Shown here piece after piece: positions 1 to 64,000 of a stretch of 64,000 nt of DNA. The stretch is from assembly GCA_043811535.1 (NCBI GenBank), contig JBDRNC010000018.1:108455-172454 (forward strand), written 5' to 3'. This DNA comes from Elusimicrobiota bacterium (GTDB taxonomy: Bacteria; Elusimicrobiota; Endomicrobiia; Endomicrobiales; JBDRNC01). Numbering within the stretch: position 1 is the first letter of the stretch; the number at the start of each line of letters is the position of its first letter. A program made the translations under genes and the position numbers. The notes under the pieces were generated by a model, which searched no databases, was not told where the DNA came from, and worked only from the letters and a program-made list of their open reading frames with translations.

Positions 1-748
1 TGATATCCGCCTTGGATTGCTCGACTGTGAGCGCGGAAAGCGGCTTTTCCGTAAGTTTCTGGACGATGTGGTACCCGTACTGCGTCTTCACCACTTCCGA
101 AAGCTTGCCCGGCTTGAGAGCGAAAACCGCCTTCTCGAAATCCGGAACAAGTTCACCCTTGCGGAACGGGCCTATCTTGCCTCCGCTCATCGCGGACCCG
201 GAGTCGGTCGATATCTCCTCGGCCATCTTTCCGAAATCCGCGCCGGCTTTCAATCTCGCCAGCGCTTTTTCGGCCTCTTCCTGAGAAGAGAGCAGTATGT
301 GCCTCGCGGTCACTTCCACGGGTTTGAGAAAATCTTTTTTATTCTCTTCGTAATATCCGTTTATCTCGGCTTCCGTGGGCGTCAGCTCTTTGTCGTAAAG
401 GTCGCGGATGAACATTTCCATCAGCATGCCTTCTTCGTATTCCCTGGCTCTCTTTGCCTGGTCGAGCTTGAACTTTGCCAGCATCTTCTTATATTCGTCT
501 TTCCTGGCTATACCGGCCTTGTGCGCGGCCTCAAGCACAATTTTTTCGCGAACCATAAGGTCTAGGAACTGTTTCTTGCCGGCGTCGGTGCTGAGGAAAC
601 TCCTGTACGCGGGAGGCGAATCATTGAGCCTTTCCTGGAAGGATTTTACTGTGATCTTGGCCTTGCCGGCTTTGGCTATAACGTTGTCTCCCGAACACCC
701 CGCAAGCAAAAACGCGGTTCCAACTAAAAAATAAACAGCTTTTTTCAT
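1..748 (-). CDS. Peptidyl-prolyl cis-trans isomerase, parvulin/PpiC type (PrsA/SurA-like lipoprotein); 3' end lies beyond window start
   Basis: Hand translation of the minus strand gives MKKAVYFLVGTAFLLAGCSGDN, a lipobox signal peptide. Downstream is a parvulin domain (ARHILLSSQEEAEKALARLKAGADFGKMAEEISTDSGSAMSGGKIGPF...YGYHIVQKLTE). The ORF is not in the supplied track because it runs off the window edge. The ATG is at 748..746 with GGAG 8 nt upstream. Confidence 0.7.
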   Translation of the reverse strand, partial: MKKAVYFLVGTAFLLAGCSGDNVIAKAGKAKITVKSFQERLNDSPPAYRSFLSTDAGKKQFLDLMVREKIVLEAAHKAGIARKDEYKKMLAKFKLDQAKRAREYEEGMLMEMFIRDLYDKELTPTEAEINGYYEENKKDFLKPVEVTARHILLSSQEEAEKALARLKAGADFGKMAEEISTDSGSAMSGGKIGPFRKGELVPDFEKAVFALKPGKLSEVVKTQYGYHIVQKLTEKPLSALTVEQSKADI

Positions 749-770
749 TGAATTTCTCCTTTATAACGAC

Positions 771-852
771 GATTACACAGATTTTGAACTACGATTCCAC
801 GGATTTTAACGACTATTACACTGATTTCCAACAAAGATTACACTGATTATTA
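771..852. repeat. GATTACACWGATT 13-mer array (4 direct copies, 22-bp phase) between mfd and the PPIase gene
   Basis: gattacacagatt / gattccacggatt / attacactgatt / gattacactgatt, each separated by 9 bp. Confidence 0.75.
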
Positions 853-879
853 ATGCAGGTTTTAGGATAATCCATGCGG

Positions 880-3800
880 TCAGTATTTTGGGATTATAAC
901 ATATTCTTTGAATTTTAACAAGAATCTTTTTAAATATTCAAAGGCATTTTGCGCCGGTTTTTCCTTTTTAAGCCTTACCCCCTGCTGCTCGCCGCGTATG
1001 AATTCCAGCGTTTCGCTGAAATCCCTTGCCAATGCCGCTATTTTTTCGGCCGTAAAACCTATCCTGTCCGAAAAGTACACTTCAAAATGGTCCTGCTTCT
1101 CGGATATACCCTTGATCTTCAATTTTTCCGCGATAACCCGGAGCTCCGCTATCCTGAAAAGGTTCTCGGCGGGGTCCGGGATTCTGCCGAACCTGTCCTC
1201 AAGTTCGTCCCTGACCGCATCAAATTCCGGCGCGGACGCGACGGCGGCGAGTTTTCTGTAAAAGATGATGCGCAGCTCTTCGGATTCCATGTATTCCGGC
1301 GGGAACAGGGCGGGCACGGAGAAATCCATCGTGGCCTTGAACTCTTCCTCCGGCTCCGGCCTCTCGCCCTTAATGCCCTTGCTGGCCTCCTCTATGAGCC
1401 TGCTGTAAAGCTCGAATCCGATCTCCCTGACAAATCCGTGCTGCTCCCTGCCGAGTATGTTGCCCGCGCCGCGTATCTCAAGGTCGCGCAGTGAAAGCCT
1501 GAATCCCGAGCCGAGCTCTCCGAATTCCTGAAGCGATTCCAGCCGCTTTTCGGCGTCCGATTTCAGCAGCGATTTGGTGTAAAACAGGTAGCAGTAGGCC
1601 TTCTGTTTTTCGCGGCCGATGCGCCCCCTAAGCTGGTACAACTGCGCCAGCCCGAAGTTCTCGGCCTCTTCCACCACCATCGTGTTTGCCGAAGGTATAT
1701 CCAGCCCGGATTCTATTATGGTTGAGGCGACCAGCACGTCAATCTTCCTGTGCATGAAATCCCACATGGCTTTTTCTATCTGCGCGGCCGGGAGCTGGCC
1801 GTGGACTATGCCGAACTTTACATCGGGCATGAGCTTTTTCAGGTACGCGACGCGCGAAAGTATGGTCTCAACGCGGTTGTAAACATAGAAGACCTGCCCG
1901 CCGCGCGATATCTCCGCCTGTATGATTTTCTTCACTACGCGCTCGTCGTAAAGGCCAAGGTGCGTTTCTATGGGCAGGCGTCCCGCGGGCGGCGTCTCAA
2001 TGACTGAAAGGTCCCTTAGGTTGGCCAGCGCGAACGCGAGCGTGCGCGGGATGGGCGTCGCGGACAGCAGGAGGACCTCTATGTTTTTCTTCAGCGCCTT
2101 TATCTTTTCTTTTTCTTTCACGCCGAACCGGTGCTCCTCGTCGATAATAAGCAGGCCGAGGTCCTTAAACGATATATCTTTCTGGATGAGCCTGTGCGTA
2201 CCGATGACAATGTCCACCAACCCGTTTTTAATATCAGCTACTGTCTTTTTCTGTTCTTTCTTGCTCTGAAATCGGCTCATCATGGCGACATTCACCGGAA
2301 ACGGGGCAAGCCGGTTCACGAACGTGTTATAGTGCTGTTCCGCCAGCACCGTGGTCGGCACGAGCACCGCCACCTGCTTCTCGGCTACGGCCACTTTAAA
2401 CGCCGCGCGTATCGCAACCTCGGTCTTTCCGTATCCCACGTCTCCGCAGATCAGCCGTTCCATCGGCTGGGCCCTGCGCAGATCGGCCTTGACTTCCTCT
2501 ATCGCTCTCAGCTGGTCCTCGGTCTCGGAATACGGGAAGGAATCCGCGAGCTCTTTCTCCCACGCCGTTTCCTCCGCGTAAGGCGTGCCGGTAACCTTGC
2601 TGCGCTCGGCGTAAAGCCTTAAAAGTTCCGCGGCCATTTTCTCGGCGCCTTCCTTGGCGCGTTTTTTCAGGCGTTCCCACGCCGCGGTGTCAAGCGAGTG
2701 CAGGCGCGGCCTGCATCCTTCTATGCCGATGTATTTCTGTACGACGCGGAAATCGTCCACGGGAACGTAGAGTTTGTCGCCGCCCCTGTACTCAACGCAG
2801 ATATATTCCGCCTCCTGGTCGCCCCTGACTATTTTCTTGAGACCCAGGTACTTCCCTACGCCGTATTTTTCGTGCACGACGTAATCGTTCGGCGTGATCT
2901 CCCACAGGCCCTCAAGGCGCCTTCCGGCCTTGAATTTCGGGAAACTGACCGGCCTGCGCCTGTAAAGTATCTCCTGGCCGCTGAAAACCGCAAGTTTCCG
3001 CGAAGGCGAGTAAAAACTTTCCGCAAGCGGGCCGATATGCATTTCCGGAAGCTCGTCACGCCACTTGTTATCGTTCAATATCTCTTCAAGGCGGTCCTTC
3101 TCGCCCTGATGGGCGCAAAACACCATAAGGCTGTAATTCTGTTCCCTGAATTTTTTCAGGTCGGAGATAAACGCGGGGAAATTACCGGCCCACCTGCCCA
3201 GCGGCCTGAATCCCGCGTCAACCGGACCGGCTCCAAGCGCGCTGTTAACAAGGATTTCCCTCCCTCCCGCCGCCGAAGCAGTTTCATCGGACGGCTGAGC
3301 GTCAAAATATACCTGCGCGCCCGCGGGAAGATAATCCGCAAGCGCCGTCTCGGCCCGGGCCTTGGCCCCGTTAGAAGCAGGTCCCGCTAAAACACCATCA
3401 CTACCGGCGCCCGAAGCCGTGGAACTTCTAACGGGGTGAACCGGCAACACGCGGATTTCTTTCAGCATTTTATCGGAACGCTGCGTCGCGACGTCAAAAC
3501 TGCGGATGGTTTCCACGGTATTGACGTCAAAGACTATCCTGACCGGGCTGTCCATGTCCGGCGTCCAGATGTCCAGGATTTCGCCGCGCCTGCTGAAATG
3601 GCCCCTGTCTTCCACAAAATCCTCGCGCTGGTACCCGTTGTCCGAGAGAGCGGACAGGGTTTTTTCGTAATCGCTGGTTTTTCCCAAGGAAAATACCATT
3701 GTATTTTTCTTCAAACTGTCCGGCGAAACGGTTTTCAGCGCGAAAGATTCCGGCGTGGCAAGTACCACGCATGGAAAAGCCCCCGCGCTGAGGCGGTCCA

Positions 3801-4008
3801 GCGTATTTATGGATTCAAAAGGGTCGTATTGAAGGTATTTATAGATAGATACGGACGGAAAGAACTTACCGAGCGCCAGCAGGTTATCGTGCCACGCCTG
3901 AATATCGTCTTCCGCGGCGACGGCGACAATGACCTTCGCTTCCGCGAGCTTTTCAAGGATGAAGTAGGCCTTGCCCGAACCTGATAAACCGGTGTAGTAT
4001 TTTATCAT
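880..4008 (-). CDS. mfd: Transcription-repair coupling factor Mfd
   Basis: 1042 aa with a UvrB-like N-terminal region and a CarD/TRCF domain (VVHEKYGVGKYLGLKKI). It carries a RecG-like SF2 helicase with DEEHRFGV and LSATPIPRTL motifs. Confidence 0.9.
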   Translation of the reverse strand: MIKYYTGLSGSGKAYFILEKLAEAKVIVAVAAEDDIQAWHDNLLALGKFFPSVSIYKYLQYDPFESINTLDRLSAGAFPCVVLATPESFALKTVSPDSLKKNTMVFSLGKTSDYEKTLSALSDNGYQREDFVEDRGHFSRRGEILDIWTPDMDSPVRIVFDVNTVETIRSFDVATQRSDKMLKEIRVLPVHPVRSSTASGAGSDGVLAGPASNGAKARAETALADYLPAGAQVYFDAQPSDETASAAGGREILVNSALGAGPVDAGFRPLGRWAGNFPAFISDLKKFREQNYSLMVFCAHQGEKDRLEEILNDNKWRDELPEMHIGPLAESFYSPSRKLAVFSGQEILYRRRPVSFPKFKAGRRLEGLWEITPNDYVVHEKYGVGKYLGLKKIVRGDQEAEYICVEYRGGDKLYVPVDDFRVVQKYIGIEGCRPRLHSLDTAAWERLKKRAKEGAEKMAAELLRLYAERSKVTGTPYAEETAWEKELADSFPYSETEDQLRAIEEVKADLRRAQPMERLICGDVGYGKTEVAIRAAFKVAVAEKQVAVLVPTTVLAEQHYNTFVNRLAPFPVNVAMMSRFQSKKEQKKTVADIKNGLVDIVIGTHRLIQKDISFKDLGLLIIDEEHRFGVKEKEKIKALKKNIEVLLLSATPIPRTLAFALANLRDLSVIETPPAGRLPIETHLGLYDERVVKKIIQAEISRGGQVFYVYNRVETILSRVAYLKKLMPDVKFGIVHGQLPAAQIEKAMWDFMHRKIDVLVASTIIESGLDIPSANTMVVEEAENFGLAQLYQLRGRIGREKQKAYCYLFYTKSLLKSDAEKRLESLQEFGELGSGFRLSLRDLEIRGAGNILGREQHGFVREIGFELYSRLIEEASKGIKGERPEPEEEFKATMDFSVPALFPPEYMESEELRIIFYRKLAAVASAPEFDAVRDELEDRFGRIPDPAENLFRIAELRVIAEKLKIKGISEKQDHFEVYFSDRIGFTAEKIAALARDFSETLEFIRGEQQGVRLKKEKPAQNAFEYLKRFLLKFKEYVIIPKY

Positions 4009-4111
4009 AGTAAAGAGATTACAGATTACATATTACATATTACAAATTACATATTTAACGACTGATATTCTTTCAATTTGAAATATGCAATTTGGAATTT
4101 GTAATTATTAT

Positions 4112-6430
4112 CTATCGCGCGAGTGATCCGGCGCGAAACATCGAAGCTATTTTCAGCGCGAGCAGCATTATCACCATCCCGGGCAGGCCCCAGGCAGGTA
4201 TTATCACCGTTCCGCCGATAAGCGCCGCAAGCCACCCGCCCATCAGGTCGGCCGCGTAAATCTTTCCCGCCTCTGCGTGTTCGCCGGTTTTTTTAATTTC
4301 CCCTTCGGCGGGAGCCAGCGCCGGGAACTGAAACCCCAGGAGCGCCCCCGACCCCGCCGACAGCAGAAATAGTAAATGCCATGGGATTTTCACAAAACTC
4401 AGCAGGCAAAACCAGATAATTATCCAAATCACGAACAATATGTCTATGATTCTAATAATCTTTTTTGGTGAATTGGTAATTGCTAATTGATAATTGTTAA
4501 TTGCGGCGTACGCCGCAATACCAGTTCCCGCCATGAAACACGCGCTCAACAGGCCTATCCAGTAATAGACCGCGCCGTTGAGCACCTGCATACCCCAGAT
4601 GCTTACCATCTGCATTCCCATCGCCGCCGCGCCGGAAGTGAATGCCGTGCCGGAGTACCCGCGACGGGTGAAAAGCAGAATCATCGTCAAAATGACGGCT
4701 ATCCATATGTATTTAGACAACGCGGAATAGAGATTGGCCCGCCCCGAAGAAAAAATACTTTGACGGTAGATAAGCGACTTGAAGAGCCCGCGCGGAGAAA
4801 AATCCCTGTTTACGGGCTGTTTCCCGAAAAATCCGCCCTCGTGTTTCTTCATTTCATTCAGAAACCATTTTTCTTTCGCCGGGTCCAGCTTATACTTTAT
4901 GTATTTGGCGGATACAAATAATTTTTCAATTTTTAAATCCTTAAATCTTTCAACCGCCGTTGCCGTTCTGGGCGCCGGCGAATTCCCGCAAATAAAAATA
5001 TTTCTTTCCCCCGGAATGACCCTGACATGTTTGAACGAGCCGTTGAGACCCGATAATACCGCGGCGTTCATCCCGCCGAGGTACCTGTCGACGTAATTCA
5101 TCGAGCCGGGCAGACTGATAACGAATATCCCGCCCGGGGCAAGGCGCCGGTTCACCGAATCAAAGAACTCTAACGTGTAGTACCTGTTTACGGAAAGCGC
5201 AGCCGGATAGGGCGCGTCTACGAAAACGGCGTCATAGCTCTTGCCGGACCCCTCAATATATTTTCTGCCGTCTTCGTAAAATACATTAACCCCTCCCCCT
5301 TTCTCCGAAAAGGGGCGCGGCCCCCACGGGGCTTTACTCCCCTCTTTCCCAAAGAGGGGAGTAGCGGAATTGCGCGAAACGAAGTCTATCAGCCACGGGT
5401 TTATCTCCACGTAATCCAGCGATTGTATTCCGTATGCCTGTATAGTCGTGATATACCTTCCCGTTCCGCCTATTAAAAGGACGCTCTCCGGTTTGGCATG
5501 AAAAAGCAGAGGCAGAAAAACGTTGTTTTCCGCGGCCTCTTTATTCGGCGCGTTGAAAGTTTCGATCGGATTGCCGTCGGAAAAGAAGAACTTCTCGCCG
5601 CCGCGCGATACCGCCGCCAGCCGGCCGTACTGCGTGTTCTGCGCCTCAACCACCTTGTATCCCGCGAATAACCTTGACAGGCTGGTAGTCTCAATTTTAT
5701 TGCTGAATAACAGCACCGGAATGAAAGCCGCGGCGAAAACCGCAAGCATTATTTTCTGTTTTTTTTCTTCAATGATGGGTATGACTGCCAAGGAAGATAT
5801 CTGGAGTATAGCGGTAGCAACAAAGACCGAATTGGCGTTCAGAAGCAGCGAAAGCGTGTAAACAACTCCGCCCGCGAAGAAGCCGAGCGTTTCCCATAGG
5901 TAAATCCTGCCCGATTTAAGGAGCCCTTCGCGTTCCTTGAGCCAGCCCATGCCTAAACTGAACTGCGCGCCTATCAACGCTCCCGCCGGGATGAATATGG
6001 ACGCCGAAACCCATAGGAGAAACAGCAAAGGCAATTCAATGCCGGCTAAGAAACCGAAAATATTCCTTATTTCCCTTATAAAAAACATCGAAAGCATCAA
6101 ATACGGGCCTGCCGCCAGAAACGTTAAGGCAAGAATCCCTCTGCATTCTTCCGTCCCGCGACAGGGGACGTCGGTATTATTATGCTTAAAGTGCTCCGCC
6201 CCGCGACAGGGGACGTCGGTATCAGAATTACGCTTAAGGTGCTCCGCCCCGCGGTTTTTCACAAATTTCGCGGTAAGAATGCTCCCGGCGGCGACGCCCA
6301 GCATCCACAGCGAAATCACGAGCCCGATGGACAGTTCGTTGCCGTGAAAAACGACCTGGATCTCCCGCAGCAGGAACGTCTGCGCGCAAACCGCGATAAA
6401 CCCGGAAAGGAAAAAGACTGAATTAAACAT
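4112..6430 (-). CDS. Membrane-anchored spermidine synthase-like polyamine aminopropyltransferase (N-terminal multi-TM domain fused to a SpeE-like domain)
   Basis: 772 aa with a hydrophobic N-terminal half. The C-terminal half has spermidine synthase motifs (VLLIGGTGRY..., DAVFVDAPYP, GGIFVISLPGS). It contains in-frame repeat insertions; see findings. Confidence 0.75.
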   Translation of the reverse strand: MFNSVFFLSGFIAVCAQTFLLREIQVVFHGNELSIGLVISLWMLGVAAGSILTAKFVKNRGAEHLKRNSDTDVPCRGAEHFKHNNTDVPCRGTEECRGILALTFLAAGPYLMLSMFFIREIRNIFGFLAGIELPLLFLLWVSASIFIPAGALIGAQFSLGMGWLKEREGLLKSGRIYLWETLGFFAGGVVYTLSLLLNANSVFVATAILQISSLAVIPIIEEKKQKIMLAVFAAAFIPVLLFSNKIETTSLSRLFAGYKVVEAQNTQYGRLAAVSRGGEKFFFSDGNPIETFNAPNKEAAENNVFLPLLFHAKPESVLLIGGTGRYITTIQAYGIQSLDYVEINPWLIDFVSRNSATPLFGKEGSKAPWGPRPFSEKGGGVNVFYEDGRKYIEGSGKSYDAVFVDAPYPAALSVNRYYTLEFFDSVNRRLAPGGIFVISLPGSMNYVDRYLGGMNAAVLSGLNGSFKHVRVIPGERNIFICGNSPAPRTATAVERFKDLKIEKLFVSAKYIKYKLDPAKEKWFLNEMKKHEGGFFGKQPVNRDFSPRGLFKSLIYRQSIFSSGRANLYSALSKYIWIAVILTMILLFTRRGYSGTAFTSGAAAMGMQMVSIWGMQVLNGAVYYWIGLLSACFMAGTGIAAYAAINNYQLAITNSPKKIIRIIDILFVIWIIIWFCLLSFVKIPWHLLFLLSAGSGALLGFQFPALAPAEGEIKKTGEHAEAGKIYAADLMGGWLAALIGGTVIIPAWGLPGMVIMLLALKIASMFRAGSLAR

Positions 6431-6491
6431 TTAGGAGTATTATACTAAATAAATTGAGGTGTGACGGATTGTGACTGACGGCTGGCAGCAG

Positions 6492-7067
6492 CTAAATATC
6501 TTTATGCCATAACAGCATCGTTTCGCGCCCGACTTTCGGATGGCCCCAGTATCCAAGGGTATTGATTTGCGCTAATTTACAGCCTTGTTTTTTATAAAAT
6601 CTGCAGGCCGCCACGTTATTCGTCTGCGTTTCTATCCTGAGTTGTTTGAGTTTTTCCTTTCTTAGCCAAGATATCACTTTTCCAAACAGAGCTCTGCCTA
6701 TCCCGGAGCGCCGGTATTCGGGAGCAATACGCAAATCCCATAACACGGCTATGTCATTCCTGTCCGCCAGCATATGGACCTTGGGCGTCTTGCAGGCAAT
6801 TGCCGCCGCGCCCGCGTACTTGTTATCCTTAACGGCAAAGAACAACCGCCAGTTTCTTGTATTGAAACGCTTCATCCACGTACGCGGGCCGCCGAATGAA
6901 TCGTAATTCTTCTTTCCGCGGCTTGTTCTTGATTCAAACAGCCTTATCCCGCCGAGGCCGGAGTCAACCAGCCGGCATTTCAGCTCTGATTTAATATCAA
7001 ACGCGATCGGAATCTTTGAATAATCGCGGATATTCTTTCTAGTGACCTTCTCAACCAATATTTTCAT
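6492..7067 (-). CDS. GNAT family N-acetyltransferase
   Basis: Acetyl-CoA binding motif RRSGIGRALFGKVISWL...AACRFYKKQGCKL. Confidence 0.7.
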   Translation of the reverse strand: MKILVEKVTRKNIRDYSKIPIAFDIKSELKCRLVDSGLGGIRLFESRTSRGKKNYDSFGGPRTWMKRFNTRNWRLFFAVKDNKYAGAAAIACKTPKVHMLADRNDIAVLWDLRIAPEYRRSGIGRALFGKVISWLRKEKLKQLRIETQTNNVAACRFYKKQGCKLAQINTLGYWGHPKVGRETMLLWHKDI

Positions 7068-7077
7068 GTATTGTCCG

Positions 7078-9408
7078 TCACTTGCCGCTATTCACTGCCG
7101 CTTTGTCTATCTTCGCTTTCAATTCGTCCAGGATAATCCGCGGCTCATTGTTTTCCCCGGCCGTAAACGGGTCGGACAGCAGGTCCGATTCCAGTTCCGA
7201 CATCAGCGCGAGCATCATGGCGTTATGCGGCTTCCAGTACTCCTCCGAACACCATTCCGTCAGCCATACCGGTTTATTCCCGTCCTTCGGCGAAACGAAT
7301 CCGTTTGGGATGCCTCCGAGCACCGGCCCTTTGCCGATATCCGCCATCATCACATGCGGGTTTGTCGTGCCTTTCCCGCTGACCATGCAGAAGCCCGAAG
7401 GATTCGCGCCCAGCACCCAGCCAATCTGGTCCGCCGCGATCCTGGCGAATTCGGGGTTGCCGGTAAACCGGGCGTAGCGCAGAGCTATCAATCCGTATGA
7501 CATGGTATCGCAGTTGAACCCGTGGTCCGTCATCGGGCATCTCGGAGACGCGAAATAATAAAGCTTCATGTCCGTTTGCGCGCCTTCAGGCGGCTCAAGC
7601 GCCTGCGCCGCCTTGCCGAAAGGATTGAGTTCCGCCGCCTGCCTGATAAATCCGTGTGCAAAATAATCCATGGCGAAACGTATCCTTGTTCTAAGCGCAT
7701 CGTCATCTTTCAGCGCTTCCGCCAGTTCCATCAGGCCGAGATAGACGCCTATGGAATGGACGAATTTATACTGGTAAGTGAAATCGGATTTATCGGGTTT
7801 CCAGAAGAACATCCCGAAAATCTGTTCCTGGCTGCGTTTGTAATCAAGGAATTGCGTCGGAAGTATTTTTTCCGCTGCCGCTTTGGCGGTTTCCAGATAC
7901 TTCGCGTCTCCCGTAACTCCGTAAAGCCGCGTGCTCGCCCACAGGTACATGCCCAGATACTGGATGCCGTCAAGGTTCTGGCGGCCGAGGTACTCCCACG
8001 CCTTCACGGCGGCGTCAAGCGATTCTTTCGCCAGTTCCGGGTCCTTTTTTTCCAACGCCCTGTAAACCTCGGCCATGGTCACCGCATACGCCCCCTCAAC
8101 TTCGGGGGCGTATATATCCATTAAGTAACAATCATCGGTGTCCTGCTCCGGGGTGATATCTTCTAACCAGCAGTCCTTGCGCTTGCTTTTTACGGCAAAA
8201 TAGACATGTCCGCTCGCGGGATTCTGCATGTCAATACAGAAACGCGCGGCGTATTTTATCTCGTCAATAGGGTCAAAACCCTTGGCTGGAATTTCGCCTG
8301 ACAGCAGGTTCTGCCAGCGCGCCATGGCCCATACCCAGGTCGGCGTGGTGCTCATCCACCTTTCAATATCCAGTTCCGTGTCGTAATACCCGCCGGGCAC
8401 GGGGTTGGAATGCTTGGGCTTCTTGGGATAGCGCGTGAATTTTATGTAGTGGAACTGCGATTTGCTCAATTCCCCCGCGATAACGTTCTTTTTAATCTCG
8501 AACGGATACGATTCCGCTTCCATCGGCTTGTCTCCCGAAGGCAAAACGGCCTTTAAAACATAGCGCCCGGGCTGTTCAAGTTTGTCAAACGAGACGATCC
8601 AGTATTGCCCCGGCCACAGTTCGGAGTTTTTAAATTTCCGCGCTTTTCCGGATTCAATCACCTTGCGTCCGGGCAATGAGAGGATGCTGTACTCCATCGG
8701 CGCGTCAACTTCCGCTTCGCTGTTATTCAGCTGGATGACCGCCCGCTTGTTCATCCCGGGGTCAAAACCTATCTGGTTCATCAGTATCTGAATATGGGAA
8801 TTGGCGCCTATCTGCTCCAAACCGGCAAGTTCTATCCATCCATTGCCGCCGTGGCGCGTGTTGTAGGAATTTGCGACGGCTATATCCAACTTGAAAGGAG
8901 GTTCGGGCGTCTTGTTGGAGCCGCCGTAGTTATAGACCAGTTCTTTCATGTCAATTGTCTCTTTGCGCCACCCGGATGTTTTCGCGCCCGAATGGAATGC
9001 CCGCATGAAGACCCCGCCGTCAGCGTCGCCGAATTTAAGGTCAAACTTATTCGGCATCCCCTTGCCGCGTATCCAGAAGCTGATTCTTCCCGCTTTGGAG
9101 ATATCAACGGCGGCCGGCTTCACGAACCATACCCACGCGCCGTTCGGAGCGTCAACAGGCAGTTCGTATTCCACGCGCAAAGCGTCCCCGTGAGGGCTTG
9201 GCACGACTGACAGGGAGGCCTTGCTCCGGTCATCCGCCGATCCGCTGCTCCAGCCACTCAAGCTCTCAAACGCTTTAACAGGGACGGTAGTCAGCTCGCT
9301 GGTAGGCCCCCAGCCTTGTTTTGTATCGCAGAATTTCCCACCGCCGTACGCCGTGACAGCCAATCCCGCGGCCAGCGCAAACATCAACTGAATGAATTTG
9401 ATTTTCAT
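7078..9408 (-). CDS. Secreted carbohydrate-active-enzyme-like protein (N-terminal CBM/CIA30-like beta domain plus C-terminal (alpha/alpha)6-barrel-like domain)
   Basis: The start is moved to the internal Met (MKIKFIQLMFALAAGLAVTAYGG signal peptide) with AAGGAG 6 nt upstream. The C-terminal region resembles six-hairpin glycosidases (DGIQYLGMYLWASTRLYGVTGDAKYLETAKAA). The exact GH family was not resolved. Confidence 0.45.
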   Translation of the reverse strand: MKIKFIQLMFALAAGLAVTAYGGGKFCDTKQGWGPTSELTTVPVKAFESLSGWSSGSADDRSKASLSVVPSPHGDALRVEYELPVDAPNGAWVWFVKPAAVDISKAGRISFWIRGKGMPNKFDLKFGDADGGVFMRAFHSGAKTSGWRKETIDMKELVYNYGGSNKTPEPPFKLDIAVANSYNTRHGGNGWIELAGLEQIGANSHIQILMNQIGFDPGMNKRAVIQLNNSEAEVDAPMEYSILSLPGRKVIESGKARKFKNSELWPGQYWIVSFDKLEQPGRYVLKAVLPSGDKPMEAESYPFEIKKNVIAGELSKSQFHYIKFTRYPKKPKHSNPVPGGYYDTELDIERWMSTTPTWVWAMARWQNLLSGEIPAKGFDPIDEIKYAARFCIDMQNPASGHVYFAVKSKRKDCWLEDITPEQDTDDCYLMDIYAPEVEGAYAVTMAEVYRALEKKDPELAKESLDAAVKAWEYLGRQNLDGIQYLGMYLWASTRLYGVTGDAKYLETAKAAAEKILPTQFLDYKRSQEQIFGMFFWKPDKSDFTYQYKFVHSIGVYLGLMELAEALKDDDALRTRIRFAMDYFAHGFIRQAAELNPFGKAAQALEPPEGAQTDMKLYYFASPRCPMTDHGFNCDTMSYGLIALRYARFTGNPEFARIAADQIGWVLGANPSGFCMVSGKGTTNPHVMMADIGKGPVLGGIPNGFVSPKDGNKPVWLTEWCSEEYWKPHNAMMLALMSELESDLLSDPFTAGENNEPRIILDELKAKIDKAAVNSGK

Positions 9409-9691
9409 AGTTCTCCTTCTCAGTTCGCAAGCCGTACCCCGCTTACTGTTAACTGTTTTTATTTGCAAGATAATGGGGATGGTTCTAATGAACCTCCGCC
9501 CAGTCCGCCGCGGCGGAGGCGGTATCAGACGTACCCCTCTTTTTCAAAGAGGGGTTAGGGGAGATTTTATTACCGGCAAAATCCCCCTGTTTCCCCCTTT
9601 GCAAAGGGGGACTATCAGTGACCGCCCAGCAAGCTGGGCGGAATAGTCAAGTTTAATTAAACAGAACCGTCCCCTATGACCGCCGCTTTTT

Positions 9692-11338
9692 TTACTGCCA
9701 ATTCCCGGATTTGAAGTAATCCCACAATTCATCGTTCGCGTATTCCGGGTCCGGAAGGCCAACATCGTTCCTAAACAACCCGAATGAAGACTCGTGATAA
9801 GCATGGTAGGTGAAACTTAAGCCGTATTTCTTGGACAGCTCCACCATATCGCGCACCCAGTTGATGCCGCCCCTGCCATTTTCAAAACAAGGTCTGTGAG
9901 CCCCGAATTCCCCCATATACAGCGGAACATTGTTGTCTATCCCCCATTGAACGCAGGTTTTCATCCTGTGCTCAAGATAGTCCTTGTTCCTGCGCATCAG
10001 TTTCCCGGACGGGCTGCTTTCCGTGCCTATTCTTAAGGAACAACGCGCCCCGGCAGGGACGCCGGCTCCCTTCATCCACCCGCTGATGGAATAATAGTAT
10101 CCGTTTTTCATTTCAAAACGCAAGTCGTCGTTATAACACATCGCGTCGCCGGCGCCTCCTGTTATCTTAAGCGAAGCGTTGTCGCTGTGCCCGTCGGTTT
10201 TGGTTAACTCTACCGCGGCGGTATTTAGCCCGCTCCATATAGTCCAGAAAGTTTTTGAATTGACGCCGCTTTCCCTTACTGTCCTGATGAATTTTCCGTC
10301 AGGCCCGTATTCATTAACGGTGATATCGTCAAAATAGACCGCGCCGGTGTTATTGATAGTTTGCAGCGCGGGCTTGCCGGCCAGCAAATAAGGATCCGTG
10401 ACATGATACTTTTCCCCTTCATAATACGTCCATGCTGAATTCCCTTCAGGCACCGCAGGATTCTCGGACACTATGCCGTATTGAATACCGGCTATATCCC
10501 TGTCCGGCGCAATTATCCTGTCAGGATCGGGATATTTTCCGCCTTCCTTGCCGCCCGTCCCCGCCCAGGAACATAACTGGTGCGTGTATTCCAGCGGATG
10601 ATAAAAATGGAAAGTGTATAATATACCGGGGTCGTTCACCAGGAAGAATTTATTGGTAAACCACATCCTCCAATCCCCGCCTTTTACCATCATAAGCTGT
10701 TCCACGATTATAAGGTGGTTCTTGTCCGCGGTACGTATGGTCGAAACGAGTTCTCCGGCCAGCGTCTTCCATTGGTCGATGGATTTTGAGACATACGGCT
10801 CATTGACAAGTTCCAACCCCGCGATGACAGGCTCGTTTTTGTATCTTTCCGCTATCGCTTTCCACAGCGCTTTTAAACGTTTCTGGTTTTCAGGCACATC
10901 CCAAAGCGCCATGCCCTCGCCGGCGGATTGATACCCGCCCTGCGGAATGGTCATGCTCAGAATAAGATATATACCGTTTTTCTTCGCCCAAGCGACGTTT
11001 TTGTCCAGCCAGTCCCACGCGCTTTGCCTGTAAGCGTACGGCTTGCCGTCATCTTCAAACAACTGGTAGTCCATGCAGAACCTGACGACGTTCATGCGCA
11101 TTTCCCGCAGGCGCCGGAAGTCTGTTTCCGAGTGATGATTTGCATCCGGGACCGGGCCGTCTTCCCACACTTTATTTCCGAAATTAAAGCCGCGAAGTAT
11201 AATGGTTTTGTCGCTTTTCCCGACAACCAGATTCCTCCCGCTCCTGCGGATGAAATCCTTCGGGTCCGGTTGGACGCACAGGCCTTGAACGGCGGAAAAC
11301 AGAAGAAAAATAAGGACGGCATAGATAGGCTTTTTCAC
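9692..11338 (-). CDS. Secreted glycoside hydrolase family 5 (cellulase-like)
   Basis: Signal peptide MKKPIYAVLIFLLFSAVQG. GH5 catalytic region with NVVRFCMDY and GIYLIL motifs, plus the conserved acid/base motif LELVNEP. Confidence 0.75.
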   Translation of the reverse strand: MKKPIYAVLIFLLFSAVQGLCVQPDPKDFIRRSGRNLVVGKSDKTIILRGFNFGNKVWEDGPVPDANHHSETDFRRLREMRMNVVRFCMDYQLFEDDGKPYAYRQSAWDWLDKNVAWAKKNGIYLILSMTIPQGGYQSAGEGMALWDVPENQKRLKALWKAIAERYKNEPVIAGLELVNEPYVSKSIDQWKTLAGELVSTIRTADKNHLIIVEQLMMVKGGDWRMWFTNKFFLVNDPGILYTFHFYHPLEYTHQLCSWAGTGGKEGGKYPDPDRIIAPDRDIAGIQYGIVSENPAVPEGNSAWTYYEGEKYHVTDPYLLAGKPALQTINNTGAVYFDDITVNEYGPDGKFIRTVRESGVNSKTFWTIWSGLNTAAVELTKTDGHSDNASLKITGGAGDAMCYNDDLRFEMKNGYYYSISGWMKGAGVPAGARCSLRIGTESSPSGKLMRRNKDYLEHRMKTCVQWGIDNNVPLYMGEFGAHRPCFENGRGGINWVRDMVELSKKYGLSFTYHAYHESSFGLFRNDVGLPDPEYANDELWDYFKSGNWQ

Positions 11339-11441
11339 AAGTTTCTGGTTGGTGTTTTCCGTTATCGTTTCAAGACGACCAACATTAATGCAATTAAATC
11401 GAAGTGCCCGTCAGGGTATACTATTCACCAATCCCTAGTCA

Positions 11442-11618
11442 TTAGTCCCTGCCATTACTATCTGTACAGCAGTTCCAACGCCTTATAGACCAGCATCGCG
11501 GGCCAGAAAAGGGCTTGACGATACCAAGCAACCCCATCCAGAACGATGACGCGTGCTGGATGTAATAAACCGCCGCGCCGAGAAATCCCATACCGTAAAA
11601 AGGCATTGAATGCTTCAC
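11442..11618 (-). CDS. Small hydrophobic membrane protein, paralog of 14927..15088; apparent 1-nt frameshift in the C-terminal third
   Basis: GTG start with AAGGAG 7 nt upstream. The N-terminus (KHSMPFYGMGFLGAAVYYIQHASSFWMG) aligns with the paralog. A single-base deletion relative to the paralog at about 11503 shifts the frame. The conserved C-terminal ALFWPAMLVYKALELLYR is readable in the -1 frame. Confidence 0.4.
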   Translation of the reverse strand: MKHSMPFYGMGFLGAAVYYIQHASSFWMGLLGIVKPFSGPRCWSIRRWNCCTDSNGRD

Positions 11619-11690
11619 GTTGAACTCCTTAGCGTTAGAATAAACTGCCGTATGTGAAATCCGCCGTGGCGGAAACTCACCTCTCTATTA
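11619..11690 (-). promoter_or_regulatory. Conserved 5' leader motif copy (more diverged) upstream of the small membrane protein gene 11442..11618
   Basis: CCGCCACGGCGGATTTCACATACGGCAGTTTATTCTAACGCTAAGGAGTTCAAC-GTG. Confidence 0.45.
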
Positions 11691-11768
11691 ATTAGGAGTA
11701 CCCGCCAGGATATAACCGCTCCTTTGAAACCGTGATCCCACCCCGTAGGTTGGATACTCTTGGTTCAG

Positions 11769-13004
11769 TTATTTTGAATGCGGAACATCCGCCGAAGGCA
11801 ACTCGACCGTGAAGACCGCTCCCTTGTCGTACTCACTCCGCGCGTGGATCATGCCTCCGTGCTGGCGGACGATCTTGTAAGACAGACTCAAACCGAGACC
11901 CGTGCCCTCGGCATAAGTGGTAAAGAAAGGTTCGAACAACCGGTCAATCTCGCCCTTCTTGATGCCCGGCCCGTTATCCGATATCTCTATAATGACAGTT
12001 TTTCTCTTGTACGAGGTGCTTATCCTGATCTCTTTCGCCCTGTTCTCGCGCTGCGACACAAGAGCGTGGCGCGCGTTCTCTAGTATGTTTATTAAAACCT
12101 GCTCAAGCGACTGGGCGTTTCCCGAAACAGCCGGCATATCTGGCCCGAGATCCTTTCTGACGCTTATATTATCGAAGACAAGCTGTTCTCCGGTAAGCGA
12201 AAGGGCCGATTCCACAACGTCGTTGACGTTCAGCAACAACCGCTCGGGCGCTTCGCCCAATCTGACGTAATCCATTATATTCTTAATTATGCGCGAGGTC
12301 TTTTCTGAAGCCGAGACAATATTTTCCCACAGTTTCTGCCGTTCCGCTTCGTCATGTTCCTTTCGCAGTTCGCCCGAGTATCCAAGGAGGACGCACAAGG
12401 GGTTCCTTATCTCGTGCAGGACCGCGGCAAGCATTTCGCCGAGTGCGGATAAGCGTTCCATGTGCGCGACCTGTTTTTCCGCGGCCCGCCGTTCCGCGTC
12501 AGAGTAATATAGGAATATGAATGAAATGATGAAAAAGAACGGGATACGCAGAAGGAGCACGGTATTATTCAAAGAAATCTCGCCGCCCCTCAGCGACACC
12601 AGAGCGCCGTATACGACTACGACCACTATCGTCATCACGAACGCGTGCCCGATGCTGTTCCTTCCGCCGGCCATGAAGATCATTAAAAAATAAACCAGAT
12701 AAAGGTCCGAATCGATGCCATGGCTGAAATAGATAAGTAAGGATATCAGGACTAAGTCCAGCATGAAAAGCGATATGCGGAACCAGCGCAGAGAGAAATA
12801 GCGCCGGTCAATGAAGATGAAAGCCACATTCGACAGCGCGTATAGCGAAAAAATAAGTATCAACGGTTTCAAACTGTACACCTTATTGGCGTCAAAGCCA
12901 TACATAACAAGAAAAGCGCAAACGATGATAACCAGGAAACGGAGGGTTATCAGCACACTCTTATCATTCAGCGCAAATGCCTTTTTAGTCAATGGACTAT
13001 TCAT
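11769..13004 (-). CDS. Sensor histidine kinase (multi-TM N-terminus, HisKA, HATPase_c); no cognate response regulator adjacent
   Basis: H-box LSALGEMLAAVLHEIRNPL and G-boxes DNGPGI...GTGLGLS, with about 6 N-terminal TM helices. Confidence 0.8.
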   Translation of the reverse strand: MNSPLTKKAFALNDKSVLITLRFLVIIVCAFLVMYGFDANKVYSLKPLILIFSLYALSNVAFIFIDRRYFSLRWFRISLFMLDLVLISLLIYFSHGIDSDLYLVYFLMIFMAGGRNSIGHAFVMTIVVVVVYGALVSLRGGEISLNNTVLLLRIPFFFIISFIFLYYSDAERRAAEKQVAHMERLSALGEMLAAVLHEIRNPLCVLLGYSGELRKEHDEAERQKLWENIVSASEKTSRIIKNIMDYVRLGEAPERLLLNVNDVVESALSLTGEQLVFDNISVRKDLGPDMPAVSGNAQSLEQVLINILENARHALVSQRENRAKEIRISTSYKRKTVIIEISDNGPGIKKGEIDRLFEPFFTTYAEGTGLGLSLSYKIVRQHGGMIHARSEYDKGAVFTVELPSADVPHSK

Positions 13005-13090
13005 AGTTTTTTGGCGTTTAGCGTACGGCGTATCACCTTAAGAGGTCGTCTTCTGTTTCCCGCTTCCTGCTCCCTGCTTCCTTCTTCCGT

Positions 13091-14827
13091 CTACTTTGCT
13101 CTGTCCGGATAGGGCAGCGAAGCCTTTCCATGCATCAGTTCAGCCTGTGAATTTACCTCCGTCATGGCGGAAGCGAGCGCCTTATATATGTTGTCGTGTA
13201 TGTCATATATACCGTAATTCGAGTTTTCCCCGTCGAACGACCTTCCCTGCGGCGATTCATCGGCGTACATAAACCAGTGATAGCCCACCGCGTAAGGGAA
13301 ATCCATCAGCTGCGCGACGTATTTGCGAAAACCGTCCGCCCTGTCTTCCTGGCTCTGAACTGTCACATCGGCCCCGTGCGTGTTCCTGTCGCCGCTGGCG
13401 TTTTCCATCGCCCTGTACGAGAACTCGGTCACCATAACCGGCTTCTTTCCCAGAAAATACATGTTATCAAATACTTCTTTCCTGAGGATTTTGTCTTTCG
13501 CGTAATAGTTGAGCGATATTACGTCGCAGTATTTCCCGCAGGCCTCAATGACTCTTTTCGGAGCGTTGTTTGCGAAACGCGAACCGAGTATCAGGTGGTC
13601 CGTGTCATATTTGCGTATCGCTGAAGTCATCACGGCGAAATATCTTTCCGCCACCCTTCCCGCGAACTCTTCCCTGTCTTCGTCAGTACGCCCTCCGCGT
13701 TTCGTGAGCGGGCCGTACAGGCCGAACTCTTCAAAACTCTCAAAATTTGTTCCCCAGACGCCGTTAAACTCGCCGATATCGCGGTATCTTTCCTTAAAGA
13801 AAGCGGCCAATACCTTGCTGCCTGGAGTGACGGAGGGCAGGTTTGAATAAACGTCAAGCAGGGTTGTCACGTGGCCGGTGTACCAGCCGACATCGCCGTA
13901 CCACGGCAGTTCGTTATCCAGAAAATATCCGATTAGGTATTTGGCTCCGCTCATGCGCCTGCAGTACTTTTTGATTACCTGTTCCGCGTTCAATTCAAAA
14001 TCCGGCGCAAACACATCCGCGAGCCTGTGCGAACTGGAAACATTTACGTAGATGAACAGGGTAAACGGAAGGTCGTACGCGAATGAATGGTCGTTTGACC
14101 AGCAGCCCAGGGTATTGAAGTTAAGCTTCTTGAGCCGTTTCACGGCCGAGGCGCCCCACTTCCTCAAATTCTTGAATTTTCCGGCAACGGAGTAGCGCTC
14201 GGATCCTTCTTTTGCGGTGCCGTCTTCCGGTACCACGGCGTCCACGCCTTTTGAAAGGAAAAGCCCTCCGTCCGGATGGACAAGCCAGTAAATGTCCCCC
14301 TCTTTTCTGATCTTGAAGAAGCTGTTGCCGGTCTTGTAGGTAGGCTGCACGCTGACATCCTTATACGGTTTGTCCATGAATTCCGTCTCCCAAATGGAGT
14401 TACCCCATTGCGTGGCCCTTTCAATGCAATTTATCATGACGTATTTGACCTTGTAGGCCTTTTTAAAATTTATTTTCCTGTAATTGCCTTCCAATTCCCC
14501 GGTGACCTCCGCGGCTGTCTGCCATTTCTCGTTATCCGTTGAAACCAGTATCTGATAGCTGTACGCGGCGGCGGTTTCCCAGTGAATGCCCACGGCCCTT
14601 ATGCCGGTGATCCCGGCGAACTCATATTTTATCCATTGGTTGTCCGCGAAATCAGAACCCCACCTCGTTTTCATGTCGCCGTCGCAGGCCATCATGGGCT
14701 GGTAATCGCTCTCCCCGGAAGAAGCCGTGACTGACGATATTTTATTATTGAGCTGGGCCGATACAGGAATATTTAACGCGGCAAGAAGGGACAATGCAGC
14801 CAGAATGGTATTTATGGATAATCTCAT
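13091..14827 (-). CDS. Secreted protein with N-terminal F5/8 type C (discoidin/CBM32-like) domain and glycoside-hydrolase-like TIM-barrel region
   Basis: Signal peptide MRLSINTILAALSLLAALNIPVSA. Discoidin-like segment SDYQPMMACDGDMKTRWGSDFADNQWIKYEF. The remainder is a large catalytic-looking domain. The family was not resolved. Confidence 0.5.
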   Translation of the reverse strand: MRLSINTILAALSLLAALNIPVSAQLNNKISSVTASSGESDYQPMMACDGDMKTRWGSDFADNQWIKYEFAGITGIRAVGIHWETAAAYSYQILVSTDNEKWQTAAEVTGELEGNYRKINFKKAYKVKYVMINCIERATQWGNSIWETEFMDKPYKDVSVQPTYKTGNSFFKIRKEGDIYWLVHPDGGLFLSKGVDAVVPEDGTAKEGSERYSVAGKFKNLRKWGASAVKRLKKLNFNTLGCWSNDHSFAYDLPFTLFIYVNVSSSHRLADVFAPDFELNAEQVIKKYCRRMSGAKYLIGYFLDNELPWYGDVGWYTGHVTTLLDVYSNLPSVTPGSKVLAAFFKERYRDIGEFNGVWGTNFESFEEFGLYGPLTKRGGRTDEDREEFAGRVAERYFAVMTSAIRKYDTDHLILGSRFANNAPKRVIEACGKYCDVISLNYYAKDKILRKEVFDNMYFLGKKPVMVTEFSYRAMENASGDRNTHGADVTVQSQEDRADGFRKYVAQLMDFPYAVGYHWFMYADESPQGRSFDGENSNYGIYDIHDNIYKALASAMTEVNSQAELMHGKASLPYPDRAK

Positions 14828-14926
14828 ATGGTTATTATATCAAAAAAGAAATACCGCGGGCGCGTAGCCGCTTTACGGGGGTAGGTCGTTCTCCGTCTTC
14901 CAACTTCCATCTTCCGTCTGCTGTAA

Positions 14927-15088
14927 TTATTTGTACAGCAGTATAAGCGATTTATAGACTATCATCGCGGGCCAGAAAAGCGCCTTTATACAACCAAGCA
15001 CGCCCATCCAGAAAGTGACGGCCCCTTTGATGTAAAACACCGCCGCTCCGATGACTCCCATGACGTAAATACTGGATCTGATAATCAT
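14927..15088 (-). CDS. Small hydrophobic membrane protein (53 aa), conserved-leader-associated
   Basis: Hand translation: MIIRSSIYVMGVIGAAVFYIKGAVTFWMGVLGCIKALFWPAMIVYKSLILLYK. AAGGAGG precedes the ATG. It is absent from the ORF track, which omits short ORFs. Confidence 0.5.
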   Translation of the reverse strand: MIIRSSIYVMGVIGAAVFYIKGAVTFWMGVLGCIKALFWPAMIVYKSLILLYK

Positions 15089-15160
15089 ACCAACCTCCTT
15101 GAGCACAATAAGTGTTTCTACTAAATTGCCTTATGCGAAATCCCCGTCAGGGGATAATTG
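15089..15160 (-). promoter_or_regulatory. Conserved 5' leader motif copy upstream of the small membrane protein gene 14927..15088
   Basis: CCCCTGACGGGGATTTCGCATAAGGCAATTTAGTAGAAACACTTATTGTGCTCAAGGAGGTTGGT-ATG. Confidence 0.5.
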
Positions 15161-15463
15161 TCCGCCGCGAACCCAAGAGGACACTTAATTAAACATCCAA
15201 TTGCATGCCGATATTCTATCAAATAACACTTCGGAAGTGTTAGAGCGGTTATGGTGACCAATACAACTTCGTAGGTTGTATCGGTTTAAGCGCGAACAAC
15301 TGCGGGATATATATCCCGCACCCCCGCGGATATGTCATATTTATATTGAAAATACAATGCGAATATATCCCGCATTTTATCCCGCATTTATCCCGCACTT
15401 CAGGGCCGCGGATATCTGCGGGATAAATCTATTCTGGTAAAGCCTGACGCCGTTTCTCAATTT

Positions 15464-15979
15464 TTAGAACTTTTTTGAAAGAGTGAATCCTGCAGGACTG
15501 GTTTGCGCTCCAAGTGATAATTTTATTCTGCCTGTATCTCTGTTATATAACTCTATCGCTCTGTTCTGCGCATCCTGCGCTGCTATACCTGAGGTATGGC
15601 TGTTGATTGCATTTATTACACCAAGAACCATAAATCCTATACCTTCCGCCTGCCTTGTCGCAATACCATTACTATCAGTTATGTCCCTGCTGCTTAAATA
15701 CCTGTTATATCCTGCAATCACAAACACACAACTGAAAATTCCATCACTTATGGATGAAATTCTTCTTTCGCTGCACATCTTTAACTGCTCAACAGCCGCT
15801 GGAGACTTCTCTTTGCAGAGCTCATTAAAATTCTTTAGCGTAAGCAGCCTGCCGTCCACATTCACAAGATTTTTCCTGAATCCTTGCCTTAATACAAAAT
15901 AGGCAGGATTCCCTTCCGCGAACGCGATACCCGCTAAACACGATGCGACTAAAAACAATACAACGGCTCTTTTCATCAT
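15464..15979 (-). CDS. Hypothetical secreted protein
   Basis: Signal peptide MMKRAVVLFLVASCLAGIAFA with AGGAGG upstream. No recognisable domain. Confidence 0.5.
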   Translation of the reverse strand: MMKRAVVLFLVASCLAGIAFAEGNPAYFVLRQGFRKNLVNVDGRLLTLKNFNELCKEKSPAAVEQLKMCSERRISSISDGIFSCVFVIAGYNRYLSSRDITDSNGIATRQAEGIGFMVLGVINAINSHTSGIAAQDAQNRAIELYNRDTGRIKLSLGAQTSPAGFTLSKKF

Positions 15980-16172
15980 TGATGCCTCCTGGATTTCACT
16001 TCATTCCTACCTAAGGAACTACAGCCCTTTTTTGAAACGCGGGAAACGGGGTCAACTTGACAACTTAAGCGACTTCTCCTTCCCTTTTACGACTAAATGT
16101 ATCTTTTGTCGATTTATGCGCCATCACAACGATTTTATTCTATAATTTTGGGTTGTTTTTTGCAAGAATATA

Positions 16173-16224
16173 AAGGGGACGGTTCTATTTTTTCTGAAAG
16201 AAAAATAGAACCGTCCCCTTTTTT
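16173..16224. terminator. Bidirectional intrinsic terminator hairpin, member of a 3-copy repeat family (GGGGACGGTTCTATTTTT...AAAAATAGAACCGTCCCC), followed by a TTGCAA-N17-TAGAAT promoter
   Basis: Perfect long inverted repeat flanked by A/T tracts on both sides. Confidence 0.6.
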
Positions 16225-17275
16225 ATTGTTTGTTCAATGCGACGCGCTGCCTGGGCAAAGCGTCGGGATAATTATTTTGTATAAACCCGATAAGTTTTTC
16301 CCTGACCTCGCACCGCAGGTCCCACGCGGAAGAGGAATCATCCGCGCTCATCAAAGCCCTCAATTCAACGGAATGCGAGTCTGTGTTCGTCACCTGCAGC
16401 CCCCACGCCTTGCTGTTCCACAGTTTAGATCCTTTGAGTATCTTATGCAGTTCTTCCCTGACAGCCGAAATGGGCACGGTATAGTCAAGATATATGAATA
16501 CGGTGCCCAGTATCTCCGAGGTATCCCTGGTCCAGTTCTGGAAAGGTTTTTCGATAAAATAGGAGATGGGTAGGACCATGCGCCGCAAGTCCCAAATTTT
16601 GACCACTACATAGGTCAGTGTTATGTCTTCTATCTTTCCCCACTCGTTTTCTACGATAACCACATCATCGATTCGTATGGGCTGAGCGATTGCCAGCTGC
16701 ACTCCGGCGAAAAGGTTTCCCAGTATCTTCTGGCCGGCAAAACCCACCGCGATGCCTATGATGCCCGCGGAAGCGAGTATGCCCGCGCCCAGGCTGCGCA
16801 CCTTGTCGAATGTCATGAGTATGATACCCAAAGACAGCACCGAAACGACAAAGATGACTATTCTGTTAAAAACCTCGAACTGGGTGAATATCTTTCTCGC
16901 CTTCAAATTATCCTTATCATCCAATTTATATTTCCGGGTGATGAAAACTTTCAGTACGTTAGGCGCCTGAATAACAAGCCAGGCAAAAGATACGATCCAG
17001 CAGATGCTGATAAAACGGCTGATGGCTCCGCTCAGGGAAGGCGCAAACTCCAGGGCCGGCAGTACGAAATTCACCGCAAGAAGACACAGGATGAGCCGGG
17101 CCGGTTTCTTGGAATATTTTACCATTGCGTCGTCCAGGACGTTGTCGCTTTTTTTTGTGAGTTTTTTAAATACGGCATATAGGACGTAATGTAAAACCAG
17201 CCCCAGAACGACGGATCCGGCCAGGAAGGCCGCCGGCCGCCATAACGCTTCCAGGCTTTTCAACAGATAATCCAT
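16223..17275 (-). CDS. Mechanosensitive ion channel, MscS family
   Basis: MscS pore/beta-domain region GIIGIAVGFAGQKILGNLFAGVQLAIAQPIRIDDVVIVENEWGKIEDITLTYVVVK. The start is set at MDYLL (GGAGAT upstream). Confidence 0.8.
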   Translation of the reverse strand: MDYLLKSLEALWRPAAFLAGSVVLGLVLHYVLYAVFKKLTKKSDNVLDDAMVKYSKKPARLILCLLAVNFVLPALEFAPSLSGAISRFISICWIVSFAWLVIQAPNVLKVFITRKYKLDDKDNLKARKIFTQFEVFNRIVIFVVSVLSLGIILMTFDKVRSLGAGILASAGIIGIAVGFAGQKILGNLFAGVQLAIAQPIRIDDVVIVENEWGKIEDITLTYVVVKIWDLRRMVLPISYFIEKPFQNWTRDTSEILGTVFIYLDYTVPISAVREELHKILKGSKLWNSKAWGLQVTNTDSHSVELRALMSADDSSSAWDLRCEVREKLIGFIQNNYPDALPRQRVALNKQ

Positions 17276-17392
17276 AATTAATCTCCGGTTAAAATAGTTT
17301 CCGAAATTCCTCTGAGTTCTCAGAGACATTGCCAAGTATTACAGGAGTAATTCTATATCTTTGGGTTGGTATTTGCAAGGAAAATGAATGCG

Positions 17393-17444
17393 AAGGGGAC
17401 GGCTCTGTTTTTCTTTTAGAAAAAAATAGAACCGTCCCCTTTTT
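17393..17444. terminator. Second copy of the GGGGACGG...CCGTCCCC terminator module (TTGCAA-N17-TAGAAT promoter for mscS adjoining)
   Basis: Same repeat with 2 mismatches. Promoter seen on the minus strand at 17350-17378. Confidence 0.6.
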
Positions 17445-17453
17445 CTCTTTTTT

Positions 17454-18821
17454 CTAGACACTGGCCACCGGTTTTTGCACAAGCACTTTATTCTTCCACT
17501 TGCCGCTGCGGTAATACCAGTAATTGAGCGCCAGGCTGATAATAGTGCTGAGCACTATCGCTATCCAGATGCCGTGCTCCCTCAAAGAAGTGTACTTGAT
17601 AAGGAGTACCGCTATGGGATATCTTATTATTACCAGCCCCAGCAGCGTGAATAAGAACATGTAAAGCGTGTCGCCCGCGCCGCGCACAACGCCCTGCAGA
17701 GCGAACATGACGGCTATGAAAAAGTAGCTGATGCTGACTATGCGGATGTAACCCACCGTTATCGCTATGACCTGCGGTTCATTGGTGAATATGGACGCGA
17801 TCCTGGCCGGGAAGGAGTAAATCACTATGAAGAAACCCGTCGAAAGCGCGAGCGACATCAATATCGAGAGTTTGAGTATCTTTTTCACGCGGTCAAACTC
17901 CCTCGCGCCCAGGTTCTGCGCCGCCATTGAGGAAACGCTCATCCCTATCGCCATGGCCGGCAGGAAAGACAACTGGTCCAACTGCATGCCTATCCCGTAC
18001 GCTGCCGTTGTGCTTGAACCGAACGAGTTGACCAGCGAGACCACGAATATCTCGCTCATGGCCACAAGAACCATCTGCAAGGACATGGGTATGCCGATGA
18101 CAAAAATCTTTTTTATGATGTACCAATCAACCGCGTAGTCCCACGAGTGCACGTTGAGCAGAACGTGCGTCCTCAGCACGAAAAAATATGCCAGCACGAC
18201 CATCACCGCGTTGGAAATAATCGGAGCGAGCGCCGCGCCCTCTATGCCGAAGCCCGGCATCGGGCCGTATCCTTTGATAAGCAAAGGCACCAGCACAATA
18301 TTAAGGACGGTGGCGACTATCAGTAGATACAGGGGCGTCTTAGCGTCGCCTAGCCCGCGCAATATGCCGCTGAACCAGAAAAATATGAAAGTGAACGTTA
18401 CGCCGATAAACATCGTCCTGAGGTATATGCGCGCGTCCGGGACTATATCGGCCGGAGTTTTCATTATATGAAGGAAGAGCGGCGTAAACATAAAACCGAG
18501 CGCCGAAATGAACACGCACATGACAACGCTGGACATGAAGGAGTTGCTCAGGACTTTCGCAAGGAAGGCCATGTTTTTGGAGCCGAATGCCTGCCCGACA
18601 AGGATGTTTGTGGCCATTGTAAGGCCTATAATGGCTGAAACGAAGAAAAAGATTATCGGCATTGTGGACGAGACGGCGGCAAACGCCTGGTGGCCCAGCA
18701 AACGCCCGACCCAGATGGCGTTGATGAGGCCCAAGGCCGCCTGCAGGAGGTTGGCGAGAAGCATCGGTATGGAAAAAGCGATAAGTTGTTCTAAAACGCT
18801 GCCTTTTGTAAAGTCTCTCAC
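17454..18821 (-). CDS. MATE family multidrug efflux transporter (GTG start)
   Basis: 455 aa with 12 predicted TM helices and the duplicated MATE architecture. The 5' UTR carries a hairpin plus U-tract. Confidence 0.8.
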   Translation of the reverse strand: MRDFTKGSVLEQLIAFSIPMLLANLLQAALGLINAIWVGRLLGHQAFAAVSSTMPIIFFFVSAIIGLTMATNILVGQAFGSKNMAFLAKVLSNSFMSSVVMCVFISALGFMFTPLFLHIMKTPADIVPDARIYLRTMFIGVTFTFIFFWFSGILRGLGDAKTPLYLLIVATVLNIVLVPLLIKGYGPMPGFGIEGAALAPIISNAVMVVLAYFFVLRTHVLLNVHSWDYAVDWYIIKKIFVIGIPMSLQMVLVAMSEIFVVSLVNSFGSSTTAAYGIGMQLDQLSFLPAMAIGMSVSSMAAQNLGAREFDRVKKILKLSILMSLALSTGFFIVIYSFPARIASIFTNEPQVIAITVGYIRIVSISYFFIAVMFALQGVVRGAGDTLYMFLFTLLGLVIIRYPIAVLLIKYTSLREHGIWIAIVLSTIISLALNYWYYRSGKWKNKVLVQKPVASV

Positions 18822-18904
18822 GTTTATTCCTAATAAGCAAAAACGTTACAGCGTATTCGGCTGTAACGGATAATTAAATTATATCTAATTAGACGCTATA
18901 AAGC

Positions 18905-18958
18905 AAAAAAGGGGACGGTTCTATTTATTCTGAAAGAAAAATAGAACCGTCCCCTTTT
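18905..18958. terminator. Third copy of the GGGGACGG...CCGTCCCC terminator module between the MATE gene and the radical SAM gene
   Basis: Same repeat, flanked by promoters facing both ways. Confidence 0.6.
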
Positions 18959-18967
18959 CCTCACACC

Positions 18968-18996
18968 TTTACAAGGCGGTGAATTAACGCTATAAT
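18968..18996 (+). promoter_or_regulatory. Consensus sigma70 promoter TTTACA-N17-TATAAT for the AmmeMemoRadiSam operon
   Basis: Seen directly about 45 nt upstream of ATG 19041. Confidence 0.6.
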
Positions 18997-19040
18997 TCCT
19001 TTAAAGGCAGTGATTAGTGGTAAGTTATAAGGACTAAAAA

Positions 19041-20123
19041 ATGAAAATAACCATGATTAGAAACATTCTGCTTGCCATTCTCTTTTCTCTCGTTCTCTGC
19101 TCTCCCGTTTCCGCGGCGCAGGACGCGAGGTACTGGGAGAAGCTTGATTCGGGCGATATCCAGTGCCTCCTGTGCCCGCGCGAGTGCGTCATACCCGAAG
19201 GCGAGACCGGTTACTGCACGACGCGCAAGAATGAAGACGGCGTCCTGAAATCCCTTGTTTACGCTCAGTTGGTTTCAATGAACGTTGACCCCATAGAAAA
19301 GAAACCGCTTTTCCATTTCCTTCCCGGCACCGATATCCTGTCCGTAGCGACCGCGGGATGCAACCTCAGGTGCAGTTTCTGCCAGAACTGGAACATCTCA
19401 CAGGTAAAACCGGATGAAGTTGAGTCAGTCAACGTTTCCCCCATGGAACTTGTAAAGATCGCGAAGAGGAGGAAATGCCCGTCCATCGCCTATACCTACA
19501 ACGAACCCACGGTTTTCGCCGAATATGTCTTTGACTCAGCGGCGCTCGCAAGGAAACAGGGCGTCAAGACGGCGATGGTCACGTGCGGCTATACGAACCC
19601 CAAACCGCTGAAGGAGCTTTGTTCGGTCATTGACGCCGCAAGCGTTGACCTGAAAGGTTTTTCGGACACGGTTTACCGCAAAGTCGCGGGAGCGAAGCTC
19701 CAGCCGTTCCTTGATTCATTGAAAATCTACAAAGAAAACGGCGTCTGGCTGGAAGTCGGCTATCTTGTGATACCCACGCTCAACGACAGCAACGAGGAAT
19801 TGAAGGCGTTCGCTGACTGGATTTATAAAAACCTCGGGCCCGACGTTCCGATGCACTTCCTGAGGTTTTTTCCCCAGCACAAAATGACCAATCTTCCGCC
19901 GACACCGCTGGAAACGATGGAGAAGGCGTATAACATAGCCAGGAAGGCCGGCATGAGGTACGTCTATCTCGGCAACGTGGCGGGCCACAATTCGGAAAAT
20001 ACATACTGCCACAAGTGCGGCAAGATGATAATTGAGCGCAAAGGATATATCATACAGCAGATAAACATGAAAGACGGCAAGTGCGGCTTCTGCGGCCAAA
20101 AGATACCGGGGATATGGAAGTAG
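19041..20123 (+). CDS. AmmeMemoRadiSam system radical SAM enzyme, with an N-terminal signal-peptide-like extension
   Basis: CNLRCSFCQNW (CxxxCxxC), an upstream Cys motif QCLLCPRECV...YCTTR and a C-terminal Cys pair. The family-typical YWEKL start is preceded by MKITMIRNILLAILFSLVLCSPVSAAQDA. Confidence 0.8.
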   Translation: MKITMIRNILLAILFSLVLCSPVSAAQDARYWEKLDSGDIQCLLCPRECVIPEGETGYCTTRKNEDGVLKSLVYAQLVSMNVDPIEKKPLFHFLPGTDILSVATAGCNLRCSFCQNWNISQVKPDEVESVNVSPMELVKIAKRRKCPSIAYTYNEPTVFAEYVFDSAALARKQGVKTAMVTCGYTNPKPLKELCSVIDAASVDLKGFSDTVYRKVAGAKLQPFLDSLKIYKENGVWLEVGYLVIPTLNDSNEELKAFADWIYKNLGPDVPMHFLRFFPQHKMTNLPPTPLETMEKAYNIARKAGMRYVYLGNVAGHNSENTYCHKCGKMIIERKGYIIQQINMKDGKCGFCGQKIPGIWK

Positions 20124-20176
20124 ATTGAAGACGGAAGACAGAAGAATGAAGCAAACCCAAAAACATGGAACAATAA

Positions 20177-21727
20177 ATGAAAATACATTCTTTATTTAAT
20201 AAGTACTTCCATCTTCCTTCTTCCATCTTCCGTCTCGTCCTGGCTTCCATCTTCCTTCTTCCATCTTCCGTCTTGCCTGCCGTCAGGCAGGCAGCAGTGG
20301 CGGGGCAGTTCTATCCCGATAATCCCAATGAGCTTTCGGCCATGGTTCAGAATTATCTTGACCAGGTGCCCGCGATAGCGCTTGACGGCGAGCCGGTCGC
20401 GGTCATGGTTCCGCACGCGGGATATATTTTCTCGGCAAAAACCGCGGCATACGCTTTCAAACTGATAGAGCAGACCGGCGCGGAAAACGTGATACTCATC
20501 GGCAACAGCCACCGTTTTTATCTAAGCAAAGGCGCTGTTGTTTCCGAAGGCAAATTCAAGACGCCGCTCGGAGAAGTGGAAATAAACAGCGAACTCGCCA
20601 GGAAAATCCTGGCAAACACTGCGCTGCTGGAAGAAAACGCGCAGGCGCACGCGCCGGAACACTCGCTTGAAGTTGAACTCCCGTTTTTGCAGAAAACACT
20701 TAAGAAATTCAGGATAGTGCCCATACTTTTAAGCGAAATGCCGGTTTCAAGGTGCGAAGCGATAGGAAAGGCAATTGGAAAGGCGGTCGCGGAACTCGGG
20801 ATTAGCAAAAAAACCATCATAGTGGCCTCAAGCGACATGTCCCACTATCCCCGTTACAAAGACGCGAAAATCTCGGATAACAGGATACTGGAATCCGTTA
20901 AGAAATTTGACCCCGCGGTATTGGCGGCGACTGACGCGGCGATAAAAAGAGATAATATTTCCGAACTTCAATGCACGCTCTGCGGGCTTGAATCAGTCTG
21001 CGCGGCGATGTACGCGGCCAGGTATCTCGGCGCGACTTCGGTAAAAGTGCTTAACTACACGAACTCCGGCGACGCTTCCGGCGATACGTCAAGAGTGGTC
21101 GGATACGGCTCCGTAGTGTTCTATAGACCCGGAAAGATTATAAAAACAGCCGTAAAAGAGGTAAAGGCCATGGATGAATTCAAGGTAAGCGAGAAAGGGC
21201 AGAAAGCCCTGCTGAAGATCGCCAGGGAATCCATTGAAAGCTATCTGAAAACCAAAAAACTTCCGTCTTTTGACGTTACCGACAAGGAGCTTCTCGCGCC
21301 GGGCGCGGTTTTCGTAACACTTACCGAAAAAGGCGGCTTGCGCGGATGCATAGGCACTACCGTAGCCCAATCGCCGCTTTACCAGGCAGTGAGCCAGCTG
21401 GCTGTCGCGGCCGCTGTGGAGGACACGCGCTTTCCGGAAGTAACGGCCGGCGAGCTGAAAGATATACACATCGAAATATCGGTGCTTTCACCGCTGACTA
21501 GAATTAAGAACGCTGATGAAATACTCCCCAACAAGCACGGCGTTGTAGTCAGAAAAGGTTTCAGAAGCGGGCTGTTCCTACCCCAGGTCTGGGAACATTT
21601 CAACAAAAAAGAAGATTTCATGGACGAGCTCTGCTGGCAAAAGGCGGGCCTTGACCGCAATGCCTGGAAAACCAGTGAAGTAGAGTTATATATATTCACG
21701 GTATTCGCGTTTGAAGAAAGCAAATGA
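20177..21727 (+). CDS. Fusion of AmmeMemoRadiSam system protein B (Memo-like) and protein A (AMMECR1 domain), with an N-terminal hydrophobic extension
   Basis: Memo motif AVAGQFYPDNPNEL...MVPHAGYIFS in the N-terminal half. AMMECR1 motif LRGCIGTTVAQSPLY in the C-terminal half. About 37 aa of hydrophobic leader precede it. Confidence 0.75.
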   Translation: MKIHSLFNKYFHLPSSIFRLVLASIFLLPSSVLPAVRQAAVAGQFYPDNPNELSAMVQNYLDQVPAIALDGEPVAVMVPHAGYIFSAKTAAYAFKLIEQTGAENVILIGNSHRFYLSKGAVVSEGKFKTPLGEVEINSELARKILANTALLEENAQAHAPEHSLEVELPFLQKTLKKFRIVPILLSEMPVSRCEAIGKAIGKAVAELGISKKTIIVASSDMSHYPRYKDAKISDNRILESVKKFDPAVLAATDAAIKRDNISELQCTLCGLESVCAAMYAARYLGATSVKVLNYTNSGDASGDTSRVVGYGSVVFYRPGKIIKTAVKEVKAMDEFKVSEKGQKALLKIARESIESYLKTKKLPSFDVTDKELLAPGAVFVTLTEKGGLRGCIGTTVAQSPLYQAVSQLAVAAAVEDTRFPEVTAGELKDIHIEISVLSPLTRIKNADEILPNKHGVVVRKGFRSGLFLPQVWEHFNKKEDFMDELCWQKAGLDRNAWKTSEVELYIFTVFAFEESK

Positions 21728-21828
21728 CCGTAGGTCCCATCTCGGTCATCCCCGAAGGTCTTAATCGGGGATCCACTTAATAGTAACGTGGATTCCCGCT
21801 TTCGCGGGAATGACAGATTCATTCACAT

Positions 21829-22431
21829 ATGATAAATGGTTTCTTATTAGGTTTATCCAACAATCTCTTCTGTTTCCTGAACTGCGCCGTGGTATTCATC
21901 CCCTACGCGCTGGCATCCAAAAACAAATCTTACATCTCGATAACCCTCTTCATGGCGGGGCGGCTGATAGCCTACGTATTTTTCGGTTTTGCCGCCGGTT
22001 ACACGAGCTTATACTTTGACGGGCGCATTGACCCGCTCTATTACCATTTTTTCACTCTCCTGATGTCGCTTTGGCTCATCGCGTTCGCGCTGGGAAAATT
22101 GAATCTCAAGCTTTCCGCGTGCGCGTGGATGGGCAGCAGATTTTCGGGAAAGACCTTCCCGCTTTTTCTGGGAATCCTGATGGGTCTGAACATCTGCCCG
22201 CCGTTCATGCTGGGGCTGAGCGAAACACTGCAGATGAGCAGCGTGCTGAAGCCGGTCGTTTTCTTTCTGGGGTTTTATCTGGGCTCCAGCCTGTGGCTTC
22301 TTGTTTTTCTTTTCACAGGGAAGCTCGCGCAGCTCAAATTCATCAGTTTGTCTGCCAAGATAATCTCACTTCTCGTAGGACTCTACTACTTCGGAATATC
22401 CGTTTCAAAATTGGCATACTTTATCTTATAA
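21829..22431 (+). CDS. Hypothetical polytopic membrane protein with Cys-containing TM motifs (FCFLNC, NICPPF), possibly partnered with the AmmeMemoRadiSam genes
   Basis: 200 aa with about 6 TM helices. It sits about 100 bp downstream on the same strand. No confident family assignment. Confidence 0.45.
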   Translation: MINGFLLGLSNNLFCFLNCAVVFIPYALASKNKSYISITLFMAGRLIAYVFFGFAAGYTSLYFDGRIDPLYYHFFTLLMSLWLIAFALGKLNLKLSACAWMGSRFSGKTFPLFLGILMGLNICPPFMLGLSETLQMSSVLKPVVFFLGFYLGSSLWLLVFLFTGKLAQLKFISLSAKIISLLVGLYYFGISVSKLAYFIL

Positions 22432-22435
22432 CAAC

Positions 22436-22551
22436 GATTACACCGATTTTTAACAAAGATTACACGGATAATTAATCTGTGGAATCAGTTGTAAATCTGT
22501 GTAATCGTCTTAATTAATCTGCGTAATCGCTGTTTGTTATCTGTGTAATCG
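22436..22551. repeat. GATTACAC 13-mer array: 2 forward plus 5 reverse-orientation copies downstream of glnK
   Basis: gattacaccgatt, gattacacggata, then aatctgtggaatc, aatctgtgtaatc, aatctgcgtaatc, tatctgtgtaatc at 20-23 bp spacing. Confidence 0.75.
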
Positions 22552-22559
22552 TAGTATAA

Positions 22560-22628
22560 AAGAAGAAGGACCCGGGTGACGCCCAACCCTTTCCGGCCCA
22601 ACGGAAAGGTACCCGAGCCCTTCAAAAT
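22560..22628 (-). terminator. Long GC-rich imperfect hairpin followed by U-tract on the minus strand; probable glnK terminator
   Basis: GAAGGACCCGGGT...CCCTTTCCG..CGGAAAGG...ACCCGAGCCCTTC; the minus strand continues UUCUUCUUUU. Confidence 0.4.
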
Positions 22629-22708
22629 AAATTACAGATTCCAGATTACAAATTTAACGTCTTTAAGTCTTCAATATGTAATCTGTAATTTCCAATTTGT
22701 AATTGTTT

Positions 22709-23068
22709 CTATCCTATCGCTTCGCAGCTGCACTCGCCGGTGCGAATCCTGACGCACTCGGGCAGGTCAAGGATAAATATCTTGCCGTCGCCTACCTCTC
22801 CCGTCCTGGCGCCCTTTATGATGGCGTCAACAGTCGGCTTGACGAAGTTGTCGTTTACCGCTATCTCAATCCTCGTCTTTTTCAGGAGATTTCCGGTCTC
22901 TTTTACTCCGCGATAGATCTCGGTAATGCCTTTTTGCCTGCCATGCCCCAGGACTTGGCTGACGGTTATGAGGTTGACCTCCGCTTGGTACAATTCCTTC
23001 TTAACTGCATCCAATCTGTCCGGCTGGATTACTGCGATAATTAGTTTCATATTGAGCTCCTTGAACAC
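22709..23068 (-). CDS. glnK: Nitrogen regulatory protein P-II (GlnK type, paired with amtB)
   Basis: MKLIIAVIQP...GDGKIFILDL...RIRTGE. The C-terminus ends in the Cys-containing tail ECSCEAIG. It has the conserved leader. Confidence 0.9.
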   Translation of the reverse strand: MFKELNMKLIIAVIQPDRLDAVKKELYQAEVNLITVSQVLGHGRQKGITEIYRGVKETGNLLKKTRIEIAVNDNFVKPTVDAIIKGARTGEVGDGKIFILDLPECVRIRTGECSCEAIG

Positions 23069-23125
23069 CTAAAGTGTTGTTCTGAATTGCCTTACGTGAA
23101 ATACCCGTCAGGATATTGAACGTTT
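23069..23125 (-). promoter_or_regulatory. Conserved 5' leader motif copy upstream of glnK
   Basis: CCTGACGGGTATTTCACGTAAGGCAATTCAGAACAACACTTTAGGTGTTCAAGGAGCTCAAT-ATG. Confidence 0.55.
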
Positions 23126-23353
23126 TATTTGTGCGAAACCCCTCTTCACTTCGTTTCGGGGGCGTTCCAGTCCCGCCAACGGCGGGAATAGACTCCTTAC
23201 ATATTTCATCCCCCCTTGTGGGGGAGGATTAAGGTGGGGGGTATCGAACATTTTCACCCTCACCCTGCCCCTCGGCACCCCCATCTACGGAAATCCCAGT
23301 GGGGAAGCACACTGTGCTTCCCCCTATCATCAAGGGAGAGGGTATAATTAATT

Positions 23354-24601
23354 TTACTCTAATATCGTATACGCGCCCTCGTGGTGTTCCGCAAGGTCAA
23401 GGCCCATATTCTCCTCTTTTTCTTTAACACGCATTCCGAGCGTAAGGTCAACGGCCTTGAAGATGACCGCCGTTCCGGCAACCGTGTAAAGAATCGTGGC
23501 GCCGGATGCAAGTATTTGCGTGAACAACTGCTTGGCGTTGCCGAAGAACAGACCGTCGGCTCCAGCTGAATTCACCGCTACACTCGCGAATAATCCCGTG
23601 GCCAGCGCCCCGAACAATCCGCCAACCCCGTGAACACCGAACGCGTCAAGCGCGTCGTCGTAACCAAGTTTCGGCTTGACAACCGCGACCATGAAGAAGC
23701 ATAACGCGCTAACGAGAAGCCCGATTATCATTGCCGGCACAATGCTCACAAAGCCGCAGGCGGGCGTTATCGCTACAAGTCCCGCGACAGCGCCCGTAGC
23801 CACCCCTAGGGTAGTCGGCTTCCCGCTGAATATCCACTCAAGCAGGGCCCATGACAAGCCCGCCGCGGCTGTCGCCGTGTTGGTCGTGACAAAAGCGTTA
23901 ACCGCCAGGCCGTTGGCTCCAAGCGCGCTTCCAGCGTTGAATCCGAACCATCCGAACCACAGGAGCCCGGCTCCCATGACGGTAAATGGAATATTATGCG
24001 GCGCCATAGGAGCGTTTTCATACCCCTTTCTTCTTCCTATCATAAGCGCCGTTACAAGCGCCGCGAAACCGGCGTTGATGTGAACGACTGTGCCGCCCGC
24101 GAAATCAAGCGCGCCCATACCCCTCAGCCACCCGCCGACGCCCCATACCCAGTGTGCTACCGGGTCATAGACGAACGTAGCCCATAACAAACTAAATAGC
24201 AGGAAAGAAGAGAACTTCATCCTTTCCGCGAACGCTCCTATGATAAGCGCGGGCGTAATGACCGCGAACATCATTTGGAATATCATAAACAGTTGGTGCG
24301 GTATCGTGGCGGCATAGGCGGGATACGGCTCCATGCCTACCCCGTTCAGCGCGAACCATTTAAGCGAGCCGATGAACCCGTTTCCCGGCGAAAAAGCCAG
24401 GCTGTAGCCGAACAGGATCCATTGCAAGCTGATGACGCACAGCATTATCGCGCATTGCATCAGCACGCCCAAGACGTTTTTTCTCCTTACGAGCCCGCCG
24501 TAGAAGAGCGCCAGCCCCGGCAGCGTCATCAAAAGGACCAGCGCAGTGGAGATAAGCATCCACGCCGTGTCACCGGTATCTACCTTTATCAATGTGTTCA
24601 T
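23354..24601 (-). CDS. amtB: Ammonium transporter Amt
   Basis: 11-TM Amt signature (DFAGGTVVHINAGFAALV, GAxAxR-like regions). The start is at MNTLIK (GGAGGATAAG upstream). Confidence 0.9.
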   Translation of the reverse strand: MNTLIKVDTGDTAWMLISTALVLLMTLPGLALFYGGLVRRKNVLGVLMQCAIMLCVISLQWILFGYSLAFSPGNGFIGSLKWFALNGVGMEPYPAYAATIPHQLFMIFQMMFAVITPALIIGAFAERMKFSSFLLFSLLWATFVYDPVAHWVWGVGGWLRGMGALDFAGGTVVHINAGFAALVTALMIGRRKGYENAPMAPHNIPFTVMGAGLLWFGWFGFNAGSALGANGLAVNAFVTTNTATAAAGLSWALLEWIFSGKPTTLGVATGAVAGLVAITPACGFVSIVPAMIIGLLVSALCFFMVAVVKPKLGYDDALDAFGVHGVGGLFGALATGLFASVAVNSAGADGLFFGNAKQLFTQILASGATILYTVAGTAVIFKAVDLTLGMRVKEKEENMGLDLAEHHEGAYTILE

Positions 24602-24638
24602 CTTATCCTCCACAATTTATCCGTGCAATTCCGAAGTA

Positions 24639-24720
24639 GTAATCTGTGTAATCTCGTTAATAATCCGTGTAATCGTTGTCTGGAATCTGTGTAATCTTTG
24701 TTTTAAGCCGCGTAATCGTC
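24639..24720. repeat. GATTACAC 13-mer array within the amtB 5' leader (4 copies)
   Basis: aatctgtgtaatc, aatccgtgtaatc, aatctgtgtaatc, gccgcgtaatc. Confidence 0.7.
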
Positions 24721-24829
24721 TCAAATAAAAAAGCCCGCTTTCCCTTTCACAGGGTTAAAGCAGGCATCTTTACCTGAATTGCTATGAGGAACTACCGTGT
24801 CCCTCTATTAATTATCTTCGAAATCGCTT

Positions 24830-24940
24830 TTCGAATCAGTGTAATCGTCTTTGAAATAGAAAAAGCCCTCAAATCAACCTTTGACCTGAGGACTTCCTTG
24901 TCCTATATGTATATTATACTCAAAAAATAATTTCTGTCAA
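24830..24940 (-). promoter_or_regulatory. Promoter plus conserved leader: hexaloop hairpin and intrinsic-terminator attenuator upstream of amtB-glnK (copy 1)
   Basis: On the minus strand, TTGACA-N16-TATAAT, then AGGACAAGGAAGUCCU (loop AAGGAA), then CCUCAGGUCA...UGAUUUGAGGG followed by CUUUUUCUAUUUC, then GATTACAC motifs. Confidence 0.5.
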
Positions 24941-25016
24941 GTGGGCATGCAAATAAGGATTTGAAAGCTCGTATTTCACGACGAAAAACCACATCCGGCC
25001 GATCCTGACGGACAGG

Positions 25017-27602
25017 TCACGGCCTGAAACAAACGATATTCTGCGACACTATATCGGCCATGACCTGGAGCTCGCCCTCTTTCAGGTCGTACACTTTCAC
25101 GATCCCCCCGTGCTTGGTCTCCCCGCCCATAATTCCGGAAAGAATATCGTCATACTTATCCAGAAATTTATCATTGAAGAAGGCCTTATCCCTTGACGCG
25201 AATATCGCCACGTAAAAGATGTTCGTTTCAACCAGATCCTGAAAAAAGTGCGTTCCGAACGACAGTTCGGGACTGACGTGACCGCCGGAGTATTCAAGCT
25301 CGACCAGAACAGAAATATTGTTTATCTCCGCGAAACTCACAGGAACACCCAGGGAAGGCGTCGATGTCCCCCACCTTCCGGGCCCGACAAGCAGCGCCGG
25401 CAGTTTATCCCTGTCGTCTATGCGCTTGTTCAGGTTCCCGACCAGCCTCGCTACCTCATATTTTTCCGGTATTGTAAGCTTGTCATACTTAGCGGGGTCA
25501 ACGTATATTATCCTCTTTATATACTGGGCAATGTTGCCTCCCATGAAATTGCCGTGAGACTGAAAAAGAATGTTCTCTTTTTTTACGTTTAAGGGTATTT
25601 CTACTTTTTTTCCATATCCGATCGTCTGCAAAGGCCTGCATTGAAGCAGGTTTAGTTTGAAATCATCTTTTTCCGTGAAATTCAGCGTGAATTCTATGTC
25701 AACCGGATACTGGTAAGTATTCTCAAGAGTTTTCATCAGCCTTTGCATAATATCCTTGAACGGGGTTTCCGTGAAGAGTTTATTGAAACTGATGATCCAG
25801 GATTCCCGGCCTTTCATTCCGAGTTCCTTCATCTTATTCGTGGTTTCGCGGTCTTCCGCGCCTATGAATTTCATCTCAACGCCGGGTTTCTGCGCCATGA
25901 GTTCGGAAATCGGCATTTCCTGCAGTTCATTCGCCTCAATATTCAGAAGGTCTATCTTATGCTGGGAAAATTCCCTGTCATCCTCTTTGCCGGCGTTCGG
26001 CCTTAGCAGAGGATCGTCCAGCGCCGCAATCCTGGGATAATCGTCCTCCACGCGGTTTACGGCTCTTGTCCCGAGGCCGAAAACGAGCCGCAGCATCCCG
26101 GCCTTCGGGTCCATGTTCTCTTTCCATGTAAAAGTGTTGTGGGATATTCCTACGCCCGCGGCGTCAGGAAAGAAATAACTGCCGCGGTTCGAGCCTGAAA
26201 CCCTTTGTATGAGCAGAGCCATTTGCTCATCCTGCTGGTCAAGGCCGCGCTGCAGCCTGTAAGTCAGCGCGTCTTCGCTCATAGTGCTTGAAAATATTTT
26301 TTTGACGACTTCTTCTATCTTTCTGTATCTTTCTTCGGGGCTCCCCTGGTTTACCACGAAAATACTCTCGTATTTCCCGGCGAAAGCGTTCCCGAAACTG
26401 TCTTCCAGCAGACTGCTGGAACGGATGATTATCGGCGACTGTCCGAAATACTCTATCATCTCCCACAGCTGCTCCTTTAATTCATCAGGAAGCTTGCCGG
26501 TCATCATCCTCTGTTTCAGCTCGTCCGCCACCCTGAAATATCCTTCTTTCGTCCGCTGCTCCATCCGGAGCTTCCAAAGCCCGTTCTGAACCAGATATTT
26601 ATAGAAAACATCCGAACCTATATAGAATGAATCATGCGGTTCAAGATAATCGCCCCAGTTGACAGATTTTTCCTTCTGGAGTATTTTCCTTGAGAGGAGC
26701 ATGCCCACGGCTTTCCCGCCGATATACCCCGTGCCGATAAGCCGCGATTTGATGTTTAACAGGTCATCAATGGAAAAATTGCTTCTCGCGAGGGCAAGCA
26801 TCCTTTTTTCGCGCCCGATCATTATCTTGCACAACAGGTTTATCATCTCAAATTTCTTGTCAAGCGAAGTTGAGCTCAGCAATTCCTCCGCCTTGATGAA
26901 AAGGCGGTCCCAGTAGTCAAGGTTCCGCTCGGCGTTTTCCAGGCCTTTTTTAGAGATATACGAGAATAGTTTAGCAGTTTCCACTGAATTCGTGAGCGGC
27001 GTGAAGCTATCGCCCTCCTTCATGTGGGGCAGGAACATCGTCGGAGAATAGCGGTTCCATACCTTTAAAGGATGTATGTAATATTTCCCTTCAAAATCAT
27101 AGAGGTCTATAAGCAGCTGGGTTGTCTCTCTGATGCGCGCGATGGTCTTGTAGGAGTGGTTGTTGCGGAGTATCGCAAAATACGTGATGGTGTCTAATTC
27201 AAACAGGTAGGGACATGTAACCATGAAAAAGTTGCCTATCATGGAATCGCTGGCCCACGCCACGAGCAGGTCGGTAAGGCAGTCAAAGACGTAATAAACG
27301 CCCGCGCCTTTTTCCCTTATTATTTCATGGACCTGGGTTGAAAAGGATTCAAAGCCGTTATTCGCGTCAAGCGTGCAGACCGTGACTCCGTCTCCGGCTT
27401 CCAGGAGCTGTTCGTGCGCGGCAAAGCGCATGTACACGACCTTCTTCTTCTCCTGAAGCGCCTTTTTGACAAGTGGCCTTACAAAAACCTTATAATCTTT
27501 TATGTCGTCCAGCTGCCAGACGATGTTATCCCCGTCCCTTAGATAATTCAGGACATTATCCAGCCCTGAGAGCCCGGTGCTTGGCCAAACTGATGGTTTC
27601 AT
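25017..27602 (-). CDS. PEP/pyruvate-binding (PPDK_N) domain protein of unusual architecture (PEP synthase-like, no recognisable phosphohistidine domain)
   Basis: The central PPDK_N region reads LNIKSRLIGTGYIGGKAVGMLLSRKIL...IIRSSSLLEDSFGNAFAGKYES. The N-terminal 250 aa resemble a KaiC/RecA-like fold without a P-loop. No GGxTSHAAI motif is seen. Confidence 0.55.
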   Translation of the reverse strand: MKPSVWPSTGLSGLDNVLNYLRDGDNIVWQLDDIKDYKVFVRPLVKKALQEKKKVVYMRFAAHEQLLEAGDGVTVCTLDANNGFESFSTQVHEIIREKGAGVYYVFDCLTDLLVAWASDSMIGNFFMVTCPYLFELDTITYFAILRNNHSYKTIARIRETTQLLIDLYDFEGKYYIHPLKVWNRYSPTMFLPHMKEGDSFTPLTNSVETAKLFSYISKKGLENAERNLDYWDRLFIKAEELLSSTSLDKKFEMINLLCKIMIGREKRMLALARSNFSIDDLLNIKSRLIGTGYIGGKAVGMLLSRKILQKEKSVNWGDYLEPHDSFYIGSDVFYKYLVQNGLWKLRMEQRTKEGYFRVADELKQRMMTGKLPDELKEQLWEMIEYFGQSPIIIRSSSLLEDSFGNAFAGKYESIFVVNQGSPEERYRKIEEVVKKIFSSTMSEDALTYRLQRGLDQQDEQMALLIQRVSGSNRGSYFFPDAAGVGISHNTFTWKENMDPKAGMLRLVFGLGTRAVNRVEDDYPRIAALDDPLLRPNAGKEDDREFSQHKIDLLNIEANELQEMPISELMAQKPGVEMKFIGAEDRETTNKMKELGMKGRESWIISFNKLFTETPFKDIMQRLMKTLENTYQYPVDIEFTLNFTEKDDFKLNLLQCRPLQTIGYGKKVEIPLNVKKENILFQSHGNFMGGNIAQYIKRIIYVDPAKYDKLTIPEKYEVARLVGNLNKRIDDRDKLPALLVGPGRWGTSTPSLGVPVSFAEINNISVLVELEYSGGHVSPELSFGTHFFQDLVETNIFYVAIFASRDKAFFNDKFLDKYDDILSGIMGGETKHGGIVKVYDLKEGELQVMADIVSQNIVCFRP

Positions 27603-27644
27603 CCGTTATCCCCTTGATTTACATTTATCATCTGTGTAATCGCT

Positions 27645-27780
27645 TCTCCAATCAGTGTAATCGTCTTTGAAATAGAAAAAGCCCTCAAATCAAAAATGAT
27701 CCGAGGACTTCATTGTCCTGTCTGTTATCGTTCCTGCTATATTATATGGATATTTTAGCAGTTAATACATATTTGTCAAG
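27645..27780 (-). promoter_or_regulatory. Promoter plus conserved leader attenuator upstream of the PPDK_N-domain gene (copy 2)
   Basis: On the minus strand, TTGACA-N16-TAAAAT, then AGGACAAUGAAGUCCU (loop AAUGAA), then CCUCGGAUCA-UUUU-UGAUUUGAGGG followed by CUUUUUCUAUUUC. About 90 nt are near-identical to copy 1, with G·U-compatible substitutions in the stem. Confidence 0.5.
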
Positions 27781-27787
27781 CGCACCA

Positions 27788-28645
27788 TCACTTGCTCCGC
27801 AGGATATCAGAGACTTTTTTAAGAACGTCAACCTGCCTGTCTATGACGGGAACAGCGTCGTTTTTATAAGCGGGGATATTCTCTTCGAATGTTTTCTTGT
27901 TCTTGCTGACATAAAAGACGCCGAGCCCCAGTTTTCCGGTTTCAGTGGCCCGCTTGAAGGCCTCCTGCCTGTTTTCCGGGTTGTATCCTTCTTCAAGATA
28001 ATAGGTGTTTTCCTTGAACCACTGGTACGTGTTGACCTTATTGAACGTAACGCACGGCTGAAAGATATCCACAAGCGCGAAACCCTTGTGGTTGACGGCT
28101 TTTTTGATGAGTTCTTTGGTTTGGGGCGCGTCGCCGCAATAGGCTCTCGCGACGAATGAAGCGTCAAGCGATATCGCCACGGCAAGCGGGTTGAACGGCT
28201 GGGATATCACGCCGTCCACCTGGACAGGCGTCTTGAATCCCGGGCTGCTGGTAGGGGAGGCCTGGCCCTTGGTCAGCCCGTAAACCATATTATCGTGCAC
28301 TATCACGGTTATGTCCGGGTTCCTTCTTATCGCGTGTATGAAATGGTTGCCGCCTTCGCCGTACATGTCGCCGTCCCCGCTCTCGGCAATGACCGTCAAC
28401 TGCGGATTGACGGCCTTAATAGCCGTCGCGGGCGGGATTGACCTTCCATGAAGCCCGTTGAAATAGTGGACGTTCATGTACTGCGGGGCCTTGGCCGCCT
28501 GGCCGATGCCCGAAACAAGCACCAGTTTCTGCGTGTCAATATTCAGCTCATCCAGCGCCTCTTTCATTAGCTTGAGGATCGGGAAGTTGCCGCAGCCCGG
28601 GCACCAGGCATTGTCTACATTGTTATAATCGAATTTATTTGTCAT
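27788..28645 (-). CDS. korB: 2-oxoacid:ferredoxin oxidoreductase, beta (TPP-binding) subunit
   Basis: [10 protein letters not shown] and TPP-binding GDGDxxxxGxxH-like region ([32 protein letters not shown]). Confidence 0.8.
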
Positions 28646-28649
28646 AGGG

Positions 28650-30368
28650 TCAAGGGTCCATGGTCAAGGGTCCAGAAGCGACCTTTGACAACTTATCCAC
28701 GATTTCTTCCGCCGAGAACGGCGAACCGTCATATTTCAGTATTTTATTCTTTATTTCAATACCCGTGTGCAGTTTCAGCAGTTTGCCGAATTGTGAAGTA
28801 GCGTTATTTTCCACAATAACCAGTTTTTTTGCTTTCTTCAGATAATCCGAAGTTTCCGGGTGCACCGGATAAACCTGGCTGAAGTGCAGATGTGCGACGG
28901 ACGCGTCGCCAAGTTTCTCCAGCGCTTCTTTTATGACGCCGAAAGTCGAGCCCCATCCCACAACGAGCGTCTTGTAATCCGGCTTTCCCGCTAATACCGG
29001 AGGTTCCGCGTCTTTTGCCAGGTATTCCAGCTTTTTCAGGCGCTTTTCAACCATTGCCTTGCGGACTCCGGCATCTTCTGTAATGCGCCCGCTTTCATCG
29101 TGCTCGTCGGAATCCGCGCAGACAAAACCCTCGCCGCGCCCGGGTATTCCTCTGGGCGATATGCCGTCCGCAGTGATTCTATATCTTTTGTAGTCTTTTG
29201 CCGTTTCTGTTGTAAATCTTTCAACCTTTAAATCTTTAAATCTTTCAATTGTCGTATTGTAGTAGATATCCATAAGATATTGGTCCACAAGGATTATCAC
29301 CGGGACCTGATATTTGTCGGCGAGGTTGAAAGACTTCTGCGCCAGATAAAAGGCTTCTTCTATCGTCCCGGGCGCGAAAACCGCCCGCGGAAATTCGCCG
29401 TGTCCCGAGTAGAGGACGAATTCAAGGTCGCCCTGCTCGGTTCTCGTGGGAAGGCCCGTGGCGGGCGCCGGTCTCTGGCCGACAATTATTACCGCCGGGC
29501 TCTCTATCGCCCCGGCTAAACTCAGGCCTTCTACCATCAGCGCGAAACCTCCGCCCGCGGTGGAAACAAGCGCCCTCGCTCCGGCATACCACGCGCCCAG
29601 CGACATATTTATCGCCGCCACCTCGTCTTCAGCCTGCTCCGCGACTATGCCGAACTCGGAGGCATGCTGCGAAAGATAAGTAAGCACGCTTGTCGAAGGG
29701 GTCATCGGGTACGCCGAGATGAAATTACACCCCCCTGCTATTGCGCCGAGCGAAACCGCTTCCGACCCGGTTATCAGCATTTCACCGGCGGCAGAAGGCG
29801 TTTTCCTTATGTCTATTGATATTTTTTCCTTGTCCGCCGTTTCCCTGCCGATTTCATATCCCTTGGCGGCCGCGCCGATGTTATTTTTGACGACTTCTTC
29901 CCCTTTTTTTCCGAAGAGTTTTTCCAAATAGCCGTTTACCGCGTCCTCGCCGGCGCCCAGCAGGCCGAGAACAATGCCGGCCGCGACCGTGTTGGCGTAT
30001 ATGGGTTTTCCGAAACCCAGGGCGATTTTCTCAAAGGGCACGTCAATGATCTTCTTATCCGTGCCGAGTTTTTCTTTGTCCCCGATTATGATTGTCTGCG
30101 GAGAGACGCGTTTTTCGAGGTGAGGTATCGCGTCTTTGTCCAAGGGGATGAGTATGTCTATCCTGTCGATATACGACATCACCCTGCCGGAAGCGACGCG
30201 TATCTGCGTAGAGTTGCTGCCGCCGCGCACGCGGGACATGTATTCTTTACTGGCGAAAACGTTATATCCCGACAACTTCAGAATGCCCGTCAGAAGTTTT
30301 TCAACCGTCTGAACACCCTGTCCGGCCTCGCCGCAGATAACGATAGATAGATCGTCTTTAATTAACAT
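28650..30368 (-). CDS. korA: 2-oxoacid:ferredoxin oxidoreductase, fused gamma-alpha subunit
   Basis: N-terminal gamma domain ([11 protein letters not shown]) followed by the alpha catalytic domain. Adjacent to korB. Confidence 0.8.
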
Positions 30369-30471
30369 AATATTAGGGGCCAGGGTCCAGTATATAAATC
30401 CCCCTTTTCTTCCCCCTTTTTCAAAGGGGGATTGAGGAGGATTTTAAATCCTTGCCCCTTGATCCTGCAGT

Positions 30472-31047
30472 TCAGTAGTTAGTTTCTTTTATCTCAAAAT
30501 ACGCCCTGGGGTGCGAACACACCGGGCATTTCTCGGGGGCTTCCGGCCCTTCGTGGACGTGCCCGCAGTTGCGGCATTTCCATCTGACTTTCTGCTCTTT
30601 CTTGAAAACAAGGCCCTTGTTTATGTTTTCAAGAAGCTTGCGGTATCTTGCTTCATGCTGGACTTCAACGCCCGCGATCATCCTGTAAGCCACGGCAACC
30701 TCTTTGAATCCTTCTTTCTCCGCGACGTCCGCCGCGCCGGGATAAAGCTTGACGTGTTCTTCGTTCTCGCCTTCGGCGGATGCTTTCAGATTCTCAGCCG
30801 TCGTTCCGATAACGCCCGCGGGGTACATTGCGGTAATCTCCACTGCCCCGCCTTCGAGAAATTTGAAGAATACCTTCGCGTGTTCTTTTTCATTCTCGGC
30901 AGTTTCAAGGAATAAAGCCGATATCTGCTCATATCCTTCCTTTTTTGCCGCCCCCGCGAAATACGTGTAACGCGTCCTTGCCTGCGATTCTCCTGCGAAT
31001 GATGCCAGAAGATTCTTTTCCGTCTGTGTGCCTTTTAGACTTTTCAT
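30472..31047 (-). CDS. rbr: Rubrerythrin
   Basis: Diiron ferritin-like domain (EKNLLASFAGESQARTRY...ENEKEHAKVF) plus a C-terminal rubredoxin-like CRNCG...CPVC. AAAGGAG sits 8 nt upstream of the chosen ATG. Confidence 0.85.
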   Translation of the reverse strand: MKSLKGTQTEKNLLASFAGESQARTRYTYFAGAAKKEGYEQISALFLETAENEKEHAKVFFKFLEGGAVEITAMYPAGVIGTTAENLKASAEGENEEHVKLYPGAADVAEKEGFKEVAVAYRMIAGVEVQHEARYRKLLENINKGLVFKKEQKVRWKCRNCGHVHEGPEAPEKCPVCSHPRAYFEIKETNY

Positions 31048-31145
31048 GTAAATTACTCCTTTCAATTATATTGCCAAATGGTTATATGGATAAATGGCTG
31101 TAGACTTTTAACCATTTAGCAATTTAGCCGTTTAGCCATTATTTA

Positions 31146-31526
31146 TTAACTCTTCCATAAGCCGTGCAGATTGCAATACTCGCGAGCGCTAACGGTTGCG
31201 GCGGTGACGCAGAACTCGGCTTCCGGTTTGTCGCCCGGCTTCAAGTACTGGATATACGATTTGCCGTCAGCTATCAGTTCAATCCACTGGATGTAATGTT
31301 TCTCTTCCATAGGATGGGCAACGCCGCCTATTTTTACCTTGTAGCCGTTTGATGTTTTTTCTACAACAGGCACGTGTTTTTCCTTTGCCGCGTCGACAGT
31401 GTTCTCAACCTGCAGATTCATCGGCTGCCCGCAGCAAACCAGGTCCCCTCCGCCCACGAAATTGACCTGGACGATGTTTCCGCATACGCTGCACTTGTAA
31501 ACTTCCCCGCGTTTTTTCACTGCCAT
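31146..31526 (-). CDS. dfx: Desulfoferrodoxin (superoxide reductase, 2Fe-SOR)
   Basis: N-terminal desulforedoxin domain [13 protein letters not shown]...CCGQPM and a C-terminal SOR domain. The start is at MAVKK (AGGAGG 6 nt upstream). Confidence 0.85.
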
Positions 31527-31625
31527 GTAAACCTCCTGTTTGCCCGGCACTTAAGTGCCGGCTACAATTAATGAATTAAGACTTGCTATTCAGGGACTTA
31601 AGTCCCTTCATTTTCAGCAAGTCTT

Positions 31626-32528
31626 TCATTTAAGTTTATTAATATATTCAAACGCCGATATCGCGGCTTTGGCGCCTTCGCCTGACGCGACTATTATCTG
31701 TTTCGCGGGAACGCTTGTCGCGTCGCCCGCGGCAAAGATGCCCGGAATGTTAGTTTCAGTTTTACAGTTGACCCATATCTCGTTATGCTCGTTCTTTTCA
31801 ACACCCTTTACGAAATCCGTTGCCGGCACCGAGCCTATTTCAACGAATATCCCTTCGACGTTCAATAGCTCTTCTTTGCCGCCGTGATTTATCCCGATAC
31901 CGTTTACAAACTTTTCTCCCGATATCATGGTAACCGTCGTATCATGATAAGCCGTGACTATAGGGCTGGATAACGCTTTTTCAACCATTACCTGGTCAGC
32001 GGTGAATCCCGGGGCATTATCTATGATATAGACCTTCTTGGCTATGTTTACCAGCTGGAGCGCGGCGTCCAATGCAGAGTTGCCTCCGCCTATGACCGCG
32101 ACATCCATATCGGCGAACATCGGCGCGTCGCAGGTTGCGCAGTACGCAAGCCCCTTGTTCCGCAGGCGGTTTTCTCCGTCAACCCCGAGCCGTCTCGGTA
32201 TCTTGCCGGACGCTATTATCGCGGTTTTCGCGCTGTATTCGCCCTTGTTCGTGACTACTTTGACTGTATCTCCGTTTTTTTCAAGCGAGACAACTTCTTC
32301 CCCTTCCTTCGCGGTGATATTGTACTGTTTCAGATGATCCCTGAATTGTTTTACCAGTTCAGCGCCGGTAACAAGCCGGAAACCGGTATAATTCTCTACG
32401 TTCAGCGTCCAGTTTGTCTGGCCGCCGACTTCTTTCGTGATAACGATGAAGTTGATTTTCTTGCGCGCGGCGTAAATGCTGGCGGTTATGCCCGCCGGCC
32501 CGCCCCCAACAATAATTAAATCGTACAT
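31626..32528 (-). CDS. trxB: Thioredoxin-disulfide reductase
   Basis: FAD/NAD(P) GxGxxG motifs (IVGGGPAG, VIGGGNSA) and the redox-active CATCDA. Confidence 0.85.
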   Translation of the reverse strand: MYDLIIVGGGPAGITASIYAARKKINFIVITKEVGGQTNWTLNVENYTGFRLVTGAELVKQFRDHLKQYNITAKEGEEVVSLEKNGDTVKVVTNKGEYSAKTAIIASGKIPRRLGVDGENRLRNKGLAYCATCDAPMFADMDVAVIGGGNSALDAALQLVNIAKKVYIIDNAPGFTADQVMVEKALSSPIVTAYHDTTVTMISGEKFVNGIGINHGGKEELLNVEGIFVEIGSVPATDFVKGVEKNEHNEIWVNCKTETNIPGIFAAGDATSVPAKQIIVASGEGAKAAISAFEYINKLK

Positions 32529-32727
32529 AATGACACCAATTGAAAGATTACAAGATTTAAAGATTACAAGATTATTATTAAAATACCGTTAGCCTTCAAT
32601 CTTTGTAATCTTTCCAATCTTTTAATCATGTAATCGTAGTTATATTCCCAATTCTTTAATCAACTCTTCCCCGCCACTACTGCTTTGGCGGGCCCGCCAA
32701 CGTCTCAGTGGCGGGCTTATCATATCT

Positions 32728-32964
32728 TTATAATCCCAATTCTTTATTCAACTCTTCCTTATCAAATCCTACTATTATCTTTCCTTCGATGTCTATGACC
32801 GGAACGCCAAACTGCCCGGATTTATCCTTCATTTCCTTCAGCGCGTCCTTATCCTGCCCGACGTCAAAATTCTCGTACTGGACGTTCTTTTCCTTGAAAT
32901 ACTCTTTCAGCATCATGCAGTAAGGGCATGTTGACGTCGAATAGACCTTGATTGATTTAGACAT
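32728..32964 (-). CDS. Glutaredoxin-like protein (NrdH/Grx family)
   Basis: 78 aa with VYSTSTCPYCMMLKEYF (CPYC). It has the conserved leader. Confidence 0.7.
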   Translation of the reverse strand: MSKSIKVYSTSTCPYCMMLKEYFKEKNVQYENFDVGQDKDALKEMKDKSGQFGVPVIDIEGKIIVGFDKEELNKELGL

Positions 32965-33030
32965 AATAACTCCTTGAGCACCTTAAGTGTTGTTCTGAAT
33001 TGCCTTATGCGAAATCCGCCGTGGCGGATT
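32965..33030 (-). promoter_or_regulatory. Conserved 5' leader motif (GC hairpin - AUUUCGCAUAAGGCAAUUCAGAACAACACUUAAGGUG - SD) upstream of the glutaredoxin-like gene; representative of 8 copies
   Basis: The minus strand reads CCGCCACGGCGGATTTCGCATAAGGCAATTCAGAACAACACTTAAGGTGCTCAAGGAGTTATT-ATG. Confidence 0.55.
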
Positions 33031-33058
33031 AACCTCCGGTTAAATGTAATCGTCTTAT

Positions 33059-33538
33059 TTAGCTCTTTATCGCGCCCTTAAGCAGCGCGAGTTTTGCCAG
33101 GTGCCCCTGCTCCTGCTCTATTAACTTATCGACTGCCGCGTGTCCTTCTTCCGAAACCAGCTTTTTCATCTCCTGGAACAGAAGGATTGAATCCTTTTCA
33201 AAACCTATAGCCATTCCAACCGCCTGCAGGTCGCTTTTTGCCAGAGAGGCCGCTTCTTTACCCTTATTCTTACCTGTAAAAACGTGTTCTTTCGAAAGTG
33301 ATTTCATGTAGGCATCGTAATCCTCGCTGTACGCCTCAGGCGACTCATATTTTTCAACGGAAGAAAGCATCGCTTTGAAAACCTTCTCGTGTTTTGACTC
33401 CTCGTCCGCGAGAAATTCAAAGATTTCCTTCGCTTCCTTGCTTTTGGACTTTTTGGCCACGTCCAGATAATATTCCCTGCCGTTCTGCTCTATCTGGATG
33501 CCTAACTGAATAATCTCTCCTGCGGAAAATAATGACAT
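33059..33538 (-). CDS. Ferritin-like / rubrerythrin-family diiron protein
   Basis: Start at MSLFSAGEII. Ferritin-like ExxH motifs (EQNGREYY...ADEESKHEKVF ... EQEQGHL). Confidence 0.55.
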   Translation of the reverse strand: MSLFSAGEIIQLGIQIEQNGREYYLDVAKKSKSKEAKEIFEFLADEESKHEKVFKAMLSSVEKYESPEAYSEDYDAYMKSLSKEHVFTGKNKGKEAASLAKSDLQAVGMAIGFEKDSILLFQEMKKLVSEEGHAAVDKLIEQEQGHLAKLALLKGAIKS

Positions 33539-33628
33539 TTCAGCATCCTTTCGCAGATTATACAGATTTGAACTACCGGATTGTCGCAGACAAAACATAT
33601 CCGCGTTAATCTGTCTTGCTATCTGCGC

Positions 33629-34816
33629 TTATTTTAATATTTTAGCGAATTCTTTTCCGAATTCGCGGCATTTATTCAAATCGTCTTCGCTCGGCATGAA
33701 TTGAACGCCTATTGACGGAAGAGGCATTTCAACTCCCGATTTCTTCACAACCTCTTCGATGGCTTTCACGGCGCCTCCGGCCCAGCCGAAAGAGCCGAAT
33801 GCCGCGCCCATCCTTCCCTTCGGCTTCAATCCCTCAAAGAAGTGCAGGAATCCGGCTATAGCGGGAAGCATGTTGTTGTCGTGCGTGGAAGAGCCGAAAA
33901 CATATCCCCTGGCGTAATACATGTCGTCAATGATCTGCGTGATATCCGTCTGCGTGACGTCGTACAGCTTGACGTCTATTCCGGAATCCGAAATGCCCTC
34001 GGCTATCTTTTTAGCCATTTTTTCCGTGGCGCCCCACATTGTCTCGTAAACTATCACCGCTCCGCCTCGCGGCTCGCCCTTTGACCAGTTGACGTAGGCA
34101 TTCACTATCTTCATCGGGTCCTTGCGCCATATAATGCCGTGGCTGGGGGCAATGACCTTTATGGGCAGTTTCATCGCCATGACGTCGTTAAGTTTTTTCT
34201 GTATTATCGCGTTCAGGGGCCAGAGTATATTTGAATAATACTTGGAGGCCTCCTGCATCAGACCGCACTGGTCAACTTCATCGTCAAACCTTTCGCTTGA
34301 GGCGTAATGCTGGCCGAAAGCGTCGTTCGGAAGGAGCACAGCGTCTTCAACAAGATACGTAAACATGCTGTCCGGCCAGTGAATCATAGGGGCTTCCACA
34401 AAAGCGAGTGTTTTGTTGCCGAGACTGAGTTTATCCCCGGTCTTAACTACCTGAAAATCCAGGTTGCCGTAATACATTCTTTGGAGGCCTTCCTTGCACT
34501 TGGCTGTCCCGTAAACCCTGGCTTTCGGGCAGAGTTTCATTATCGCCGGAATCCCGCCTGAGTGGTCGGTCTCCACGTGATTCGCTATGACGTAATCTAT
34601 TTTTGACGGATCAATAACCTGTTTTATATTTTCTATCATTTCTCCCGAGAACGCCCCTAAAACGGTATCTACAAGCGCCGTCTTTTCGCCTGTAATCAGA
34701 TAGCAGTTGTAGGTTGAGCCGCGCTTTGTATTATAGGTGTGCCCGTGGAATGACCGAACGTTCCAGTCAACCGCGCCCACCCAGTACGCATTTTCCACAA
34801 TTTTGATTGCCGACAT
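33629..34816 (-). CDS. Flavodiiron protein (FprA/ROO type; metallo-beta-lactamase plus flavodoxin domains)
   Basis: VIANHVETDHSGG (MBL diiron motif) and a C-terminal flavodoxin fold. Confidence 0.85.
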   Translation of the reverse strand: MSAIKIVENAYWVGAVDWNVRSFHGHTYNTKRGSTYNCYLITGEKTALVDTVLGAFSGEMIENIKQVIDPSKIDYVIANHVETDHSGGIPAIMKLCPKARVYGTAKCKEGLQRMYYGNLDFQVVKTGDKLSLGNKTLAFVEAPMIHWPDSMFTYLVEDAVLLPNDAFGQHYASSERFDDEVDQCGLMQEASKYYSNILWPLNAIIQKKLNDVMAMKLPIKVIAPSHGIIWRKDPMKIVNAYVNWSKGEPRGGAVIVYETMWGATEKMAKKIAEGISDSGIDVKLYDVTQTDITQIIDDMYYARGYVFGSSTHDNNMLPAIAGFLHFFEGLKPKGRMGAAFGSFGWAGGAVKAIEEVVKKSGVEMPLPSIGVQFMPSEDDLNKCREFGKEFAKILK

Positions 34817-34930
34817 AAATAGCTCCTTAATGCAGCGGAGGACTTAAGTCCCCCCTTTAGCTGATTTCCTGGCTAATATATTTGTAAATATCTTTCCGGC
34901 ACTTAAGTGCCGGCTACATATCCGCCGTTA

Positions 34931-35479
34931 TTATGCGCCTGCGGGCGCTGCTGAGCCAATTCCTGTTGCCGGAGGCGTGAATACCCTCACAGCGAGTTCG
35001 CGGTCAAGCAGGAAAAGACCTCCTCCCGTATCCTTGCCCAGAAGTTTCAATTTCTGCAGCGCTTCATCGAACGAGGATTCTTCTTCCACCTGCTCGTTCA
35101 CAAACCACTGCAGGAAAGTATTTGTGGCGTGGTCTTTTTCGGTAACCGCAAGGTTGACCAGGTCATTTATCAGAGATGTTACTACTTGCTCGTGTTTAAG
35201 CGACCTTGCGAACACGTCTTCCGGATTTTTCCAGTCATGCGGCGGCGCTTCTATATCCTGCATCAGCGCTTTTCCGCCTTTCTGAAGTATATAGCTGTAG
35301 AATTTCATCGCGTGAATCATCTCTTCCTGGACCTGCACGCGCATCCAGCTAGCGAATCCTTTAAGGTTGGCGGATTCAAAATATGACGACATTTCAAGGT
35401 AAAGATACGCCGAGTAAAGCTCCCTGTTCATCTGCCTGTTCAACGCCTTTCCCATATTATCTGAAATCCTTGAATTCAT
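34931..35479 (-). CDS. ftn: Ferritin (non-haem)
   Basis: ELYSAYLYLEMSSYFESANLKGFASWMRVQVQEEMIHAMKFYSY. Confidence 0.8.
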   Translation of the reverse strand: MNSRISDNMGKALNRQMNRELYSAYLYLEMSSYFESANLKGFASWMRVQVQEEMIHAMKFYSYILQKGGKALMQDIEAPPHDWKNPEDVFARSLKHEQVVTSLINDLVNLAVTEKDHATNTFLQWFVNEQVEEESSFDEALQKLKLLGKDTGGGLFLLDRELAVRVFTPPATGIGSAAPAGA

Positions 35480-35584
35480 ATGCCGACTCCTAGTGCTTAG
35501 CGATTAGAGAATGGTGCTTAGGAAATGACGGAATATGCTTCAACTATTCCCTTGTCCCTATTCCCTGTTCTCTATTCCCTCTAT

Positions 35585-36010
35585 TTATAACAGATGTTTC
35601 AATATATGTTTTGCTTTTTCCAGGTGTTCCTTTTCTTCATCCCTGATACCCTTCAAAATTAACAGGAAGTTCTTGTCTTCGCACAGTTCTAACATCTCGG
35701 TATAACGCATGTAGGCGGCCGCTTCGTTCTCAATATGTTTTTCCAAAACCTTGTGTATGGAACGCTCGGTTTCCAGCGGCGCGAAATTCCACTGCGCCTT
35801 TCCCCCCAGTTCTATTATCTTCGATGCGATGCGGTCGGCATGCATTAGTTCTTCGGCGCTAAACCCTGAAAACACGGAACCCAGCCTGTCCCCGCCTGCG
35901 ATTTTCGATCTGAACAACTCCGCTTCCCTCAGATATAGAAAAGTATCGTTATATTCCTTTTCAAAAGCCGAATAAAGCAAAGATAACAGCTTCTCTTTTT
36001 TTTCACTCAT
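35585..36010 (-). CDS. Ferritin-like diiron protein, translationally coupled to rubredoxin (ATGAGTGA overlap)
   Basis: Start at MSEKKEKLL. ExxH motifs ([20 protein letters not shown]). Confidence 0.55.
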
Positions 36011-36167
36011 CGGTTTTCTCGAATAAATCCTTTCCCACGCCGCAAACCGGGCAGACCCAATCCGCAGGCAGGCTTTCAAAAGACGTATTCGGCGGAATTT
36101 TGGCGTCCGGATCGCCCTTAGCCGGGTCATAGATGTAGCCGCAAACGGTGCATTTGTACTTTTGCAT
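36003..36167 (-). CDS. Rubredoxin
   Basis: Hand translation: [54 protein letters not shown], with CxxCG ... CPxCG. Absent from the ORF track. It is preceded by the conserved leader and AGGAGG. Confidence 0.85.
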
Positions 36168-36225
36168 GGAACACCTCCTGTGTTTTCCTAAACTGCCTTA
36201 TGTGACATCCCCGAAGCGACAACAT
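36168..36225 (-). promoter_or_regulatory. Conserved 5' leader motif copy upstream of rubredoxin
   Basis: CGCTTCGGGGATGTCACATAAGGCAGTTTAGGAAAACACAGGAGGTGTTCC-ATG. Confidence 0.55.
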
Positions 36226-36358
36226 TAATTTAATTCATGGAGCAGAGCGGGATTTTGAGCTCCTTTCTACCAAGTCTTCCTCCCCCCTTGTGGGGGAGGA
36301 TTAAGGTGGGGGGGCACCCCCATCCCGGCCTTCCCCCATAAAGAGGGAAGGAGAATGT

Positions 36359-36766
36359 TCACTTCTTATGAAGGCAGTCCTTGCATATTCCCTTGAAATA
36401 TCCGTGTATTTCCCTTACGAGATTGCCTTGTATGTTATTCAGTTTGCAGTTCGGGCATTCAATGTCAATGTCAGTTATTCCCCCGCACTTTTCGCAGAAA
36501 AAATGATGGTGGCTTCCTTTAATAAAATCAAACCTTGCCTCTTTACCGGTGATGCTTATGGCTGTTATTACGCTTTTCCCGGCAAGCTTATTAAGCGTGT
36601 TATAAACGGTGTTCTTTGATATGGTTGGCATCTGTTTGACCATTCTGCGGTAGATACCGTCGGCGGTAAGGTGCTCCCTGTTATTCTCAAGGAATTTCAG
36701 GATTGCCAGCCGCTGATGCGTGGGTTTAATGCCTTTGGATAGTAATAAGTCCTTGATTGTAATCAT
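36359..36766 (-). CDS. Fur family transcriptional regulator (PerR-like by context)
   Basis: HTH and metal-site motifs (HQRLAILKFL ... HHHFFCEKCG ... CPNC). Embedded in the peroxide-defence island. Confidence 0.8.
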   Translation of the reverse strand: MITIKDLLLSKGIKPTHQRLAILKFLENNREHLTADGIYRRMVKQMPTISKNTVYNTLNKLAGKSVITAISITGKEARFDFIKGSHHHFFCEKCGGITDIDIECPNCKLNNIQGNLVREIHGYFKGICKDCLHKK

Positions 36767-36826
36767 TACTAATTGGTATTGTATGCAATTATGCGGGGGT
36801 TGTCAAGAGGGCGCGGATAATATTTC

Positions 36827-39331
36827 TTAGGGTTTCGCGAAAAATATTTTCCAGCCGGATTTCCTGCACTTCGTATTAATAAGAAGGGAGTTCGCGACCA
36901 CCGATACGGAACTGAAGGCCATCGCGAGTCCTGCAATCATGGGATTCAGCAGGAAACCGGTGAAAGGATATAAAACCCCGGCGGCAACCGGTATGCCAAT
37001 GACATTATAGAAGAACGCCCAGAACAAATTTTGCCTTATCGTCTTCATCGCGCAAACACTCAAATCTATCGTAGCCGCGACATCCATCACCTTATCCTTG
37101 ATAAGCACTATGTCCGCGGATTCTATCGCGACATCCGTCCCGGACCCGAGCGCTATGCCGACATCGGCGGATGCGAGCGCAAGCGCGTCATTTACGCCGT
37201 CGCCCACCATTATGACTCCCCTGCTTTCAGATTTAAGACGTTCTATGACTTCGGCTTTCTGCGCAGGCAGGACTTCCGAAATTACATTTTCGATCCCGAG
37301 TTCTCTTGAAACCGCGTCCGCGGTCTTTTTGTTATCGCCCGTGATCATATACACTTTCTTCCCCATCTCTTTGAGCCTGGCGACCGCCCGTGCCGCGTCT
37401 GGTTTCAGCGTATCGGCTACGGCGAAGAACGCGCATATCCGGCCGTTAACCGCCATCCATAAAACTGTTTTGCCTTCGGAATACAACTTGCCGGCCTGCT
37501 CCTCAAGAGCGTTATCGCTCTTGGCCCCGGTCTCGTCCAGAAAATCTTTCTTCCCGACAATTACAGTTGAACCGCCGACTTTCGCGACAACGCCTTTCCC
37601 TTCTTTTGCGTTAAAATCAAAAACCGCTCGCGCAACGACGCCCTTCGCCCGGGCGTATTCTATCACCGCGCGGGAAAGCGGGTGTTCCGATCTCGACTCT
37701 ACCGAAGCCGCGTCGCAGAGCGCTTCGGCTTCGGTAAGCCCTGACGCGGAAAAAGCCACAACCTTCGGCTCCCCTTTCGTAAGCGTCCCGGTTTTGTCAA
37801 AAACGACTATATCCGTTTTCTCCGCCTTCTGCATGGCCTCGGCATTTTTGATAAGCACGCCGTTCTGCGCCGCTAATCCCGTCGAAACCATAACCGCCGT
37901 AGGCGTCGCAAGCCCCATCGCGCACGGGCAGGAAATTATCAGAACCGAAATAAACGCCGTAAGCGCGAAAATGAATGTGTGGCCTGTCAATATCCACACG
38001 AGCAGTGTCAGAGTCGCCGCGGCAAAGACCAGCGGGACAAAAATCGCGGAAAACGTATCAGCCAGCCTTTGGACCGGCGCCTTTGAACCTTGCGCGTGCT
38101 CAACAAGCTGTATAATCTGGGCAAGCATCGTCTCCTTGCCGACTTTTGTCGCCTTGAAATTGAAGGACCCTGACTTATTAATCGTGCCGGCAATCACCTT
38201 GTCCCCCGGTTTCTTTTCCACGGGCATGCTCTCGCCCGTAACCATGGATTCATCAATGGAAGAAAATCCGCTTTCCAAGATGCCGTCAACGGGTATCTTC
38301 TCGCCGGGCTTTACGACCACGATGTTGCCGGCCGCGACTTCGTCCGCGTTGACTTCCTGTTCAATGCCGTTCTGGATTATAACCGCTTTTTGGGGTTTAA
38401 GGTCCAGCAGTCGCCGAATCGCCGATGATGTCCTGCTTTTTGCCTGCGCTTCCATCCATTTGCCGAAAAGTATGAAAGCGATAAGCACGCCTGCGACTTC
38501 ATAATAAAGGTTATTGCTGGTGTATCCGGGGATATTGATGAAAATAGCGATCGTTACGGCTAAACTGTATAGGTAGGCGGCTCCTGTTCCGACAGCCACA
38601 AGCGTGTCCATATTTGACGATTTCGTCCTTACAAGAGCCGCTATTCCCCTCCTGTAGAACTGCGAGCCCGCGATTATTATCGGCGTTGTCAGAAGCAACT
38701 GTACCAGTGACAGGATTTTATGTGATGCGTGCATCCTGGGTAATAATACGGGGAGCCCGAAATGGTGGGCCATTGATATGTATAACAGCGGAGCGGCAAG
38801 AACAGCCGAGAAAAGAAGTCTTGCGCCGAGCTCACGCGTCTCTTTTTCAATGATTTTCTGTGCCGCGTCTTTTTCCCCTTCTTTTATTTCCACGGGCGTG
38901 TACCCGGCGTGAATTATGGCTTCCTCAATCTTTTTAGGAGTGATCACGGTGTGGTCATAGATGATTTTCGCCGTTTCGTCGGCTTTGAGCACTTTCGCGG
39001 TAATGCCGTCCAGCGCTTCAATAGCGCCTTTAACCGTATGGATGCAATGCGCGTTATCCATGCCTATGACTTTCAGGTTCAGGACGGACAACCCGGAAGC
39101 CTTGGCGGCCGGCTCTCTCACGACATCGTATCCCGTATCTTCTATTATTTTTTCTATCTCTTCTTTGGTAATCAGGGAGGGGTCGTATTCCACATACGCC
39201 TTGCCGGAAGCGTAGTTCACGGACGCGTTTACGATGCCGTTATTGATTTTGAGGGCCTTCTCTATGCCAACACTGCAGGAAACACAGTGCATGCCGCTTA
39301 TTGCTATCGTAAGTTTCTCGGTCTTTCCCAC
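36827..39331 (-). CDS. copA: Copper-translocating P1B-type ATPase (two N-terminal HMA domains; GTG start)
   Basis: [15 protein letters not shown] and a second HMA domain. CPC motif [18 protein letters not shown] and GDGVNDA motifs. Confidence 0.9.
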
Positions 39332-39472
39332 GATTACTCCTTACTGTAAAGCAGGGTCCAGTAGCCAAGGTCCAGGGTCCAGGAAAACACTAAAAAATAA
39401 TTACAAATAATAGTGCGGTACGCAGCCAGTTTTGTCTTCCGTCTTCCGTCTTCCGTCTTCCGTCTGCGGTCT

Positions 39473-40279
39473 TCAGTTCCCTGTTTTAGGGGTAATCAAG
39501 ATTGAAGTGTCCTTGCCCATCATGTACTGGGGAAGATGCCCGTCCCATTTGGCTATCCATTGGAGGGCGATACCCTTGTCTGAAACCGTCTCCTTGAGCA
39601 TCTGCTGTTTTCTGGCTTCCCCTTCAGCGTCAAGAATAACGCGTTTCTTGTTTTCCTCCGCCTGCATCCTCTGGTACTGGGCCGTCTTGATCTTCTGCTC
39701 TTCTATCTGTTTCTGTTCGACAACCTTATTGAATTCATCGGCAAAGTCAATGTCAACCAGATTTACGTTTTCCAGTATTATATTATACGTCAACAAACGC
39801 TTTGCCAGAAGGCTCTCTATTATGGCTTTAACGCTCTCTCTTTCAACGATAATCCGCTCGACCTGATACTGGGAAACAGCGGCCTTTACCGCCTCATTTA
39901 CCGCCGGCTCGATCACTTTCTGCATGTAATCTCTTCCCACTTTCACGTATATCTGGTCAACCATCGTGTAGTCCAGGTGGTAATTCAGGACTGTTTCCAT
40001 TTTTACAAGCTGAAGGTCCTTTGAGGCGCCTTCGGCAAGTATGTCAAGGCGCTGCGTCTTGACATCGAACTTGTTTACCGTGTGAACGATAGGTATCCTG
40101 AAATGAGTTCCCTGCGAGTACGACGCGGTCTCTCCGCTGATGTTATTGAAAGTCACGCCCACCTGGCCCGGTCCCACCACGAATATCGGGTTGATGATAA
40201 GCGCCGTAAAAAGGACCACAAGTCCCGCGGCAATAAGAGTAACAGTCTTGAACGGATTTTTTCCTAAATCTTCCAGCAT
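39473..40279 (-). CDS. SPFH/band-7 (prohibitin/HflKC-like) membrane protein
   Basis: N-terminal TM helix followed by an SPFH domain and a coiled-coil tail. Confidence 0.75.
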   Translation of the reverse strand: MLEDLGKNPFKTVTLIAAGLVVLFTALIINPIFVVGPGQVGVTFNNISGETASYSQGTHFRIPIVHTVNKFDVKTQRLDILAEGASKDLQLVKMETVLNYHLDYTMVDQIYVKVGRDYMQKVIEPAVNEAVKAAVSQYQVERIIVERESVKAIIESLLAKRLLTYNIILENVNLVDIDFADEFNKVVEQKQIEEQKIKTAQYQRMQAEENKKRVILDAEGEARKQQMLKETVSDKGIALQWIAKWDGHLPQYMMGKDTSILITPKTGN

Positions 40280-40325
40280 TTTATGCCTCCTTTACTAATT
40301 TGAGATTGTTGAAAAACCCCAACAA

Positions 40326-40423
40326 TCTCTGATTACACTGATTATACAAAGATTACACAGATTAAATATCCGTGTAATCGTTTCTAAGAATCTATGCAAT
40401 AAGTGTACCCAATCTGTGTAATC
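40326..40423. repeat. GATTACAC 13-mer array upstream of the SPFH gene (includes GATTACACAGAT-N6-ATCCGTGTAATC palindrome)
   Basis: Seen directly. Confidence 0.7.
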
Positions 40424-40583
40424 AAGGCCGTTGAGGACTTTTCCAACGGCCTCAATTTAGCTTCCGCATTCACCAATATATTTAAATGCAGATATGCGGC
40501 CATGCAACCAGCGGCCGGTAGCCGTTCAAACACTAAATACTAAAAACTAAATCCCGCTTTCGCGGGAATGACAAAGCCCCTGC

Positions 40584-41525
40584 TTACTTACTTACTCTCT
40601 CACTCTCGGGCGGCGTTTTAAACATAAGCGAAACAACTATCGATACCGTCAGCACGACCGCTATGAAGCCTAAAGACGCGCCTATCGATATCTTATAAAA
40701 ATCCGTAAGCAGCATCTTTACTCCGACAAACGATAACACCACCGAAAGCCCGTAATTCAGGAACCTGAACATCTGCATGCTCCCGGCAAGGGCGAAATAC
40801 ATCGCCCTCAAGCCCAGTATCGCGAGGATATTCGAGGAATAAACGATAAATGAATCGAGGGTAATCGCGAGCGCGGCGGGTATTGAATCTATCGCGAAAA
40901 CTACATCGGTGCTTTCAACAACCAGTAAAACAAGAAAAAGCGGGGTGACCAGCAGCTTTCCTGCGTCTTTTATGAAGAATTTATCATTATTCTGCCAAGG
41001 CGACACGGGGAATAACTTGCGGGACAGGATAAGAACCGGATTTTTTTCGGGATGAACTTCCTCATCCTTCTGGAACGCCAGTTTAATACCGACATATACA
41101 AGCAACGCACCAAAAATATATATCGTCCAATGGAATTTGGCAATGAGCGCGGTTCCCGCCAGAATAAAGAAAGCCCTCATTACCATCGCGCCGACTATTC
41201 CCCAGAAAAGGACTTTGTATTGATATTCGGAATGCACCTTGAAGTAGTTGAACAGGAGGACAAATACGAAGATGTTGTCAATACTGAGAGAACGTTCTAT
41301 CAGGTAGCAGGTGAAGAACTCCAGCCCCTTTTGAGGCCCGGACCAGAACCAGACGCCCGCGTTGAATAAAAGCGCGACGATTATCCAGACCGCGCTCCAT
41401 ATAAGCGACTCTTTTACTCCGATGGTCCTGCTGCCTTTATGGAACACTCCTAGATCCAGCAGAAGGAGTATCACTACGAAAACATTGAATAATATCCACG
41501 CGTATAGATGCATTGAGCTCCTCAA
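40584..41525 (-). CDS. TerC family integral membrane protein
   Basis: 313 aa with about 9 TM helices and TerC motifs (SIDNIFVFVLLF). It has the conserved leader. Confidence 0.8.
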   Translation of the reverse strand: MRSSMHLYAWILFNVFVVILLLLDLGVFHKGSRTIGVKESLIWSAVWIIVALLFNAGVWFWSGPQKGLEFFTCYLIERSLSIDNIFVFVLLFNYFKVHSEYQYKVLFWGIVGAMVMRAFFILAGTALIAKFHWTIYIFGALLVYVGIKLAFQKDEEVHPEKNPVLILSRKLFPVSPWQNNDKFFIKDAGKLLVTPLFLVLLVVESTDVVFAIDSIPAALAITLDSFIVYSSNILAILGLRAMYFALAGSMQMFRFLNYGLSVVLSFVGVKMLLTDFYKISIGASLGFIAVVLTVSIVVSLMFKTPPESERVSK

Positions 41526-41575
41526 GTGTTTCTACTAAATTGTCTTATGCGAAATACCCGAAGGGTATTATAACT
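41526..41575 (-). promoter_or_regulatory. Conserved 5' leader motif copy upstream of terC
   Basis: TACCCTTCGGGTATTTCGCATAAGACAATTTAGTAGAAACACTTGAGGAGCTCA-ATG. Confidence 0.5.
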
Positions 41576-41658
41576 CCAAAAACGTATCTCGGGACTCGTA
41601 TCTCGTCGTTCGTAGTATGCCTTACGAGATGCGAGATACTAGATACGAGATACCGTAG

Positions 41659-42375
41659 TTATTTGTAGAACAACGAAGTCAGTTTTCCCGCAACAGCATT
41701 AAAACTGTCCGTAAGTATCAATATCCCCACAAGTATCAATATAAGCCCGGCTGTGATCTCTATTGCCTTAAAATACTTCTGCATTTTCGAGAACAGCGCG
41801 ATGGCGCGGTTGATAAAAAGCGCCGTCAGGAGAAAAGGCACTCCCAGACCGAGCGAGTACGATACTAAAAGCAGAAATCCCCTGGCCACTGTGTCCTGCG
41901 CCGACGCGAGCAGTAAAATGGACGATAGTATCGGCCCGACGCACGGCGTCCAGCCGACCGCGAAAGCCATTCCTACGAAAAAGGATCCCGCGAAACCCAG
42001 GGAGGATTTTTTCAGCTCCATTCTCTTTTCGTAATAGAGGAACGGGATCCTGATAATGCCGGTCGTGTGAAAACCGAAAATAATCACTATCACGCCGCCG
42101 GCCCAGCGCAGTATATCCTTTTTATCAAACAAAGTATTACCGAGCCAGGTCGCGGACGCCCCTAGCAGAGTAAAGACCGCGCCGAACCCCAGGACAAAAA
42201 ATAAGGCGTTCAGAAAAGTATATTTAAGCGATTTTCCGCCGTTCTTGAGTTCTTCGAGGCTCGCGCCCGTTATGAATGATATGTAAGCCGGAATGAGCGG
42301 AAGCACGCAGGGGCTGACAAAGGTCGCCATACCCGCAAAAAAACTGACAATCATGGGGAAATTATCTAATTTCAC
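41659..42375 (-). CDS. ccdA: Cytochrome c-type biogenesis / thiol-disulfide transporter CcdA (DsbD family)
   Basis: Conserved Cys in TM1 (SPCVLPLIPAY) and TM4 (WTPCVGPIL). Confidence 0.8.
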   Translation of the reverse strand: MKLDNFPMIVSFFAGMATFVSPCVLPLIPAYISFITGASLEELKNGGKSLKYTFLNALFFVLGFGAVFTLLGASATWLGNTLFDKKDILRWAGGVIVIIFGFHTTGIIRIPFLYYEKRMELKKSSLGFAGSFFVGMAFAVGWTPCVGPILSSILLLASAQDTVARGFLLLVSYSLGLGVPFLLTALFINRAIALFSKMQKYFKAIEITAGLILILVGILILTDSFNAVAGKLTSLFYK

Positions 42376-42842
42376 TTTTTTATCGACCTCATTACGCTCG
42401 CGAAATCCCGCGGCCCGAGATATCCCCCTATTCTATGAATGACTTTTCCTTTGGCGTCCGTAAAGAGTATGGTCGGCAGTCCTCTTATATCGTATTTCTT
42501 TGAGGATGCCCCGTCAACGTCGGCGTCAACCTTCACGCACACGAATCCCTTTGAAAGCTTTATCACTTCCGAGTCTGAATATGTATCCTCGTCCAGTTTT
42601 TTGCACCAGCCGCACCAGTCGGCATAAAAATCCGCCATCACGGGTTTCCCGGACTGGGCCGATACCTGAAGGGCTTCCTGGAAGTTTGTATACCACGCAA
42701 CTTCGTCGGGATTATCGACAATCAGTTTTACGCTTGACGGAGCGCCGGACGACTGCTGCGTTATCCGGTAATTATTGTAAAAAAGCAAACCCACCAGCGC
42801 CAGCACGACAATGATGATAATCGCCTTGAGACCGGAATTCAT
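42372..42842 (-). CDS. Membrane-anchored thioredoxin-like thiol:disulfide oxidoreductase (TlpA/ResA-like)
   Basis: Start at MNSGLK (GGAGGAACA upstream). TM anchor then thioredoxin fold with WCGWCKKL. Overlaps ccdA by 4 nt. Confidence 0.7.
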   Translation of the reverse strand: MNSGLKAIIIIVVLALVGLLFYNNYRITQQSSGAPSSVKLIVDNPDEVAWYTNFQEALQVSAQSGKPVMADFYADWCGWCKKLDEDTYSDSEVIKLSKGFVCVKVDADVDGASSKKYDIRGLPTILFTDAKGKVIHRIGGYLGPRDFASVMRSIKK

Positions 42843-42935
42843 TGTTCCTCCAAAAACCCGTATCTCGTATCTAGTATCTCGCATCTCGCAAGACCTGTTT
42901 CGAACGACGAGATACGAGTCCCGAGATACCGTCGT

Positions 42936-43871
42936 TTAGTCTTGCCTTGAATATTCAAGCATTTTGTCTATCGCCAGTTTCGCCTTGCTTCTCACCGGCT
43001 CTTCAACTTTAATCACATTTTTCATGTTTTCAAGCGACCACAGCACTTTTTCAAGAGTGTTCTTTTTCATGTTCCGGCAAACCGCCGCGTCGCTCGCGGG
43101 ATAGAATTCCTTGTCCGGGCTGTCTTTCTTCAGGCGGTATATGATACCGGGTTCCGTGCCGATGATTATCTCTTTATTTTTTGATGTTTTCGCGTAGTTT
43201 ACCATGCCGCTCGTGGAAAGAACTTTATCCGCGAGTTTTATAACTTCGGGCCGGCATTCGGGATGCACGACCACTTCCGCGCCCGGATGCTGCTGCCTGG
43301 CTTTCAGGACGTGCTCGGGCAGTATGTTGTTATGAGTGGGGCAGTACCCGTCGTACAATATCATGTCCTTGCCGGTCTGTGTCATCACGTAATGCCCGAG
43401 ATTCCTGTCCGGCACGAATATTATGTCCCTGCCCGCCGTGGCGGGATTGCCGCCGAGCGATTTGATTATCTGCACGGCGTTGGCTGAAGTGACGCAGATA
43501 TCGCTTTCCGCCTTAACTTCGGCCGAAGTGTTCACGTAGGCGGCAACAACAGCGTTGGGGTGATTTTTCTTAAGAGCGGCAAGTTTTGCGGCGTCTATCA
43601 TGTCCGCCATCGGGCATCCAGAGTCAATCGCGGGAAGCAGGACGGTTTTTTCCGGGGAAAGTATCGCGGCGGTCTCAGCCATGAAATGCACTCCGCAGAA
43701 GACGATGACATCGGCCTCAGTTGAGGCGGCCTTCCGGCTCAGGTCCAGGGAATCTCCCAGAAAATCGGCGATATCCTGCACCTCGGGCAACTGGTAGTTG
43801 TGCGCGAGAATGACAGCGTTGAGTTTCTTCTTAAGTGTTTTTATCCGGGCAACAATTATATCCGGTCCCAT
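42936..43871 (-). CDS. nadA: Quinolinate synthase A
   Basis: NadA signature regions (ILAHNYQ, HPEC) and Cys ligands. Confidence 0.9.
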   Translation of the reverse strand: MGPDIIVARIKTLKKKLNAVILAHNYQLPEVQDIADFLGDSLDLSRKAASTEADVIVFCGVHFMAETAAILSPEKTVLLPAIDSGCPMADMIDAAKLAALKKNHPNAVVAAYVNTSAEVKAESDICVTSANAVQIIKSLGGNPATAGRDIIFVPDRNLGHYVMTQTGKDMILYDGYCPTHNNILPEHVLKARQQHPGAEVVVHPECRPEVIKLADKVLSTSGMVNYAKTSKNKEIIIGTEPGIIYRLKKDSPDKEFYPASDAAVCRNMKKNTLEKVLWSLENMKNVIKVEEPVRSKAKLAIDKMLEYSRQD

Positions 43872-43975
43872 GCTCCGCTTCCATGCTTCTGACTTCAGTT
43901 ATGGTATTATACCAAATTATACGCTCTCTCCCTTGATTTTATACCACATTAGTGGTACAATTTTCAAATAAAAAT

Positions 43976-45559
43976 ATGCTGAATATTCTAACCGGCTATA
44001 TCAAAAAGAAACCGCTGGCTTCGATCATTATATTTTCCGTACTGGCTTACCTGCCGTTTCTCAACAAGCCTTTCCATATCGACGATCCTTTTTTCCTGTA
44101 CGCCGCGCGCGCGATAGGCCTCTCGCCTTTGCATCCGTTCGACATAGCCGGCGCTATTGACCTGTGGAAGCATAATTATAACCCCATTTTCTTCTACTAT
44201 TTCACCGCCCTGCTCCGCGCGGTATTCGGCGAGAACGAAATATTCATGCATGCCGGATACTTTATTTTCTACGTTACGGCCGGCATTTATTTTTACCTCA
44301 TATGCAAAGCAATCAATATCAAGGGCATCGCCCCCGCGCTTTTATTCTTGTCGTCGCCTATCGCGCTTCTTGCGGGGACCAGCATCATGTCGGATTTTCC
44401 GCTCATCGCGCTCTTCCTGATATCATTTTATTATTTCATAGCATATTTAAAGAATGACTCCCCGCTCAGCATGGCGATATCATCGCTGGCGCTGCTGGCG
44501 GCGGTTTTTACCAAATATTACGCCGGAGTATTCATTTTCCTGTACATAATCATGCTGATAATCTGCGGAAAATGGAAAGTATTGAAATATTTATCGGTTA
44601 TTCTATCGCTTTTACTGGCCGCGCTGTTTATCTATTCCCATTCCCATCAGATACATCCCCTCTATATTTTTGAAAGACTTGGCTGGGCGCATTCCCCTGT
44701 AAGAAAAGAGACGCTGAGCTTTCTTACAACGCTCGGCGGGATCTCGATATTTCCGCTGTGCTATCTCCTTCTTATGGGTAAAAATGCCGCGAAATGGGTT
44801 GCCTACTCGACCGCGCTTGTAATTTCCGCCGTGTTCTGCAGCATGGCCGGATTCGGAGTATTTGCCGTAATATCCGCGTCCGTTTATCTTGCCAACGCTG
44901 TTTTAGTCTTTTTTATGGCCGGAGAGCGCCTGTATATTTCATTTAAGTCAAAAGAATATCCGGTCATATCCGCAATGCTCTGGTTCTTCGGCTACGCACT
45001 GTTCCTCATGATATTCCCCAATATAATGGCAGGCAGATATGTACTGCCGCTGCTGCCCCCGTTAATACTGTGCCTGTACATTCACGTAGAAGAGACCGGG
45101 AGAGCCGGCAGGAGTTTTTCCGTTATTGCCGTTTTTTCAACTCTTCTGCTGGGATTAGCGCTAAATTCGGCGGATTACAAGCTGGCGGGGATATACAGGG
45201 ACTTCGCCATCGAAGCGTCCGGAAATATATCGGCGCCGCAGACGGGATACATGGGCAATTACGCCTTTGAATACTACATGCAGAAGAAAGGATTTGAAAG
45301 ATTTGACATCAAGAAGCACAAATATCTTATTATGACGAAATATGGTTCAGTGCACGTGATTTACGGCGGGGATCCGATTTTGAAAGATATCAGGAAGAAA
45401 TTCATTTTGGCCAGGGAGATTCCGAAAGAAGAGAATTATCTTTTAAGAATATGGGACCCCACTGCCTTCGCCGGATTCCATCTGAACATGTTCGGCTATA
45501 TCCCGTGGGGAATAAGCGCGAAACCCATGGAAACGTTTTACGTGTTCGAGAAAAAGTAG
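43976..45559 (+). CDS. Polytopic membrane glycosyltransferase, GT-C fold (ArnT/PMT, GT39/83-like)
   Basis: About 12 TM helices. First-loop acidic motif HIDDPFF typical of GT-C lipid-linked sugar transferases. The ATG at 43976 is preferred over the GTG at 43952. Confidence 0.45.
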   Translation: MLNILTGYIKKKPLASIIIFSVLAYLPFLNKPFHIDDPFFLYAARAIGLSPLHPFDIAGAIDLWKHNYNPIFFYYFTALLRAVFGENEIFMHAGYFIFYVTAGIYFYLICKAINIKGIAPALLFLSSPIALLAGTSIMSDFPLIALFLISFYYFIAYLKNDSPLSMAISSLALLAAVFTKYYAGVFIFLYIIMLIICGKWKVLKYLSVILSLLLAALFIYSHSHQIHPLYIFERLGWAHSPVRKETLSFLTTLGGISIFPLCYLLLMGKNAAKWVAYSTALVISAVFCSMAGFGVFAVISASVYLANAVLVFFMAGERLYISFKSKEYPVISAMLWFFGYALFLMIFPNIMAGRYVLPLLPPLILCLYIHVEETGRAGRSFSVIAVFSTLLLGLALNSADYKLAGIYRDFAIEASGNISAPQTGYMGNYAFEYYMQKKGFERFDIKKHKYLIMTKYGSVHVIYGGDPILKDIRKKFILAREIPKEENYLLRIWDPTAFAGFHLNMFGYIPWGISAKPMETFYVFEKK

Positions 45560-45561
45560 CG

Positions 45562-46170
45562 TTATCTGAACAGTTTCAGGAACTTTTCTATCTCCGCCTT
45601 GACATCGCCGCCAGCGACCACTGCCGAGATGGCGCAAAGCGAGTCGGCTCCCGCCGCGATTACTTCAGAAGCGTTATCAAGGTTTATTCCGCCTATCGCG
45701 ACAACCGGTATTTTCACGTCTTTTTTCACGGCTTTTATGAGTTCCAGTCCCGCCGGAGCGCCGGCATCCGGCTTTGTGCCGGTCGCGAATATCGGCGAAA
45801 CGCCGAGATAGTCCGCCCCCATTCTTTCCGCTTCGAGGGCCTCTTTTACGTCGTGGACCGTTATTCCTACGGCCTTCATCCTGCCCAGCAGGCCGCGCGC
45901 CTTTCCGTATGAGGTATCATCCTGCCCTAAATGCACGCCGTCAGCGTTCACCGCGAGCGCGACGTCAACCCTGTCATTGACAATGAACGGCACGGCGCCG
46001 CACAGACTCTTCAGCGCCGCGGCTTCCCTGATGAGTTCCTCCGTATTCCCTTCCTTATTCCTGTACTGAACCGCGCAAGCGCCGGCCTTGACAGCCTCGC
46101 GGACATCGTTTATGTTCCCTTTCCTGCTTAAACCCGCGTCGGTAATGAAGTAATAACCTTTGAGATTCAT
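45562..46170 (-). CDS. thiE: Thiamine-phosphate synthase
   Basis: MNLKGYYFITD... ThiE fold motifs. The start is set at the internal Met so that a REP hairpin stays intergenic. Confidence 0.85.
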   Translation of the reverse strand: MNLKGYYFITDAGLSRKGNINDVREAVKAGACAVQYRNKEGNTEELIREAAALKSLCGAVPFIVNDRVDVALAVNADGVHLGQDDTSYGKARGLLGRMKAVGITVHDVKEALEAERMGADYLGVSPIFATGTKPDAGAPAGLELIKAVKKDVKIPVVAIGGINLDNASEVIAAGADSLCAISAVVAGGDVKAEIEKFLKLFR

Positions 46171-46299
46171 ATATTTTCCCCTCTTTATTAAAGAGGGTTT
46201 AGGGGAGATTTTTCCCGCCACTGAAACGTTGGCGGGTCCGCCGAAGAAGTAGTGGTGGAAAATCCCCCTCTTATCCCCCTTTATAAAGGGGGAAGCACT

Positions 46300-47091
46300 T
46301 CAGCATTCTTCAATTTTCGCCATTTTGTCGGCTGTCGCGCCGTCTAGATTGAAAGCCGCGTCAAACAGCTTTTCCTTAAACGTCCCGGGCCCCTGCGCCG
46401 ATTTCGCGGCTATCTCCGCGGCTATTTCAAAACACGCAAGCCCCGCGGCCGCCGCAAGCGCCAGATCTTTCTCAACCGCCGCGAAAGCGCCGATTACGGA
46501 CGTCGCCATGCAGCCCGTGCCCACGACATGAGTCATCATCTTGTCGCCGTTTTTCACAATATACGAGTTTTTTCCGTCAGTTATTACGTCTTCCTTCCCG
46601 GTTATCACAACTGCGCATCCCTTGGCTTCCGCGAGTTTCCTGGCGATCAGCATGAGGTCTTTCCCTATATCGGTTGAATCAACTCCTTTTGTCCTGACAT
46701 TTTCTCCCGCTATCCTGGCCACTTCAGAGGCATTGCCTTTTATTATGTCCACTCTTACTTCTTTCAGTATCTCAAAACATTTATCGTCGCGCAGCTTGGT
46801 GGCCCCCGCCCCGCACATATCCAGCACGACCGGTATGCCCTTCTTGTTAGCTCTTTTTGCCGCGATTTTCATGGCGTTGACAAAATCTACCGTCAGCGTG
46901 CCGATATTTAGCACGAGCGCCGACGCGATACCCGTCATGTCGGCGACTTCCTCATGCGCGTGGGCCATGACCGGCGACGCCCCGAAGACCTTCACTATGT
47001 TCGCGCAGTCGTAGATCGTCACCCAGTTCGTAAGATGATGGACGACCGGTTTTTCCTTCCTGATTTTTTCAAGCAAATGAGATACTTTCAT
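46300..47091 (-). CDS. thiM: Hydroxyethylthiazole kinase
   Basis: ThiM motifs (VVHHLTNWVTIYDCANI... GASPVMAHA). GGAG 8 nt upstream of the ATG. Sits downstream of the TPP riboswitch. Confidence 0.85.
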   Translation of the reverse strand: MKVSHLLEKIRKEKPVVHHLTNWVTIYDCANIVKVFGASPVMAHAHEEVADMTGIASALVLNIGTLTVDFVNAMKIAAKRANKKGIPVVLDMCGAGATKLRDDKCFEILKEVRVDIIKGNASEVARIAGENVRTKGVDSTDIGKDLMLIARKLAEAKGCAVVITGKEDVITDGKNSYIVKNGDKMMTHVVGTGCMATSVIGAFAAVEKDLALAAAAGLACFEIAAEIAAKSAQGPGTFKEKLFDAAFNLDGATADKMAKIEEC

Positions 47092-47334
47092 TTGATAAAC
47101 TCCTTTTTTATTAAACTCGAAGCTCGAAACTCTCCCGCTACAGCGGGACTTCATAAAGTTATTATCGGAAATCCGAAGTAAACAACAAACGAAAAACTAC
47201 AACAAACAGCTCTGTTTGCTTTCTGACTTTTGTAGTTTTTTCGAGTTTCGAATTTAGTATTTCGGATTTTGTTCCGGCTCTATGAATTAGCTTTAACGGA
47301 AGCACTATTCTGGACTTTGCGGTATTTAGTGAAG

Positions 47335-47425
47335 TGTGTGTGCCATGTTTCCTCCCTCCGCTGGCATTACCCAGATCAGGTTTTTGCGGTAATCCCGTTA
47401 CTACGGGAACTCTCAGGCCGTTATA
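47335..47425 (-). ncRNA. TPP (THI-box) riboswitch controlling thiM-thiE
   Basis: The minus-strand sequence GGCCUGAGAGUUCCCGUAGUAACGGGAUUACCGCAAAAACCUGAUCUGGGUAAUGCCAGCGGAGGGA matches the TPP aptamer core (CUGAGA ... ACCUGAUCUGGGUAAUGCCAGCG ... GGGA). Confidence 0.8.
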
Positions 47426-47524
47426 CGACCTCCCTTGATGTCAATTAAACCGAAGTGCCTAGTATAGGTACGACCTCCCTTGATGTCAATTAAACCGAAG
47501 TGCCTAGTATAGGTACGACCTCCC
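47425..47524 (-). promoter_or_regulatory. Tandem 45-bp direct repeat (2.2 copies) whose junctions form a consensus sigma70 promoter TTGACA-N17-TATACT upstream of the TPP riboswitch
   Basis: Unit ACGACCTCCCTTGATGTCAATTAAACCGAAGTGCCTAGTATAGGT is repeated exactly. On the minus strand each junction reads TTGACAtcaagggaggtcgtaccTATACT. Confidence 0.65.
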
Positions 47525-47597
47525 ACTTTTGCATATTATACTATAAATACAGCAATCAATTAACAATTAGGAGCAAATTAATGATTATTAAGCACTG

Positions 47598-48191
47598 TTA
47601 ATTGTTTTCTTCTTCCAGCTGCAGGGCTATTGCGGCGATTAGTTTCGGTATTCCCCAATTTTTCTCCGCGCTTACCCAGTGGATATCTTCGGCCCGCACG
47701 CCCAACTCATTGGCAACTTTTCCGCGCTGGCTGTCCTGCGCGCTCTTTGAGACTTTATCCGTTTTGTTTGCCACTATGGTAAAAGGTATGGCATTTGTCA
47801 CCAGCCAATCCGTCATACTTTTATCAAGCTTTGTTGGCCCGACTTCCGCGTCAATGATAATATAAACCATCCGCAGATTAGGACGGGTTGTCAGATAACC
47901 CTCTATCATGGCGGGCCAGGCGCTCCGCTCCGACGCGGGACCCGTGGCATAGCCGTATCCCGGCAGATCTACCAGCCACCGGCCCTGACCGGCGCCGAAC
48001 ACATTTATTGTGCGTGTTTTGCCGGGTATCTGCGACGTATAGGCGAGTTTTTTGCGGCGGCACACGGCGTTGATGACAGAACTTTTGCCCACGTTGGAAC
48101 GGCCGACAAAGGCGACCTCGGAAACGCTCTCTTCGAGAGCCGCCGAATCCACGACAGTCTTTAAATATTTTATATCGCTAAACTTCATCAA
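47598..48191 (-). CDS. engB: Ribosome biogenesis GTPase YsxC/EngB
   Basis: G1 motif GRSNVGKSS, plus G3 and G4 motifs. Confidence 0.85.
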   Translation of the reverse strand: MMKFSDIKYLKTVVDSAALEESVSEVAFVGRSNVGKSSVINAVCRRKKLAYTSQIPGKTRTINVFGAGQGRWLVDLPGYGYATGPASERSAWPAMIEGYLTTRPNLRMVYIIIDAEVGPTKLDKSMTDWLVTNAIPFTIVANKTDKVSKSAQDSQRGKVANELGVRAEDIHWVSAEKNWGIPKLIAAIALQLEEENN

Positions 48192-48218
48192 ATGGCCTCA
48201 ATTTCCTGCAATAAATAT

Positions 48219-48497
48219 TCACCCGTGGTACGCCTTGCTGTTTTTATGCCTGAATTCGACGAAAATCCTGCCGTAATTCCTGGCATCCTTCTTTACCCTG
48301 AAATAAAGGCATTCTATTTCCGGCCTTTCAAGGAACATCAGGACATGTTTCTTAAGCTGCCCGCTGCCCTTGCCCGAGATGATTTCAACCAAAGGTATCC
48401 TTTTCTCAACCGCGTCGCTGATAACCTTGTTGAGAGCGGCTTCTATTTCCCCGCCCTTTTTGTATATCGAATGCAAGTCCAATTTCAGTTTTGCCAT
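48219..48497 (-). CDS. Smr domain protein
   Basis: LDLHS...IISGKGSGQLKKHV, a Smr-like fold. Confidence 0.6.
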   Translation of the reverse strand: MAKLKLDLHSIYKKGGEIEAALNKVISDAVEKRIPLVEIISGKGSGQLKKHVLMFLERPEIECLYFRVKKDARNYGRIFVEFRHKNSKAYHG

Positions 48498-48550
48498 ACT
48501 TTTAATGATCCTCTACCCACTATGCCGGGTGTGATTGTTAAGTTTATCAG

Positions 48551-48772
48551 TTATCTGGTTATCAGATCAACGTACAAGTCTTCAACTTTTTTTCTTGCCC
48601 AGGGGGTTTTCCTGAGGAATGTCAGACTGGACTTGATGCTGGGATTCATATTAAAACACTTTATCCTGATCCTGCCGCCGAGTTCCTTGAATCCGTAATG
48701 AGCTACCAACCGCTCAAGTATCATCAACAATGTTACCCCGTGAAGAGGGTCTTTTGATTTTATATCGGTCAT
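48551..48772 (-). CDS. DUF2132 (VF530-like) small putative nucleic-acid-binding protein
   Basis: [60 protein letters not shown] matches the VF530 family. The long upstream extension in the track overlaps czcA and is rejected. Confidence 0.55.
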
Positions 48773-48804
48773 TTCAAGGCTTCCTTTCATGACAAGCGCA
48801 AGAT

Positions 48805-51800
48805 TTATTTGTTTATTATCTCTTTTTTCTTCCAGAGGAAATACACCGCGGGGTAAACAAGGAGTTCCATCAGGAAAGACGTGAATATGCCTCCAACCAA
48901 AGGGGCCGCTATGCGTTTCATCACGTCGGCGCCTATTTCGTAGCTCTGCGCCCACATGATTGGAAGCAGTCCTATGAACAGAACGGCCGCCGTCATCATT
49001 TTGGGGCGTATCCTCTTCACCGCGCCGTGGTGAACGGCGGATTTCAAGTCATCTATGGTTTTTAACAACCCCTTCTTTTTCATCTCGTCATGCGACAGGT
49101 CGAGATACAGAAGCATGAATATCCCGGTTTCGGCGTCCACGCCGAGAAGCGCAATGATACCCGACCAAACGCCGATTGACATGTTGTATCCCAGCAGAAC
49201 CAGTATCCAAACTGCACCTATCAGCGAGAACGGCACCGCGAGAAGTATTATAAACGTCTTGGCGTATGATTTTGTGTTAAGATAGATGAGAATGAATATT
49301 ATGAAGAGCGTCAGAGGTATTACTGTTTTCATGCGCTCATTGACCCGTTCCATAAACTCGAACTGTCCGCTGAACTGGATGGAATACCCGGAAGGCAGTT
49401 CGACTTCCTTTTTTATCATCGCCTTCGCATCGTCAACGTAACTGCCCACATCCCTGTCCGCCACGTCTACGTAGACATATCCGGCCAGCCGGCCGTTCTC
49501 ATCGCGTATCATGCCCGGCCCGGTCTCTTTTCTTATTTCGGCGACCTGCGAAAGCGGTATCTGGGCTCCCGAAGGTGTCGCTATGTACATCCTCTTTATC
49601 TTATCTATGTCGTTCCTTAATTCTCTGGGATAGCGCACGTTGACCGGGAACCTTTCCCTGCCTTCCACTGTCTGCGTAACGTTCTCCCCGCCTATCGCCG
49701 CCATTATGTTCATCCCGACATCTTCCACCGAGAGCCCGTATCTGGCCAGGGCGTCCCTGTTAAGGTCGAAATTAATGAAATACCCGCCGGCGGTCCGCTC
49801 GGCGAAGGCGCTCCTGGTGCCCTTGACCATCGCCAGGTGCGATTCTATCTCTTTCCCTATTTTTTCTATCACCGACAGGTCGTCGCCGTATATCTTAATC
49901 CCTACAGGCGTCCTGACGCCTGTTGTCAGCATGTCTATCCTGCCTTTTATAGGCATCGTCCACGCGTTGACGACTCCGGGCAGTTTCAGCTTGGCGTCCA
50001 TCTCGGAAATCAGCTCTTCCCAGCTTATCCTGTCGGGCCATACCATGCGGAACGGGCCTTCCATGAAATCCGGGAGGAAGCTGTACCACCTGTCCTTGCG
50101 CCGCCACTCGTTCTGCGGCTTGAGCAATACTGTGGTTTCCATCATCGAAAGCGGCGCCGGGTCAGTGGACGTCTCGGCCCTTCCGGCCTTGCCGAACACG
50201 CTTATCACTTCGGGGAAGGATTTCAGGAGCTTATCCTGCGCCTGCAGGAGTTCCGCCGCCTGGCTTATTGAGATGCCGGGTAATGTCGTGGGCATGTAGA
50301 GTATGGACCCCTCGTTAAGCGGAGGCATAAACTCTTTCCCAAGCATGAAGTAAGCCGGTATGGTCAGCATAAAAGCCAGCACCGCTCCGAAAATAACTTT
50401 GTATGGATGCCTGAGCACGGCATCTACCACCGGCCCGTATATTTTGAACAGGAACCTGGATATGGGATGATTTTCTTCGGAGTGTATCTTGCCCACAAAA
50501 ACGGCATTGAAGAGTTTCGAGAGCCAACCGGGTTTGAAAATGAAACCTTTGCTGCGTATAAGCAGGGTCATTATCGCCGGAACCAGCGTGACGGTGAGCA
50601 AGGCGGAGAAGAACATGGCGAAATTCTTGGTGAAAGCGAGCGGTTTGAAGAGCCGCCCCTCTATGCCCTCGAGCGTGAATATCGGTATGAAGGCGACCGC
50701 TATCACGATAAGCGAGAAGAAAGACGGCCTTGCCACTTCCTTGATGGAATTTATGAGAACTTCCGAAAAGCTCCCCTTGCCGCCTTCTTCCCTCCAGCGC
50801 GCGATGGACTTGTGCGCGTTCTCCACGATGACGATGGCGGCGTCCACCATTGCGCCGATAGCGATGGCTATCCCCCCGAGCGACATCACGTTTGATGTCA
50901 GCTTCATGTAGTGCATGGGTATGAACGCGAGCAGTACGGCTATCGGAAGAGTGACAATTGGTATCACGGCGGAAGGGAAATGCAGAAGGAATATAAGGAT
51001 AACCAGGGAAACGACGATCATTTCCTCGATAAGTTTCTTCTTGAGCGTATCCACTGCCCTATTGATGAGTTCAGAGCGGTCGTAGACCGGCACAACCTTC
51101 ACGCCGTCCGGAAGCTGGATCTGCGAAAGCCTTTCCTTGACGCGCCCGATTGTGTTGAGCGCGTTCTCGCCATAACGCATCACGACGATCCCGCCGACGA
51201 CCTCGCCGCTGCCGTCAAGCTCGGCGACGCCTCTCCTGATCTCCGGCCCCATCTCAACTTTCGCCACGTCCTTTATCTTCACGGGCACGCCGTTGCTCAC
51301 TTTAAGCACGGCCTGCTCTATATCTTCCTTTTTCGTTATGTATCCCTTGACCGTAAGCATGTACTCCGTTCCGGAAAATTCGATCACGCGCGCGCCCGTT
51401 TCCTGGTTCGCGCTCTTGACGGCTTTAACAACGGATGAAAGGGGTATTTTGAACTGCTGGAGGGCGTTAGGGTCCACAACGACCTGATATTGCTTGACAT
51501 ATCCGCCGATAGTGGCAACTTCGGAGACGCCCTTAACCGACTGAAGCGCGTACTTCAGGTGCCAGTCCTGGAAAGTCCTGAGTTCGTCAAGGGAATGCTT
51601 GCCCGATTCATCAACAAGGGCGTACTGGTAAATCCAGCCCACACCGGTGGCGTCGGGGCCGATCTCCACGTTCGCCTCTCTGGGCAACTGCTGAGTGACC
51701 TTGGAAAGATATTCAAGCACCCGCGAGCGCGCCCAGTAGATATCCGTGCCGTCTTCAAAGACAATATAGACATAAGAAAAACCGTAATCGGAAAACGCGC

Positions 51801-52044
51801 GGATATCCTTGACTTTAGGCGCGCCGAGCAGGGCGCTGACTATAGGGTATGTGACCTGGTCCTCTATGACCTGCGGGGGCTTGTCCCATTTGGCATAGAC
51901 TATTACCTGCGTGTCGGATAGGTCAGGTATGGCGTCAAGCGGTATATTTTTTACGGACCACACCGCCCAGGCCGTCATGAATATGACGCCCATTAAAACG
52001 AAAAACTTATTCTTAGCCGACCATTCAATAATGCGTTCTATCAT
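48805..52044 (-). CDS. czcA: Heavy-metal efflux RND permease (CzcA/CusA, HME family)
   Basis: 1079 aa with 12 TM helices, two large periplasmic loops and HME-type motifs. Confidence 0.9.
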
Positions 52045-52244
52045 AATATATACCGTATCTCGTATATCCTGTCGGGTACTTAGATTTAATTATACTAATG
52101 TTGGTCGTCTCGTATCTAGTATTTGGTATTTAGTTAACGACTATATTTTGACAACACGGGCAAGGGCCATGGGTCAAGGTTTAAACCGTCATTGCGCCCG
52201 CTCTCAAAGAGGGAACGAAGTAAAACAATCTTTCTATATGAATC

Positions 52245-52886
52245 CTATTTTATTTTTATTGTTTTTATAGTTTTTTCCTTAAACCCGTCAAAACCTTTTA
52301 TTGTTATTTTATCTGCTGAATCTAATACTTTAAAGTCAATATTATTTGAATATTTCTCATCAAACTCTTCAGTCCACAATAATTTTGATAATTTCACATC
52401 GTACAATGACAGTATTGATCCTCTTCCTAATTCACTAATTAAATAGTATTTCCCATCTCTTGAAATCGCAGTTTTTTTTATGTATTTAAAGTGCTCCTTA
52501 TTTTTATCAATAGCTATATTGCCTATTAATCCGCCATCCTTGCCATAAAAAGATAAACCTGCGTACCCGCCTTCGTCATACCAACCCCAGTTTGCCATGG
52601 CTATATACTTTCCATTATCCGAAATATTAACTTTGCCGGGTGTAGCTGGAATTTCTTTGCTCCACAATATTTTATCTCCCTTTTTAAAAGTACATATTGA
52701 CGGGGTACATATTGACGAGCTTCTGTCTGGATAACCCAATATTTTTATATCTATACTATATCGCTTATTTTCAGATGTGAAGGTATCAATTGACCCTACA
52801 TCTCGGACTGTCGCTTCTGCAAATGCATGCTTAAAAAAAGTTGTAACGAAACAAAGTATCAGCAAAAATAATACTTTTTGCCTCAT
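52245..52886 (-). CDS. Hypothetical secreted protein in an AT-rich insertion
   Basis: Start at MRQKVLFLLILCFVTTFFKHAFA (AAGGAGG upstream). GC is markedly lower than in the flanking DNA. No known domain. Confidence 0.5.
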   Translation of the reverse strand: MRQKVLFLLILCFVTTFFKHAFAEATVRDVGSIDTFTSENKRYSIDIKILGYPDRSSSICTPSICTFKKGDKILWSKEIPATPGKVNISDNGKYIAMANWGWYDEGGYAGLSFYGKDGGLIGNIAIDKNKEHFKYIKKTAISRDGKYYLISELGRGSILSLYDVKLSKLLWTEEFDEKYSNNIDFKVLDSADKITIKGFDGFKEKTIKTIKIK

Positions 52887-53002
52887 ACTATTCATCCTCC
52901 TTAGAAATCCTGACGACACATCTTAATTGTTCAATTTTGAGTCAATATGTATCTTCTGTCTATTTTAGGCAAAATAATTAGATTCCCGATAAACCGGGAT
53001 AG

Positions 53003-53500
53003 TTATTTATGTTTATCTTTCAGCCTTTCGCGCATCAATGTAAATACCGCTCTAAAATTATCATCGTGCACCATGACTTTTTTCTCAATATCATCAAGTC
53101 TTCTCGCGGTTGTTTTATAACTGGGCAGTAACTCCCTGAATTTTACAAATGCCCTCATTATGCCGATATTCACCTGAATCGCTCTTTCGCTCTTCAGTAC
53201 GCTTGAAAGCATAGCTACCCCTTCCTGAGTAAATACATACGGCATTTGATATGAATATTCAAGGGGTTTTAGGTGGTCACAATTTGTGACCACCTCTTTC
53301 AGTTCATCCCTCGTCAATTGAAACATGAAGTCATCCGGAAACCTTCTGATATTCCTTTTCACTGATTGATTCAAGACTTTCGTCTTTACGCCGTACAAAC
53401 CCGCCAAATCCCTGTCAATCATTACCCTCTGCCCGCGTATAAGAAGTATTTTTGTGTGTAATACTTCATCGTTTACCACCATGATCTCTGCTTTCGACAT
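53003..53500 (-). CDS. ORF6N domain protein (phage/mobile-element associated DNA-binding family)
   Basis: IRGQRVMIDRDLAGLYGVKTKVLNQSVKRNIRRFPDDFMFQLTRDE matches the ORF6N family. Confidence 0.65.
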   Translation of the reverse strand: MSKAEIMVVNDEVLHTKILLIRGQRVMIDRDLAGLYGVKTKVLNQSVKRNIRRFPDDFMFQLTRDELKEVVTNCDHLKPLEYSYQMPYVFTQEGVAMLSSVLKSERAIQVNIGIMRAFVKFRELLPSYKTTARRLDDIEKKVMVHDDNFRAVFTLMRERLKDKHK

Positions 53501-53633
53501 ATACCCCCCATTTAACAGTATATTTGTAATTTCTAGTTTCGAGTTTACTTTACGATAGATTCTTCGCTTTGCTCAGAATGACATCTTTTTTGTCTTTCAC
53601 GAGATACGAGATGCGAGTCCCGAACGACGTTTT

Positions 53634-54881
53634 TTATTCGTGCTCCATTCCCGGCATGTTGTCCATGCCGCCGCCCGCACCGCCGGACCGGAGCTGGCTT
53701 TCAGAGTCAAGCATGAAATTGCCGTTGGTCACGACACGGTCTCCTATCTTCAGGCCGTCCTTGATCTCGACATAGTCATCCCCCGCAAAACCAGTCCTTA
53801 CATCAACAGGTTCGTATTCTCCGTTGCCGTAATCAAGATATACTACTTTCCTCACGCCGGTATCTATGAGGGCCGTCTTAGGCACGGCGATAAGGTTCCC
53901 TCCGGAAATCTTAATCTCCACATTGGCGAACATTTCAAGTTTCAAAAGGTTTCTCGTATTGTCCACGATTATCCTTGCTTTCGCGGAACGCGTTTCGGGA
54001 TTGAGGGAAGGTTCCACAAGCACGACTTTACCGTAAAATCTTACTGAAGGATAGGTATCTGTCACTACAGTGACATTCCTGCCGGGTTTGACGGACTGCA
54101 GGTCGTTCTCGTAGACGTCGGCAAAAAGCCATGCCTCGGAACCGGGAAAGAGGAGCGTTTTGTCGGGTTGTTTTCGTTTTTCAAGAGCCTTGATGTCCTT
54201 ATCCGTGTACCCGAAAAGCGTCAGGCGGAACTTCGTGGCATCCAGCAGATCGCTGGTCGTTTCACCCTGTTCCCTTAGGCTCTTGTAAGTAAGTATGTAT
54301 TCCTGCTGGGTCAGGTACAGGTCGTTGTCGTACGCGACTCTCGCGGGCAGGCGGAAGCTTTTATCCACACGCATCACGCGCACCGAACTGCTCTTAAGAC
54401 CCAGCAGTTTTCCTGTTTTCTGGTCGACGGCTATTTTATTCCCTTCCTTTTTGTATACAGGAACCAGGTCCATGCTGCATATGGGGCATTGCCCGGGGTC
54501 GTGTTCCTTGACCTGCGGATGCATCGGGCAGGTCCAATAGACTATTTCCTTGTCGTCCGTTCCCGCGCTCATATCCTTCATGTCTTTCATATTCCCCGTA
54601 TCTTTCGTGTCTTTCATATTCTGCATATCATGGCTCGTCATGACGCCGAGTTTCTTCTCGAAATCCGCCGAGCAGTCCGGGCAGCAGAGAAAATACGTCT
54701 TGCCTTTGTAATCCACCGCCATAGTTTCCTTTTCGACAGTGAATACGTTATTAGTCACCGGGCAGACCGCCTGCATGCCTATCTCTGCTTTTTCCGCAGG
54801 CCTGAGGTTGTAGCTGCTGTTCTTTGAGCATGCCGAAATCAAAAGAAAAACCAGTGTCAGCGATAAAATGATTTTTTTCAC
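53634..54881 (-). CDS. czcB: Heavy-metal efflux RND periplasmic adaptor (CzcB/CusB-like lipoprotein with N-terminal metal-binding zinc-ribbon module)
   Basis: GTG start 7 nt after AAGGAG gives MKKIILSLTLVFLLISAC (lipobox). YWTCPMHPQVKEHDPGQCPICSMDLVPV metal-binding module, then membrane-fusion-protein barrel-sandwich domains. Confidence 0.8.
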   Translation of the reverse strand: MKKIILSLTLVFLLISACSKNSSYNLRPAEKAEIGMQAVCPVTNNVFTVEKETMAVDYKGKTYFLCCPDCSADFEKKLGVMTSHDMQNMKDTKDTGNMKDMKDMSAGTDDKEIVYWTCPMHPQVKEHDPGQCPICSMDLVPVYKKEGNKIAVDQKTGKLLGLKSSSVRVMRVDKSFRLPARVAYDNDLYLTQQEYILTYKSLREQGETTSDLLDATKFRLTLFGYTDKDIKALEKRKQPDKTLLFPGSEAWLFADVYENDLQSVKPGRNVTVVTDTYPSVRFYGKVVLVEPSLNPETRSAKARIIVDNTRNLLKLEMFANVEIKISGGNLIAVPKTALIDTGVRKVVYLDYGNGEYEPVDVRTGFAGDDYVEIKDGLKIGDRVVTNGNFMLDSESQLRSGGAGGGMDNMPGMEHE

Positions 54882-54959
54882 GATGCGACTCCTTTGGCGG
54901 AAGGGCCGCCGCCATTCCCGCATAAGACATGCGCCCGATGCGGGAAAGATATAGGCGGA

Positions 54960-55571
54960 TTATGGATTGAAATGTTTCTTCTTGTATCCTTCAAGCAGTT
55001 CCAGGGATTTATCTTTGCACTTGCCGCAGACGGTGCCGATCTTCGTCCGTTCCTGCAGTTCGGCGTAAGTCCTGGCGCCCTCCAGCACGGCGTTCTCAAT
55101 TTCTTCATCGGTTATGCCCATGCACTGGCAGATAATATGGGATTTCTGCTGTTTGACCTTGTCTAATTTGCCTATTCGGGTGTAGTAATCGTCTATCGCG
55201 GCCCTGAGGGCTTTGTCGCCTAATACGGAACAGTGAATCTTGTGCTCGGGCAGGCCGTCAAGCGCCTTGGCGATATCCTTTGAAGTCAGCCCGTAGGCCT
55301 CGTCAAGCTTTTTGCCTTTGGCTATCTCGGAAAGCACGGAAGTGCTGGCTATGGCGCTCGCGCAGCCGTAGGTTTTCCACCTGATATCCTTTATCGTTTC
55401 TTTCTCTTTATCAACCTTGATGAGCACTATCATCTCGTCGCCGCACTTGATATTGCCTACGGTGCCCTTGCCGTCTTCAATGAAGTCCTCGTTATCCTGA
55501 AGGACGTTCTTTGGATTCATGAAATGCTGTTTAAGTTTTTCGGAATAAGCCCACGCGGGACCGGATGTCAT
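54960..55571 (-). CDS. nifU: NifU-type Fe-S cluster scaffold (IscU-like N-domain plus BFD-like [2Fe-2S] domain)
   Basis: GNIKCGDEM, KTYGCASAIASTS, HCSVLGDKAL, then ICQCMG...CGKCK. Start at MTSGPAW (GGAG 6 nt upstream). Confidence 0.8.
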   Translation of the reverse strand: MTSGPAWAYSEKLKQHFMNPKNVLQDNEDFIEDGKGTVGNIKCGDEMIVLIKVDKEKETIKDIRWKTYGCASAIASTSVLSEIAKGKKLDEAYGLTSKDIAKALDGLPEHKIHCSVLGDKALRAAIDDYYTRIGKLDKVKQQKSHIICQCMGITDEEIENAVLEGARTYAELQERTKIGTVCGKCKDKSLELLEGYKKKHFNP

Positions 55572-55661
55572 GCCAAACTCCTTTATGAACGATAGATGGT
55601 AAACGGGAGAAAGTAGATGGAAAAACAAATTAAAATCCGTTTCCCTTCTACCGTTTTTCTT

Positions 55662-56846
55662 CTACCTCGTTTTATATGCGCTCGACATCTTCCTGACCTT
55701 TGCTATTATCTCTATAAGGTTTTTAAGCGTGTAATCTATGTCTTTTTCGGTCGTGTCCCTGCCCAGGCTCATCCTTATGGAACCGTGGGCCTGTTCGGCC
55801 TCGAGCCCCATAGCAAGCAGTACATGCGACGGGGCAAGCGAACCTGACGCGCAGGCCGAGCCGGTTGAAACCGCTATTCCCGCGAGGTCAAGATAAAGCA
55901 GTATCGCTTCGCCTTCCGCGCCCAGGAAAGAAACGTTCAGCGTGCCGGTGAGACAGTCAGTCGGGTGCCCGTTGAATTGGATGTCCGGTATATTTTTCCG
56001 GATGTCTTCCTTAAGCCGGTTCTTAAGCTGTAATAGCCGGGTATGCTCCGCCGTCATTTCCTTCTTTCTCATTTCGACGGCCTTTCCCACGCCGATTATC
56101 CCGAGAGTGTTCTCCGTGCCCGCGCGCCTGCCTTTTTCCTGGTGCCCGCCCCTGATGAAAGGACAGAACGGTGTGCCCTTTTTCACGAAAAGCACTCCGA
56201 TGCCTTTCGGACCGTATATCTTATGCCCCGAAAAAGAAAGATAATCTATGTTGAGTTCGTTGACATCCACAGGTATCTTGCCTACCGCCTGAACGGCATC
56301 CGTGTGGAAAAGCGCGCCCTTCTTATGAACAATCTCGCTTATTTTTTTAATATCCTGTATCGTGCCTATCTCGTTATTGGCGGCCATGACGGAAACAATG
56401 GCAGTGTCATCCGATATGGCCTTCTCAAGTTCATTGAGGTCTATCTTGCCGTGCTTGTCCACGCCGAGATATTTCACCGATTCGCCTTTCTGAAGGAGGC
56501 ACGCGGCGGTTTCAAGCACGCAGGGATGCTCAATTTTTGTCGTAATTATTTCTTTTCTCTTACCGACCGGGCAATCGCATCCGTGCGACGGGCAGCTGAG
56601 CGTATTGAGTATCGTGTTATTGGCTTCGGAACCGCTGCCGACAAAAATAACTTCATCCGGCTTCGCGCCTATGAAGGCCGCCGTGATTTCCCTGGCATTC
56701 TCAACAAGGGTCCGGGCTTCCCTGCCGAAACCGTGCATGCTCGAAGGATTGCCGAACACATCCATCGCCGCAGTCATCGTCTTTTTAACCTCGGGATGAA
56801 GGGGAGTAGTGGCATTATGATCGAGATAGATCCTACGTTTAGTCAT
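55662..56846 (-). CDS. nifS: Cysteine desulfurase (NifS/IscS)
   Basis: PLP-lysine region SFSGHKIYGPKGIGVLF and the catalytic loop SSGSACASGS. Confidence 0.85.
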   Translation of the reverse strand: MTKRRIYLDHNATTPLHPEVKKTMTAAMDVFGNPSSMHGFGREARTLVENAREITAAFIGAKPDEVIFVGSGSEANNTILNTLSCPSHGCDCPVGKRKEIITTKIEHPCVLETAACLLQKGESVKYLGVDKHGKIDLNELEKAISDDTAIVSVMAANNEIGTIQDIKKISEIVHKKGALFHTDAVQAVGKIPVDVNELNIDYLSFSGHKIYGPKGIGVLFVKKGTPFCPFIRGGHQEKGRRAGTENTLGIIGVGKAVEMRKKEMTAEHTRLLQLKNRLKEDIRKNIPDIQFNGHPTDCLTGTLNVSFLGAEGEAILLYLDLAGIAVSTGSACASGSLAPSHVLLAMGLEAEQAHGSIRMSLGRDTTEKDIDYTLKNLIEIIAKVRKMSSAYKTR

Positions 56847-57066
56847 TTCTATCCTCCGTTAGATCGAGACAAATTCAAAATCCAAATGACAAAATATAAC
56901 AACAATTTCAAAGCATAAAACATTTTGGATTTAGATATTTGAATTTATTTTGCGACTTCATTATTATTTTCAATGGAGTCTCCCCGAAAGAGGGACTTCG
57001 GTTAAATAAATAGCAGATGGTCGCATGCGAAGTCGGATCATTTGTGCTTTGTCATTTGAATTTGCA

Positions 57067-58137
57067 CTATTCTATTATCCCGCCTCCATACACACAATCG
57101 TCCTTGTAAAACACGGCCGATTGGCCGGGCGTCACGGCGAACTGCGGCTCGTTAAACTCTATTTCAGCCCTGTCTCCCGAAAATACCACTTCCGCGGGAG
57201 CTTCCTTGTGTAGATATCTTATCCTGACGCTGTATTTTCCGTTTTCTTTATTATTTCCGTAGAAGACAACGTCTTTTATTTCAAAACTTTTCCTGAAAGC
57301 GTCTTCCTTATCCCCTACGGTAATCGTGTTTGTCTTTGCGTCTATGTCCGTTATGTAAAGCGGGCGTTCGGCGGCGATGCCCAACCCTTTTCTCTGCCCG
57401 ATAGTATAGTAGGCAATGCCTCTATGTTTTCCGAGCACATTGCCCGCCATATCTTTTACTTGTCCGGGCTTCGGTTTGACGTTTGAGTCGAGCGCTTCTT
57501 CAAGCCCCTTTTCCGGGATGAAACATATTTCCTGGCTGTCGGGTTTGTCCGATATGGGAAGCTGCAGCTCCCTGGCCATCTTCCTTATTTCGGATTTTTT
57601 ATGCCGAGAAACAGGAAAAAGGACTTTCCTGAGGATTTCCGGATTAACGCGATACAAAAAATACGTCTGGTCCTTTTTCGCGTCTTTCGCCTTCCTTAAT
57701 AGATTGCCGTTATCCCTGTCTATATCGGCGTAATGGCCGGTAGCAAAGTATTCCGCGTCCAGTTCTTCCGCTGTGCGCAGAAGCCCGCCGAATTTCACCT
57801 TCTCGTTGCAGATAACGCAGGGATTCGGCGTCCTGCCCCGGGAGTAATCGCCGAAAAAACTGTCAATGACCTCTTTTCTGAATACTTTGCCGAAATCCAA
57901 CACGTAGTGCCTGATGCCGAGGATATCTGCGACCCTTTTGGCATCGGCGATGCCTTCCGCGCCGCAACAGTTGGGCCTGCCCGCCGTTTTGCCTCTGGCG
58001 GGCTTTGAAGACCCCGAACCATCTACGCCGAGGCACATGGTCACGCCTATGACGTCATAACCCTGTTGTTTCAGCAGCGCCGCGGCAACCGACGAATCAA
58101 CCCCCCCGCTCATTGCGACAACTACCCGCTTATTCAT
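57067..58137 (-). CDS. mnmA: tRNA 2-thiouridine(34) synthase MnmA
   Basis: PP-loop VVVAMSGGVDSSVAA with catalytic Cys residues. Adjacent to nifS/nifU, forming a sulfur relay. Confidence 0.9.
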   Translation of the reverse strand: MNKRVVVAMSGGVDSSVAAALLKQQGYDVIGVTMCLGVDGSGSSKPARGKTAGRPNCCGAEGIADAKRVADILGIRHYVLDFGKVFRKEVIDSFFGDYSRGRTPNPCVICNEKVKFGGLLRTAEELDAEYFATGHYADIDRDNGNLLRKAKDAKKDQTYFLYRVNPEILRKVLFPVSRHKKSEIRKMARELQLPISDKPDSQEICFIPEKGLEEALDSNVKPKPGQVKDMAGNVLGKHRGIAYYTIGQRKGLGIAAERPLYITDIDAKTNTITVGDKEDAFRKSFEIKDVVFYGNNKENGKYSVRIRYLHKEAPAEVVFSGDRAEIEFNEPQFAVTPGQSAVFYKDDCVYGGGIIE

Positions 58138-58148
58138 AACATGACATG

Positions 58149-58245
58149 GATTACACAGATTATTAACAACGATTACACTGATTTATAACAAAGATTACGA
58201 GGATTTCAAACAGAGATTACACTGATATAAATATCTGTGTAATCA
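58149..58245. repeat. Array of phased 13-mers GATTACACWGATT (4 direct copies at 22-bp spacing plus an inverted copy forming a 14-2-14 palindrome) upstream of mnmA
   Basis: Seen directly. The same 13-mer family occurs at nine or more other intergenic loci. Confidence 0.8.
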
Positions 58246-58836
58246 TTGTCTGCTGACAATAAACAATGCCTTCGACGCGAACAGGTTAGGCAGGAAGCGT
58301 ATCCTGAAGCTTCCGCCGAAATAGGCCGTTTCAAGTATTTTCACGCCTTTCCACGCGCAGAACGATTTAAAATCCTTAATGCTCCAGAAATGCAGGTTCG
58401 GCGTGTTAAACCATTGATGGGGCAGTGAAAACGTAACGGGCGCCTTGCCTCCGAAAAAAAGCATGAAGCGCGACTTAAAAAAGGCAAAGTTCGGAAAACT
58501 CACGATGACCTTCTTGCCGACTCTCAATGATTCGTTCAGGACGTACTGGATATTCTTGACTTCCTGAAGCGTTTCGTTGAGCAGGACGTAGTCAAAGGAC
58601 TGGTCCGGGTAGTCGCGCAGGCCCGTGTCCAGGTCGCCGTGAAATACATTTATATCTTTCTCAACGCACCTGCTTACGGACTCCTGGCTGATTTCCACTC
58701 CCTGGCCGTTTACATTCTTCTCTTTTATCAGTTGCGACAAGAGATCCCCGTCGCCGCATCCCAGGTCAAGCACCGAGGATCCGGGTTCAACCATATCAAC
58801 CACTATCCTATGTCCAATTTTGAGTCTACTTGCCAT
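58243..58836 (-). CDS. metW: Methionine biosynthesis protein MetW (class I SAM-dependent methyltransferase fold)
   Basis: [12 protein letters not shown]. About 197 aa. Overlaps metX by 11 nt, a classic metXW arrangement. Confidence 0.7.
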
Positions 58837-60013
58837 TGCCGGCCTCCGCCTGTGTCTTTTTCAGAAAATGTTTCACCAGACGCGTCTCTTCCGCGAATTC
58901 AAGAAGGAAGGCGTCATGCCCGTAAGTTGAATGTATCTTGCAGTACGTCGCGTTCATGTTCCGGCTTTTCAGCAGGCGTACGATTTCTTCCGACTGCGCG
59001 GCCGGATAAAGCCAGTCCGACTCGAACGCTATAATGAGAAAGCGCGTGTTTATCCTGGCGCCCGGCTTTATCAATTTGCTGCCGGACAGATCCAGGTAAT
59101 CCATCGCCTTCGTCAAATAAAGATACGAGTTCGCGTCAAACCGCTTCACGAAGCTGTCGCCCCGGTACCGAAGGTAGCCCTCAACCTCGAAGTCCTGCTT
59201 GAAGCTGTAAGTATATCCCTTATCTTTCAATTTGCGGGAAAACTTCTCTTCCATGGACTGCTCGCTCATGTAGGTAATGTGGCCGATCATGCGCGCGAGC
59301 GCCAGTCCTTTTTCGGGCTGGCCGTAATCGTAATAGTCGCCGCCGCGCCAGTCCGGATCGGACATAATGGCCTGCCTGCCGACCTCGCTGAGCGCGATCT
59401 GCTGGGGATTATGTTTCAGCGTCGTGGCTATGGCTATCACGCTCTCGACTTTATCGGGATAGGTAGCCACCCACTTGAGCGCCTGCATACCGCCCATGGA
59501 GCCGCCCGTGACGCTCAGCAGTTTCTCTATGCCGAGGTGTTCCACAAGCTTCAGTTGGGCGTTTACCATATCCTTTATTACGAATATCGGGAAATCCAGC
59601 GCGTAATACGTGCCGCTGGCCGGATTTTTTGAGGATGGGCCGGTCGTGCCCTTGCAGCCGCCCAGCACGTTCGAACAGATGACGAAGTACTTGTCGGTGT
59701 CAAAGGCCTTGCCGGGACCTATCATATCGTTCCACCAGCCGGGCTTACTGGAGCCGCTTTCTCCTTTATTTTCGCGACGTCCCGTCTCATTGAGATCGTC
59801 ACCCTCGTGGAAACCCGCGACGTGCGCGTCGCCCGTAAGGGCATGACAGACAAGTATGGCGTTGTCCTTCTTCTGATTCAGCTTGCCGTAGGTTTCATAG
59901 GCGACAGTAACCGGCCCGAGCGTCTTTCCGGATTCGAGTTTTAGCGAATCGAAAGTGAAGTACTTGGTTTCAACGATGCCCAGATTGTTTTTGTTCTTTT
60001 CTTTGTCGATCAT
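58826..60013 (-). CDS. metX: Homoserine O-acetyltransferase
   Basis: Alpha/beta hydrolase with the MetX signature ([25 protein letters not shown]). Confidence 0.9.
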
Positions 60014-60023
60014 CTGATATCCT

Positions 60024-60473
60024 TTAAATGCTGTAATCCAGCACGCCGTAAGAATGCAGTTTCCGCGCCTTGTCGGCTATATCCTGAAATGTCGTATTGT
60101 CGGCAACTTCGTTCACCCGGTCCCTTATTTCCTCGAAATAGCCCCTGAATGCGCATCTCTTCTCGAAATTGCATTTCGCGTGTTCGGACTTGCTTACGCA
60201 GGTTATAGGCGAAGTCGGACCTTCCATAAGCCGGATAATCTCCCCCATGGTTATCTGCGAAGGCGGTTTTGACAGAGTAACACCGCCCTTCGGTCCCCTT
60301 GTGGTCTTCACGTATTTCGCCGATTTAAGAATAGTTATTATCTGCTCAAGGAACTTCTCCGGAATATCCTGCCTTTTAGAGATATCCTTGATCTGGGCAA
60401 TTCCATGCCCGTAATTCAGCGAAAGGTCGAGGATTATTTTCAGGGCATAATCGCCCTTAAATGAAACTTTCAT
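60024..60473 (-). CDS. Rrf2 family transcriptional regulator (IscR/CymR-like, 3 Cys cluster)
   Basis: Winged-helix N-terminus plus [16 protein letters not shown]. Tandem heptad repeats lie upstream. Confidence 0.8.
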
Positions 60474-60636
60474 ATTATTCCGTGTCCTAGAATATTAACT
60501 GAATGGACTTTAATTATACAAAAATTATACAAATATTATGCACTTTACCCAAATGTAAGTTGACGGTTGACTGTTGACTGTTGACAAAGATTAAGAGTTT
60601 TACCGTCCATCTGTCATCTGTGAACTGTCAACGCTG

Positions 60637-61563
60637 TTATTCGCTAAAGAGCCATGTCGACAGGTATCTCTCGCCCGAATCGGGTAAAAGAACTACTATT
60701 GTTTTTCCCGCTGTTTCGGGGCGTTTTGTCACTTCAAGCGCCGTCCAGAGAGCCGCGCCGCTCGATATTCCGGCAAGGATGCCTTCTTCCTTCGCAAGCC
60801 TCCTTGCAGTAATGCCTGCGTTTTCGGTAGTTACCTGTATTATCTCATCCACAACTTTAATATTCAGCACAACTGGGACAAAACCGGCGCCTATCCCCTG
60901 CAGTTTATGCGGGCCGGGCTTACCTCCGGACAAAATCGGAGAATCCTGCGGCTCAACGGCTATTATTTTGACTCCTGGCTTCTTTCTCTTCAATACCTCT
61001 CCGACACCTGTAATCGTTCCTCCGGTCCCGACTCCGGCGATGAAATAATCTACGTTCCCATCTGTGTCGTCCCATATCTCTTCGGCCGTGGTTTTCCTGT
61101 GTATCTCAGGATTGACCGGATTGTTGAACTGCTGGGGCATGAAGCTGTGCGGGGTCGTTTTGGCAAGCTCATCCGCTTTATCAATCGCGCCGCGCATGCC
61201 CTTGGTCCCGTCGGTAAGCACGATTTCCGCGCCCAGTATTTTAAGCAGCTGCCTGCGTTCAACGCTCATGGTTTCAGGCATAGTAAGTATCAATTTATAT
61301 CCTTTCGCGGCGGCAACGAACGCCAGCGCGATGCCGGTGTTCCCGCTTGTCGGCTCAATTATGACGGTGTCTTCCTTAATTAAACCTTTTTTCTCGGCGT
61401 CCTCTATCATCGCCAGGCCTATCCTGTCTTTCACGCTTGACAAAGGATTGAACGACTCCACTTTGAGCAGAATCGACGCCTTCGCGCCCCGAGACATTCG
61501 GTTCAGCCTTACGAGCGGCGTGTTGCCGATTGTTTTTGTTATGTCTGAATAGATTTTTGACAT
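60637..61563 (-). CDS. cysK: Cysteine synthase A (O-acetylserine sulfhydrylase)
   Basis: PLP-lysine motif [11 protein letters not shown] and the TSGNTG and GxGTGGT loops. It has the conserved leader. Confidence 0.9.
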
Positions 61564-61625
61564 GGAACACCTCCTGTGTTGTTTTATATTGCCTTATGTG
61601 ACATCCCCGCAGCGAAGCGGAGCGG
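61564..61625 (-). promoter_or_regulatory. Conserved 5' leader motif copy upstream of cysK (Shine-Dalgarno inside the AACAC/GUGUU hairpin loop)
   Basis: GGATGTCACATAAGGCAATATAAAACAACACAGGAGGTGTTCC-ATG. Confidence 0.55.
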
Positions 61626-61645
61626 GATTTTAACCTCCGGAAAAT

Positions 61646-61697
61646 GATTACACTGATTTCAAACAGAGATTACACTGATTATAATCTGTGTAATCGT
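61646..61697. repeat. GATTACAC 13-mer array upstream of the cysK leader, with a 28-bp near-perfect palindrome GATTACACTGATTATAATCTGTGTAATC
   Basis: Seen directly. Confidence 0.75.
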
Positions 61698-61715
61698 AGT
61701 TAATAATCGGTGAAA

Positions 61716-63075
<1,360 letters not shown>

Positions 63076-63346
63076 AAGCTCGTTCTATTCCCTAATCATT
63101 AATCTCTATTACTAGCTTCTACACATTCGCTTCATATTATTCCTCCCCCGATAAAGTCGGGGCCCGCCGAGAATTAGTGGCGGGCTATGCCTATTTTGTC
63201 TATCTTCTTAATAGACATTATAGTATATGGCCTGTTATTTGTCAATAGGGCAATTAAAATAGTTTTATTGTGAAATAATACTGCTAATTACCGCAATTTT
63301 CCGACGATTATTTACTAAATTCATGGAATCATGTATAATGTACACA

Positions 63347-64000
63347 ATGAAACGGAAGATTAACATCCTATTCAGGTGGCTTCCCAATAACCACTATACA
63401 ATCTCAGCCCTTATCGGCCTTCTTGACGACCGCCTTGATCCTGATAAGTTCCATATCAGCACGCTCGAACACGTCTCTGAAGCCTGGAGCCCAAAATCCG
63501 GCACCATCCTCGCTTACTCATTCATGTCGCCTGATTTCCACAAAGTATCCAAAGAGATCCAAAACTTCAAAAGAGAATACGGGAATAAACTCACTATAAT
63601 ATGCGGAGGCCCGCACGCGACTGCCCGTCCGGAAGAAACCCTTGAGGCCGGAGCTGATTTTGTCTTTACGGGAGAAGCCGAAGAATCGCTCCCGGATTTC
63701 ATTAAAATATTCGCCGACAAACCTGAAAGTATTAAGAAAAGAATAATAGAATCGTCCCCTTTGAAGGATTTTGACGTTTACCCCCCCTTCGCTTACAAAA
63801 GAAAGTTTTTCGGTCCCATGGAACTGAGGCGCGGGTGCTCGAACAGATGCGTATTCTGTCAAACCCCGTGTATTTTCCCTATAATAAGGGAACACAGCGT
63901 TGAATACGTGCTAAAATACTCCAAATACATCAAAGACGCGGGCCGTGAAAGGGTTTTTTTCACGATTTCAGACGCGCTGGCGTGCGGCTCCAAAAACGGA
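63347..64000 (+). CDS. B12-binding domain radical SAM protein (partial; continues beyond window end)
   Basis: Hand translation: MKRKINIL...KLTIICGGPHATARPEE (cobalamin-binding fold), then CSNRCVFCQTPC (CxxxCxxC). The promoter TTTACT-N17-TATAAT at 63309-63337 places the TSS just upstream. Confidence 0.6.
   Translation, partial: MKRKINILFRWLPNNHYTISALIGLLDDRLDPDKFHISTLEHVSEAWSPKSGTILAYSFMSPDFHKVSKEIQNFKREYGNKLTIICGGPHATARPEETLEAGADFVFTGEAEESLPDFIKIFADKPESIKKRIIESSPLKDFDVYPPFAYKRKFFGPMELRRGCSNRCVFCQTPCIFPIIREHSVEYVLKYSKYIKDAGRERVFFTISDALACGSKNG

Follow-up and report, generated by a model that had tools for sequence, protein, structure and literature searches.

Introduction

Several phased recognition sites per end, spaced by about 20-22 bp and inverted between the two ends, make up the ends of Mu, Tn7, IS21, and Tn402, and plasmid iterons are built likewise. 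The architecture of the arrays described here resembles such ends in Mu, Tn7, and IS21; elements of the Mu/Tn7 type typically have TG...CA ends. PD-(D/E)XK enzymes are also found among homing endonucleases, for example, I-Ssp6803I.

The short intergenic repeats most relevant for comparison are the REP/REPIN sequences with their RAYT partners (Nunvar 2010; Bertels & Rainey 2011, PMC3116915), for which the literature describes mostly vertical inheritance, and the bacterial MITEs, such as Correia/NEMIS, ERIC, RUP, Nezha, Chunjie, and others (reviewed in PMC3184786). Abundant direct repeats of the TAACTGA heptamer have been described in intergenic DNA of Beggiatoaceae, Cyanobacteria, and Bacteroidetes, with a patchy cross-phylum distribution and "no mechanism evident"; the similar distribution of XisH/XisI was the only protein hint there (MacGregor 2015, PMC4679880).

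Results

Phased 13-mer arrays in the window

The window analyzed here is a 64-kb stretch of an Elusimicrobiota MAG. A preliminary description had reported a recurrent 13-mer with a spacing of about 22 bp, and both features were borne out. The 13-mer GATTACACWGATT had 15 exact matches on the two strands, compared to 0.00 expected from 100 dinucleotide-preserving shuffles of the window, and 31 matches with up to two mismatches, compared to 2.0 expected (largest shuffle, 5). The start-to-start distance was 21-22 bp in 15 of 18 same-strand neighbours, and Tandem Repeats Finder identified arrays of period 22 at 764-853, 22429-22552, 24641-24698, and 58149-58226. At least ten loci had been proposed. 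True 13-mer arrays are confined to seven spacers, whereas the three sites called degenerate carry 7-8-bp units in inverted arrays, with ATTACA(N) or AAGATTAC as the core (Table 1).

The usual layout consists of two arms, with direct copies followed by inverted copies, and the window holds gene-less copies ('++--') together with probably decayed solo arms. The arrays take up spacers that run from the stop of one gene to the start of the next co-directional gene, at 4-27 bp from the coding sequence, and some are located at 3' ends between convergent genes. The copies had been said to be intergenic throughout; with up to one mismatch, 29 of 30 are so, in a window of which ORFs make up 88%, and one is an exception. 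The two palindromes quoted earlier are present, and the identities of the adjacent cysK and mnmA were confirmed. We also agree that the arrays are neither CRISPR arrays nor a replication origin. The two proposed attenuator leaders are plausible, as sigma-70 promoters (12/12 consensus positions at 24940-24913 and 11/12 at 27779-27752) precede terminator-like hairpins, with the arrays further downstream. A search of these leaders against Rfam matched no family.

The 7-8-bp arrays are related to the 13-mer arrays, but have a different periodicity; those in the window include ATTACAN, GTATCTC, and others. In the relative L201, the glutaredoxin/thioredoxin-reductase-like spacer is 47 bp long and carries no array. 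Genomes with 13-mer arrays also hold many other heptamer arrays that have no demonstrated GxxExxY partner, which was counted against the GxxExxY reading given below.

Table 1. Repeat features of the window
Feature	Position	Strand	Context
Solo arm, four direct 13-mer units (771, 793, 814, 836)	771..848	+	Motif matches and Tandem Repeats Finder; in a 131-bp spacer bounded by the mfd stop (880) and a PrsA-like gene start (748); single strand folds at 0 kcal/mol
Inverted array, ATTACA(N) heptamers	4017..4107		Fills the 103-bp spacer upstream of mfd
Array, direct units 22436, 22458; inverted units 22474, 22494, 22516, 22538	22436..22550		Lies 4 bp past the stop codon of a DsbD_2-family gene; folds as single-stranded DNA at -24.6 kcal/mol (z = -6.6)
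Inverted array, ATTACAG-type heptamers	22629..22698		Just downstream of the P-II gene
Solo arm, four units, single orientation	24641..24717	-	The amtB start codon (24613) follows 27 bp downstream; preceded by the consensus promoter and terminator-like hairpins
Isolated exact 13-mer	24834..24846	-	Also in the amtB leader
Two units, single orientation	27629..27662	-	26 bp upstream of the start of an 861-aa PEP-utilising enzyme gene; downstream of a terminator-like hairpin (27711-27678)
Inverted array, AAGATTAC octamers	32524..32632		In the 199-bp glutaredoxin/thioredoxin-reductase-like spacer
Left flanking hairpin GAGATTGTTGAAAAACCCCAACAATCTC, hairpin-flanked subfamily	40302..40329		Alignment with 11 copies from other MAGs
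Core array '++--', units 40331, 40351, 40367, 40411	40331..40423		
Right flanking hairpin AAGGCCGTTGAGGACTTTTCCAACGGCCTC	40424..40453		Differs by compensatory changes from the AAGGCTGTTGA...TCAACAGCCT form of other genomes
Array '++++-'	58149..58244		Occupies the entire 105 bp from the metW stop to the mnmA start; inner pair is the palindrome GATTACACTGATATAAATATCTGTGTAATC (58215-58244)
Array '++--'	61646..61717		In the spacer from the O-acetylhomoserine sulfhydrylase stop codon to cysK; inner pair is a 28-bp palindrome (61668-61695); fold -16.8 kcal/mol, z = -5.9

Distribution across phyla and relatives

The same array, about 83 bp long with two direct and two inverted copies of the 13-mer, also occurs in more than 118 stretches from species-representative genomes. 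These belong to Deltaproteobacteria/Thermodesulfobacteriota, Elusimicrobia, Omnitrophota, Nitrospirae, Planctomycetia, Bacteroidota (cultured Mucilaginibacter among them), Patescibacteria, and other groups; the taxonomy labels of MAGs are fallible because of mis-binning. Among the stretches listed, 62 are canonical '++--' elements with a modal length of 83-84 bp. Across genomes, 174 of 244 neighbour pairs were spaced by 21-22 bp, the direct arm preceded the inverted arm 92 times compared to 2 times for the reverse order, and the centre gap between the arms ranged from 1 to 47 bp. Identical arrays adjoin unrelated genes in many phyla, including the rpsG|fusA and rpsK|rpsD pairs. The preliminary description held that loss of the arrays from close relatives with the same genes would speak against it; in relatives of the window whose AmtB is 81-85% identical, the syntenic spacers carry no arrays.

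Copies of a 150-bp hairpin-flanked subfamily, with the termini TTAACAG...CTGTTAA, have a central spacer in common, both where a single MAG holds several of them and between MAGs (86% column identity in the alignment), indicating that gene-less units also multiply as such.

Linkage of the arrays to GxxExxY genes

GxxExxY was the sole ORF family that recurred inside or against the arrays among the loci listed, intact in L104, L084, L118, and L067 and as remnants in L025 and L073. At several loci, the arms flank the gene, and the inner repeats overlap both its start codon and its stop codon. Of the roughly 160 arrays from the pattern scan, only about 4-6 bear the gene; a search of the 64-kb window for a GxxExxY gene found none. 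The product, of about 120 aa, belongs to an uncharacterised family. GxxExxY ORFs matched TIGR04256 (E values of 6.5e-38 and 5.6e-44) and PF13366 (Pfam PDDEXK_3; 4e-36 and 2e-42), and the predicted fold is that of a Cas4/RecB-like PD-(D/E)XK nuclease. The protein has no separate DNA-binding domain, and its substrate could be RNA instead of DNA.

The flanks of 64 metagenomic GxxExxY genes were compared with shifted flanks as controls. The number of 7-mers that the upstream flank shares with the reverse-complemented downstream flank had a median of 9, compared to 2 in the controls (p = 5e-24), and an exact 7-mer occurred at least twice on each side of 39% of the genes, compared to 0.6% of the controls. 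The repeat arms are physically linked to GxxExxY genes. The repeats beside the genes fell into the classes GATTAC, ACAGGAT, and CACNGAT. The nearest protein neighbour shared the repeat class in 53 of 58 cases, none of 2000 permutations reached the observed difference, and the finer GATTACAC/GATTACAG variants agreed in 13 of 17 cases; the repeat sequence co-varies with the protein clade. The placement of the gene between two inverted arms has exceptions, as it lies beside complete arrays or between direct repeats in L141, L145, L151, and L205.

The site between rpsK and rpsD was followed in relatives at 93-94% RpoA identity. In L207, a GxxExxY gene flanked by two copies of GATTACACAGATT and two of its inverse occupies the site, with its ATG in the inner direct unit and its TAA in the inner inverted unit. 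L222 is also filled with gene and arms, L218 retains one unit and debris, and L219-L221 have only a 10-nt vestige. The gene and arms are gained or lost as a unit in this series, which reads equally well as pure decay.

Discussion

We consider it probable (roughly 0.6) that the arrays are REPIN/MITE-like binding-site arrays of a nuclease-encoding selfish element, for which binding, cleavage, and mobility are inferred. The fallback offered by the preliminary description, a MITE-like repeat, comes close to this. A complete element would comprise at least two direct 13-mers, a GxxExxY (PDDEXK_3) gene of about 120 aa, and at least two inverted 13-mers; the arrays of the window would be its cis-acting arms, related to the autonomous partner as REPINs or MITEs are. 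The nuclease, probably a dimer, would recognise the 13-mer (core CAC[A/G]GAT), with two sites per arm at 21-22 bp placing the subunits on the same face of the helix and two inverted arms assembling a symmetric complex. Cleavage may drive the unit's copying, through homing-like repair templated by a filled copy or through excision followed by insertion, and gene-less arrays may be kept or multiplied in trans by a nuclease assumed to be encoded elsewhere in the source genome. Binding would also autoregulate the nuclease gene, since its start and stop codons lie inside the inner repeats. Points against this reading are that the window has no GxxExxY gene, that few arrays carry one, and that the geometry around the gene varies; the centre gap of 1-47 bp is awkward for a rigid dimer cutting at the centre. 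For the host, the arrays would mostly be passengers in transcribed spacers and 5' leaders.

The repeats may instead act at the RNA level as REP/BIME elements do, whether as hairpins between cistrons or in 5' UTRs or as repeats bound by a protein, setting the stability, processing, or translation of the mRNA, with GxxExxY as an RNA endonuclease or an unrelated passenger; we regard this as unlikely. The arrays do occupy transcribed positions, including co-directional stop-to-start spacers and ribosomal-protein operons, and lie downstream of consensus promoters and terminator-like hairpins. The '++--' cores fold well (-25.5 kcal/mol compared to -11.0 for shuffles; z = -3.7 to -6.6), the flanking hairpins of the subfamily carry compensatory changes, and post-transcriptional roles were proposed for the analogous TAACTGA repeats (MacGregor 2015, PMC4679880). 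However, the two arms do not have complementary spacers (0.365 compared to a null of 0.468), covariation was looked for at the free position 9 and none was found, and solo arms are unstructured. Flanking hairpins are not general, as 27% of flanks, compared to 16%, fold at -8 kcal/mol or lower, a difference that is not significant. Orthologous spacers do not conserve the arrays, and the four single-orientation or uneven arrays of the window take both orientations relative to the gene strand. Since the spacers do not base-pair and the solo arms have no structure, the 13-mer itself, which is kept across phyla while the 9-bp spacers vary, is under selection. The helically phased look of a protein-recognition site noted earlier is thereby upheld.

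An ordinary MITE, with arms serving as multi-site terminal inverted repeats of a DDE-type (Mu/Tn7/IS21-like) or other transposase encoded elsewhere and GxxExxY as a frequent passenger or preferential inserter into such repeats, comes next and is also improbable. The inverted ends with at least two phased sites about 22 bp apart, the mostly gene-less state of the arrays, and the termini of the 150-bp subfamily, compatible with a TTAA target duplication, are consistent with it. Nevertheless, no transposase family recurs near the arrays (118 loci among the matches listed), GxxExxY being the only recurrent ORF inside the arms there; the gene fits between the inner units to the exact codon, the repeat class follows its clade, and the outer ends begin with GATTACAC rather than TG...CA.

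The preliminary description favoured cooperative binding by an abundant transcription factor or nucleoid-associated protein of the host that controls the adjacent genes, and, despite conserved, helically phased, intergenic 13-mers near start codons and several neighbours in sulfur and nitrogen metabolism (cysK, metX/metW, amtB), this is very unlikely, given that the same spacers lack arrays in relatives, identical arrays adjoin unrelated genes, the same arms flank GxxExxY, arrays lie downstream of predicted promoters and close to coding sequences, some at 3' ends between convergent genes, and copy number and arm composition vary freely.

Compared with multi-site transposon ends and plasmid iterons, the arrays are dispersed in housekeeping spacers and have no MuA/TnsB/IstA-type gene, rep gene, or origin context. 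Like bacterial MITEs, they are shorter than 200 bp and A/T-rich with inverted ends, occur in intergenic spacers and inside operons, differ in presence among relatives, and include a subfamily with defined TTAACAG/CTGTTAA termini. Unlike MITEs, their ends are repeated, phased recognition units for which target-site duplication is not established, and the candidate partner is an uncharacterised nuclease, no DDE transposase partner having been found.

Like the TAACTGA repeats and the cyanobacterial STRR, the arrays are tandem repeats of short units and often lie in spacers just upstream of start codons, ribosomal-protein operons included. As with the TAACTGA repeats, they are patchy across phyla and absent from close relatives, and the window carries 7-8-bp arrays as well; the 13-mer arrays differ in their 22-bp period, strict two-arm inverted layout, and identified linked protein family. 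Free-standing homing endonuclease genes likewise are small nuclease ORFs snug in conserved operons (here rpsK|rpsD and fabD|fabG), and relatives differ in whether the allele is filled or empty, but the GxxExxY gene brings its own repeated arms, and gene-less arms occur at many unrelated loci.

Unlike RAYT, a Y1 HUH transposase, the partner of the arrays is a putative PD-(D/E)XK nuclease (PF13366); where REP is a GC-rich hairpin with a GTAG head, the array consists of phased non-palindromic 13-mers that need no pairing, and this repeat, unlike REPIN/RAYT, occurs across phyla. In common with the REP/REPIN-RAYT systems, the arrays are short, non-coding repeats that lie between genes in many copies and form inverted pairs, a small gene is flanked by its repeats in inverted orientation, the sequence of the repeats follows the clade of their protein partner, and gene-less units far outnumber gene-bearing ones.

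The 13-mer arrays are phased, inverted and intergenic

The 13-mer GATTACACWGATT was found in 15 exact copies in the window, compared with 0.00 expected from shuffles, and 31 matches with at most two mismatches were present, compared with 2.0 expected. These many short copies formed eight array loci within 64 kb and were arranged as inverted pairs, an array consisting of n direct units (+) followed by n inverted units (-), the GATT ends pointing to the centre. The start-to-start distance was 21-22 bp in 15 of the 18 neighbour pairs, and Tandem Repeats Finder returned period-22 arrays at the places named in the preliminary description. Moreover, 29 of the 30 units were intergenic in a window that is 88% ORF. 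The 13-mer arrays are therefore confirmed as an observation, together with the recurrence, the spacing of about 22 bp and the intergenic location claimed for them; the two quoted palindromes are also present, next to cysK and mnmA as stated. Three further sites had been taken for degenerate copies of the arrays. Repeats do occur there, but they are inverted arrays of 7-8-bp units rather than 13-mers. Neither a tRNA gene, nor a GxxExxY gene (see below), nor any gene flanked by inverted 13-mer arms was found in the 64-kb window.

Coordinates of arrays and neighbouring features (+, direct unit; -, inverted unit; arm, run of units in one orientation)
Feature	Sequence	Position	Remark
Array ++----	window	22436-22550	
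Array ++--	window	40331-40423	
Array ++++-	window	58149-58244	occupies the whole 105-bp metW-mnmA spacer
Array ++--	window	61646-61717	
Solo arms	window	771-848, 24641-24717, 27629-27662	
Inverted 7-8-bp-unit arrays	window	~4017-4107, 22629-22698, 32524-32632	core ATTACA or AAGATTAC
Hairpin-flanked 150-bp copy	window	40302-40453	40299-40457 in the alignment
7-11-bp-unit arrays	window	41584-41653, 42860-42929, 53599-53617; 20129-20274; 15290-15427; 56871-56946; 39352-39474; 13053-13088; 35544-35580	
Long imperfect hairpin	window	22560-22620	between convergent DsbD_2 and P-II genes
Hairpins AAAGGGGACGGTTCTATTTTT / AAAAATAGAACCGTCCCCTTT	window	16172-16221, 17393-17441, 18907-18958	between genes
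TPP riboswitch	window	47336-47446 (minus)	56.6 bits; gathering score 54.3
Perfect 45-bp tandem duplication	window	47424-47524	2.2 copies, 100% identity
45-bp tandem repeat	window	6150-6253	2.2 copies, 88% identity; within 772-aa ORF 4112-6430
Leader motif	window	24853-24900, 27678-27711 (minus)	
Leader motif	L199	650-865	
Leader motif	L200	1618-1861	
Leader motif	L201	4981-5086, 5814-6001	
Inverted arrays flanking P-II gene	L199	3974-4060, 4418-4500	AAGATTG units; CCTTGGG/CCAGGGT units
GxxExxY gene in array	L104	737-1182	
GxxExxY gene in array	L084, L118, L067		
C-terminal GxxExxY remnant	L025, L073		beside half arrays
Repeats flanking GxxExxY gene	L207	9958, 9980; 10368, 10390	GATTACACAGATT; inverted copies
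Heptamer-array spacers	L207	1174-1257, 2135-2239, 3528-3622, 4225-4304, 7792-7921	
rpsK|rpsD spacer	L222		filled as in L207
rpsK|rpsD spacer	L218		gene absent; one intact unit and debris; 151 bp
rpsK|rpsD spacer	L219, L220, L221		41-52 bp; only a 10-nt vestige (GAATGTAATC or GAATGGAATC) beside a hairpin
GxxExxY gene between fabD and fabG	L206, plasmid NZ_CP155749.1	482837-483265	

The window arrays were located in short spacers of co-directional genes, 4-27 bp off a stop or start codon. A location mostly in promoter or 5' UTR regions had been proposed for them. In both readable leaders, those of amtB and the PEP-utilising enzyme gene, the order was a consensus sigma-70 promoter, a terminator-like hairpin, the array and the start codon, with the array 26-27 bp from the ATG. 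Therefore, the arrays of these two genes lie in transcribed leaders and not at promoters; others fill stop-to-start spacers or sit between convergent genes. No Rfam family matched the two leaders, and a permissive scan yielded no credible match.

The arrays are missing from syntenic spacers of relatives

To the extent that the arrays are regulatory sites, they should accompany their genes, and the preliminary description had itself named their absence from close relatives as a refutation of that role. No GATTACAC array was found in the spacers of the related contigs L199-L203, whose AmtB proteins are 79-85% identical to that of the window. Synteny with the window extends from rubrerythrin through amtB in L201 and L202, and the glutaredoxin-reductase spacer measures 199 bp with an array in the window but 47 bp in L201. 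L199 holds other inverted heptamer arrays in place of the GATTACAC arrays. In this contig, the closest relative at the amtB locus, both flanks of the P-II gene carry arrays unlike those of the window, which indicates turnover of spacers between array families.

Selection acts on the sequence of the 13-mer

The '++--' cores folded at -25.5 kcal/mol compared with -11.0 kcal/mol for shuffles (z = -3.7 to -6.6); any inverted repeat, however, must fold. The spacers of the + arm and the - arm were not complementary (0.365 identity to the reverse complement, lower than the null value of 0.468 between elements), position 9 showed no covariation (0.477 observed, 0.48 expected), and the four-unit solo arm at 771-848 had no structure (0 kcal/mol). 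The 13-mer itself is not palindromic. Since the spacers are non-complementary, position 9 does not covary and the solo arm is unstructured, selection acts on the 13-mer as sequence, and a model based on hairpin or structure alone, whether in RNA or DNA, was rejected. The idea of helically phased protein-recognition sites is supported by this result, but a host regulator as the binding protein is not.

The same array occurs in many phyla

The window itself belongs to a MAG of the Elusimicrobiota. A pattern scan for two phased 13-mer units, with one genome per species, returned at least 118 stretches. The matches listed came from Deltaproteobacteria/Thermodesulfobacteriota, Elusimicrobia, Omnitrophota, Nitrospirae, Planctomycetia, Bacteroidota (including cultured Mucilaginibacter species), Patescibacteria, Alphaproteobacteria, Clostridia and others. 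At least 62 canonical '++--' elements were present, with a modal length of 83-84 bp. Among the matches listed, same-strand neighbours were 21-22 bp apart in 174 of 244 cases over all loci, the order '+ then -' was seen 92 times and '- then +' twice, and only 5.8% of the units lay within ORFs, against 84% coding sequence. The 13-mer positions in these matches were 88-99% conserved except position 9, and the spacers were A-rich and without conservation. The commonest centre gap over all loci was 14-15 bp among the matches listed, whereas the window arrays have 2-4 bp. Arrays were found in the rpsG|fusA spacer of two Mucilaginibacter species and in the rpsL|rpsG spacer of a Planctomycete, where the gene identities were deduced from ORF sizes and clustering. 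A phased 13-mer pair was also present in ten viral-labelled IMG/VR contigs (L208-L217), two of which (L208 and L216) each carried two opposed arrays 2-5 kb apart.

A GxxExxY nuclease gene recurs within the arrays

All ORFs of the scan loci were clustered in search of recurrent neighbours. Among the matches listed, the sole family recurring inside or against the arrays was the GxxExxY protein of about 120 aa; apart from it only housekeeping families appeared, with neither a transposase nor any other recurrent neighbour. Inverted repeats stood on both sides of the gene in the scan loci L104, L084 and L118, in L207 and L222, and in the metagenomic loci L119-L133. The protein gave profile matches to TIGR04256 (E = 6.5e-38 and 5.6e-44) and PF13366 (PDDEXK_3; E = 4e-36 and 2e-42), the E..D..ExK residues were invariant, and the predicted fold was nearest to Cas4/RecB-type nucleases; no relative was detectable by sequence among solved structures. 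A search of 1.84 billion proteins put the family at 26,943 representative clusters with a cut-off of E <= 1e-3, and at 9,157 with E <= 1e-10. Tandem fusions of 250-295 aa with two domain copies are numerous among the relatives (e.g. proteins P0361, P0362, P0367 and P0370), which fits action as a putative dimer.

A survey of PD-(D/E)XK proteins grades GxxExxY/PDDEXK_3 as 'Unknown ... multiple transfers' (PMC3424549), and we found no other functional statement on the family in the literature searched. MacGregor 2015, on intergenic repeats, does not mention it (PMC4679880). No paper tying GxxExxY to flanking repeats was found in open-access text, although curators of databases could have recorded such a link in other places, and the 13-mer strings gave only a chance primer match.

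Repeats flank GxxExxY genes in a clade-specific manner

In the reverse direction, a metagenome scan with the protein alignment yielded 579 confirmed relatives in 600 candidates, and the flanks of the best 80 loci were read. For 64 genes with full flanks, the 160 bp upstream were compared with the reverse complement of the 160 bp downstream, alongside 160 shifted controls. The median number of shared 7-mers was 9, compared with 2 in the controls (Mann-Whitney p = 5e-24), and an exact 7-mer occurred at least twice on both sides in 39% of the genes against 0.6% of the controls. The repeat sequence varied by clade: GATTACAC(A/G)GATT or GATTACAG(C/T)GATT was found in relatives sharing 52-61% identity with the query, and other loci had ACAGGAT-type (31 loci), CACNGAT-type (13), GGGGAT- and CGCCAAG-type repeats; the core common to the repeat classes was ACA(C/G)(A/G)GAT. 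Protein identity was 0.558 within a repeat class compared with 0.452 between classes, a difference reached in 0 of 2000 permutations, and in 53 of 58 comparisons the nearest protein neighbour shared the repeat class. Within the GATTAC class, 13 of 17 ACAC/ACAG variants matched that of the nearest neighbour. The geometry was uneven: some genes lay beside complete '+++---' arrays (metagenomic loci L141, L145 and L151), and plasmids of cultured strains had similar flanking repeats as a single inverted pair in Treponema, as direct repeats in a Fusobacterium and on one side in Sphingomonas.

Filled and empty sites between ribosomal protein genes

In Deltaproteobacteria bacterium RBG_16_49_23 (L207), the GxxExxY gene was inserted between rpsK and rpsD, with GATTACACAGATT twice before it and inverted copies twice after it. 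Its ATG lies within the inner + unit, of the form ...CACAGATG, and its stop codon overlaps the inner - unit, of the form TAATCTGTGTAATC. As shown in the table, relatives with 93-94% RpoA identity provided a series from filled to empty. The filled L207 and L222 genes were 82% identical in amino acids and 79% in nucleotides, with flanking genes at 88-93% nucleotide identity and the catalytic residues kept in both. The hairpin by the vestige is common to L218 and L220/L221. Gene-less units arise by decay in place, as exemplified by the rpsK|rpsD series. Another annotated GxxExxY gene was wedged between fabD and fabG on a plasmid of Sphingomonas parapaucimobilis, separated from them by 33 bp and 2 bp and with GCGAAGG-type repeats upstream only. 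Separately, in the S10/spc/alpha operons of L207 nearly every enlarged spacer held an inverted heptamer array whose unit differed each time (GGAATAG, GAAAGTG/GTGGAAA, TTGAGGC and others).

A hairpin-flanked subfamily

Twelve copies from several MAGs, namely the window copy and 11 from other loci, formed a subfamily of about 150 bp with the layout TTAACAG-hairpin-core-hairpin-CTGTTAA and 86% column identity. The flanking hairpins carried compensatory changes, and the central spacer was common to copies within one MAG. Gene-less units are therefore shown to multiply as such as well. TTAA was present on both sides (TTAA-CAG ... CTG-TTAA) in 8 of the 12 copies and could either stem from target duplication or belong to the element itself; nothing recognisable as a target duplication was seen in the flanks of the other arrays. 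Flanking hairpins were rejected as a general part of the element, as 27% of flanks reached -8 kcal/mol or lower against 16% of controls, which is not significant, and they belong to this one subfamily only.

Other repeats and elements nearby

Many other window spacers carried tandem arrays of 7-11-bp units (GTATCTC/GAGATAC, AGACGGA/CTTCC, GCGGGATA, GTCTTCC, CAGGGTC and others), several of them inverted and two-armed and others tandem runs only. Inverted arrays, the 13-mer family included, were present in at least 14 of the 41 window spacers of 50 bp or more.

A leader motif, AAGGA(C)AAGGAAGTCCTC...GAGGGCTTTTT, forming a terminator-like hairpin, was conserved 3' of consensus promoters before amtB, PEP-utilising enzyme and GATase_4 genes in the window and its relatives. 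No Rfam family matched this motif, which may act as an attenuator related to nitrogen or as a riboswitch-like element. The sole match of the Rfam gathering scan in the window was a TPP riboswitch, whose 5' part overlaps the perfect tandem duplication. Three near-perfect hairpins with a 20-21-bp stem are copies of a separate repeated element resembling a bidirectional terminator, and the long imperfect hairpin lies between a 13-mer and a heptamer array.

Interpretation

That the arrays are linked to the GxxExxY element family is, taken by itself, highly probable. The best explanation of the arrays is that they form the repeat arms of a selfish element encoding GxxExxY, of which the window copies are gene-less and partly decayed, and we put the probability of the whole reading, with the mechanism that follows, at roughly 0.6. 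The nuclease would recognise the 13-mers, the phased site pairs and inverted arms would assemble a symmetric complex, and cleavage would drive copying of the unit. Several points weigh against the selfish-element reading: the window has no GxxExxY gene, few of the arrays among the matches listed carry one, element ends and target duplications are at best tentative, both the geometry and the centre gap are variable, and any partner of the many other heptamer arrays in these genomes is putative.

Support for the regulator interpretation is only partial. A phage vector was rejected, as only 10 stretches were found in 2.9 million viral contigs and no PHROG matched, and so was a defence system, for which PADLOC gave weak Cas4 matches only.

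The results suggest that a large, uncharacterised nuclease family is partnered with phased inverted repeat arrays, in an association that is widespread and seems not to have been described. More tentatively, GxxExxY nucleases with clade-specific arrays might constitute an undescribed pan-bacterial class of self-propagating elements, with a REPIN/RAYT-like logic and a Cas4/RecB-like nuclease, whose gene-less offspring would explain much of the short repeats, tandem and inverted, that are so far unaccounted for in the intergenic spacers of many phyla, including heptamer arrays, TAACTGA-like repeats and perhaps cyanobacterial STRR. For abundant short intergenic repeats with patchy distribution across phyla it was stated that 'no mechanism is evident' (PMC4679880), and a concrete, testable one is proposed here. 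Tying GxxExxY to a defined DNA motif gives a biochemical handle: the 13-mer with its layout, and hosts in culture, among them Mucilaginibacter. The nuclease may be of technical interest as well, provided that it is both sequence-specific and as small as about 120 aa. Annotators should mask the arrays as repeats instead of taking them for regulatory sites.

Comparison with known systems

CRISPR arrays have repeats of about 23-55 bp and unique spacers of similar length, whereas the present arrays have a 13-bp repeat, 8-10-bp A/T-rich spacers, 2-6 units and an inverted two-arm layout; the exclusion of CRISPR in the preliminary description is upheld. The same applies to its exclusion of a replication origin, given the dispersal of the arrays and the absence of any rep gene among the annotated genes beside them. 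They also differ from a transcription-factor regulon or iterons in being dispersed, absent from orthologous sites in L199-L203, and, in the two readable leaders, neither at nor upstream of promoters. The ATTACAN, GTATCTC and CTTCC-type arrays of the window fit the TAACTGA/STRR heptamer repeats, whereas the 13-mer arrays have a 22-bp period. The insertion of a GxxExxY ORF into conserved host sequence, at rpsK|rpsD sites that are filled in some relatives and empty or vestigial in others and at fabD|fabG in Sphingomonas, resembles that of a homing endonuclease gene. MITEs are similar in size, inverted ends and behaviour, and the non-coding units here are 83-150 bp with inverted arms, but the arrays come without a known transposase or proven target duplication. 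A gene-bearing form with identical arms exists, of which the gene-less units might be internal-deletion derivatives; its product is no known transposase, and the element is only putatively mobile. The closest system in logic is REPIN/RAYT, with many short intergenic repeats in inverted pairs and a gene flanked by inverted repeats. However, two defining features of that system are lacking: the enzyme here is a PD-(D/E)XK protein (TIGR04256, PF13366) and not a Y1 HUH (IS200/IS605-like) tyrosine transposase, and the 13-mer unit is not a hairpin, whereas the REP repeat is an imperfect palindrome.

Follow-up and report, generated by a model that had tools for sequence, protein, structure and literature searches.

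The question raised by this locus is how a radical SAM enzyme that begins with a predicted signal peptide could work, and what the membrane protein encoded beside it contributes. To our knowledge, enzymes of the radical SAM type are regarded as confined to the cytoplasm. They depend on Fe-S assembly machinery, on SAM and on a reductant of low potential. The window (the whole stretch of DNA analysed, 64,000 nucleotides from a metagenome-assembled genome (MAG) of Elusimicrobiota) contains three co-directional genes, which encode a radical SAM enzyme, a Memo-AMMECR1 fusion and a six-helix DsbD_2 protein. The features of the region are as follows.

18907..18958, no strand assigned: hairpin (inverted repeat) with perfect 20-nt arms, 100% complementary, and a 12-nt loop, between the divergent MATE gene and the putative operon promoter
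18968..18996, + strand: sigma-70-like promoter match, TTTACA-17-TATAAT (11/12, the best in the region; pattern match only)
19041..20123, + strand: AmmeMemoRadiSam radical SAM enzyme, 360 aa (TIGR04337 and Pfam Radical_SAM matches)
19041..19115, + strand: coding region of a Sec-type signal peptide, MKITMIRNILLAILFSLVLCSPVSA, then AQDARYWEKL (heuristic prediction)
20127..20151, + strand: heptad repeat of purines (GAAGACGGAAGACAGAAGAATGAAG) between the first two genes (53-nt spacer), forming the 5' side of an RNA hairpin (inverted repeats, folding)
20177..21727, + strand: fusion of Memo (B) and AMMECR1 (A), 516 aa; its N-terminal extension, about 36 aa long, is hydrophobic (TIGR04336, TIGR04335)
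20206..20273, + strand: two exact 30-nt CTTCC-rich copies (20206-20235 and 20244-20273; direct repeat) in the 5' coding region of the fusion
21745..21814, + strand: stable hairpin element in the 101-nt spacer between the fusion and DsbD_2 genes, with no U-tract after it (-37.4 kcal/mol, z = -3.9)
21829..22431, + strand: DsbD_2-family six-helix membrane protein, 200 aa (Pfam, topology heuristic, alignment)
22436..22550, no strand assigned: array of ATCTGTGTAATC-type 12-mers at the operon 3' end (direct and inverted repeats)

The locus is an AmmeMemoRadiSam system, as all three domains were well above the curated cut-offs: the radical SAM enzyme matched TIGR04337 from residue 29 (402.2 bits; cut-off, 220), and the fusion matched TIGR04336 (Memo/B) at residues 37-315 (269.7 bits; cut-off, 26) and TIGR04335 (AMMECR1/A) at residues 344-511 (177.4 bits; cut-off, 99), together with the Pfam Memo and AMMECR1 models. 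The genes adjoin on the same strand with a 53-nt gap, A and B being one fusion. In the alignment of homologs, the cysteines C42, C45, C49, C59, C107, C111, C114, C323, C326, C348 and C351 of the radical SAM enzyme were invariant; C107, C111 and C114 form the CX3CX2C motif, besides which the enzyme has further N- and C-terminal cysteine motifs. The first-pass annotation had assigned the locus to this system, called the three ORFs (360, 516 and 200 aa), placed Memo and AMMECR1 in a single polypeptide and proposed a sigma70 promoter, and all of these were recovered, the promoter as a pattern match. It had also called the form unusual; this did not hold, because relatives normally have both a B-A fusion and N-terminal signals. 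Both Memo and AMMECR1 were present in all of the best 120 fusion matches (120/120; N-terminus scorable in 111), and such fusions had been noted in 2007 (PMC2034487).

The N-terminus of the radical SAM enzyme consists of MKITMIR, NILLAILFSLVLC and SPVSA, then A, with a positive n-region, a hydrophobic h-region (hydrophobicity 3.2, heuristic), small residues at -3/-1, and a V-S-A signal-peptidase-type site at the end of the extension, directly before the family core; in close homologs, A/G-type cleavage sites lie immediately ahead of the core. Signal-like N-termini had been described for both enzymes, and this is supported, the radical SAM enzyme showing an n/h/c architecture; as for the hydrophobic extensions of about 35 aa, both are present, but that of the radical SAM enzyme is 25-28 aa. 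The only in-frame starts ahead of the conserved core are ATG 19041 and ATG 19053. As both precede the hydrophobic stretch, translation must include the extension, and no start past this stretch, which the annotation had named as a possible refutation, was found. The twin-arginine motif S/T-R-R-x-F-L-K is absent from the window's radical SAM enzyme.

An N-terminal signal was predicted in 102 of 118 full-length close radical SAM homologs (71 Sec-like and 31 twin-arginine), so that a signal on this enzyme is not unusual. With signal classes being heuristic calls throughout, 53 of 80 species-representative loci (many phyla) had Tat-type signals (41 RR; 12 KR/RK variants), 17 were Sec/TM loci (Sec-type signals or anchors) and about 10 were without a signal. 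The mean h-region hydrophobicity was 3.14 in the Sec/TM class versus 1.84 in the Tat class (p = 4e-10), and that of the window's enzyme was within the Sec class; Sec h-regions are more hydrophobic than Tat ones, as is known. In nearly all Sec/TM examples, Lys/Arg precedes the helix, which predicts an N-in/C-out topology, and the B-A fusions next to homologous radical SAM genes almost always carry Sec or lipobox signals. The predicted signal is kept among homologs although its sequence differs. Because homologs so widely carry Tat- or Sec-type signals, the radical SAM enzyme is most likely exported, rather than anchored facing the cytoplasm.

The membrane protein matched Pfam DsbD_2 (PF13386; 50.6 bits; cut-off, 24.9). 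Helix 1 contains C15-x3-C19, a loop contains C98, and helix 4 contains N-I-C123-P-P-F; C-x3-C (helix 1) and N-x-C-P-P-F (helix 4) were invariant in 37 DsbD_2 sequences. The window protein did not match DsbD_TM (PF02683), the cut-off of which was passed by the DsbD_2 partners in L019, L027 and L042. The earlier description of a six-TM protein with Cys motifs about 100 bp downstream was confirmed (gap, 101 nt; six helices; FCFLNC and NICPPF). The core of the hairpin in this gap was found again at 40550-40569.

DsbD_2 flanked the system in 13 of the 17 Sec/TM (non-Tat) loci versus none of the 53 Tat loci (Fisher p = 5e-11, from loci that are phylogenetically non-independent); in two of the four Sec/TM loci without DsbD_2, the downstream flank was shorter than 1.1 kb. 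The gene lies ahead of the radical SAM gene, behind it, or behind B-A, can flank the radical SAM enzyme alone or B-A alone, and occurs in at least five groups on the radical SAM tree (neighbor-joining, crude). Conversely, every locus encoding a DsbD_2 at least 43% identical and having a usable flank contained system genes, L087 and L091, with cut flanks, showing none. The adjacency spans MAGs labelled as Elusimicrobiota, Omnitrophota, Chlamydiae, Auribacterota and UBP3, with rearranged order and otherwise unrelated flanks. DsbD_2 is thus tied strictly to non-Tat systems; this is a newly found association, and no description of a link between exported AmmeMemoRadiSam and DsbD_2 was found in the searchable literature. 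The first-pass annotation had proposed lack of co-conservation of the membrane-protein gene as the test of refutation, and the gene recurs beside the system in related genomes.

DsbD_2 also had other partners. In L013, L033 and L040 it was fused to FMN_bind and NapH/NosR-type Fer4_5, whereas the fusion in L117 was to Fer4_5; of 31 system-free loci, 15 had a NapH-like protein after DsbD_2, and in 12 metagenome loci the gene immediately upstream encoded a membrane-anchored DUF59 Fe-S assembly protein. A few Tat-class loci had a NapH-like protein and none had DsbD_2, which fits DsbD_2 meeting a need specific to the Sec-exported enzyme. No NapH-like or FMN_bind protein was encoded near the window operon. 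The usual acceptor of CcdA/DsbD is a thioredoxin-like protein, and no such periplasmic partner was found among the recurrent neighbour families of 84 and 80 loci. Both NapH-like and DsbD modules are known to transfer electrons across membranes (PMC8238504).

We propose, at about an even chance, a periplasmic AmmeMemoRadiSam variant in which an enzyme rich in cysteines and exported by Sec would receive reducing power through the membrane from DsbD_2. Together, the three genes would be one operon encoding a form of the system that is exported to the envelope. In it, the radical SAM enzyme would have a cleavable Sec-type signal peptide and the fusion its own atypical signal, and with signals on both enzymes, the expected site of action is the periplasm or the outward side of the cytoplasmic membrane. 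DsbD_2, as a putative member of the CcdA/DsbD superfamily with buried cysteines in helices 1 and 4, would move reducing equivalents outward to both enzymes. Most probably it would hold the 11 conserved cysteines of the radical SAM enzyme, which would arrive unfolded, in the reduced state, allowing iron-sulfur clusters to be bound and retained, and it may additionally feed electrons for SAM cleavage. The Tat pathway transports folded, cofactor-loaded proteins, and Tat relatives would export the enzyme prefolded with its clusters, without a DsbD_2 partner. The substrate is probably an envelope molecule, which would be handled along with a membrane aminopropyltransferase-like protein:

4112..6430, - strand: membrane protein, 772 aa, with a central spermidine-synthase-like domain (Pfam Spermine_synth, neighbour HMM)

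This protein scored 556 bits against an HMM built from system neighbours in 36 other loci, and 44 of 84 loci have a member of its family no more than 7 kb from the radical SAM gene; all NCBIfam aminopropyltransferase models were below cut-off for it. It is probably a fourth partner, encoded 12.6 kb away.

We know of no pathway for Fe-S cluster insertion outside the cytoplasm, and a Sec-exported radical SAM enzyme is therefore hard to explain mechanistically. Export would also call for a supply of SAM, and of a reductant of low potential, beyond the cytoplasm, which counts against it. It is conceivable, though doubtful, that the Sec-type enzyme is exported unfolded and gets its clusters outside the cytoplasm, DsbD_2 being part of an unrecognised apparatus for extracytoplasmic Fe-S maturation and reduction. 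If true, this apparatus would elsewhere include NapH-like polyferredoxins, FMN-binding domains and membrane-anchored DUF59, and would support periplasmic radical SAM chemistry.

DsbD_2 might instead be a catalytic electron conduit which, by itself or together with NapH-like/FMN partners, supplies the electron for reductive cleavage of SAM in every turnover and does not serve maturation. The fusions of DsbD_2 to FMN_bind and NapH/NosR-type modules and its adjacency to NapH-like polyferredoxins suit this role, as modules of this type donate electrons to periplasmic enzymes (PMC8238504). However, Tat-exported homologs need the same electrons and have DsbD_2 nearby in none of the 53 loci. Moreover, thiol/disulfide couples are far less reducing than reduction of a radical SAM cluster normally requires, and we consider this role unlikely.

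A role as a transporter of some small molecule required or produced by the exported enzymes (for example, SAM, methionine/5'-deoxyadenosine, iron, sulfide or the product), not as a redox protein, seems quite improbable. The NCBI source record names the protein "sulfite exporter TauE/SafE family", and in Foldseek searches with its AF2 model (pLDDT 76.5) the matches were mostly secondary transporters with weak scores, similar to that of CcdA 5vkv, which ranked second without significance (E = 0.9, TM 0.43); the DUF59 proteins directly upstream in the 12 loci would also suit traffic of cluster components. Nevertheless, no TauE or any other Pfam family besides DsbD_2 matched at E <= 0.01, and no NCBIfam model matched; the invariant intramembrane cysteines with flanking prolines are the CcdA/DsbD-type hallmark, some orthologous partners exceed the DsbD_TM cut-off, and Tat-type systems, which need the same small molecules, are without the gene.

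As for the fusion, its N-terminus is an atypical signal (19-aa n-region, 9-aa h-region) encoded by repeat DNA, as the annotation had noted; the two exact 30-nt CTTCC-rich copies form the 3' arms of a hairpin enclosing the fusion AUG (-63.9 kcal/mol, z = -5.8), and the closest relative, L085, has an analogous start-codon hairpin of different sequence (z = -4.2). The fusion could have no signal here if translation started at TTG 20273 (codon 33) or GTG 20297 (codon 41), the CTTCC repeats then being a structured 5' leader. Both starts are in frame, as had been feared in the annotation, the TTG start would give MPAVRQAAVAGQFYP, like 28 signal-less homologs that start with MVREPAVAGQFYP, and the 5' region consists of nucleotide-level repeats in two different frames with a strong hairpin. 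Yet neither start has a purine-rich ribosome-binding context, whereas the context of ATG 20177, GGAnnAAnAAATGAAAATA, is also that of the radical SAM start; the closest relative, whose fusion begins with an identical ATGAAAATA, has a classical signal peptide there, and the GTG start would remove conserved core residues. We regard a signal-less fusion as rather doubtful.

The first-pass annotation favoured uncleaved N-terminal anchors holding both enzymes on the cytoplasmic face, near Fe-S assembly and SAM, over secretion. With such anchors the problem of cofactor supply would disappear, and an anchor-like helix with a linker of 30-40 aa occurs in L013, L033, L034, L040 and L063, with positive charges after the helix in L034. 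This reading is nevertheless very improbable: the 53 of 80 homologs with Tat-type signals would direct the mature domain outward, the window segment ends in the V-S-A site directly at the core, the Lys/Arg before the helix predicts the opposite topology, and lipoprotein boxes occur on many of the partner B-A fusions. Synteny between L002 and the window extends to the glnA/P-II/amtB genes downstream, so that close relatives alone would not prove the linkage. Even so, that the DsbD_2 gene is a mere syntenic neighbour with no functional tie is scarcely credible, since the adjacency crosses several phylum labels in rearranged order and is confined to one signal class.

The proposed exported variant resembles several known systems in part. 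Canonical AmmeMemoRadiSam (TIGR04335, TIGR04336 and TIGR04337) has the same domains, adjacency, strand, CX3CX2C and extra cysteine motifs; however, the canonical models begin at the mature core, whereas the window and a large multi-phylum clade carry predicted export signals on both proteins, with A and B fused and the DsbD_2 membrane protein attached. The function of the canonical system has been predicted as RNA base modification (PMC2034487). CcdA/DsbD carriers (for example, CcdA-ResA) likewise have six helices, proline-flanked cysteines in helices 1 and 4 and the Pfam DsbD_2 domain, and are tied to a Sec-exported, cysteine-rich apoprotein that needs its cofactor outside the cytoplasm (export being predicted here). 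CcdA keeps the cysteines of apocytochrome c reduced, CcdA-ResA being an arm of cytochrome c maturation. The window protein differs in having a C-x3-C pair, not a single cysteine, in helix 1 and an extra loop cysteine, and in lacking a DsbD_TM match and a nearby thioredoxin-like acceptor, the partners of its relatives being FeS/FMN modules. Work by Burroughs et al. (2019, J Biol Chem 294:10211) reportedly predicts nucleotide base or isoprenoid modification for AmmeMemoRadiSam. The fusions to FMN_bind and the Fer4_5 CX3CP membrane domain in relatives are of the same kind as NapH/NosR-type flavinylated modules. Such transmembrane modules serve periplasmic redox enzymes according to Meheust et al. 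2021 (PMC8238504), where radical SAM, Memo and AMMECR1 are not mentioned. The nearest solved structure to the radical SAM enzyme is pyruvate formate-lyase activating enzyme (3c8f, E = 3e-9), and the nearest characterised family by sequence is the glycyl-radical activases (TIGR02493, 71.6 bits), which are cytoplasmic, whereas the window's enzyme has extra cysteine motifs. Assignment to these activases was rejected, the cut-off being 231.75 bits and no glycyl-radical enzyme being encoded nearby.

The predicted Tat and Sec signals throughout a large multi-phylum clade would mean that its radical SAM reactions take place in the cell envelope. The division into Tat and Sec branches, only the latter with DsbD_2, is a natural experiment comparing export with and without the cofactor, which makes it directly testable whether, and in what way, Fe-S enzymes can mature and be powered beyond the cytoplasm. 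The Memo and AMMECR1 relatives of the family are human disease-linked proteins; the search for a substrate of Memo/AMMECR1-type proteins would narrow to envelope molecules, and the conserved membrane aminopropyltransferase-like partner may be a further clue to it.

The first-pass annotation had described a three-gene locus of the AmmeMemoRadiSam system, and its account agreed with the open reading frames and family matches, apart from the length of the N-terminal extension of the radical SAM enzyme: the extension is present, but it was measured at 25-28 aa, not about 35 aa. The locus belongs to a family that is already known and annotated, and the traits that had been called unusual proved to be common. 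The following features were assigned in the window.

19041-20123, plus strand: radical SAM enzyme, 360 aa (TIGR04337, 402 bits against a cut-off of 220, match from residue 29)
20177-21727, plus strand: Memo (B)-AMMECR1 (A) fusion protein (B-A), 516 aa (TIGR04336 at residues 37-315; TIGR04335 at residues 344-511)
21829-22431, plus strand: DsbD_2 membrane protein, 200 aa (Pfam DsbD_2)
4112-6430, minus strand: aminopropyltransferase-like membrane protein (556 bits against an HMM built here from that family; Pfam match)
47336-47446, minus strand: TPP riboswitch (56.6 bits against a gathering score of 54.3)

All three operon proteins are 100% identical to NCBI records of an Elusimicrobiota metagenome-assembled genome. 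No NCBIfam model matched the 200-aa DsbD_2 protein. A pattern scan gave a promoter-like match (TTTACA-17-TATAAT) at 18968-18996; no convincing intrinsic terminator was found between the operon genes, and the Rfam scan of the operon region gave no known RNA family.

The sole in-frame starts 5' of the conserved core of the radical SAM gene were ATG 19041 and ATG 19053. Both lie upstream of the hydrophobic stretch, so that a true start downstream of it, which the first-pass annotation had considered, is not available for this gene. The N-terminus MKITMIRNILLAILFSLVLCSPVSA is followed by AQDARYWEKL and is organised in n, h and c regions like the substrates of signal peptidase I; the signal cut predicted heuristically coincides exactly with the start of the family core. 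For the B-A gene, downstream alternatives exist (TTG 20273 and GTG 20297), but ATG 20177 is favoured as the likelier start, because both alternatives are without ribosome-binding context, because the context GGAnnAAnAAATGAAAATA is common to ATG 20177 and the radical SAM start, and because in L085, the closest relative (69% identical), the fusion starts from the same ATGAAAATA, its N-terminus being a classical signal, MKINIKTVVFFFLCTVYGILSTEAA.

The spacer ahead of the fusion gene carries a purine heptad repeat (20127-20151) whose complement occurs in two 30-nt CTTCC-rich copies (20206-20273), and the predicted hairpin (20127-20273; -63.9 kcal/mol, z = -5.8) encloses the ribosome-binding site and AUG of the fusion. 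Since the same arrangement is kept in L085 despite different arm sequences (GTAGACC vs GGTCTAC; z = -4.2), a conserved translational control element is suggested. Translation passes through the two copies in different frames; because pyrimidine-rich DNA specifies Leu, Phe, Ser and Pro whichever frame is used, the odd signal-like peptide of the fusion is accounted for. Tandem purine heptads of the GGAAGAC type were also found at 13070-13094, 14888-14922 and 39434-39474 (sense on the minus strand), as well as at 20127-20151 (plus strand), each of the four sites preceding a different gene by about 25-130 nt and having the same sense as that gene. The window has 19 matches against 1.8 expected; the heptads may serve as a leader element particular to this genome or as a site where a regulator binds. 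Separately, the 12-mer ATCTGTGTAATC was found at 27 sites in the window (0.1 expected) in about nine intergenic clusters (e.g. 22436-22550, 24642-24696, 40331-40423, 58149-58244 and 61646-61695), spaced by about 21-22 bp and often in inverted arrays, as a dispersed intergenic repeat family. The spacer that separates the fusion gene from the DsbD_2 gene contains a further hairpin without a U-tract (21745-21814; -37.4 kcal/mol, z = -3.9), the core of which, ATTCCCGCTTTCGCGGGAAT, recurs once more in the window (40550-40569).

Both the Memo and AMMECR1 domains were present in 120 of the 120 best matches to the fusion, and AMMECR1-dioxygenase-like fusions were already reported in 2007 (PMC2034487); the A-B fusion was thus rejected as noteworthy in itself. 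Among the 111 best matches with a scorable B-A N-terminus, 53 were Sec-like, 23 lipobox-like and 28 began straight at the core. Of 118 full-length close homologues of the radical SAM enzyme, 71 had Sec-like and 31 twin-arginine N-termini. By these counts, the fusion and N-terminal signals that had been called an unusual form are the rule within the clade.

The radical SAM alignment was then scanned over one genome per GTDB species, which gave 80 loci from many phyla (loci are designated by L numbers). With classes assigned by a simple Tat regular expression and inspection by eye (L006 as Sec-like; L045 and L062 as RK-type Tat-like), these comprised 41 S/T-R-R-x-F-L-K Tat signals, 12 KR/RK variants, 17 Sec-type signals or helix-plus-linker anchors (Sec/TM) and about 10 loci without a signal. 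Sec signals are expected to be more hydrophobic in the h-region than Tat signals, and the h-region hydrophobicity separated the classes (3.14 for Sec/TM vs 1.84 for Tat, p = 4e-10). Since the Tat pathway exports proteins folded, with the cofactor already loaded, the mature radical SAM enzyme most likely works outside the cytoplasm; the Tat signals on many homologues speak against the cytoplasm-facing membrane anchor preferred in the first-pass annotation. Nothing usable was found in the literature on Tat in Elusimicrobia.

The membrane protein proposed earlier as a partner proved to be co-conserved in related genomes, in varied gene order. In Elusimicrobiota, the DsbD_2 gene directly follows the radical SAM gene (L001), follows B-A in the same order as in the window (L002, L003 and L085) or comes after a B-A gene whose neighbours do not include a radical SAM gene (L004). 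Across the 80-locus survey, with DsbD_2 genes assigned by Pfam (L014 and L027 included), DsbD_2 flanked the system in 13 of the 17 Sec/TM loci vs none of the 53 with Tat-type signals (p = 5e-11, Fisher test); of the four Sec/TM loci where it was not found, two have under 1.1 kb of sequence downstream. In a rough neighbour-joining tree built from the enzyme cores, the positive loci formed five or more groups with Tat clades in between. In the reverse test, a DsbD_2 alignment scanned over metagenomes gave 80 DsbD_2 loci: system genes were present at every locus with a usable flank and a DsbD_2 at least 43% identical (the truncated flanks of L087 and L091 have none), and at 16 of the 47 loci of at least 3 kb. 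Judged by gene neighbourhood, the DsbD_2 protein is functionally linked to the system, solely in the non-Tat class.

Six helices were predicted in the DsbD_2 protein. In the alignment, C15-x3-C19 (helix 1) and N-x-C123-P-P-F (helix 4) were invariant, and C98, in the positively charged loop preceding helix 4, was nearly so. Several orthologous partners passed the canonical DsbD_TM model. With the AlphaFold model (pLDDT 76.5), CcdA (5vkv) ranked second in the PDB Foldseek search as a non-significant match, and the PDB sequence search gave no match even at E <= 10. Fusions adjoining the system or a DsbD_2 locus combine DsbD_2 with FMN_bind and a NapH/NosR-type Fer4_5 membrane domain (L013 5075-6742, L033 1744-3435 and L040 5006-6751), DsbD_2 with Fer4_5 (L117 103-1347), or, in 1314 aa, Spermine_synth (an aminopropyltransferase-like membrane protein) with MFS-like, FMN_bind and Fer4_5 domains (L074 7185-11129). 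A NapH-like polyferredoxin gene lies directly downstream of DsbD_2 in 15 of 31 system-free loci. In the 80 metagenome loci, a gene for a small secreted protein (150 aa; no Pfam or NCBIfam match) lies 3' of the NapH-like gene in 11, and one for a DUF59/SufT-like Fe-S assembly protein, anchored by an N-terminal membrane helix, directly upstream of DsbD_2 in 12 (L102, L113, L134, L142, L144-L147, L154, L162 and others). Carrying electrons to extracytoplasmic enzymes is an established or proposed function of NapH-like and DsbD modules (PMC8238504, which does not mention the AmmeMemoRadiSam system).

A membrane protein of 700-790 aa, with a spermidine-synthase-like domain at its centre, is a probable fourth partner: in 44 of 84 loci, from both signal classes, its gene lies no more than 7 kb from that of the radical SAM enzyme. 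It was kept apart from DsbD_2 by Pfam, as the multi-domain fusions join both in single-linkage clustering. The window's copy is 12.6 kb from the operon, on the opposite strand and adjoining a GNAT acetyltransferase gene; all NCBIfam aminopropyltransferase models scored below cut-off against its product.

In the searchable literature, the AmmeMemoRadiSam system had incidental mentions only; there was no account of periplasmic, secreted or exported radical SAM enzymes or of TIGR04337, and nothing relevant on radical SAM with twin-arginine or periplasm. We found no description of the export of a large clade, of its division into Tat and Sec types or of a DsbD_2 link exclusive to one of them in this literature, which leaves out Burroughs et al. 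2019, where some of these may stand.

From the protein identities, N-terminal signals and association pattern, which were observed, we infer that the whole system would act in the cell envelope. The main weakness of this mechanism is that Fe-S clusters have no known way of being inserted, nor SAM of being supplied, outside the cytoplasm. The radical SAM enzyme would be exported together with its clusters in Tat-type versions; in Sec-type versions it would be exported unfolded and would require DsbD_2. By analogy with CcdA in cytochrome c maturation, DsbD_2 is favoured to keep the cysteines of the exported enzyme reduced and cluster-competent. A role as a pure supplier of catalytic electrons is less favoured, because both classes need such electrons, yet DsbD_2 is found in the Sec class only, and because a NapH-like protein occurs at a few Tat loci where DsbD_2 is absent. 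DsbD_2 could alternatively be a transporter. One Tat-type subclade (L029, L044, L049, L050 and L058) has about 25 aa inserted behind the ARYW motif of the radical SAM N-terminus; the insertion contains CxxCH (e.g. RCVECH, NCGTCH, TCEDCH, SCKSCH and RCLSCH), the attachment motif for c-type haem; if haem is attached there, it would give these enzymes a built-in periplasmic electron entry point.

Follow-up and report, generated by a model that had tools for sequence, protein, structure and literature searches.

Putative ANTAR-type antitermination leaders of nitrogen-assimilation genes in an Elusimicrobiota bacterium

In Geobacter sulfurreducens, GnfR binds CAGGCAANGGCGCC, a hairpin-like box overlapping the terminator in the glnK-amtB and nif leaders (PMC2995071). 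The leaders under GnfK/GnfR control are those of nifH, nifEN, nifX, and hypothetical-glnK-amtB (Ueki & Lovley 2010, PMC2995071), and amt and P-II genes are among those with predicted ANTAR RNAs upstream (PMC3369931). Control of nitrogen genes by ANTAR antitermination is thus established by Geobacter GnfR and the Ramesh 2012 predictions, and the principle is therefore not new. The EutV-controlled eut leaders of Enterococcus faecalis have short stems and hexaloops with A at loop position 1 (A1) and G at position 4 (G4) (Ramesh 2012; Walshe 2022). Arg, Lys, and Tyr residues of EutV contact this G4 (PMC8934654), and the minimal ANTAR binding motif is one hexaloop (Walshe 2022, PMC8934654). EutX/Rli55 is a short RNA with ANTAR hexaloop sites, which is riboswitch-controlled and sequesters the ANTAR protein in trans.

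ANTAR antitermination of nitrogen-source genes is also found in the NasR/nasF leader of Klebsiella and in AmiR/amiE leaders, where a hexaloop hairpin precedes the terminator. NasR is a one-component ANTAR protein, and AmiR is a pseudo-receiver ANTAR protein. Of the one-component ANTAR proteins, the 2020 NasR paper (PMC7496416) names just PAL and NasR as characterised.

Two Elusimicrobiota leaders described here are genuine copies of a stop-or-read-through transcription switch. They are probably cis-acting attenuators of a nitrogen-assimilation regulon, working by ANTAR protein-dependent antitermination. This reading would extend the mechanism to Elusimicrobiota, Nitrospirales, and Planctomycetales, phyla in which experimental genetics is scarce or absent. 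It also brings a sharply defined and readily searchable RNA box that marks nitrogen regulons (amtB, glnK, glnA, porin, GATase_4, nadE), a concrete candidate regulator (GAF-GAF-ANTAR), and natural single-hexaloop attenuators able to test the revised 'one hexaloop' ANTAR model.

Architecture of the two leaders

The window is the whole 64-kb stretch of DNA that was analysed. The elements of both leaders lie on its minus strand, where a preliminary description had placed them, and the genes that follow, amtB-glnK and a PPDK_N-domain gene, were all three confirmed by Pfam.

22709..23050, minus strand: glnK (P-II), probable start ATG at 23050
23354..24601, minus strand: amtB (ammonium transporter), PF00909, 436 bits
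24913..24940, minus strand: copy 1 promoter, TTGACA-N16-TATAAT, 12/12 consensus matches, orthologous to the promoter of the relative L039
24889..24904, minus strand: copy 1 hexaloop hairpin, AGGAC-AAGGAA-GUCCU, beginning 8 nt past the -10 hexamer
24854..24896, minus strand: copy 1 intrinsic terminator T1, core stem 24893..24865, U-tract 24864..24854, R1 covariance model 65.2 bits
25017..27602, minus strand: 861-aa PPDK_N-domain gene downstream of copy 2, PF01326, 187 bits
27752..27779, minus strand: copy 2 promoter, TTGACA-N16-TAAAAT, 11/12 matches, with TG preceding the -10 hexamer
27704..27719, minus strand: copy 2 hexaloop hairpin, AGGAC-AAUGAA-GUCCU, proposed antiterminator if held by protein
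27670..27711, minus strand: copy 2 intrinsic terminator, core stem 27708..27681, extended to 27711..27678, U-tract 27680..27670, R1 covariance model 65.1 bits

glnK lies ~300 nt downstream of amtB and has its own repeated upstream element.

The near-consensus sigma70 promoters reported for both units are the top two promoter matches within 22000-28500. The copy 1 hairpin begins so close to its -10 hexamer that it occupies the transcript's 5' end. The copies share 90% identity over a 71-nt stretch, and exactly two instances each of the hairpin-terminator core and of the terminator 3' arm are present in the 64 kb (0 expected). A window-wide scan for a hexaloop hairpin (R1, G4) that shares its 3' arm with a U-tract terminator returned five matches, three of them in these leaders.

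Both small hairpins are as first described. ANTAR targets have stems of at least 3 bp and hexanucleotide loops with A1 and G4; here the stems are 5 bp and the 6-nt loops are AAGGAA and AAUGAA. The copy 2 hairpin folds alone in the nascent 23-mer (-6.2 kcal/mol). The minimum-energy folds are terminator hairpins of 15-16 bp, at -22.9 kcal/mol (copy 1) and -21.1 kcal/mol (copy 2), with z of -5.5 and -4.9, and UUUUUCUAUUU follows the stem in both copies. Intrinsic terminators are present at the positions proposed for them, with a stem longer than the 10 bp proposed. These folds take in the 3' arm of the small hairpin (GUCCU), so the overlap exceeds the one described earlier. When the small hairpin is clamped, the residual stem has just -5.2 or -5.5 kcal/mol, and AGGGC stands between it and the U-tract. 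Folding and clamping thus agree with the proposal that hairpin and terminator are mutually exclusive, as is typical of the 3' hairpin of ANTAR targets.

Between the predicted start and the terminator, neither copy contains a tandem second hexaloop hairpin (linker ~2-25 nt). The single hexaloop per copy is a caveat to the ANTAR reading: EutV antitermination needs a dual motif. The amtB leader holds a further attenuator of the dual-hexaloop ANTAR form (module 2, 24805..24727), which was absent from the preliminary description.

24786..24805, minus strand: module 2 hairpin P1, GAGGGAC-ACGGUA-GUUCCUC (A1, G4)
24761..24776, minus strand: module 2 hairpin P2, CAGGU-AAAGAU-GCCUG (A1, G4), 9 nt past P1
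24727..24765, minus strand: module 2 terminator T2, stem 24765..24733 sharing the P2 3' arm, U6 at 24732..24727

The tandem arrangement found in this module (24805-24761, 9-nt linker) also occurs in homologous modules of L004, L022, L029, L013, L009, L039, and L041. A single-hairpin module followed by a complete dual-hairpin module is the order in the amtB, L039, L041, and L042 leaders.

Module 2 matches exactly the canonical dual-hexaloop form of the EutV/eut leaders. In contrast, copies 1 and 2 have the terminator-overlapping hairpin alone, at the RNA 5' end and without a P1 recruitment hairpin, and their stem sequence is far more conserved than among eut sites. The two copies resemble the GnfR leaders of nitrogen genes such as glnK-amtB in having a single conserved hairpin-like box with an AANG... 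loop, placed just ahead of an intrinsic terminator and overlapping it. This shared architecture goes with a different box sequence, AGGAC-AAKGAA-GUCCUC here; an Elusimicrobia module of L042, UAGGCAUAGGCGCC, matches the GnfR box at 12/14 positions. The GnfR leaders have an RpoN -24/-12 promoter with GnfM sites upstream, whereas the promoters here have a sigma70-type consensus -35/-10.

The preliminary description had also counted a conserved tail with GATTACAC motifs as part of the element. This was not upheld: the GATTACACNGATT motif of the tail is a dispersed repeat of 22-nt period, found 30 times in the window where 0.23 would be expected, 29 of these copies being intergenic. The orthologous leaders of the closest relative (L039) lack the GATTACAC tail. 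Within these leaders, the 22-nt-spaced GATTACACNGATT units are found in the tail alone (24846..24834 and the two stretches below) and not in the hairpin-terminator core.

27629..27662, minus strand: two GATTACACNGATK repeat units in the copy 2 5' UTR, a generic genome repeat missing from the L039 orthologue
24641..24696, minus strand: three GATTACAC repeat units in the amtB leader, from T2 to the amtB ribosome-binding site, a generic repeat

Recurrence in other lineages and the candidate regulator

True elements were expected to recur upstream of nitrogen genes and to show compensatory changes in both stems, and both expectations were borne out in relatives and other phyla. Contigs of Elusimicrobiota, Nitrospirales, and Planctomycetales also carry the hairpin-plus-terminator core, and there the genes downstream are amtB, glnK, glnA, porin, class-II amidotransferase (GATase_4), and nadE. 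In Nitrospirales L004 and the related metagenome contigs L008 and L022, it lies upstream of a BBP2 porin, which is followed by glnK and amtB in L004 and L022 and also by glnA in L004. Planctomycetales L005 has two core copies upstream of amtB-glnK, and the core is also present in metagenome contigs L009, L013, L029, and L030. In the syntenic relative L039, the POR-to-GATase_4 and GATase_4-to-amtB spacers contain orthologous single-hairpin leaders, and a dual-hairpin module is also present. In Elusimicrobia L041, L042, L047, and L050, tandem modules stand ahead of amtB, glnA-III, nadE, and GATase_4.

In the upper terminator stem, both sides change at all six variable pairs (6/6), and 96.5% of cells are paired compared with 30-52% in slid controls. 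The small hairpin stem also shows compensatory variants among family members (AGGAC/GUCCU, AAGAC/GUCUU, AAGGC/GCCUU); its invariance in the first 11 members is partly a product of the search patterns. When the loop was left unconstrained, G4 was found in 11/11 members, as well as in further covariance-model members, and A1 in 8/11, the other three having G. Hexaloops with A1 and G4 make up 30 of the 60 hairpins in 15 leaders (50%) versus 6% in the window background.

Of all the loci compared, the 64-kb window and a further ~470 kb, L050 alone contains an ANTAR-domain ORF. The nitrogen cluster of this Elusimicrobia relative includes a GAF-GAF-ANTAR gene (PF03861, 71 bits) that has the motif in its own leader. 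Its ANTAR domain retains the residues aligned with the Arg, Lys, and Tyr that contact G4 in EutV, and it aligns to NasR chain 4akk. Homologues are 58-82% identical, with named matches in Elusimicrobia, Nitrospirae/Nitrospiria, Nitrospinota, and Latescibacteria; the lineages with the motif are Elusimicrobiota, Nitrospirales, and Planctomycetales. The regulator is probably a one-component GAF-GAF-ANTAR protein occurring in the same phyla. The earlier suggestion of an ANTAR regulator gains from the ANTAR gene in the relative's nitrogen cluster, but a GnfR-type response regulator is less likely. Geobacter uses a receiver-ANTAR response regulator with a kinase, whereas the motif-linked protein of L050 is a one-component protein. 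NasR differs in its sensor domain (NIT versus GAF-GAF), and the targets of NasR and AmiR are nitrate or amidase genes, compared with amtB, glnK, and glnA here.

Proposed mechanism and alternative explanations

The proposed switch begins with initiation at the strong sigma70-type promoter. The first 16-20 nt of RNA would fold into the 5-bp hairpin with its hexaloop. By default, the following ~30 nt would displace the 3' arm of this hairpin and form the 15-16-bp intrinsic terminator, ending the transcript after ~55 nt in copy 1 and ~75 nt in copy 2, counted from the predicted start. Nitrogen limitation is presumably the inducing condition; an activated ANTAR-domain protein, whose presence in this genome and binding to the RNA we infer, would then grip the hexaloop with G4 flipped out and keep GUCCU within the small hairpin. 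With only a weak residual stem left, detached from the U-tract, RNA polymerase is proposed to read through. In the amtB leader, the polymerase would afterwards have to pass the canonical dual-hexaloop module 2. Recurrence, covariation, G4, and the ANTAR gene of the relative all support the original suggestion of a plausible ANTAR-type, nitrogen-linked antitermination leader.

The same switch might be worked by a non-ANTAR operator, either a riboswitch ligand (glutamine, 2-oxoglutarate, or ammonium) or an unrelated RNA-binding factor. The 17-nt box AGGACAAKGAAGUCCUC and GAGGGC are unusually conserved across phyla, and no ANTAR gene was seen in the window, as such an operator would allow. A 5-bp stem and a 6-nt loop are, however, smaller than known aptamers allow. 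Glutamine riboswitches (glnA RNA, Downstream-peptide) and other Rfam 15 families gave no match at gathering score in the window other than a TPP riboswitch elsewhere, and even at E <= 10 only chance-level matches were found at positions 24400-28000, which agrees with the earlier statement that the motif is unlike the glutamine riboswitch consensus. Conservation falls exactly on the ANTAR determinants, G4 and mostly A1; canonical dual-hexaloop modules adjoin these copies, and an ANTAR gene lies within a relative's cluster. This alternative is unlikely. It is similarly improbable that the copies are mainly genes for short (~55 nt) terminated trans-acting RNAs, for example decoys that titrate the ANTAR regulator like EutX/Rli55. 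A consensus promoter abuts the hairpin with a strong terminator next, binding needs no more than a single hexaloop, a type of site that EutX uses, and the order of single-hairpin and complete dual-hairpin modules would suit a decoy. Against it, neither a further promoter nor a further module precedes the gene in copy 2, the L039 GATase_4 leader, or the L042 amtB2 leader, and in L004, L005b, and L009 the ribosome-binding site is 10-30 nt past the U-tract; the copies must therefore also act in cis. The cis and trans roles are compatible with each other; in the preferred cis attenuator, the terminated RNA is a by-product, and its decoy role is speculation.

AGGAC-N6-GTCCT could also be the DNA operator of a dimeric nitrogen repressor at the transcription start, with an incidental terminator. 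NrpR operators lie at the transcription start, the inverted repeat is at +1 of consensus promoters in copy 1, L030, L039, and L042, and symmetric stem changes suit a DNA palindrome too. Yet the distance from the promoter ranges from ~2 to 60 nt (L004, L022, L029, L005a) while the terminator overlap is constant, and element orientation always equals gene orientation. The asymmetric spacer is conserved (G4, A5), for which a palindromic operator has no need, and the G.U pairs preserve an RNA helix but break DNA symmetry. An operator is very improbable. Even less credible is a mere dispersed repeat or recent duplication without a regulatory role. The 3' tail is indeed a genome-wide repeat, and the variable upper stem common to copies 1 and 2 suggests recent duplication or gene conversion; nevertheless, the core occurs only twice in 64 kb, and the comparative data already contradict this explanation through cross-phylum conservation and covariation specifically ahead of nitrogen genes.

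Within the ANTAR reading, a distinct cross-phylum nitrogen antitermination system is a tentative possibility, less probable than the attenuator reading itself. The single 5'-terminal hexaloop module, with its near-invariant AGGAC-AANGAA-GUCCUC box and no P1 recruitment hairpin, would be recognised by its cognate one-component GAF-GAF-ANTAR regulator, uncharacterised and very highly conserved, which would sense a nitrogen-status metabolite (e.g., 2-oxoglutarate) directly via GAF. The GAF domain of NifA senses 2-oxoglutarate. The abundant ~55-nt terminated RNAs of such a system may perhaps also buffer the regulator ahead of the dual-hairpin module.

The PPDK_N gene behind copy 2

The PPDK_N protein has 100% identity to a protein from an Elusimicrobiota MAG. 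It had been suggested that the leader draws this gene into the nitrogen regulon. The gene does sit behind the leader here, but its attachment looks lineage-specific: a glutamine amidotransferase (GATase_4) occupies the PPDK_N slot in the closest syntenic relative, L039. Its position behind a leader that serves a glutamine amidotransferase there is a hint, not proof, of nitrogen-dependent expression. Other PPDK_N orthologues are located in hydrogenase-maturation clusters.

Structure of the leaders before amtB and the PPDK_N gene

The minus strand carries, in order, the POR alpha/beta genes, leader copy 2, an 861-aa PPDK_N-domain gene, leader copy 1, a second attenuator module, amtB, a spacer of ~300 nt, and glnK. 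The PPDK_N and AmtB proteins of the window are 100% identical to NCBI Elusimicrobiota MAG proteins, and an exact look-up of the PPDK_N protein returned no record. The leader elements are as follows.

24904-24889, minus strand: small hairpin of copy 1, in the leader before amtB
27719-27704, minus strand: small hairpin of copy 2, in the leader before the PPDK_N gene
24805-24727, minus strand: module 2, an attenuator with two hexaloop hairpins, P1 and P2

The promoters of copies 1 and 2 are the two best sigma70-type matches of the region (12/12 and 11/12). The copy 1 hairpin (AGGAC-AAGGAA-GUCCU) begins 8 nt past the -10 hexamer and is therefore expected at the extreme 5' end of the RNA; in copy 2, ~26 nt lie ahead of the hairpin (AGGAC-AAUGAA-GUCCU). 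A hairpin scan and inspection found no second hexaloop hairpin in this 26-nt 5' extension or inside the terminators. Both small hairpins fold independently in the nascent 23-mer (~-6 kcal/mol). The minimum-energy fold of the full leaders is a 15-16-bp terminator (-21 to -23 kcal/mol, z ~-5), which takes up the 3' arm of the small hairpin and part of its loop. Enforcing the small hairpin leaves just a 7-8-bp A/U/G.U stem (-5 kcal/mol), five unpaired bases from the U-tract, and this stem is predicted to be no functional terminator. Because of these folding energies with and without the enforced hairpin, the mutual exclusivity of the two structures is real and stronger than had been described. 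The upper terminator stem, though variable in the family, is common to copies 1 and 2, and this shared sequence suggests a recent duplication or gene conversion inside this genome.

Module 2, which lies between the copy 1 terminator and amtB and had been overlooked, was revealed by model search and folding. P1 (GAGGGAC-ACGGUA-GUUCCUC) is followed by a 9-nt linker and P2 (CAGGU-AAAGAU-GCCUG), whose 3' arm doubles as the 5' arm of a long terminator that ends in U6. Both loops have A at position 1 and G at position 4, and the module matches the PMC3369931 and PMC8164766 definitions of the canonical dual-hexaloop ANTAR substrate. The whole window was scanned mechanically for hexaloop hairpins with a purine at position 1, G at position 4 and a 3' arm re-used by a U-tract hairpin; the five matches were copy 1, copy 2, P2 of module 2, and two sites inside coding sequence.

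The preliminary description also assigned a conserved tail to the element and reported ~90 nt of near-identity between the copies. The hairpin and terminator were confirmed in both copies, but the GATTACAC tail repeats throughout the genome and was rejected as a leader component. GATTACACNGATT is dispersed with a 22-nt period in 30 copies in the window (0.23 expected), 29 of them intergenic and often in head-to-head inverted arrays between genes, and it is missing from the orthologous leaders of the closest syntenic relative (L039). Much of the 90 nt therefore comes from two repeat units added to a functional core of ~50 nt.

Units of the GATTACACNGATT repeat (22-nt period) in the window
761-854
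22404-22560
24641-24696
24834-24846
27629-27662
40331-40423
58139-58244
61636-61717

Homologues and covariation in other lineages

Pattern scans were run on a genome collection with loop positions 1 and 4 fixed and on a metagenome collection with the whole loop free. Neither scan constrained the variable upper stem. Besides chance matches in coding sequence, they returned true homologues with different yet complementary terminator stems. The genome-scan match L003 was such a chance match, and 21 of the 29 metagenome-scan stretches were coding, chance or ambiguous (L025, L031), with no convincing complementary terminator stem. The motif stands before a BBP2 porin gene in a Nitrospirales genome contig (L004) and in the related metagenome contigs L008 and L022; glnK and amtB follow the porin in L004 and L022, as does glnA in L004. 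A Planctomycetales contig (L005) has two copies before amtB-glnK. Among the other metagenome contigs, L013 has it before amtB, L029 before a porin gene, L030 before a class-II glutamine amidotransferase gene and L009 before a membrane-protein gene.

A covariance model of the hairpin and terminator (R1), built from 11 pattern-scan sequences, found further, more divergent copies. Three were found in L039, which shares with the window the order rubrerythrin, desulfoferrodoxin, POR alpha/beta, X, amtB, with AmtB 81% identical. In the Elusimicrobia contigs L041, L042, L047 and L050, copies precede a 232-240-aa protein plus amtB, a second amtB, glnA-III, nadE and GATase_4. The proposed recurrence before nitrogen genes was thus borne out, with copies before amtB, glnA-III, nadE, GATase_4 and porin-glnK-amtB in relatives and other phyla.

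Compensatory changes were found in both stems, as anticipated. In the terminator, all six variable pairs are altered on both sides; pairing is intact in 96.5% of cells, compared with 30-52% for a slid partner, and this covariation was reached by none of 500 shuffles. For the first 11 members the search patterns dictated the small hairpin stem; the compensatory variants AAGAC/GUCUU, AAGGC/GCCUU and AGAAC/GUUCU occur among the R1-found members. All members have G at loop position 4; at position 1 most have A and the others G. The A1/G4 combination occurs in 30 of 60 hexaloop hairpins in 15 leaders versus 6% of 1276 in the window at large.

Two forms of leader are seen across the family. Form (a) has a consensus promoter directly against a single hairpin and terminator (copy 1, both L039 leaders, L030, L041 and the L042 amtB2 leader). 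Form (b) consists of P1, a 5-24-nt linker, and P2 with its terminator (module 2, L039, L041, L042, L004, L022, L029, L013, L009 and the L050 ANTAR-gene leader). The window, L039, L041 and L042 all keep a form (a) unit and then a form (b) unit ahead of amtB.

Mode of action and candidate regulator

A glutamine riboswitch was rejected, since Rfam scans gave no relevant family at the gathering score (whole window) or at E <= 10 (24400-28000), in agreement with the preliminary description. The reading of the conserved sequence as a DNA operator was rejected on the basis of the variable promoter distance, the constant terminator coupling and the asymmetric conserved loop. A cis-acting terminator/antiterminator of a nitrogen regulon is very probable, whatever the factor, and ANTAR-type antitermination is a likely form of it. 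In Geobacter, the receiver-ANTAR protein GnfR binds CAGGCAANGGCGCC (GGC-AANGGC-GCC), a hairpin-like box 'upstream of and overlapping' terminators in the nifH, nifEN, nifX and hypothetical-glnK-amtB leaders (PMC2995071). In many Firmicutes and Deltaproteobacteria, Ramesh et al. placed predicted ANTAR RNAs upstream of genes for ammonium transporters and P-II proteins; ammonium transporters appear 18 times in their table, Elusimicrobium and Nitrospira not at all (PMC3369931). Walshe et al. found one hexaloop in contact with each ANTAR dimer and revised the minimal motif to match, although EutV antitermination still requires both hairpins (PMC8934654). Copies 1 and 2 would work like these systems and show every RNA-level feature of ANTAR targets except the second hairpin. 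They differ from these systems in their own box sequence, a sigma70 instead of a sigma54 promoter, a single 5'-terminal hairpin, and a different probable sensor architecture. The ANTAR-type reading is supported, with corrections on the tail, the second module, single versus dual hairpins, and the probable regulator class. The leaders are new members of a kind of system that is already known, and their variant features merit experiment.

An ANTAR gene was sought by phmmer with Rv1626 (a query matching PDB 1s8n over its full length, 422 bits) and with the L050 protein. No ANTAR ORF was found in the 64-kb window, and L050, an Elusimicrobia MAG locus with AmtB 75% identical, was the only fetched locus with such a gene.

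L050 2234-3448: gene for a GAF-GAF-ANTAR one-component protein, heading a nitrogen cluster behind its own ANTAR-type leader

The cluster comprises GAF-GAF-ANTAR, nadE, a sigma-factor-like gene, GATase_4, a 240-aa protein, amtB, P-II, amtB, P-II and glnA. Motif copies lie ahead of the ANTAR gene itself, nadE and GATase_4, and autoregulation of the ANTAR gene is probable from this arrangement. Its ANTAR domain scores 71 bits (cut-off 27.3) and can be aligned to Rv1626, NasR and EutV. On the assumption that the numbering is offset by 2, it retains the residues that align with the Arg, Lys and Tyr by which EutV contacts the flipped-out G4 (contacts from PMC8934654). Homologues of 400-420 aa are 58-82% identical, and those with names come from Elusimicrobia, Nitrospirae/Nitrospiria, Manganitrophaceae, Nitrospinota and Latescibacteria, plus one labelled Actinobacteria. 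These phyla overlap those of the RNA box, and the unusual conservation of the protein parallels that of the box. We infer that a GAF-GAF-ANTAR protein regulates the window leaders. Among one-component ANTAR proteins with NIT, PAS or GAF sensors, PAL and NasR alone are characterised (PMC7496416), and a literature search for ANTAR in the phyla concerned gave nothing useful. The window holds an orphan HisKA/HATPase_c histidine kinase gene (11769-13004, minus strand) and no response regulator at all.

The PPDK_N gene, glnK and other elements of the window

The closest PPDK_N orthologues (64-75% identity) lie within hypA-hypF-hypC-GNAT-(LOG-like)-PPDK_N-hypD-hypE hydrogenase-maturation clusters.

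L036 5255-14630: PPDK_N orthologue cluster adjoining Mrp/Mbh-type membrane hydrogenase genes
L037 5947-14819: the same
L001 and L002: the same

No leader motif was found at these four orthologues, nor at the Geobacter OR-1 homologue between alpha-amylase and PGI. The conserved hyp association hints that PPDK_N takes part in hydrogenase maturation or in supplying its energy. The place between POR beta and amtB is occupied in L039 by a GATase_4 gene, which follows an orthologous promoter, hairpin and terminator. Most simply, the PPDK_N gene would have been placed, in the window lineage, behind a nitrogen leader that was already there. Its proposed nitrogen control is plausible in that lineage but is not conserved across the family.

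The amtB-glnK spacer (23069-23353, minus strand; about 300 nt) contains G/C-rich hairpins, one of which recurs at 36277-36313, and a repeated upstream element; the two genes may therefore not be a simple operon. Translation of glnK probably starts at the ATG at 23050 rather than at the GTG at 23068. An alignment showed a conserved element of ~55 nt immediately before at least eight start codons, including that of glnK, made up of a small GC hairpin, ATTTCRCATAAGGCAATTYAG..AACACTTAAGGTGTTCAAGGAG, and ATG. It is not recognisable as a sigma70 or sigma54 promoter, and may represent either a regulon box or a promoter with 5' UTR that is specific to this lineage.

Start-codon element of ~55 nt in the window, minus strand
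11620-11720
15070-15170
23040-23140
32955-33055
36130-36240
41485-41585
61545-61645
62990-63090

One further RNA element and several repeats were observed.

47336-47446, minus strand: TPP riboswitch (RF00059, 56.6 bits)
47424-47513: perfect 45-nt tandem duplication, overlapping the riboswitch 5' end
16172-16222, 17393-17443, 18908-18958: intergenic copies of a 51-nt perfect palindrome (AAAGGGGACGGTTCTATTTTTTCTGAAAGAAAAATAGAACCGTCCCCTTTT)
13063-13106, 14890-14919, 20206-20273, 39436-39479: CTTCCGT / CTTCCAT 7-nt tandem repeats, at several intergenic sites

The palindromes look like bidirectional terminators. Short intergenic repeats different from GATTACACNGATT occur in other Elusimicrobia contigs, of the GTAGAC type in L001, the GACAACAGACA type in L042 and the GTGATTA type in L044.
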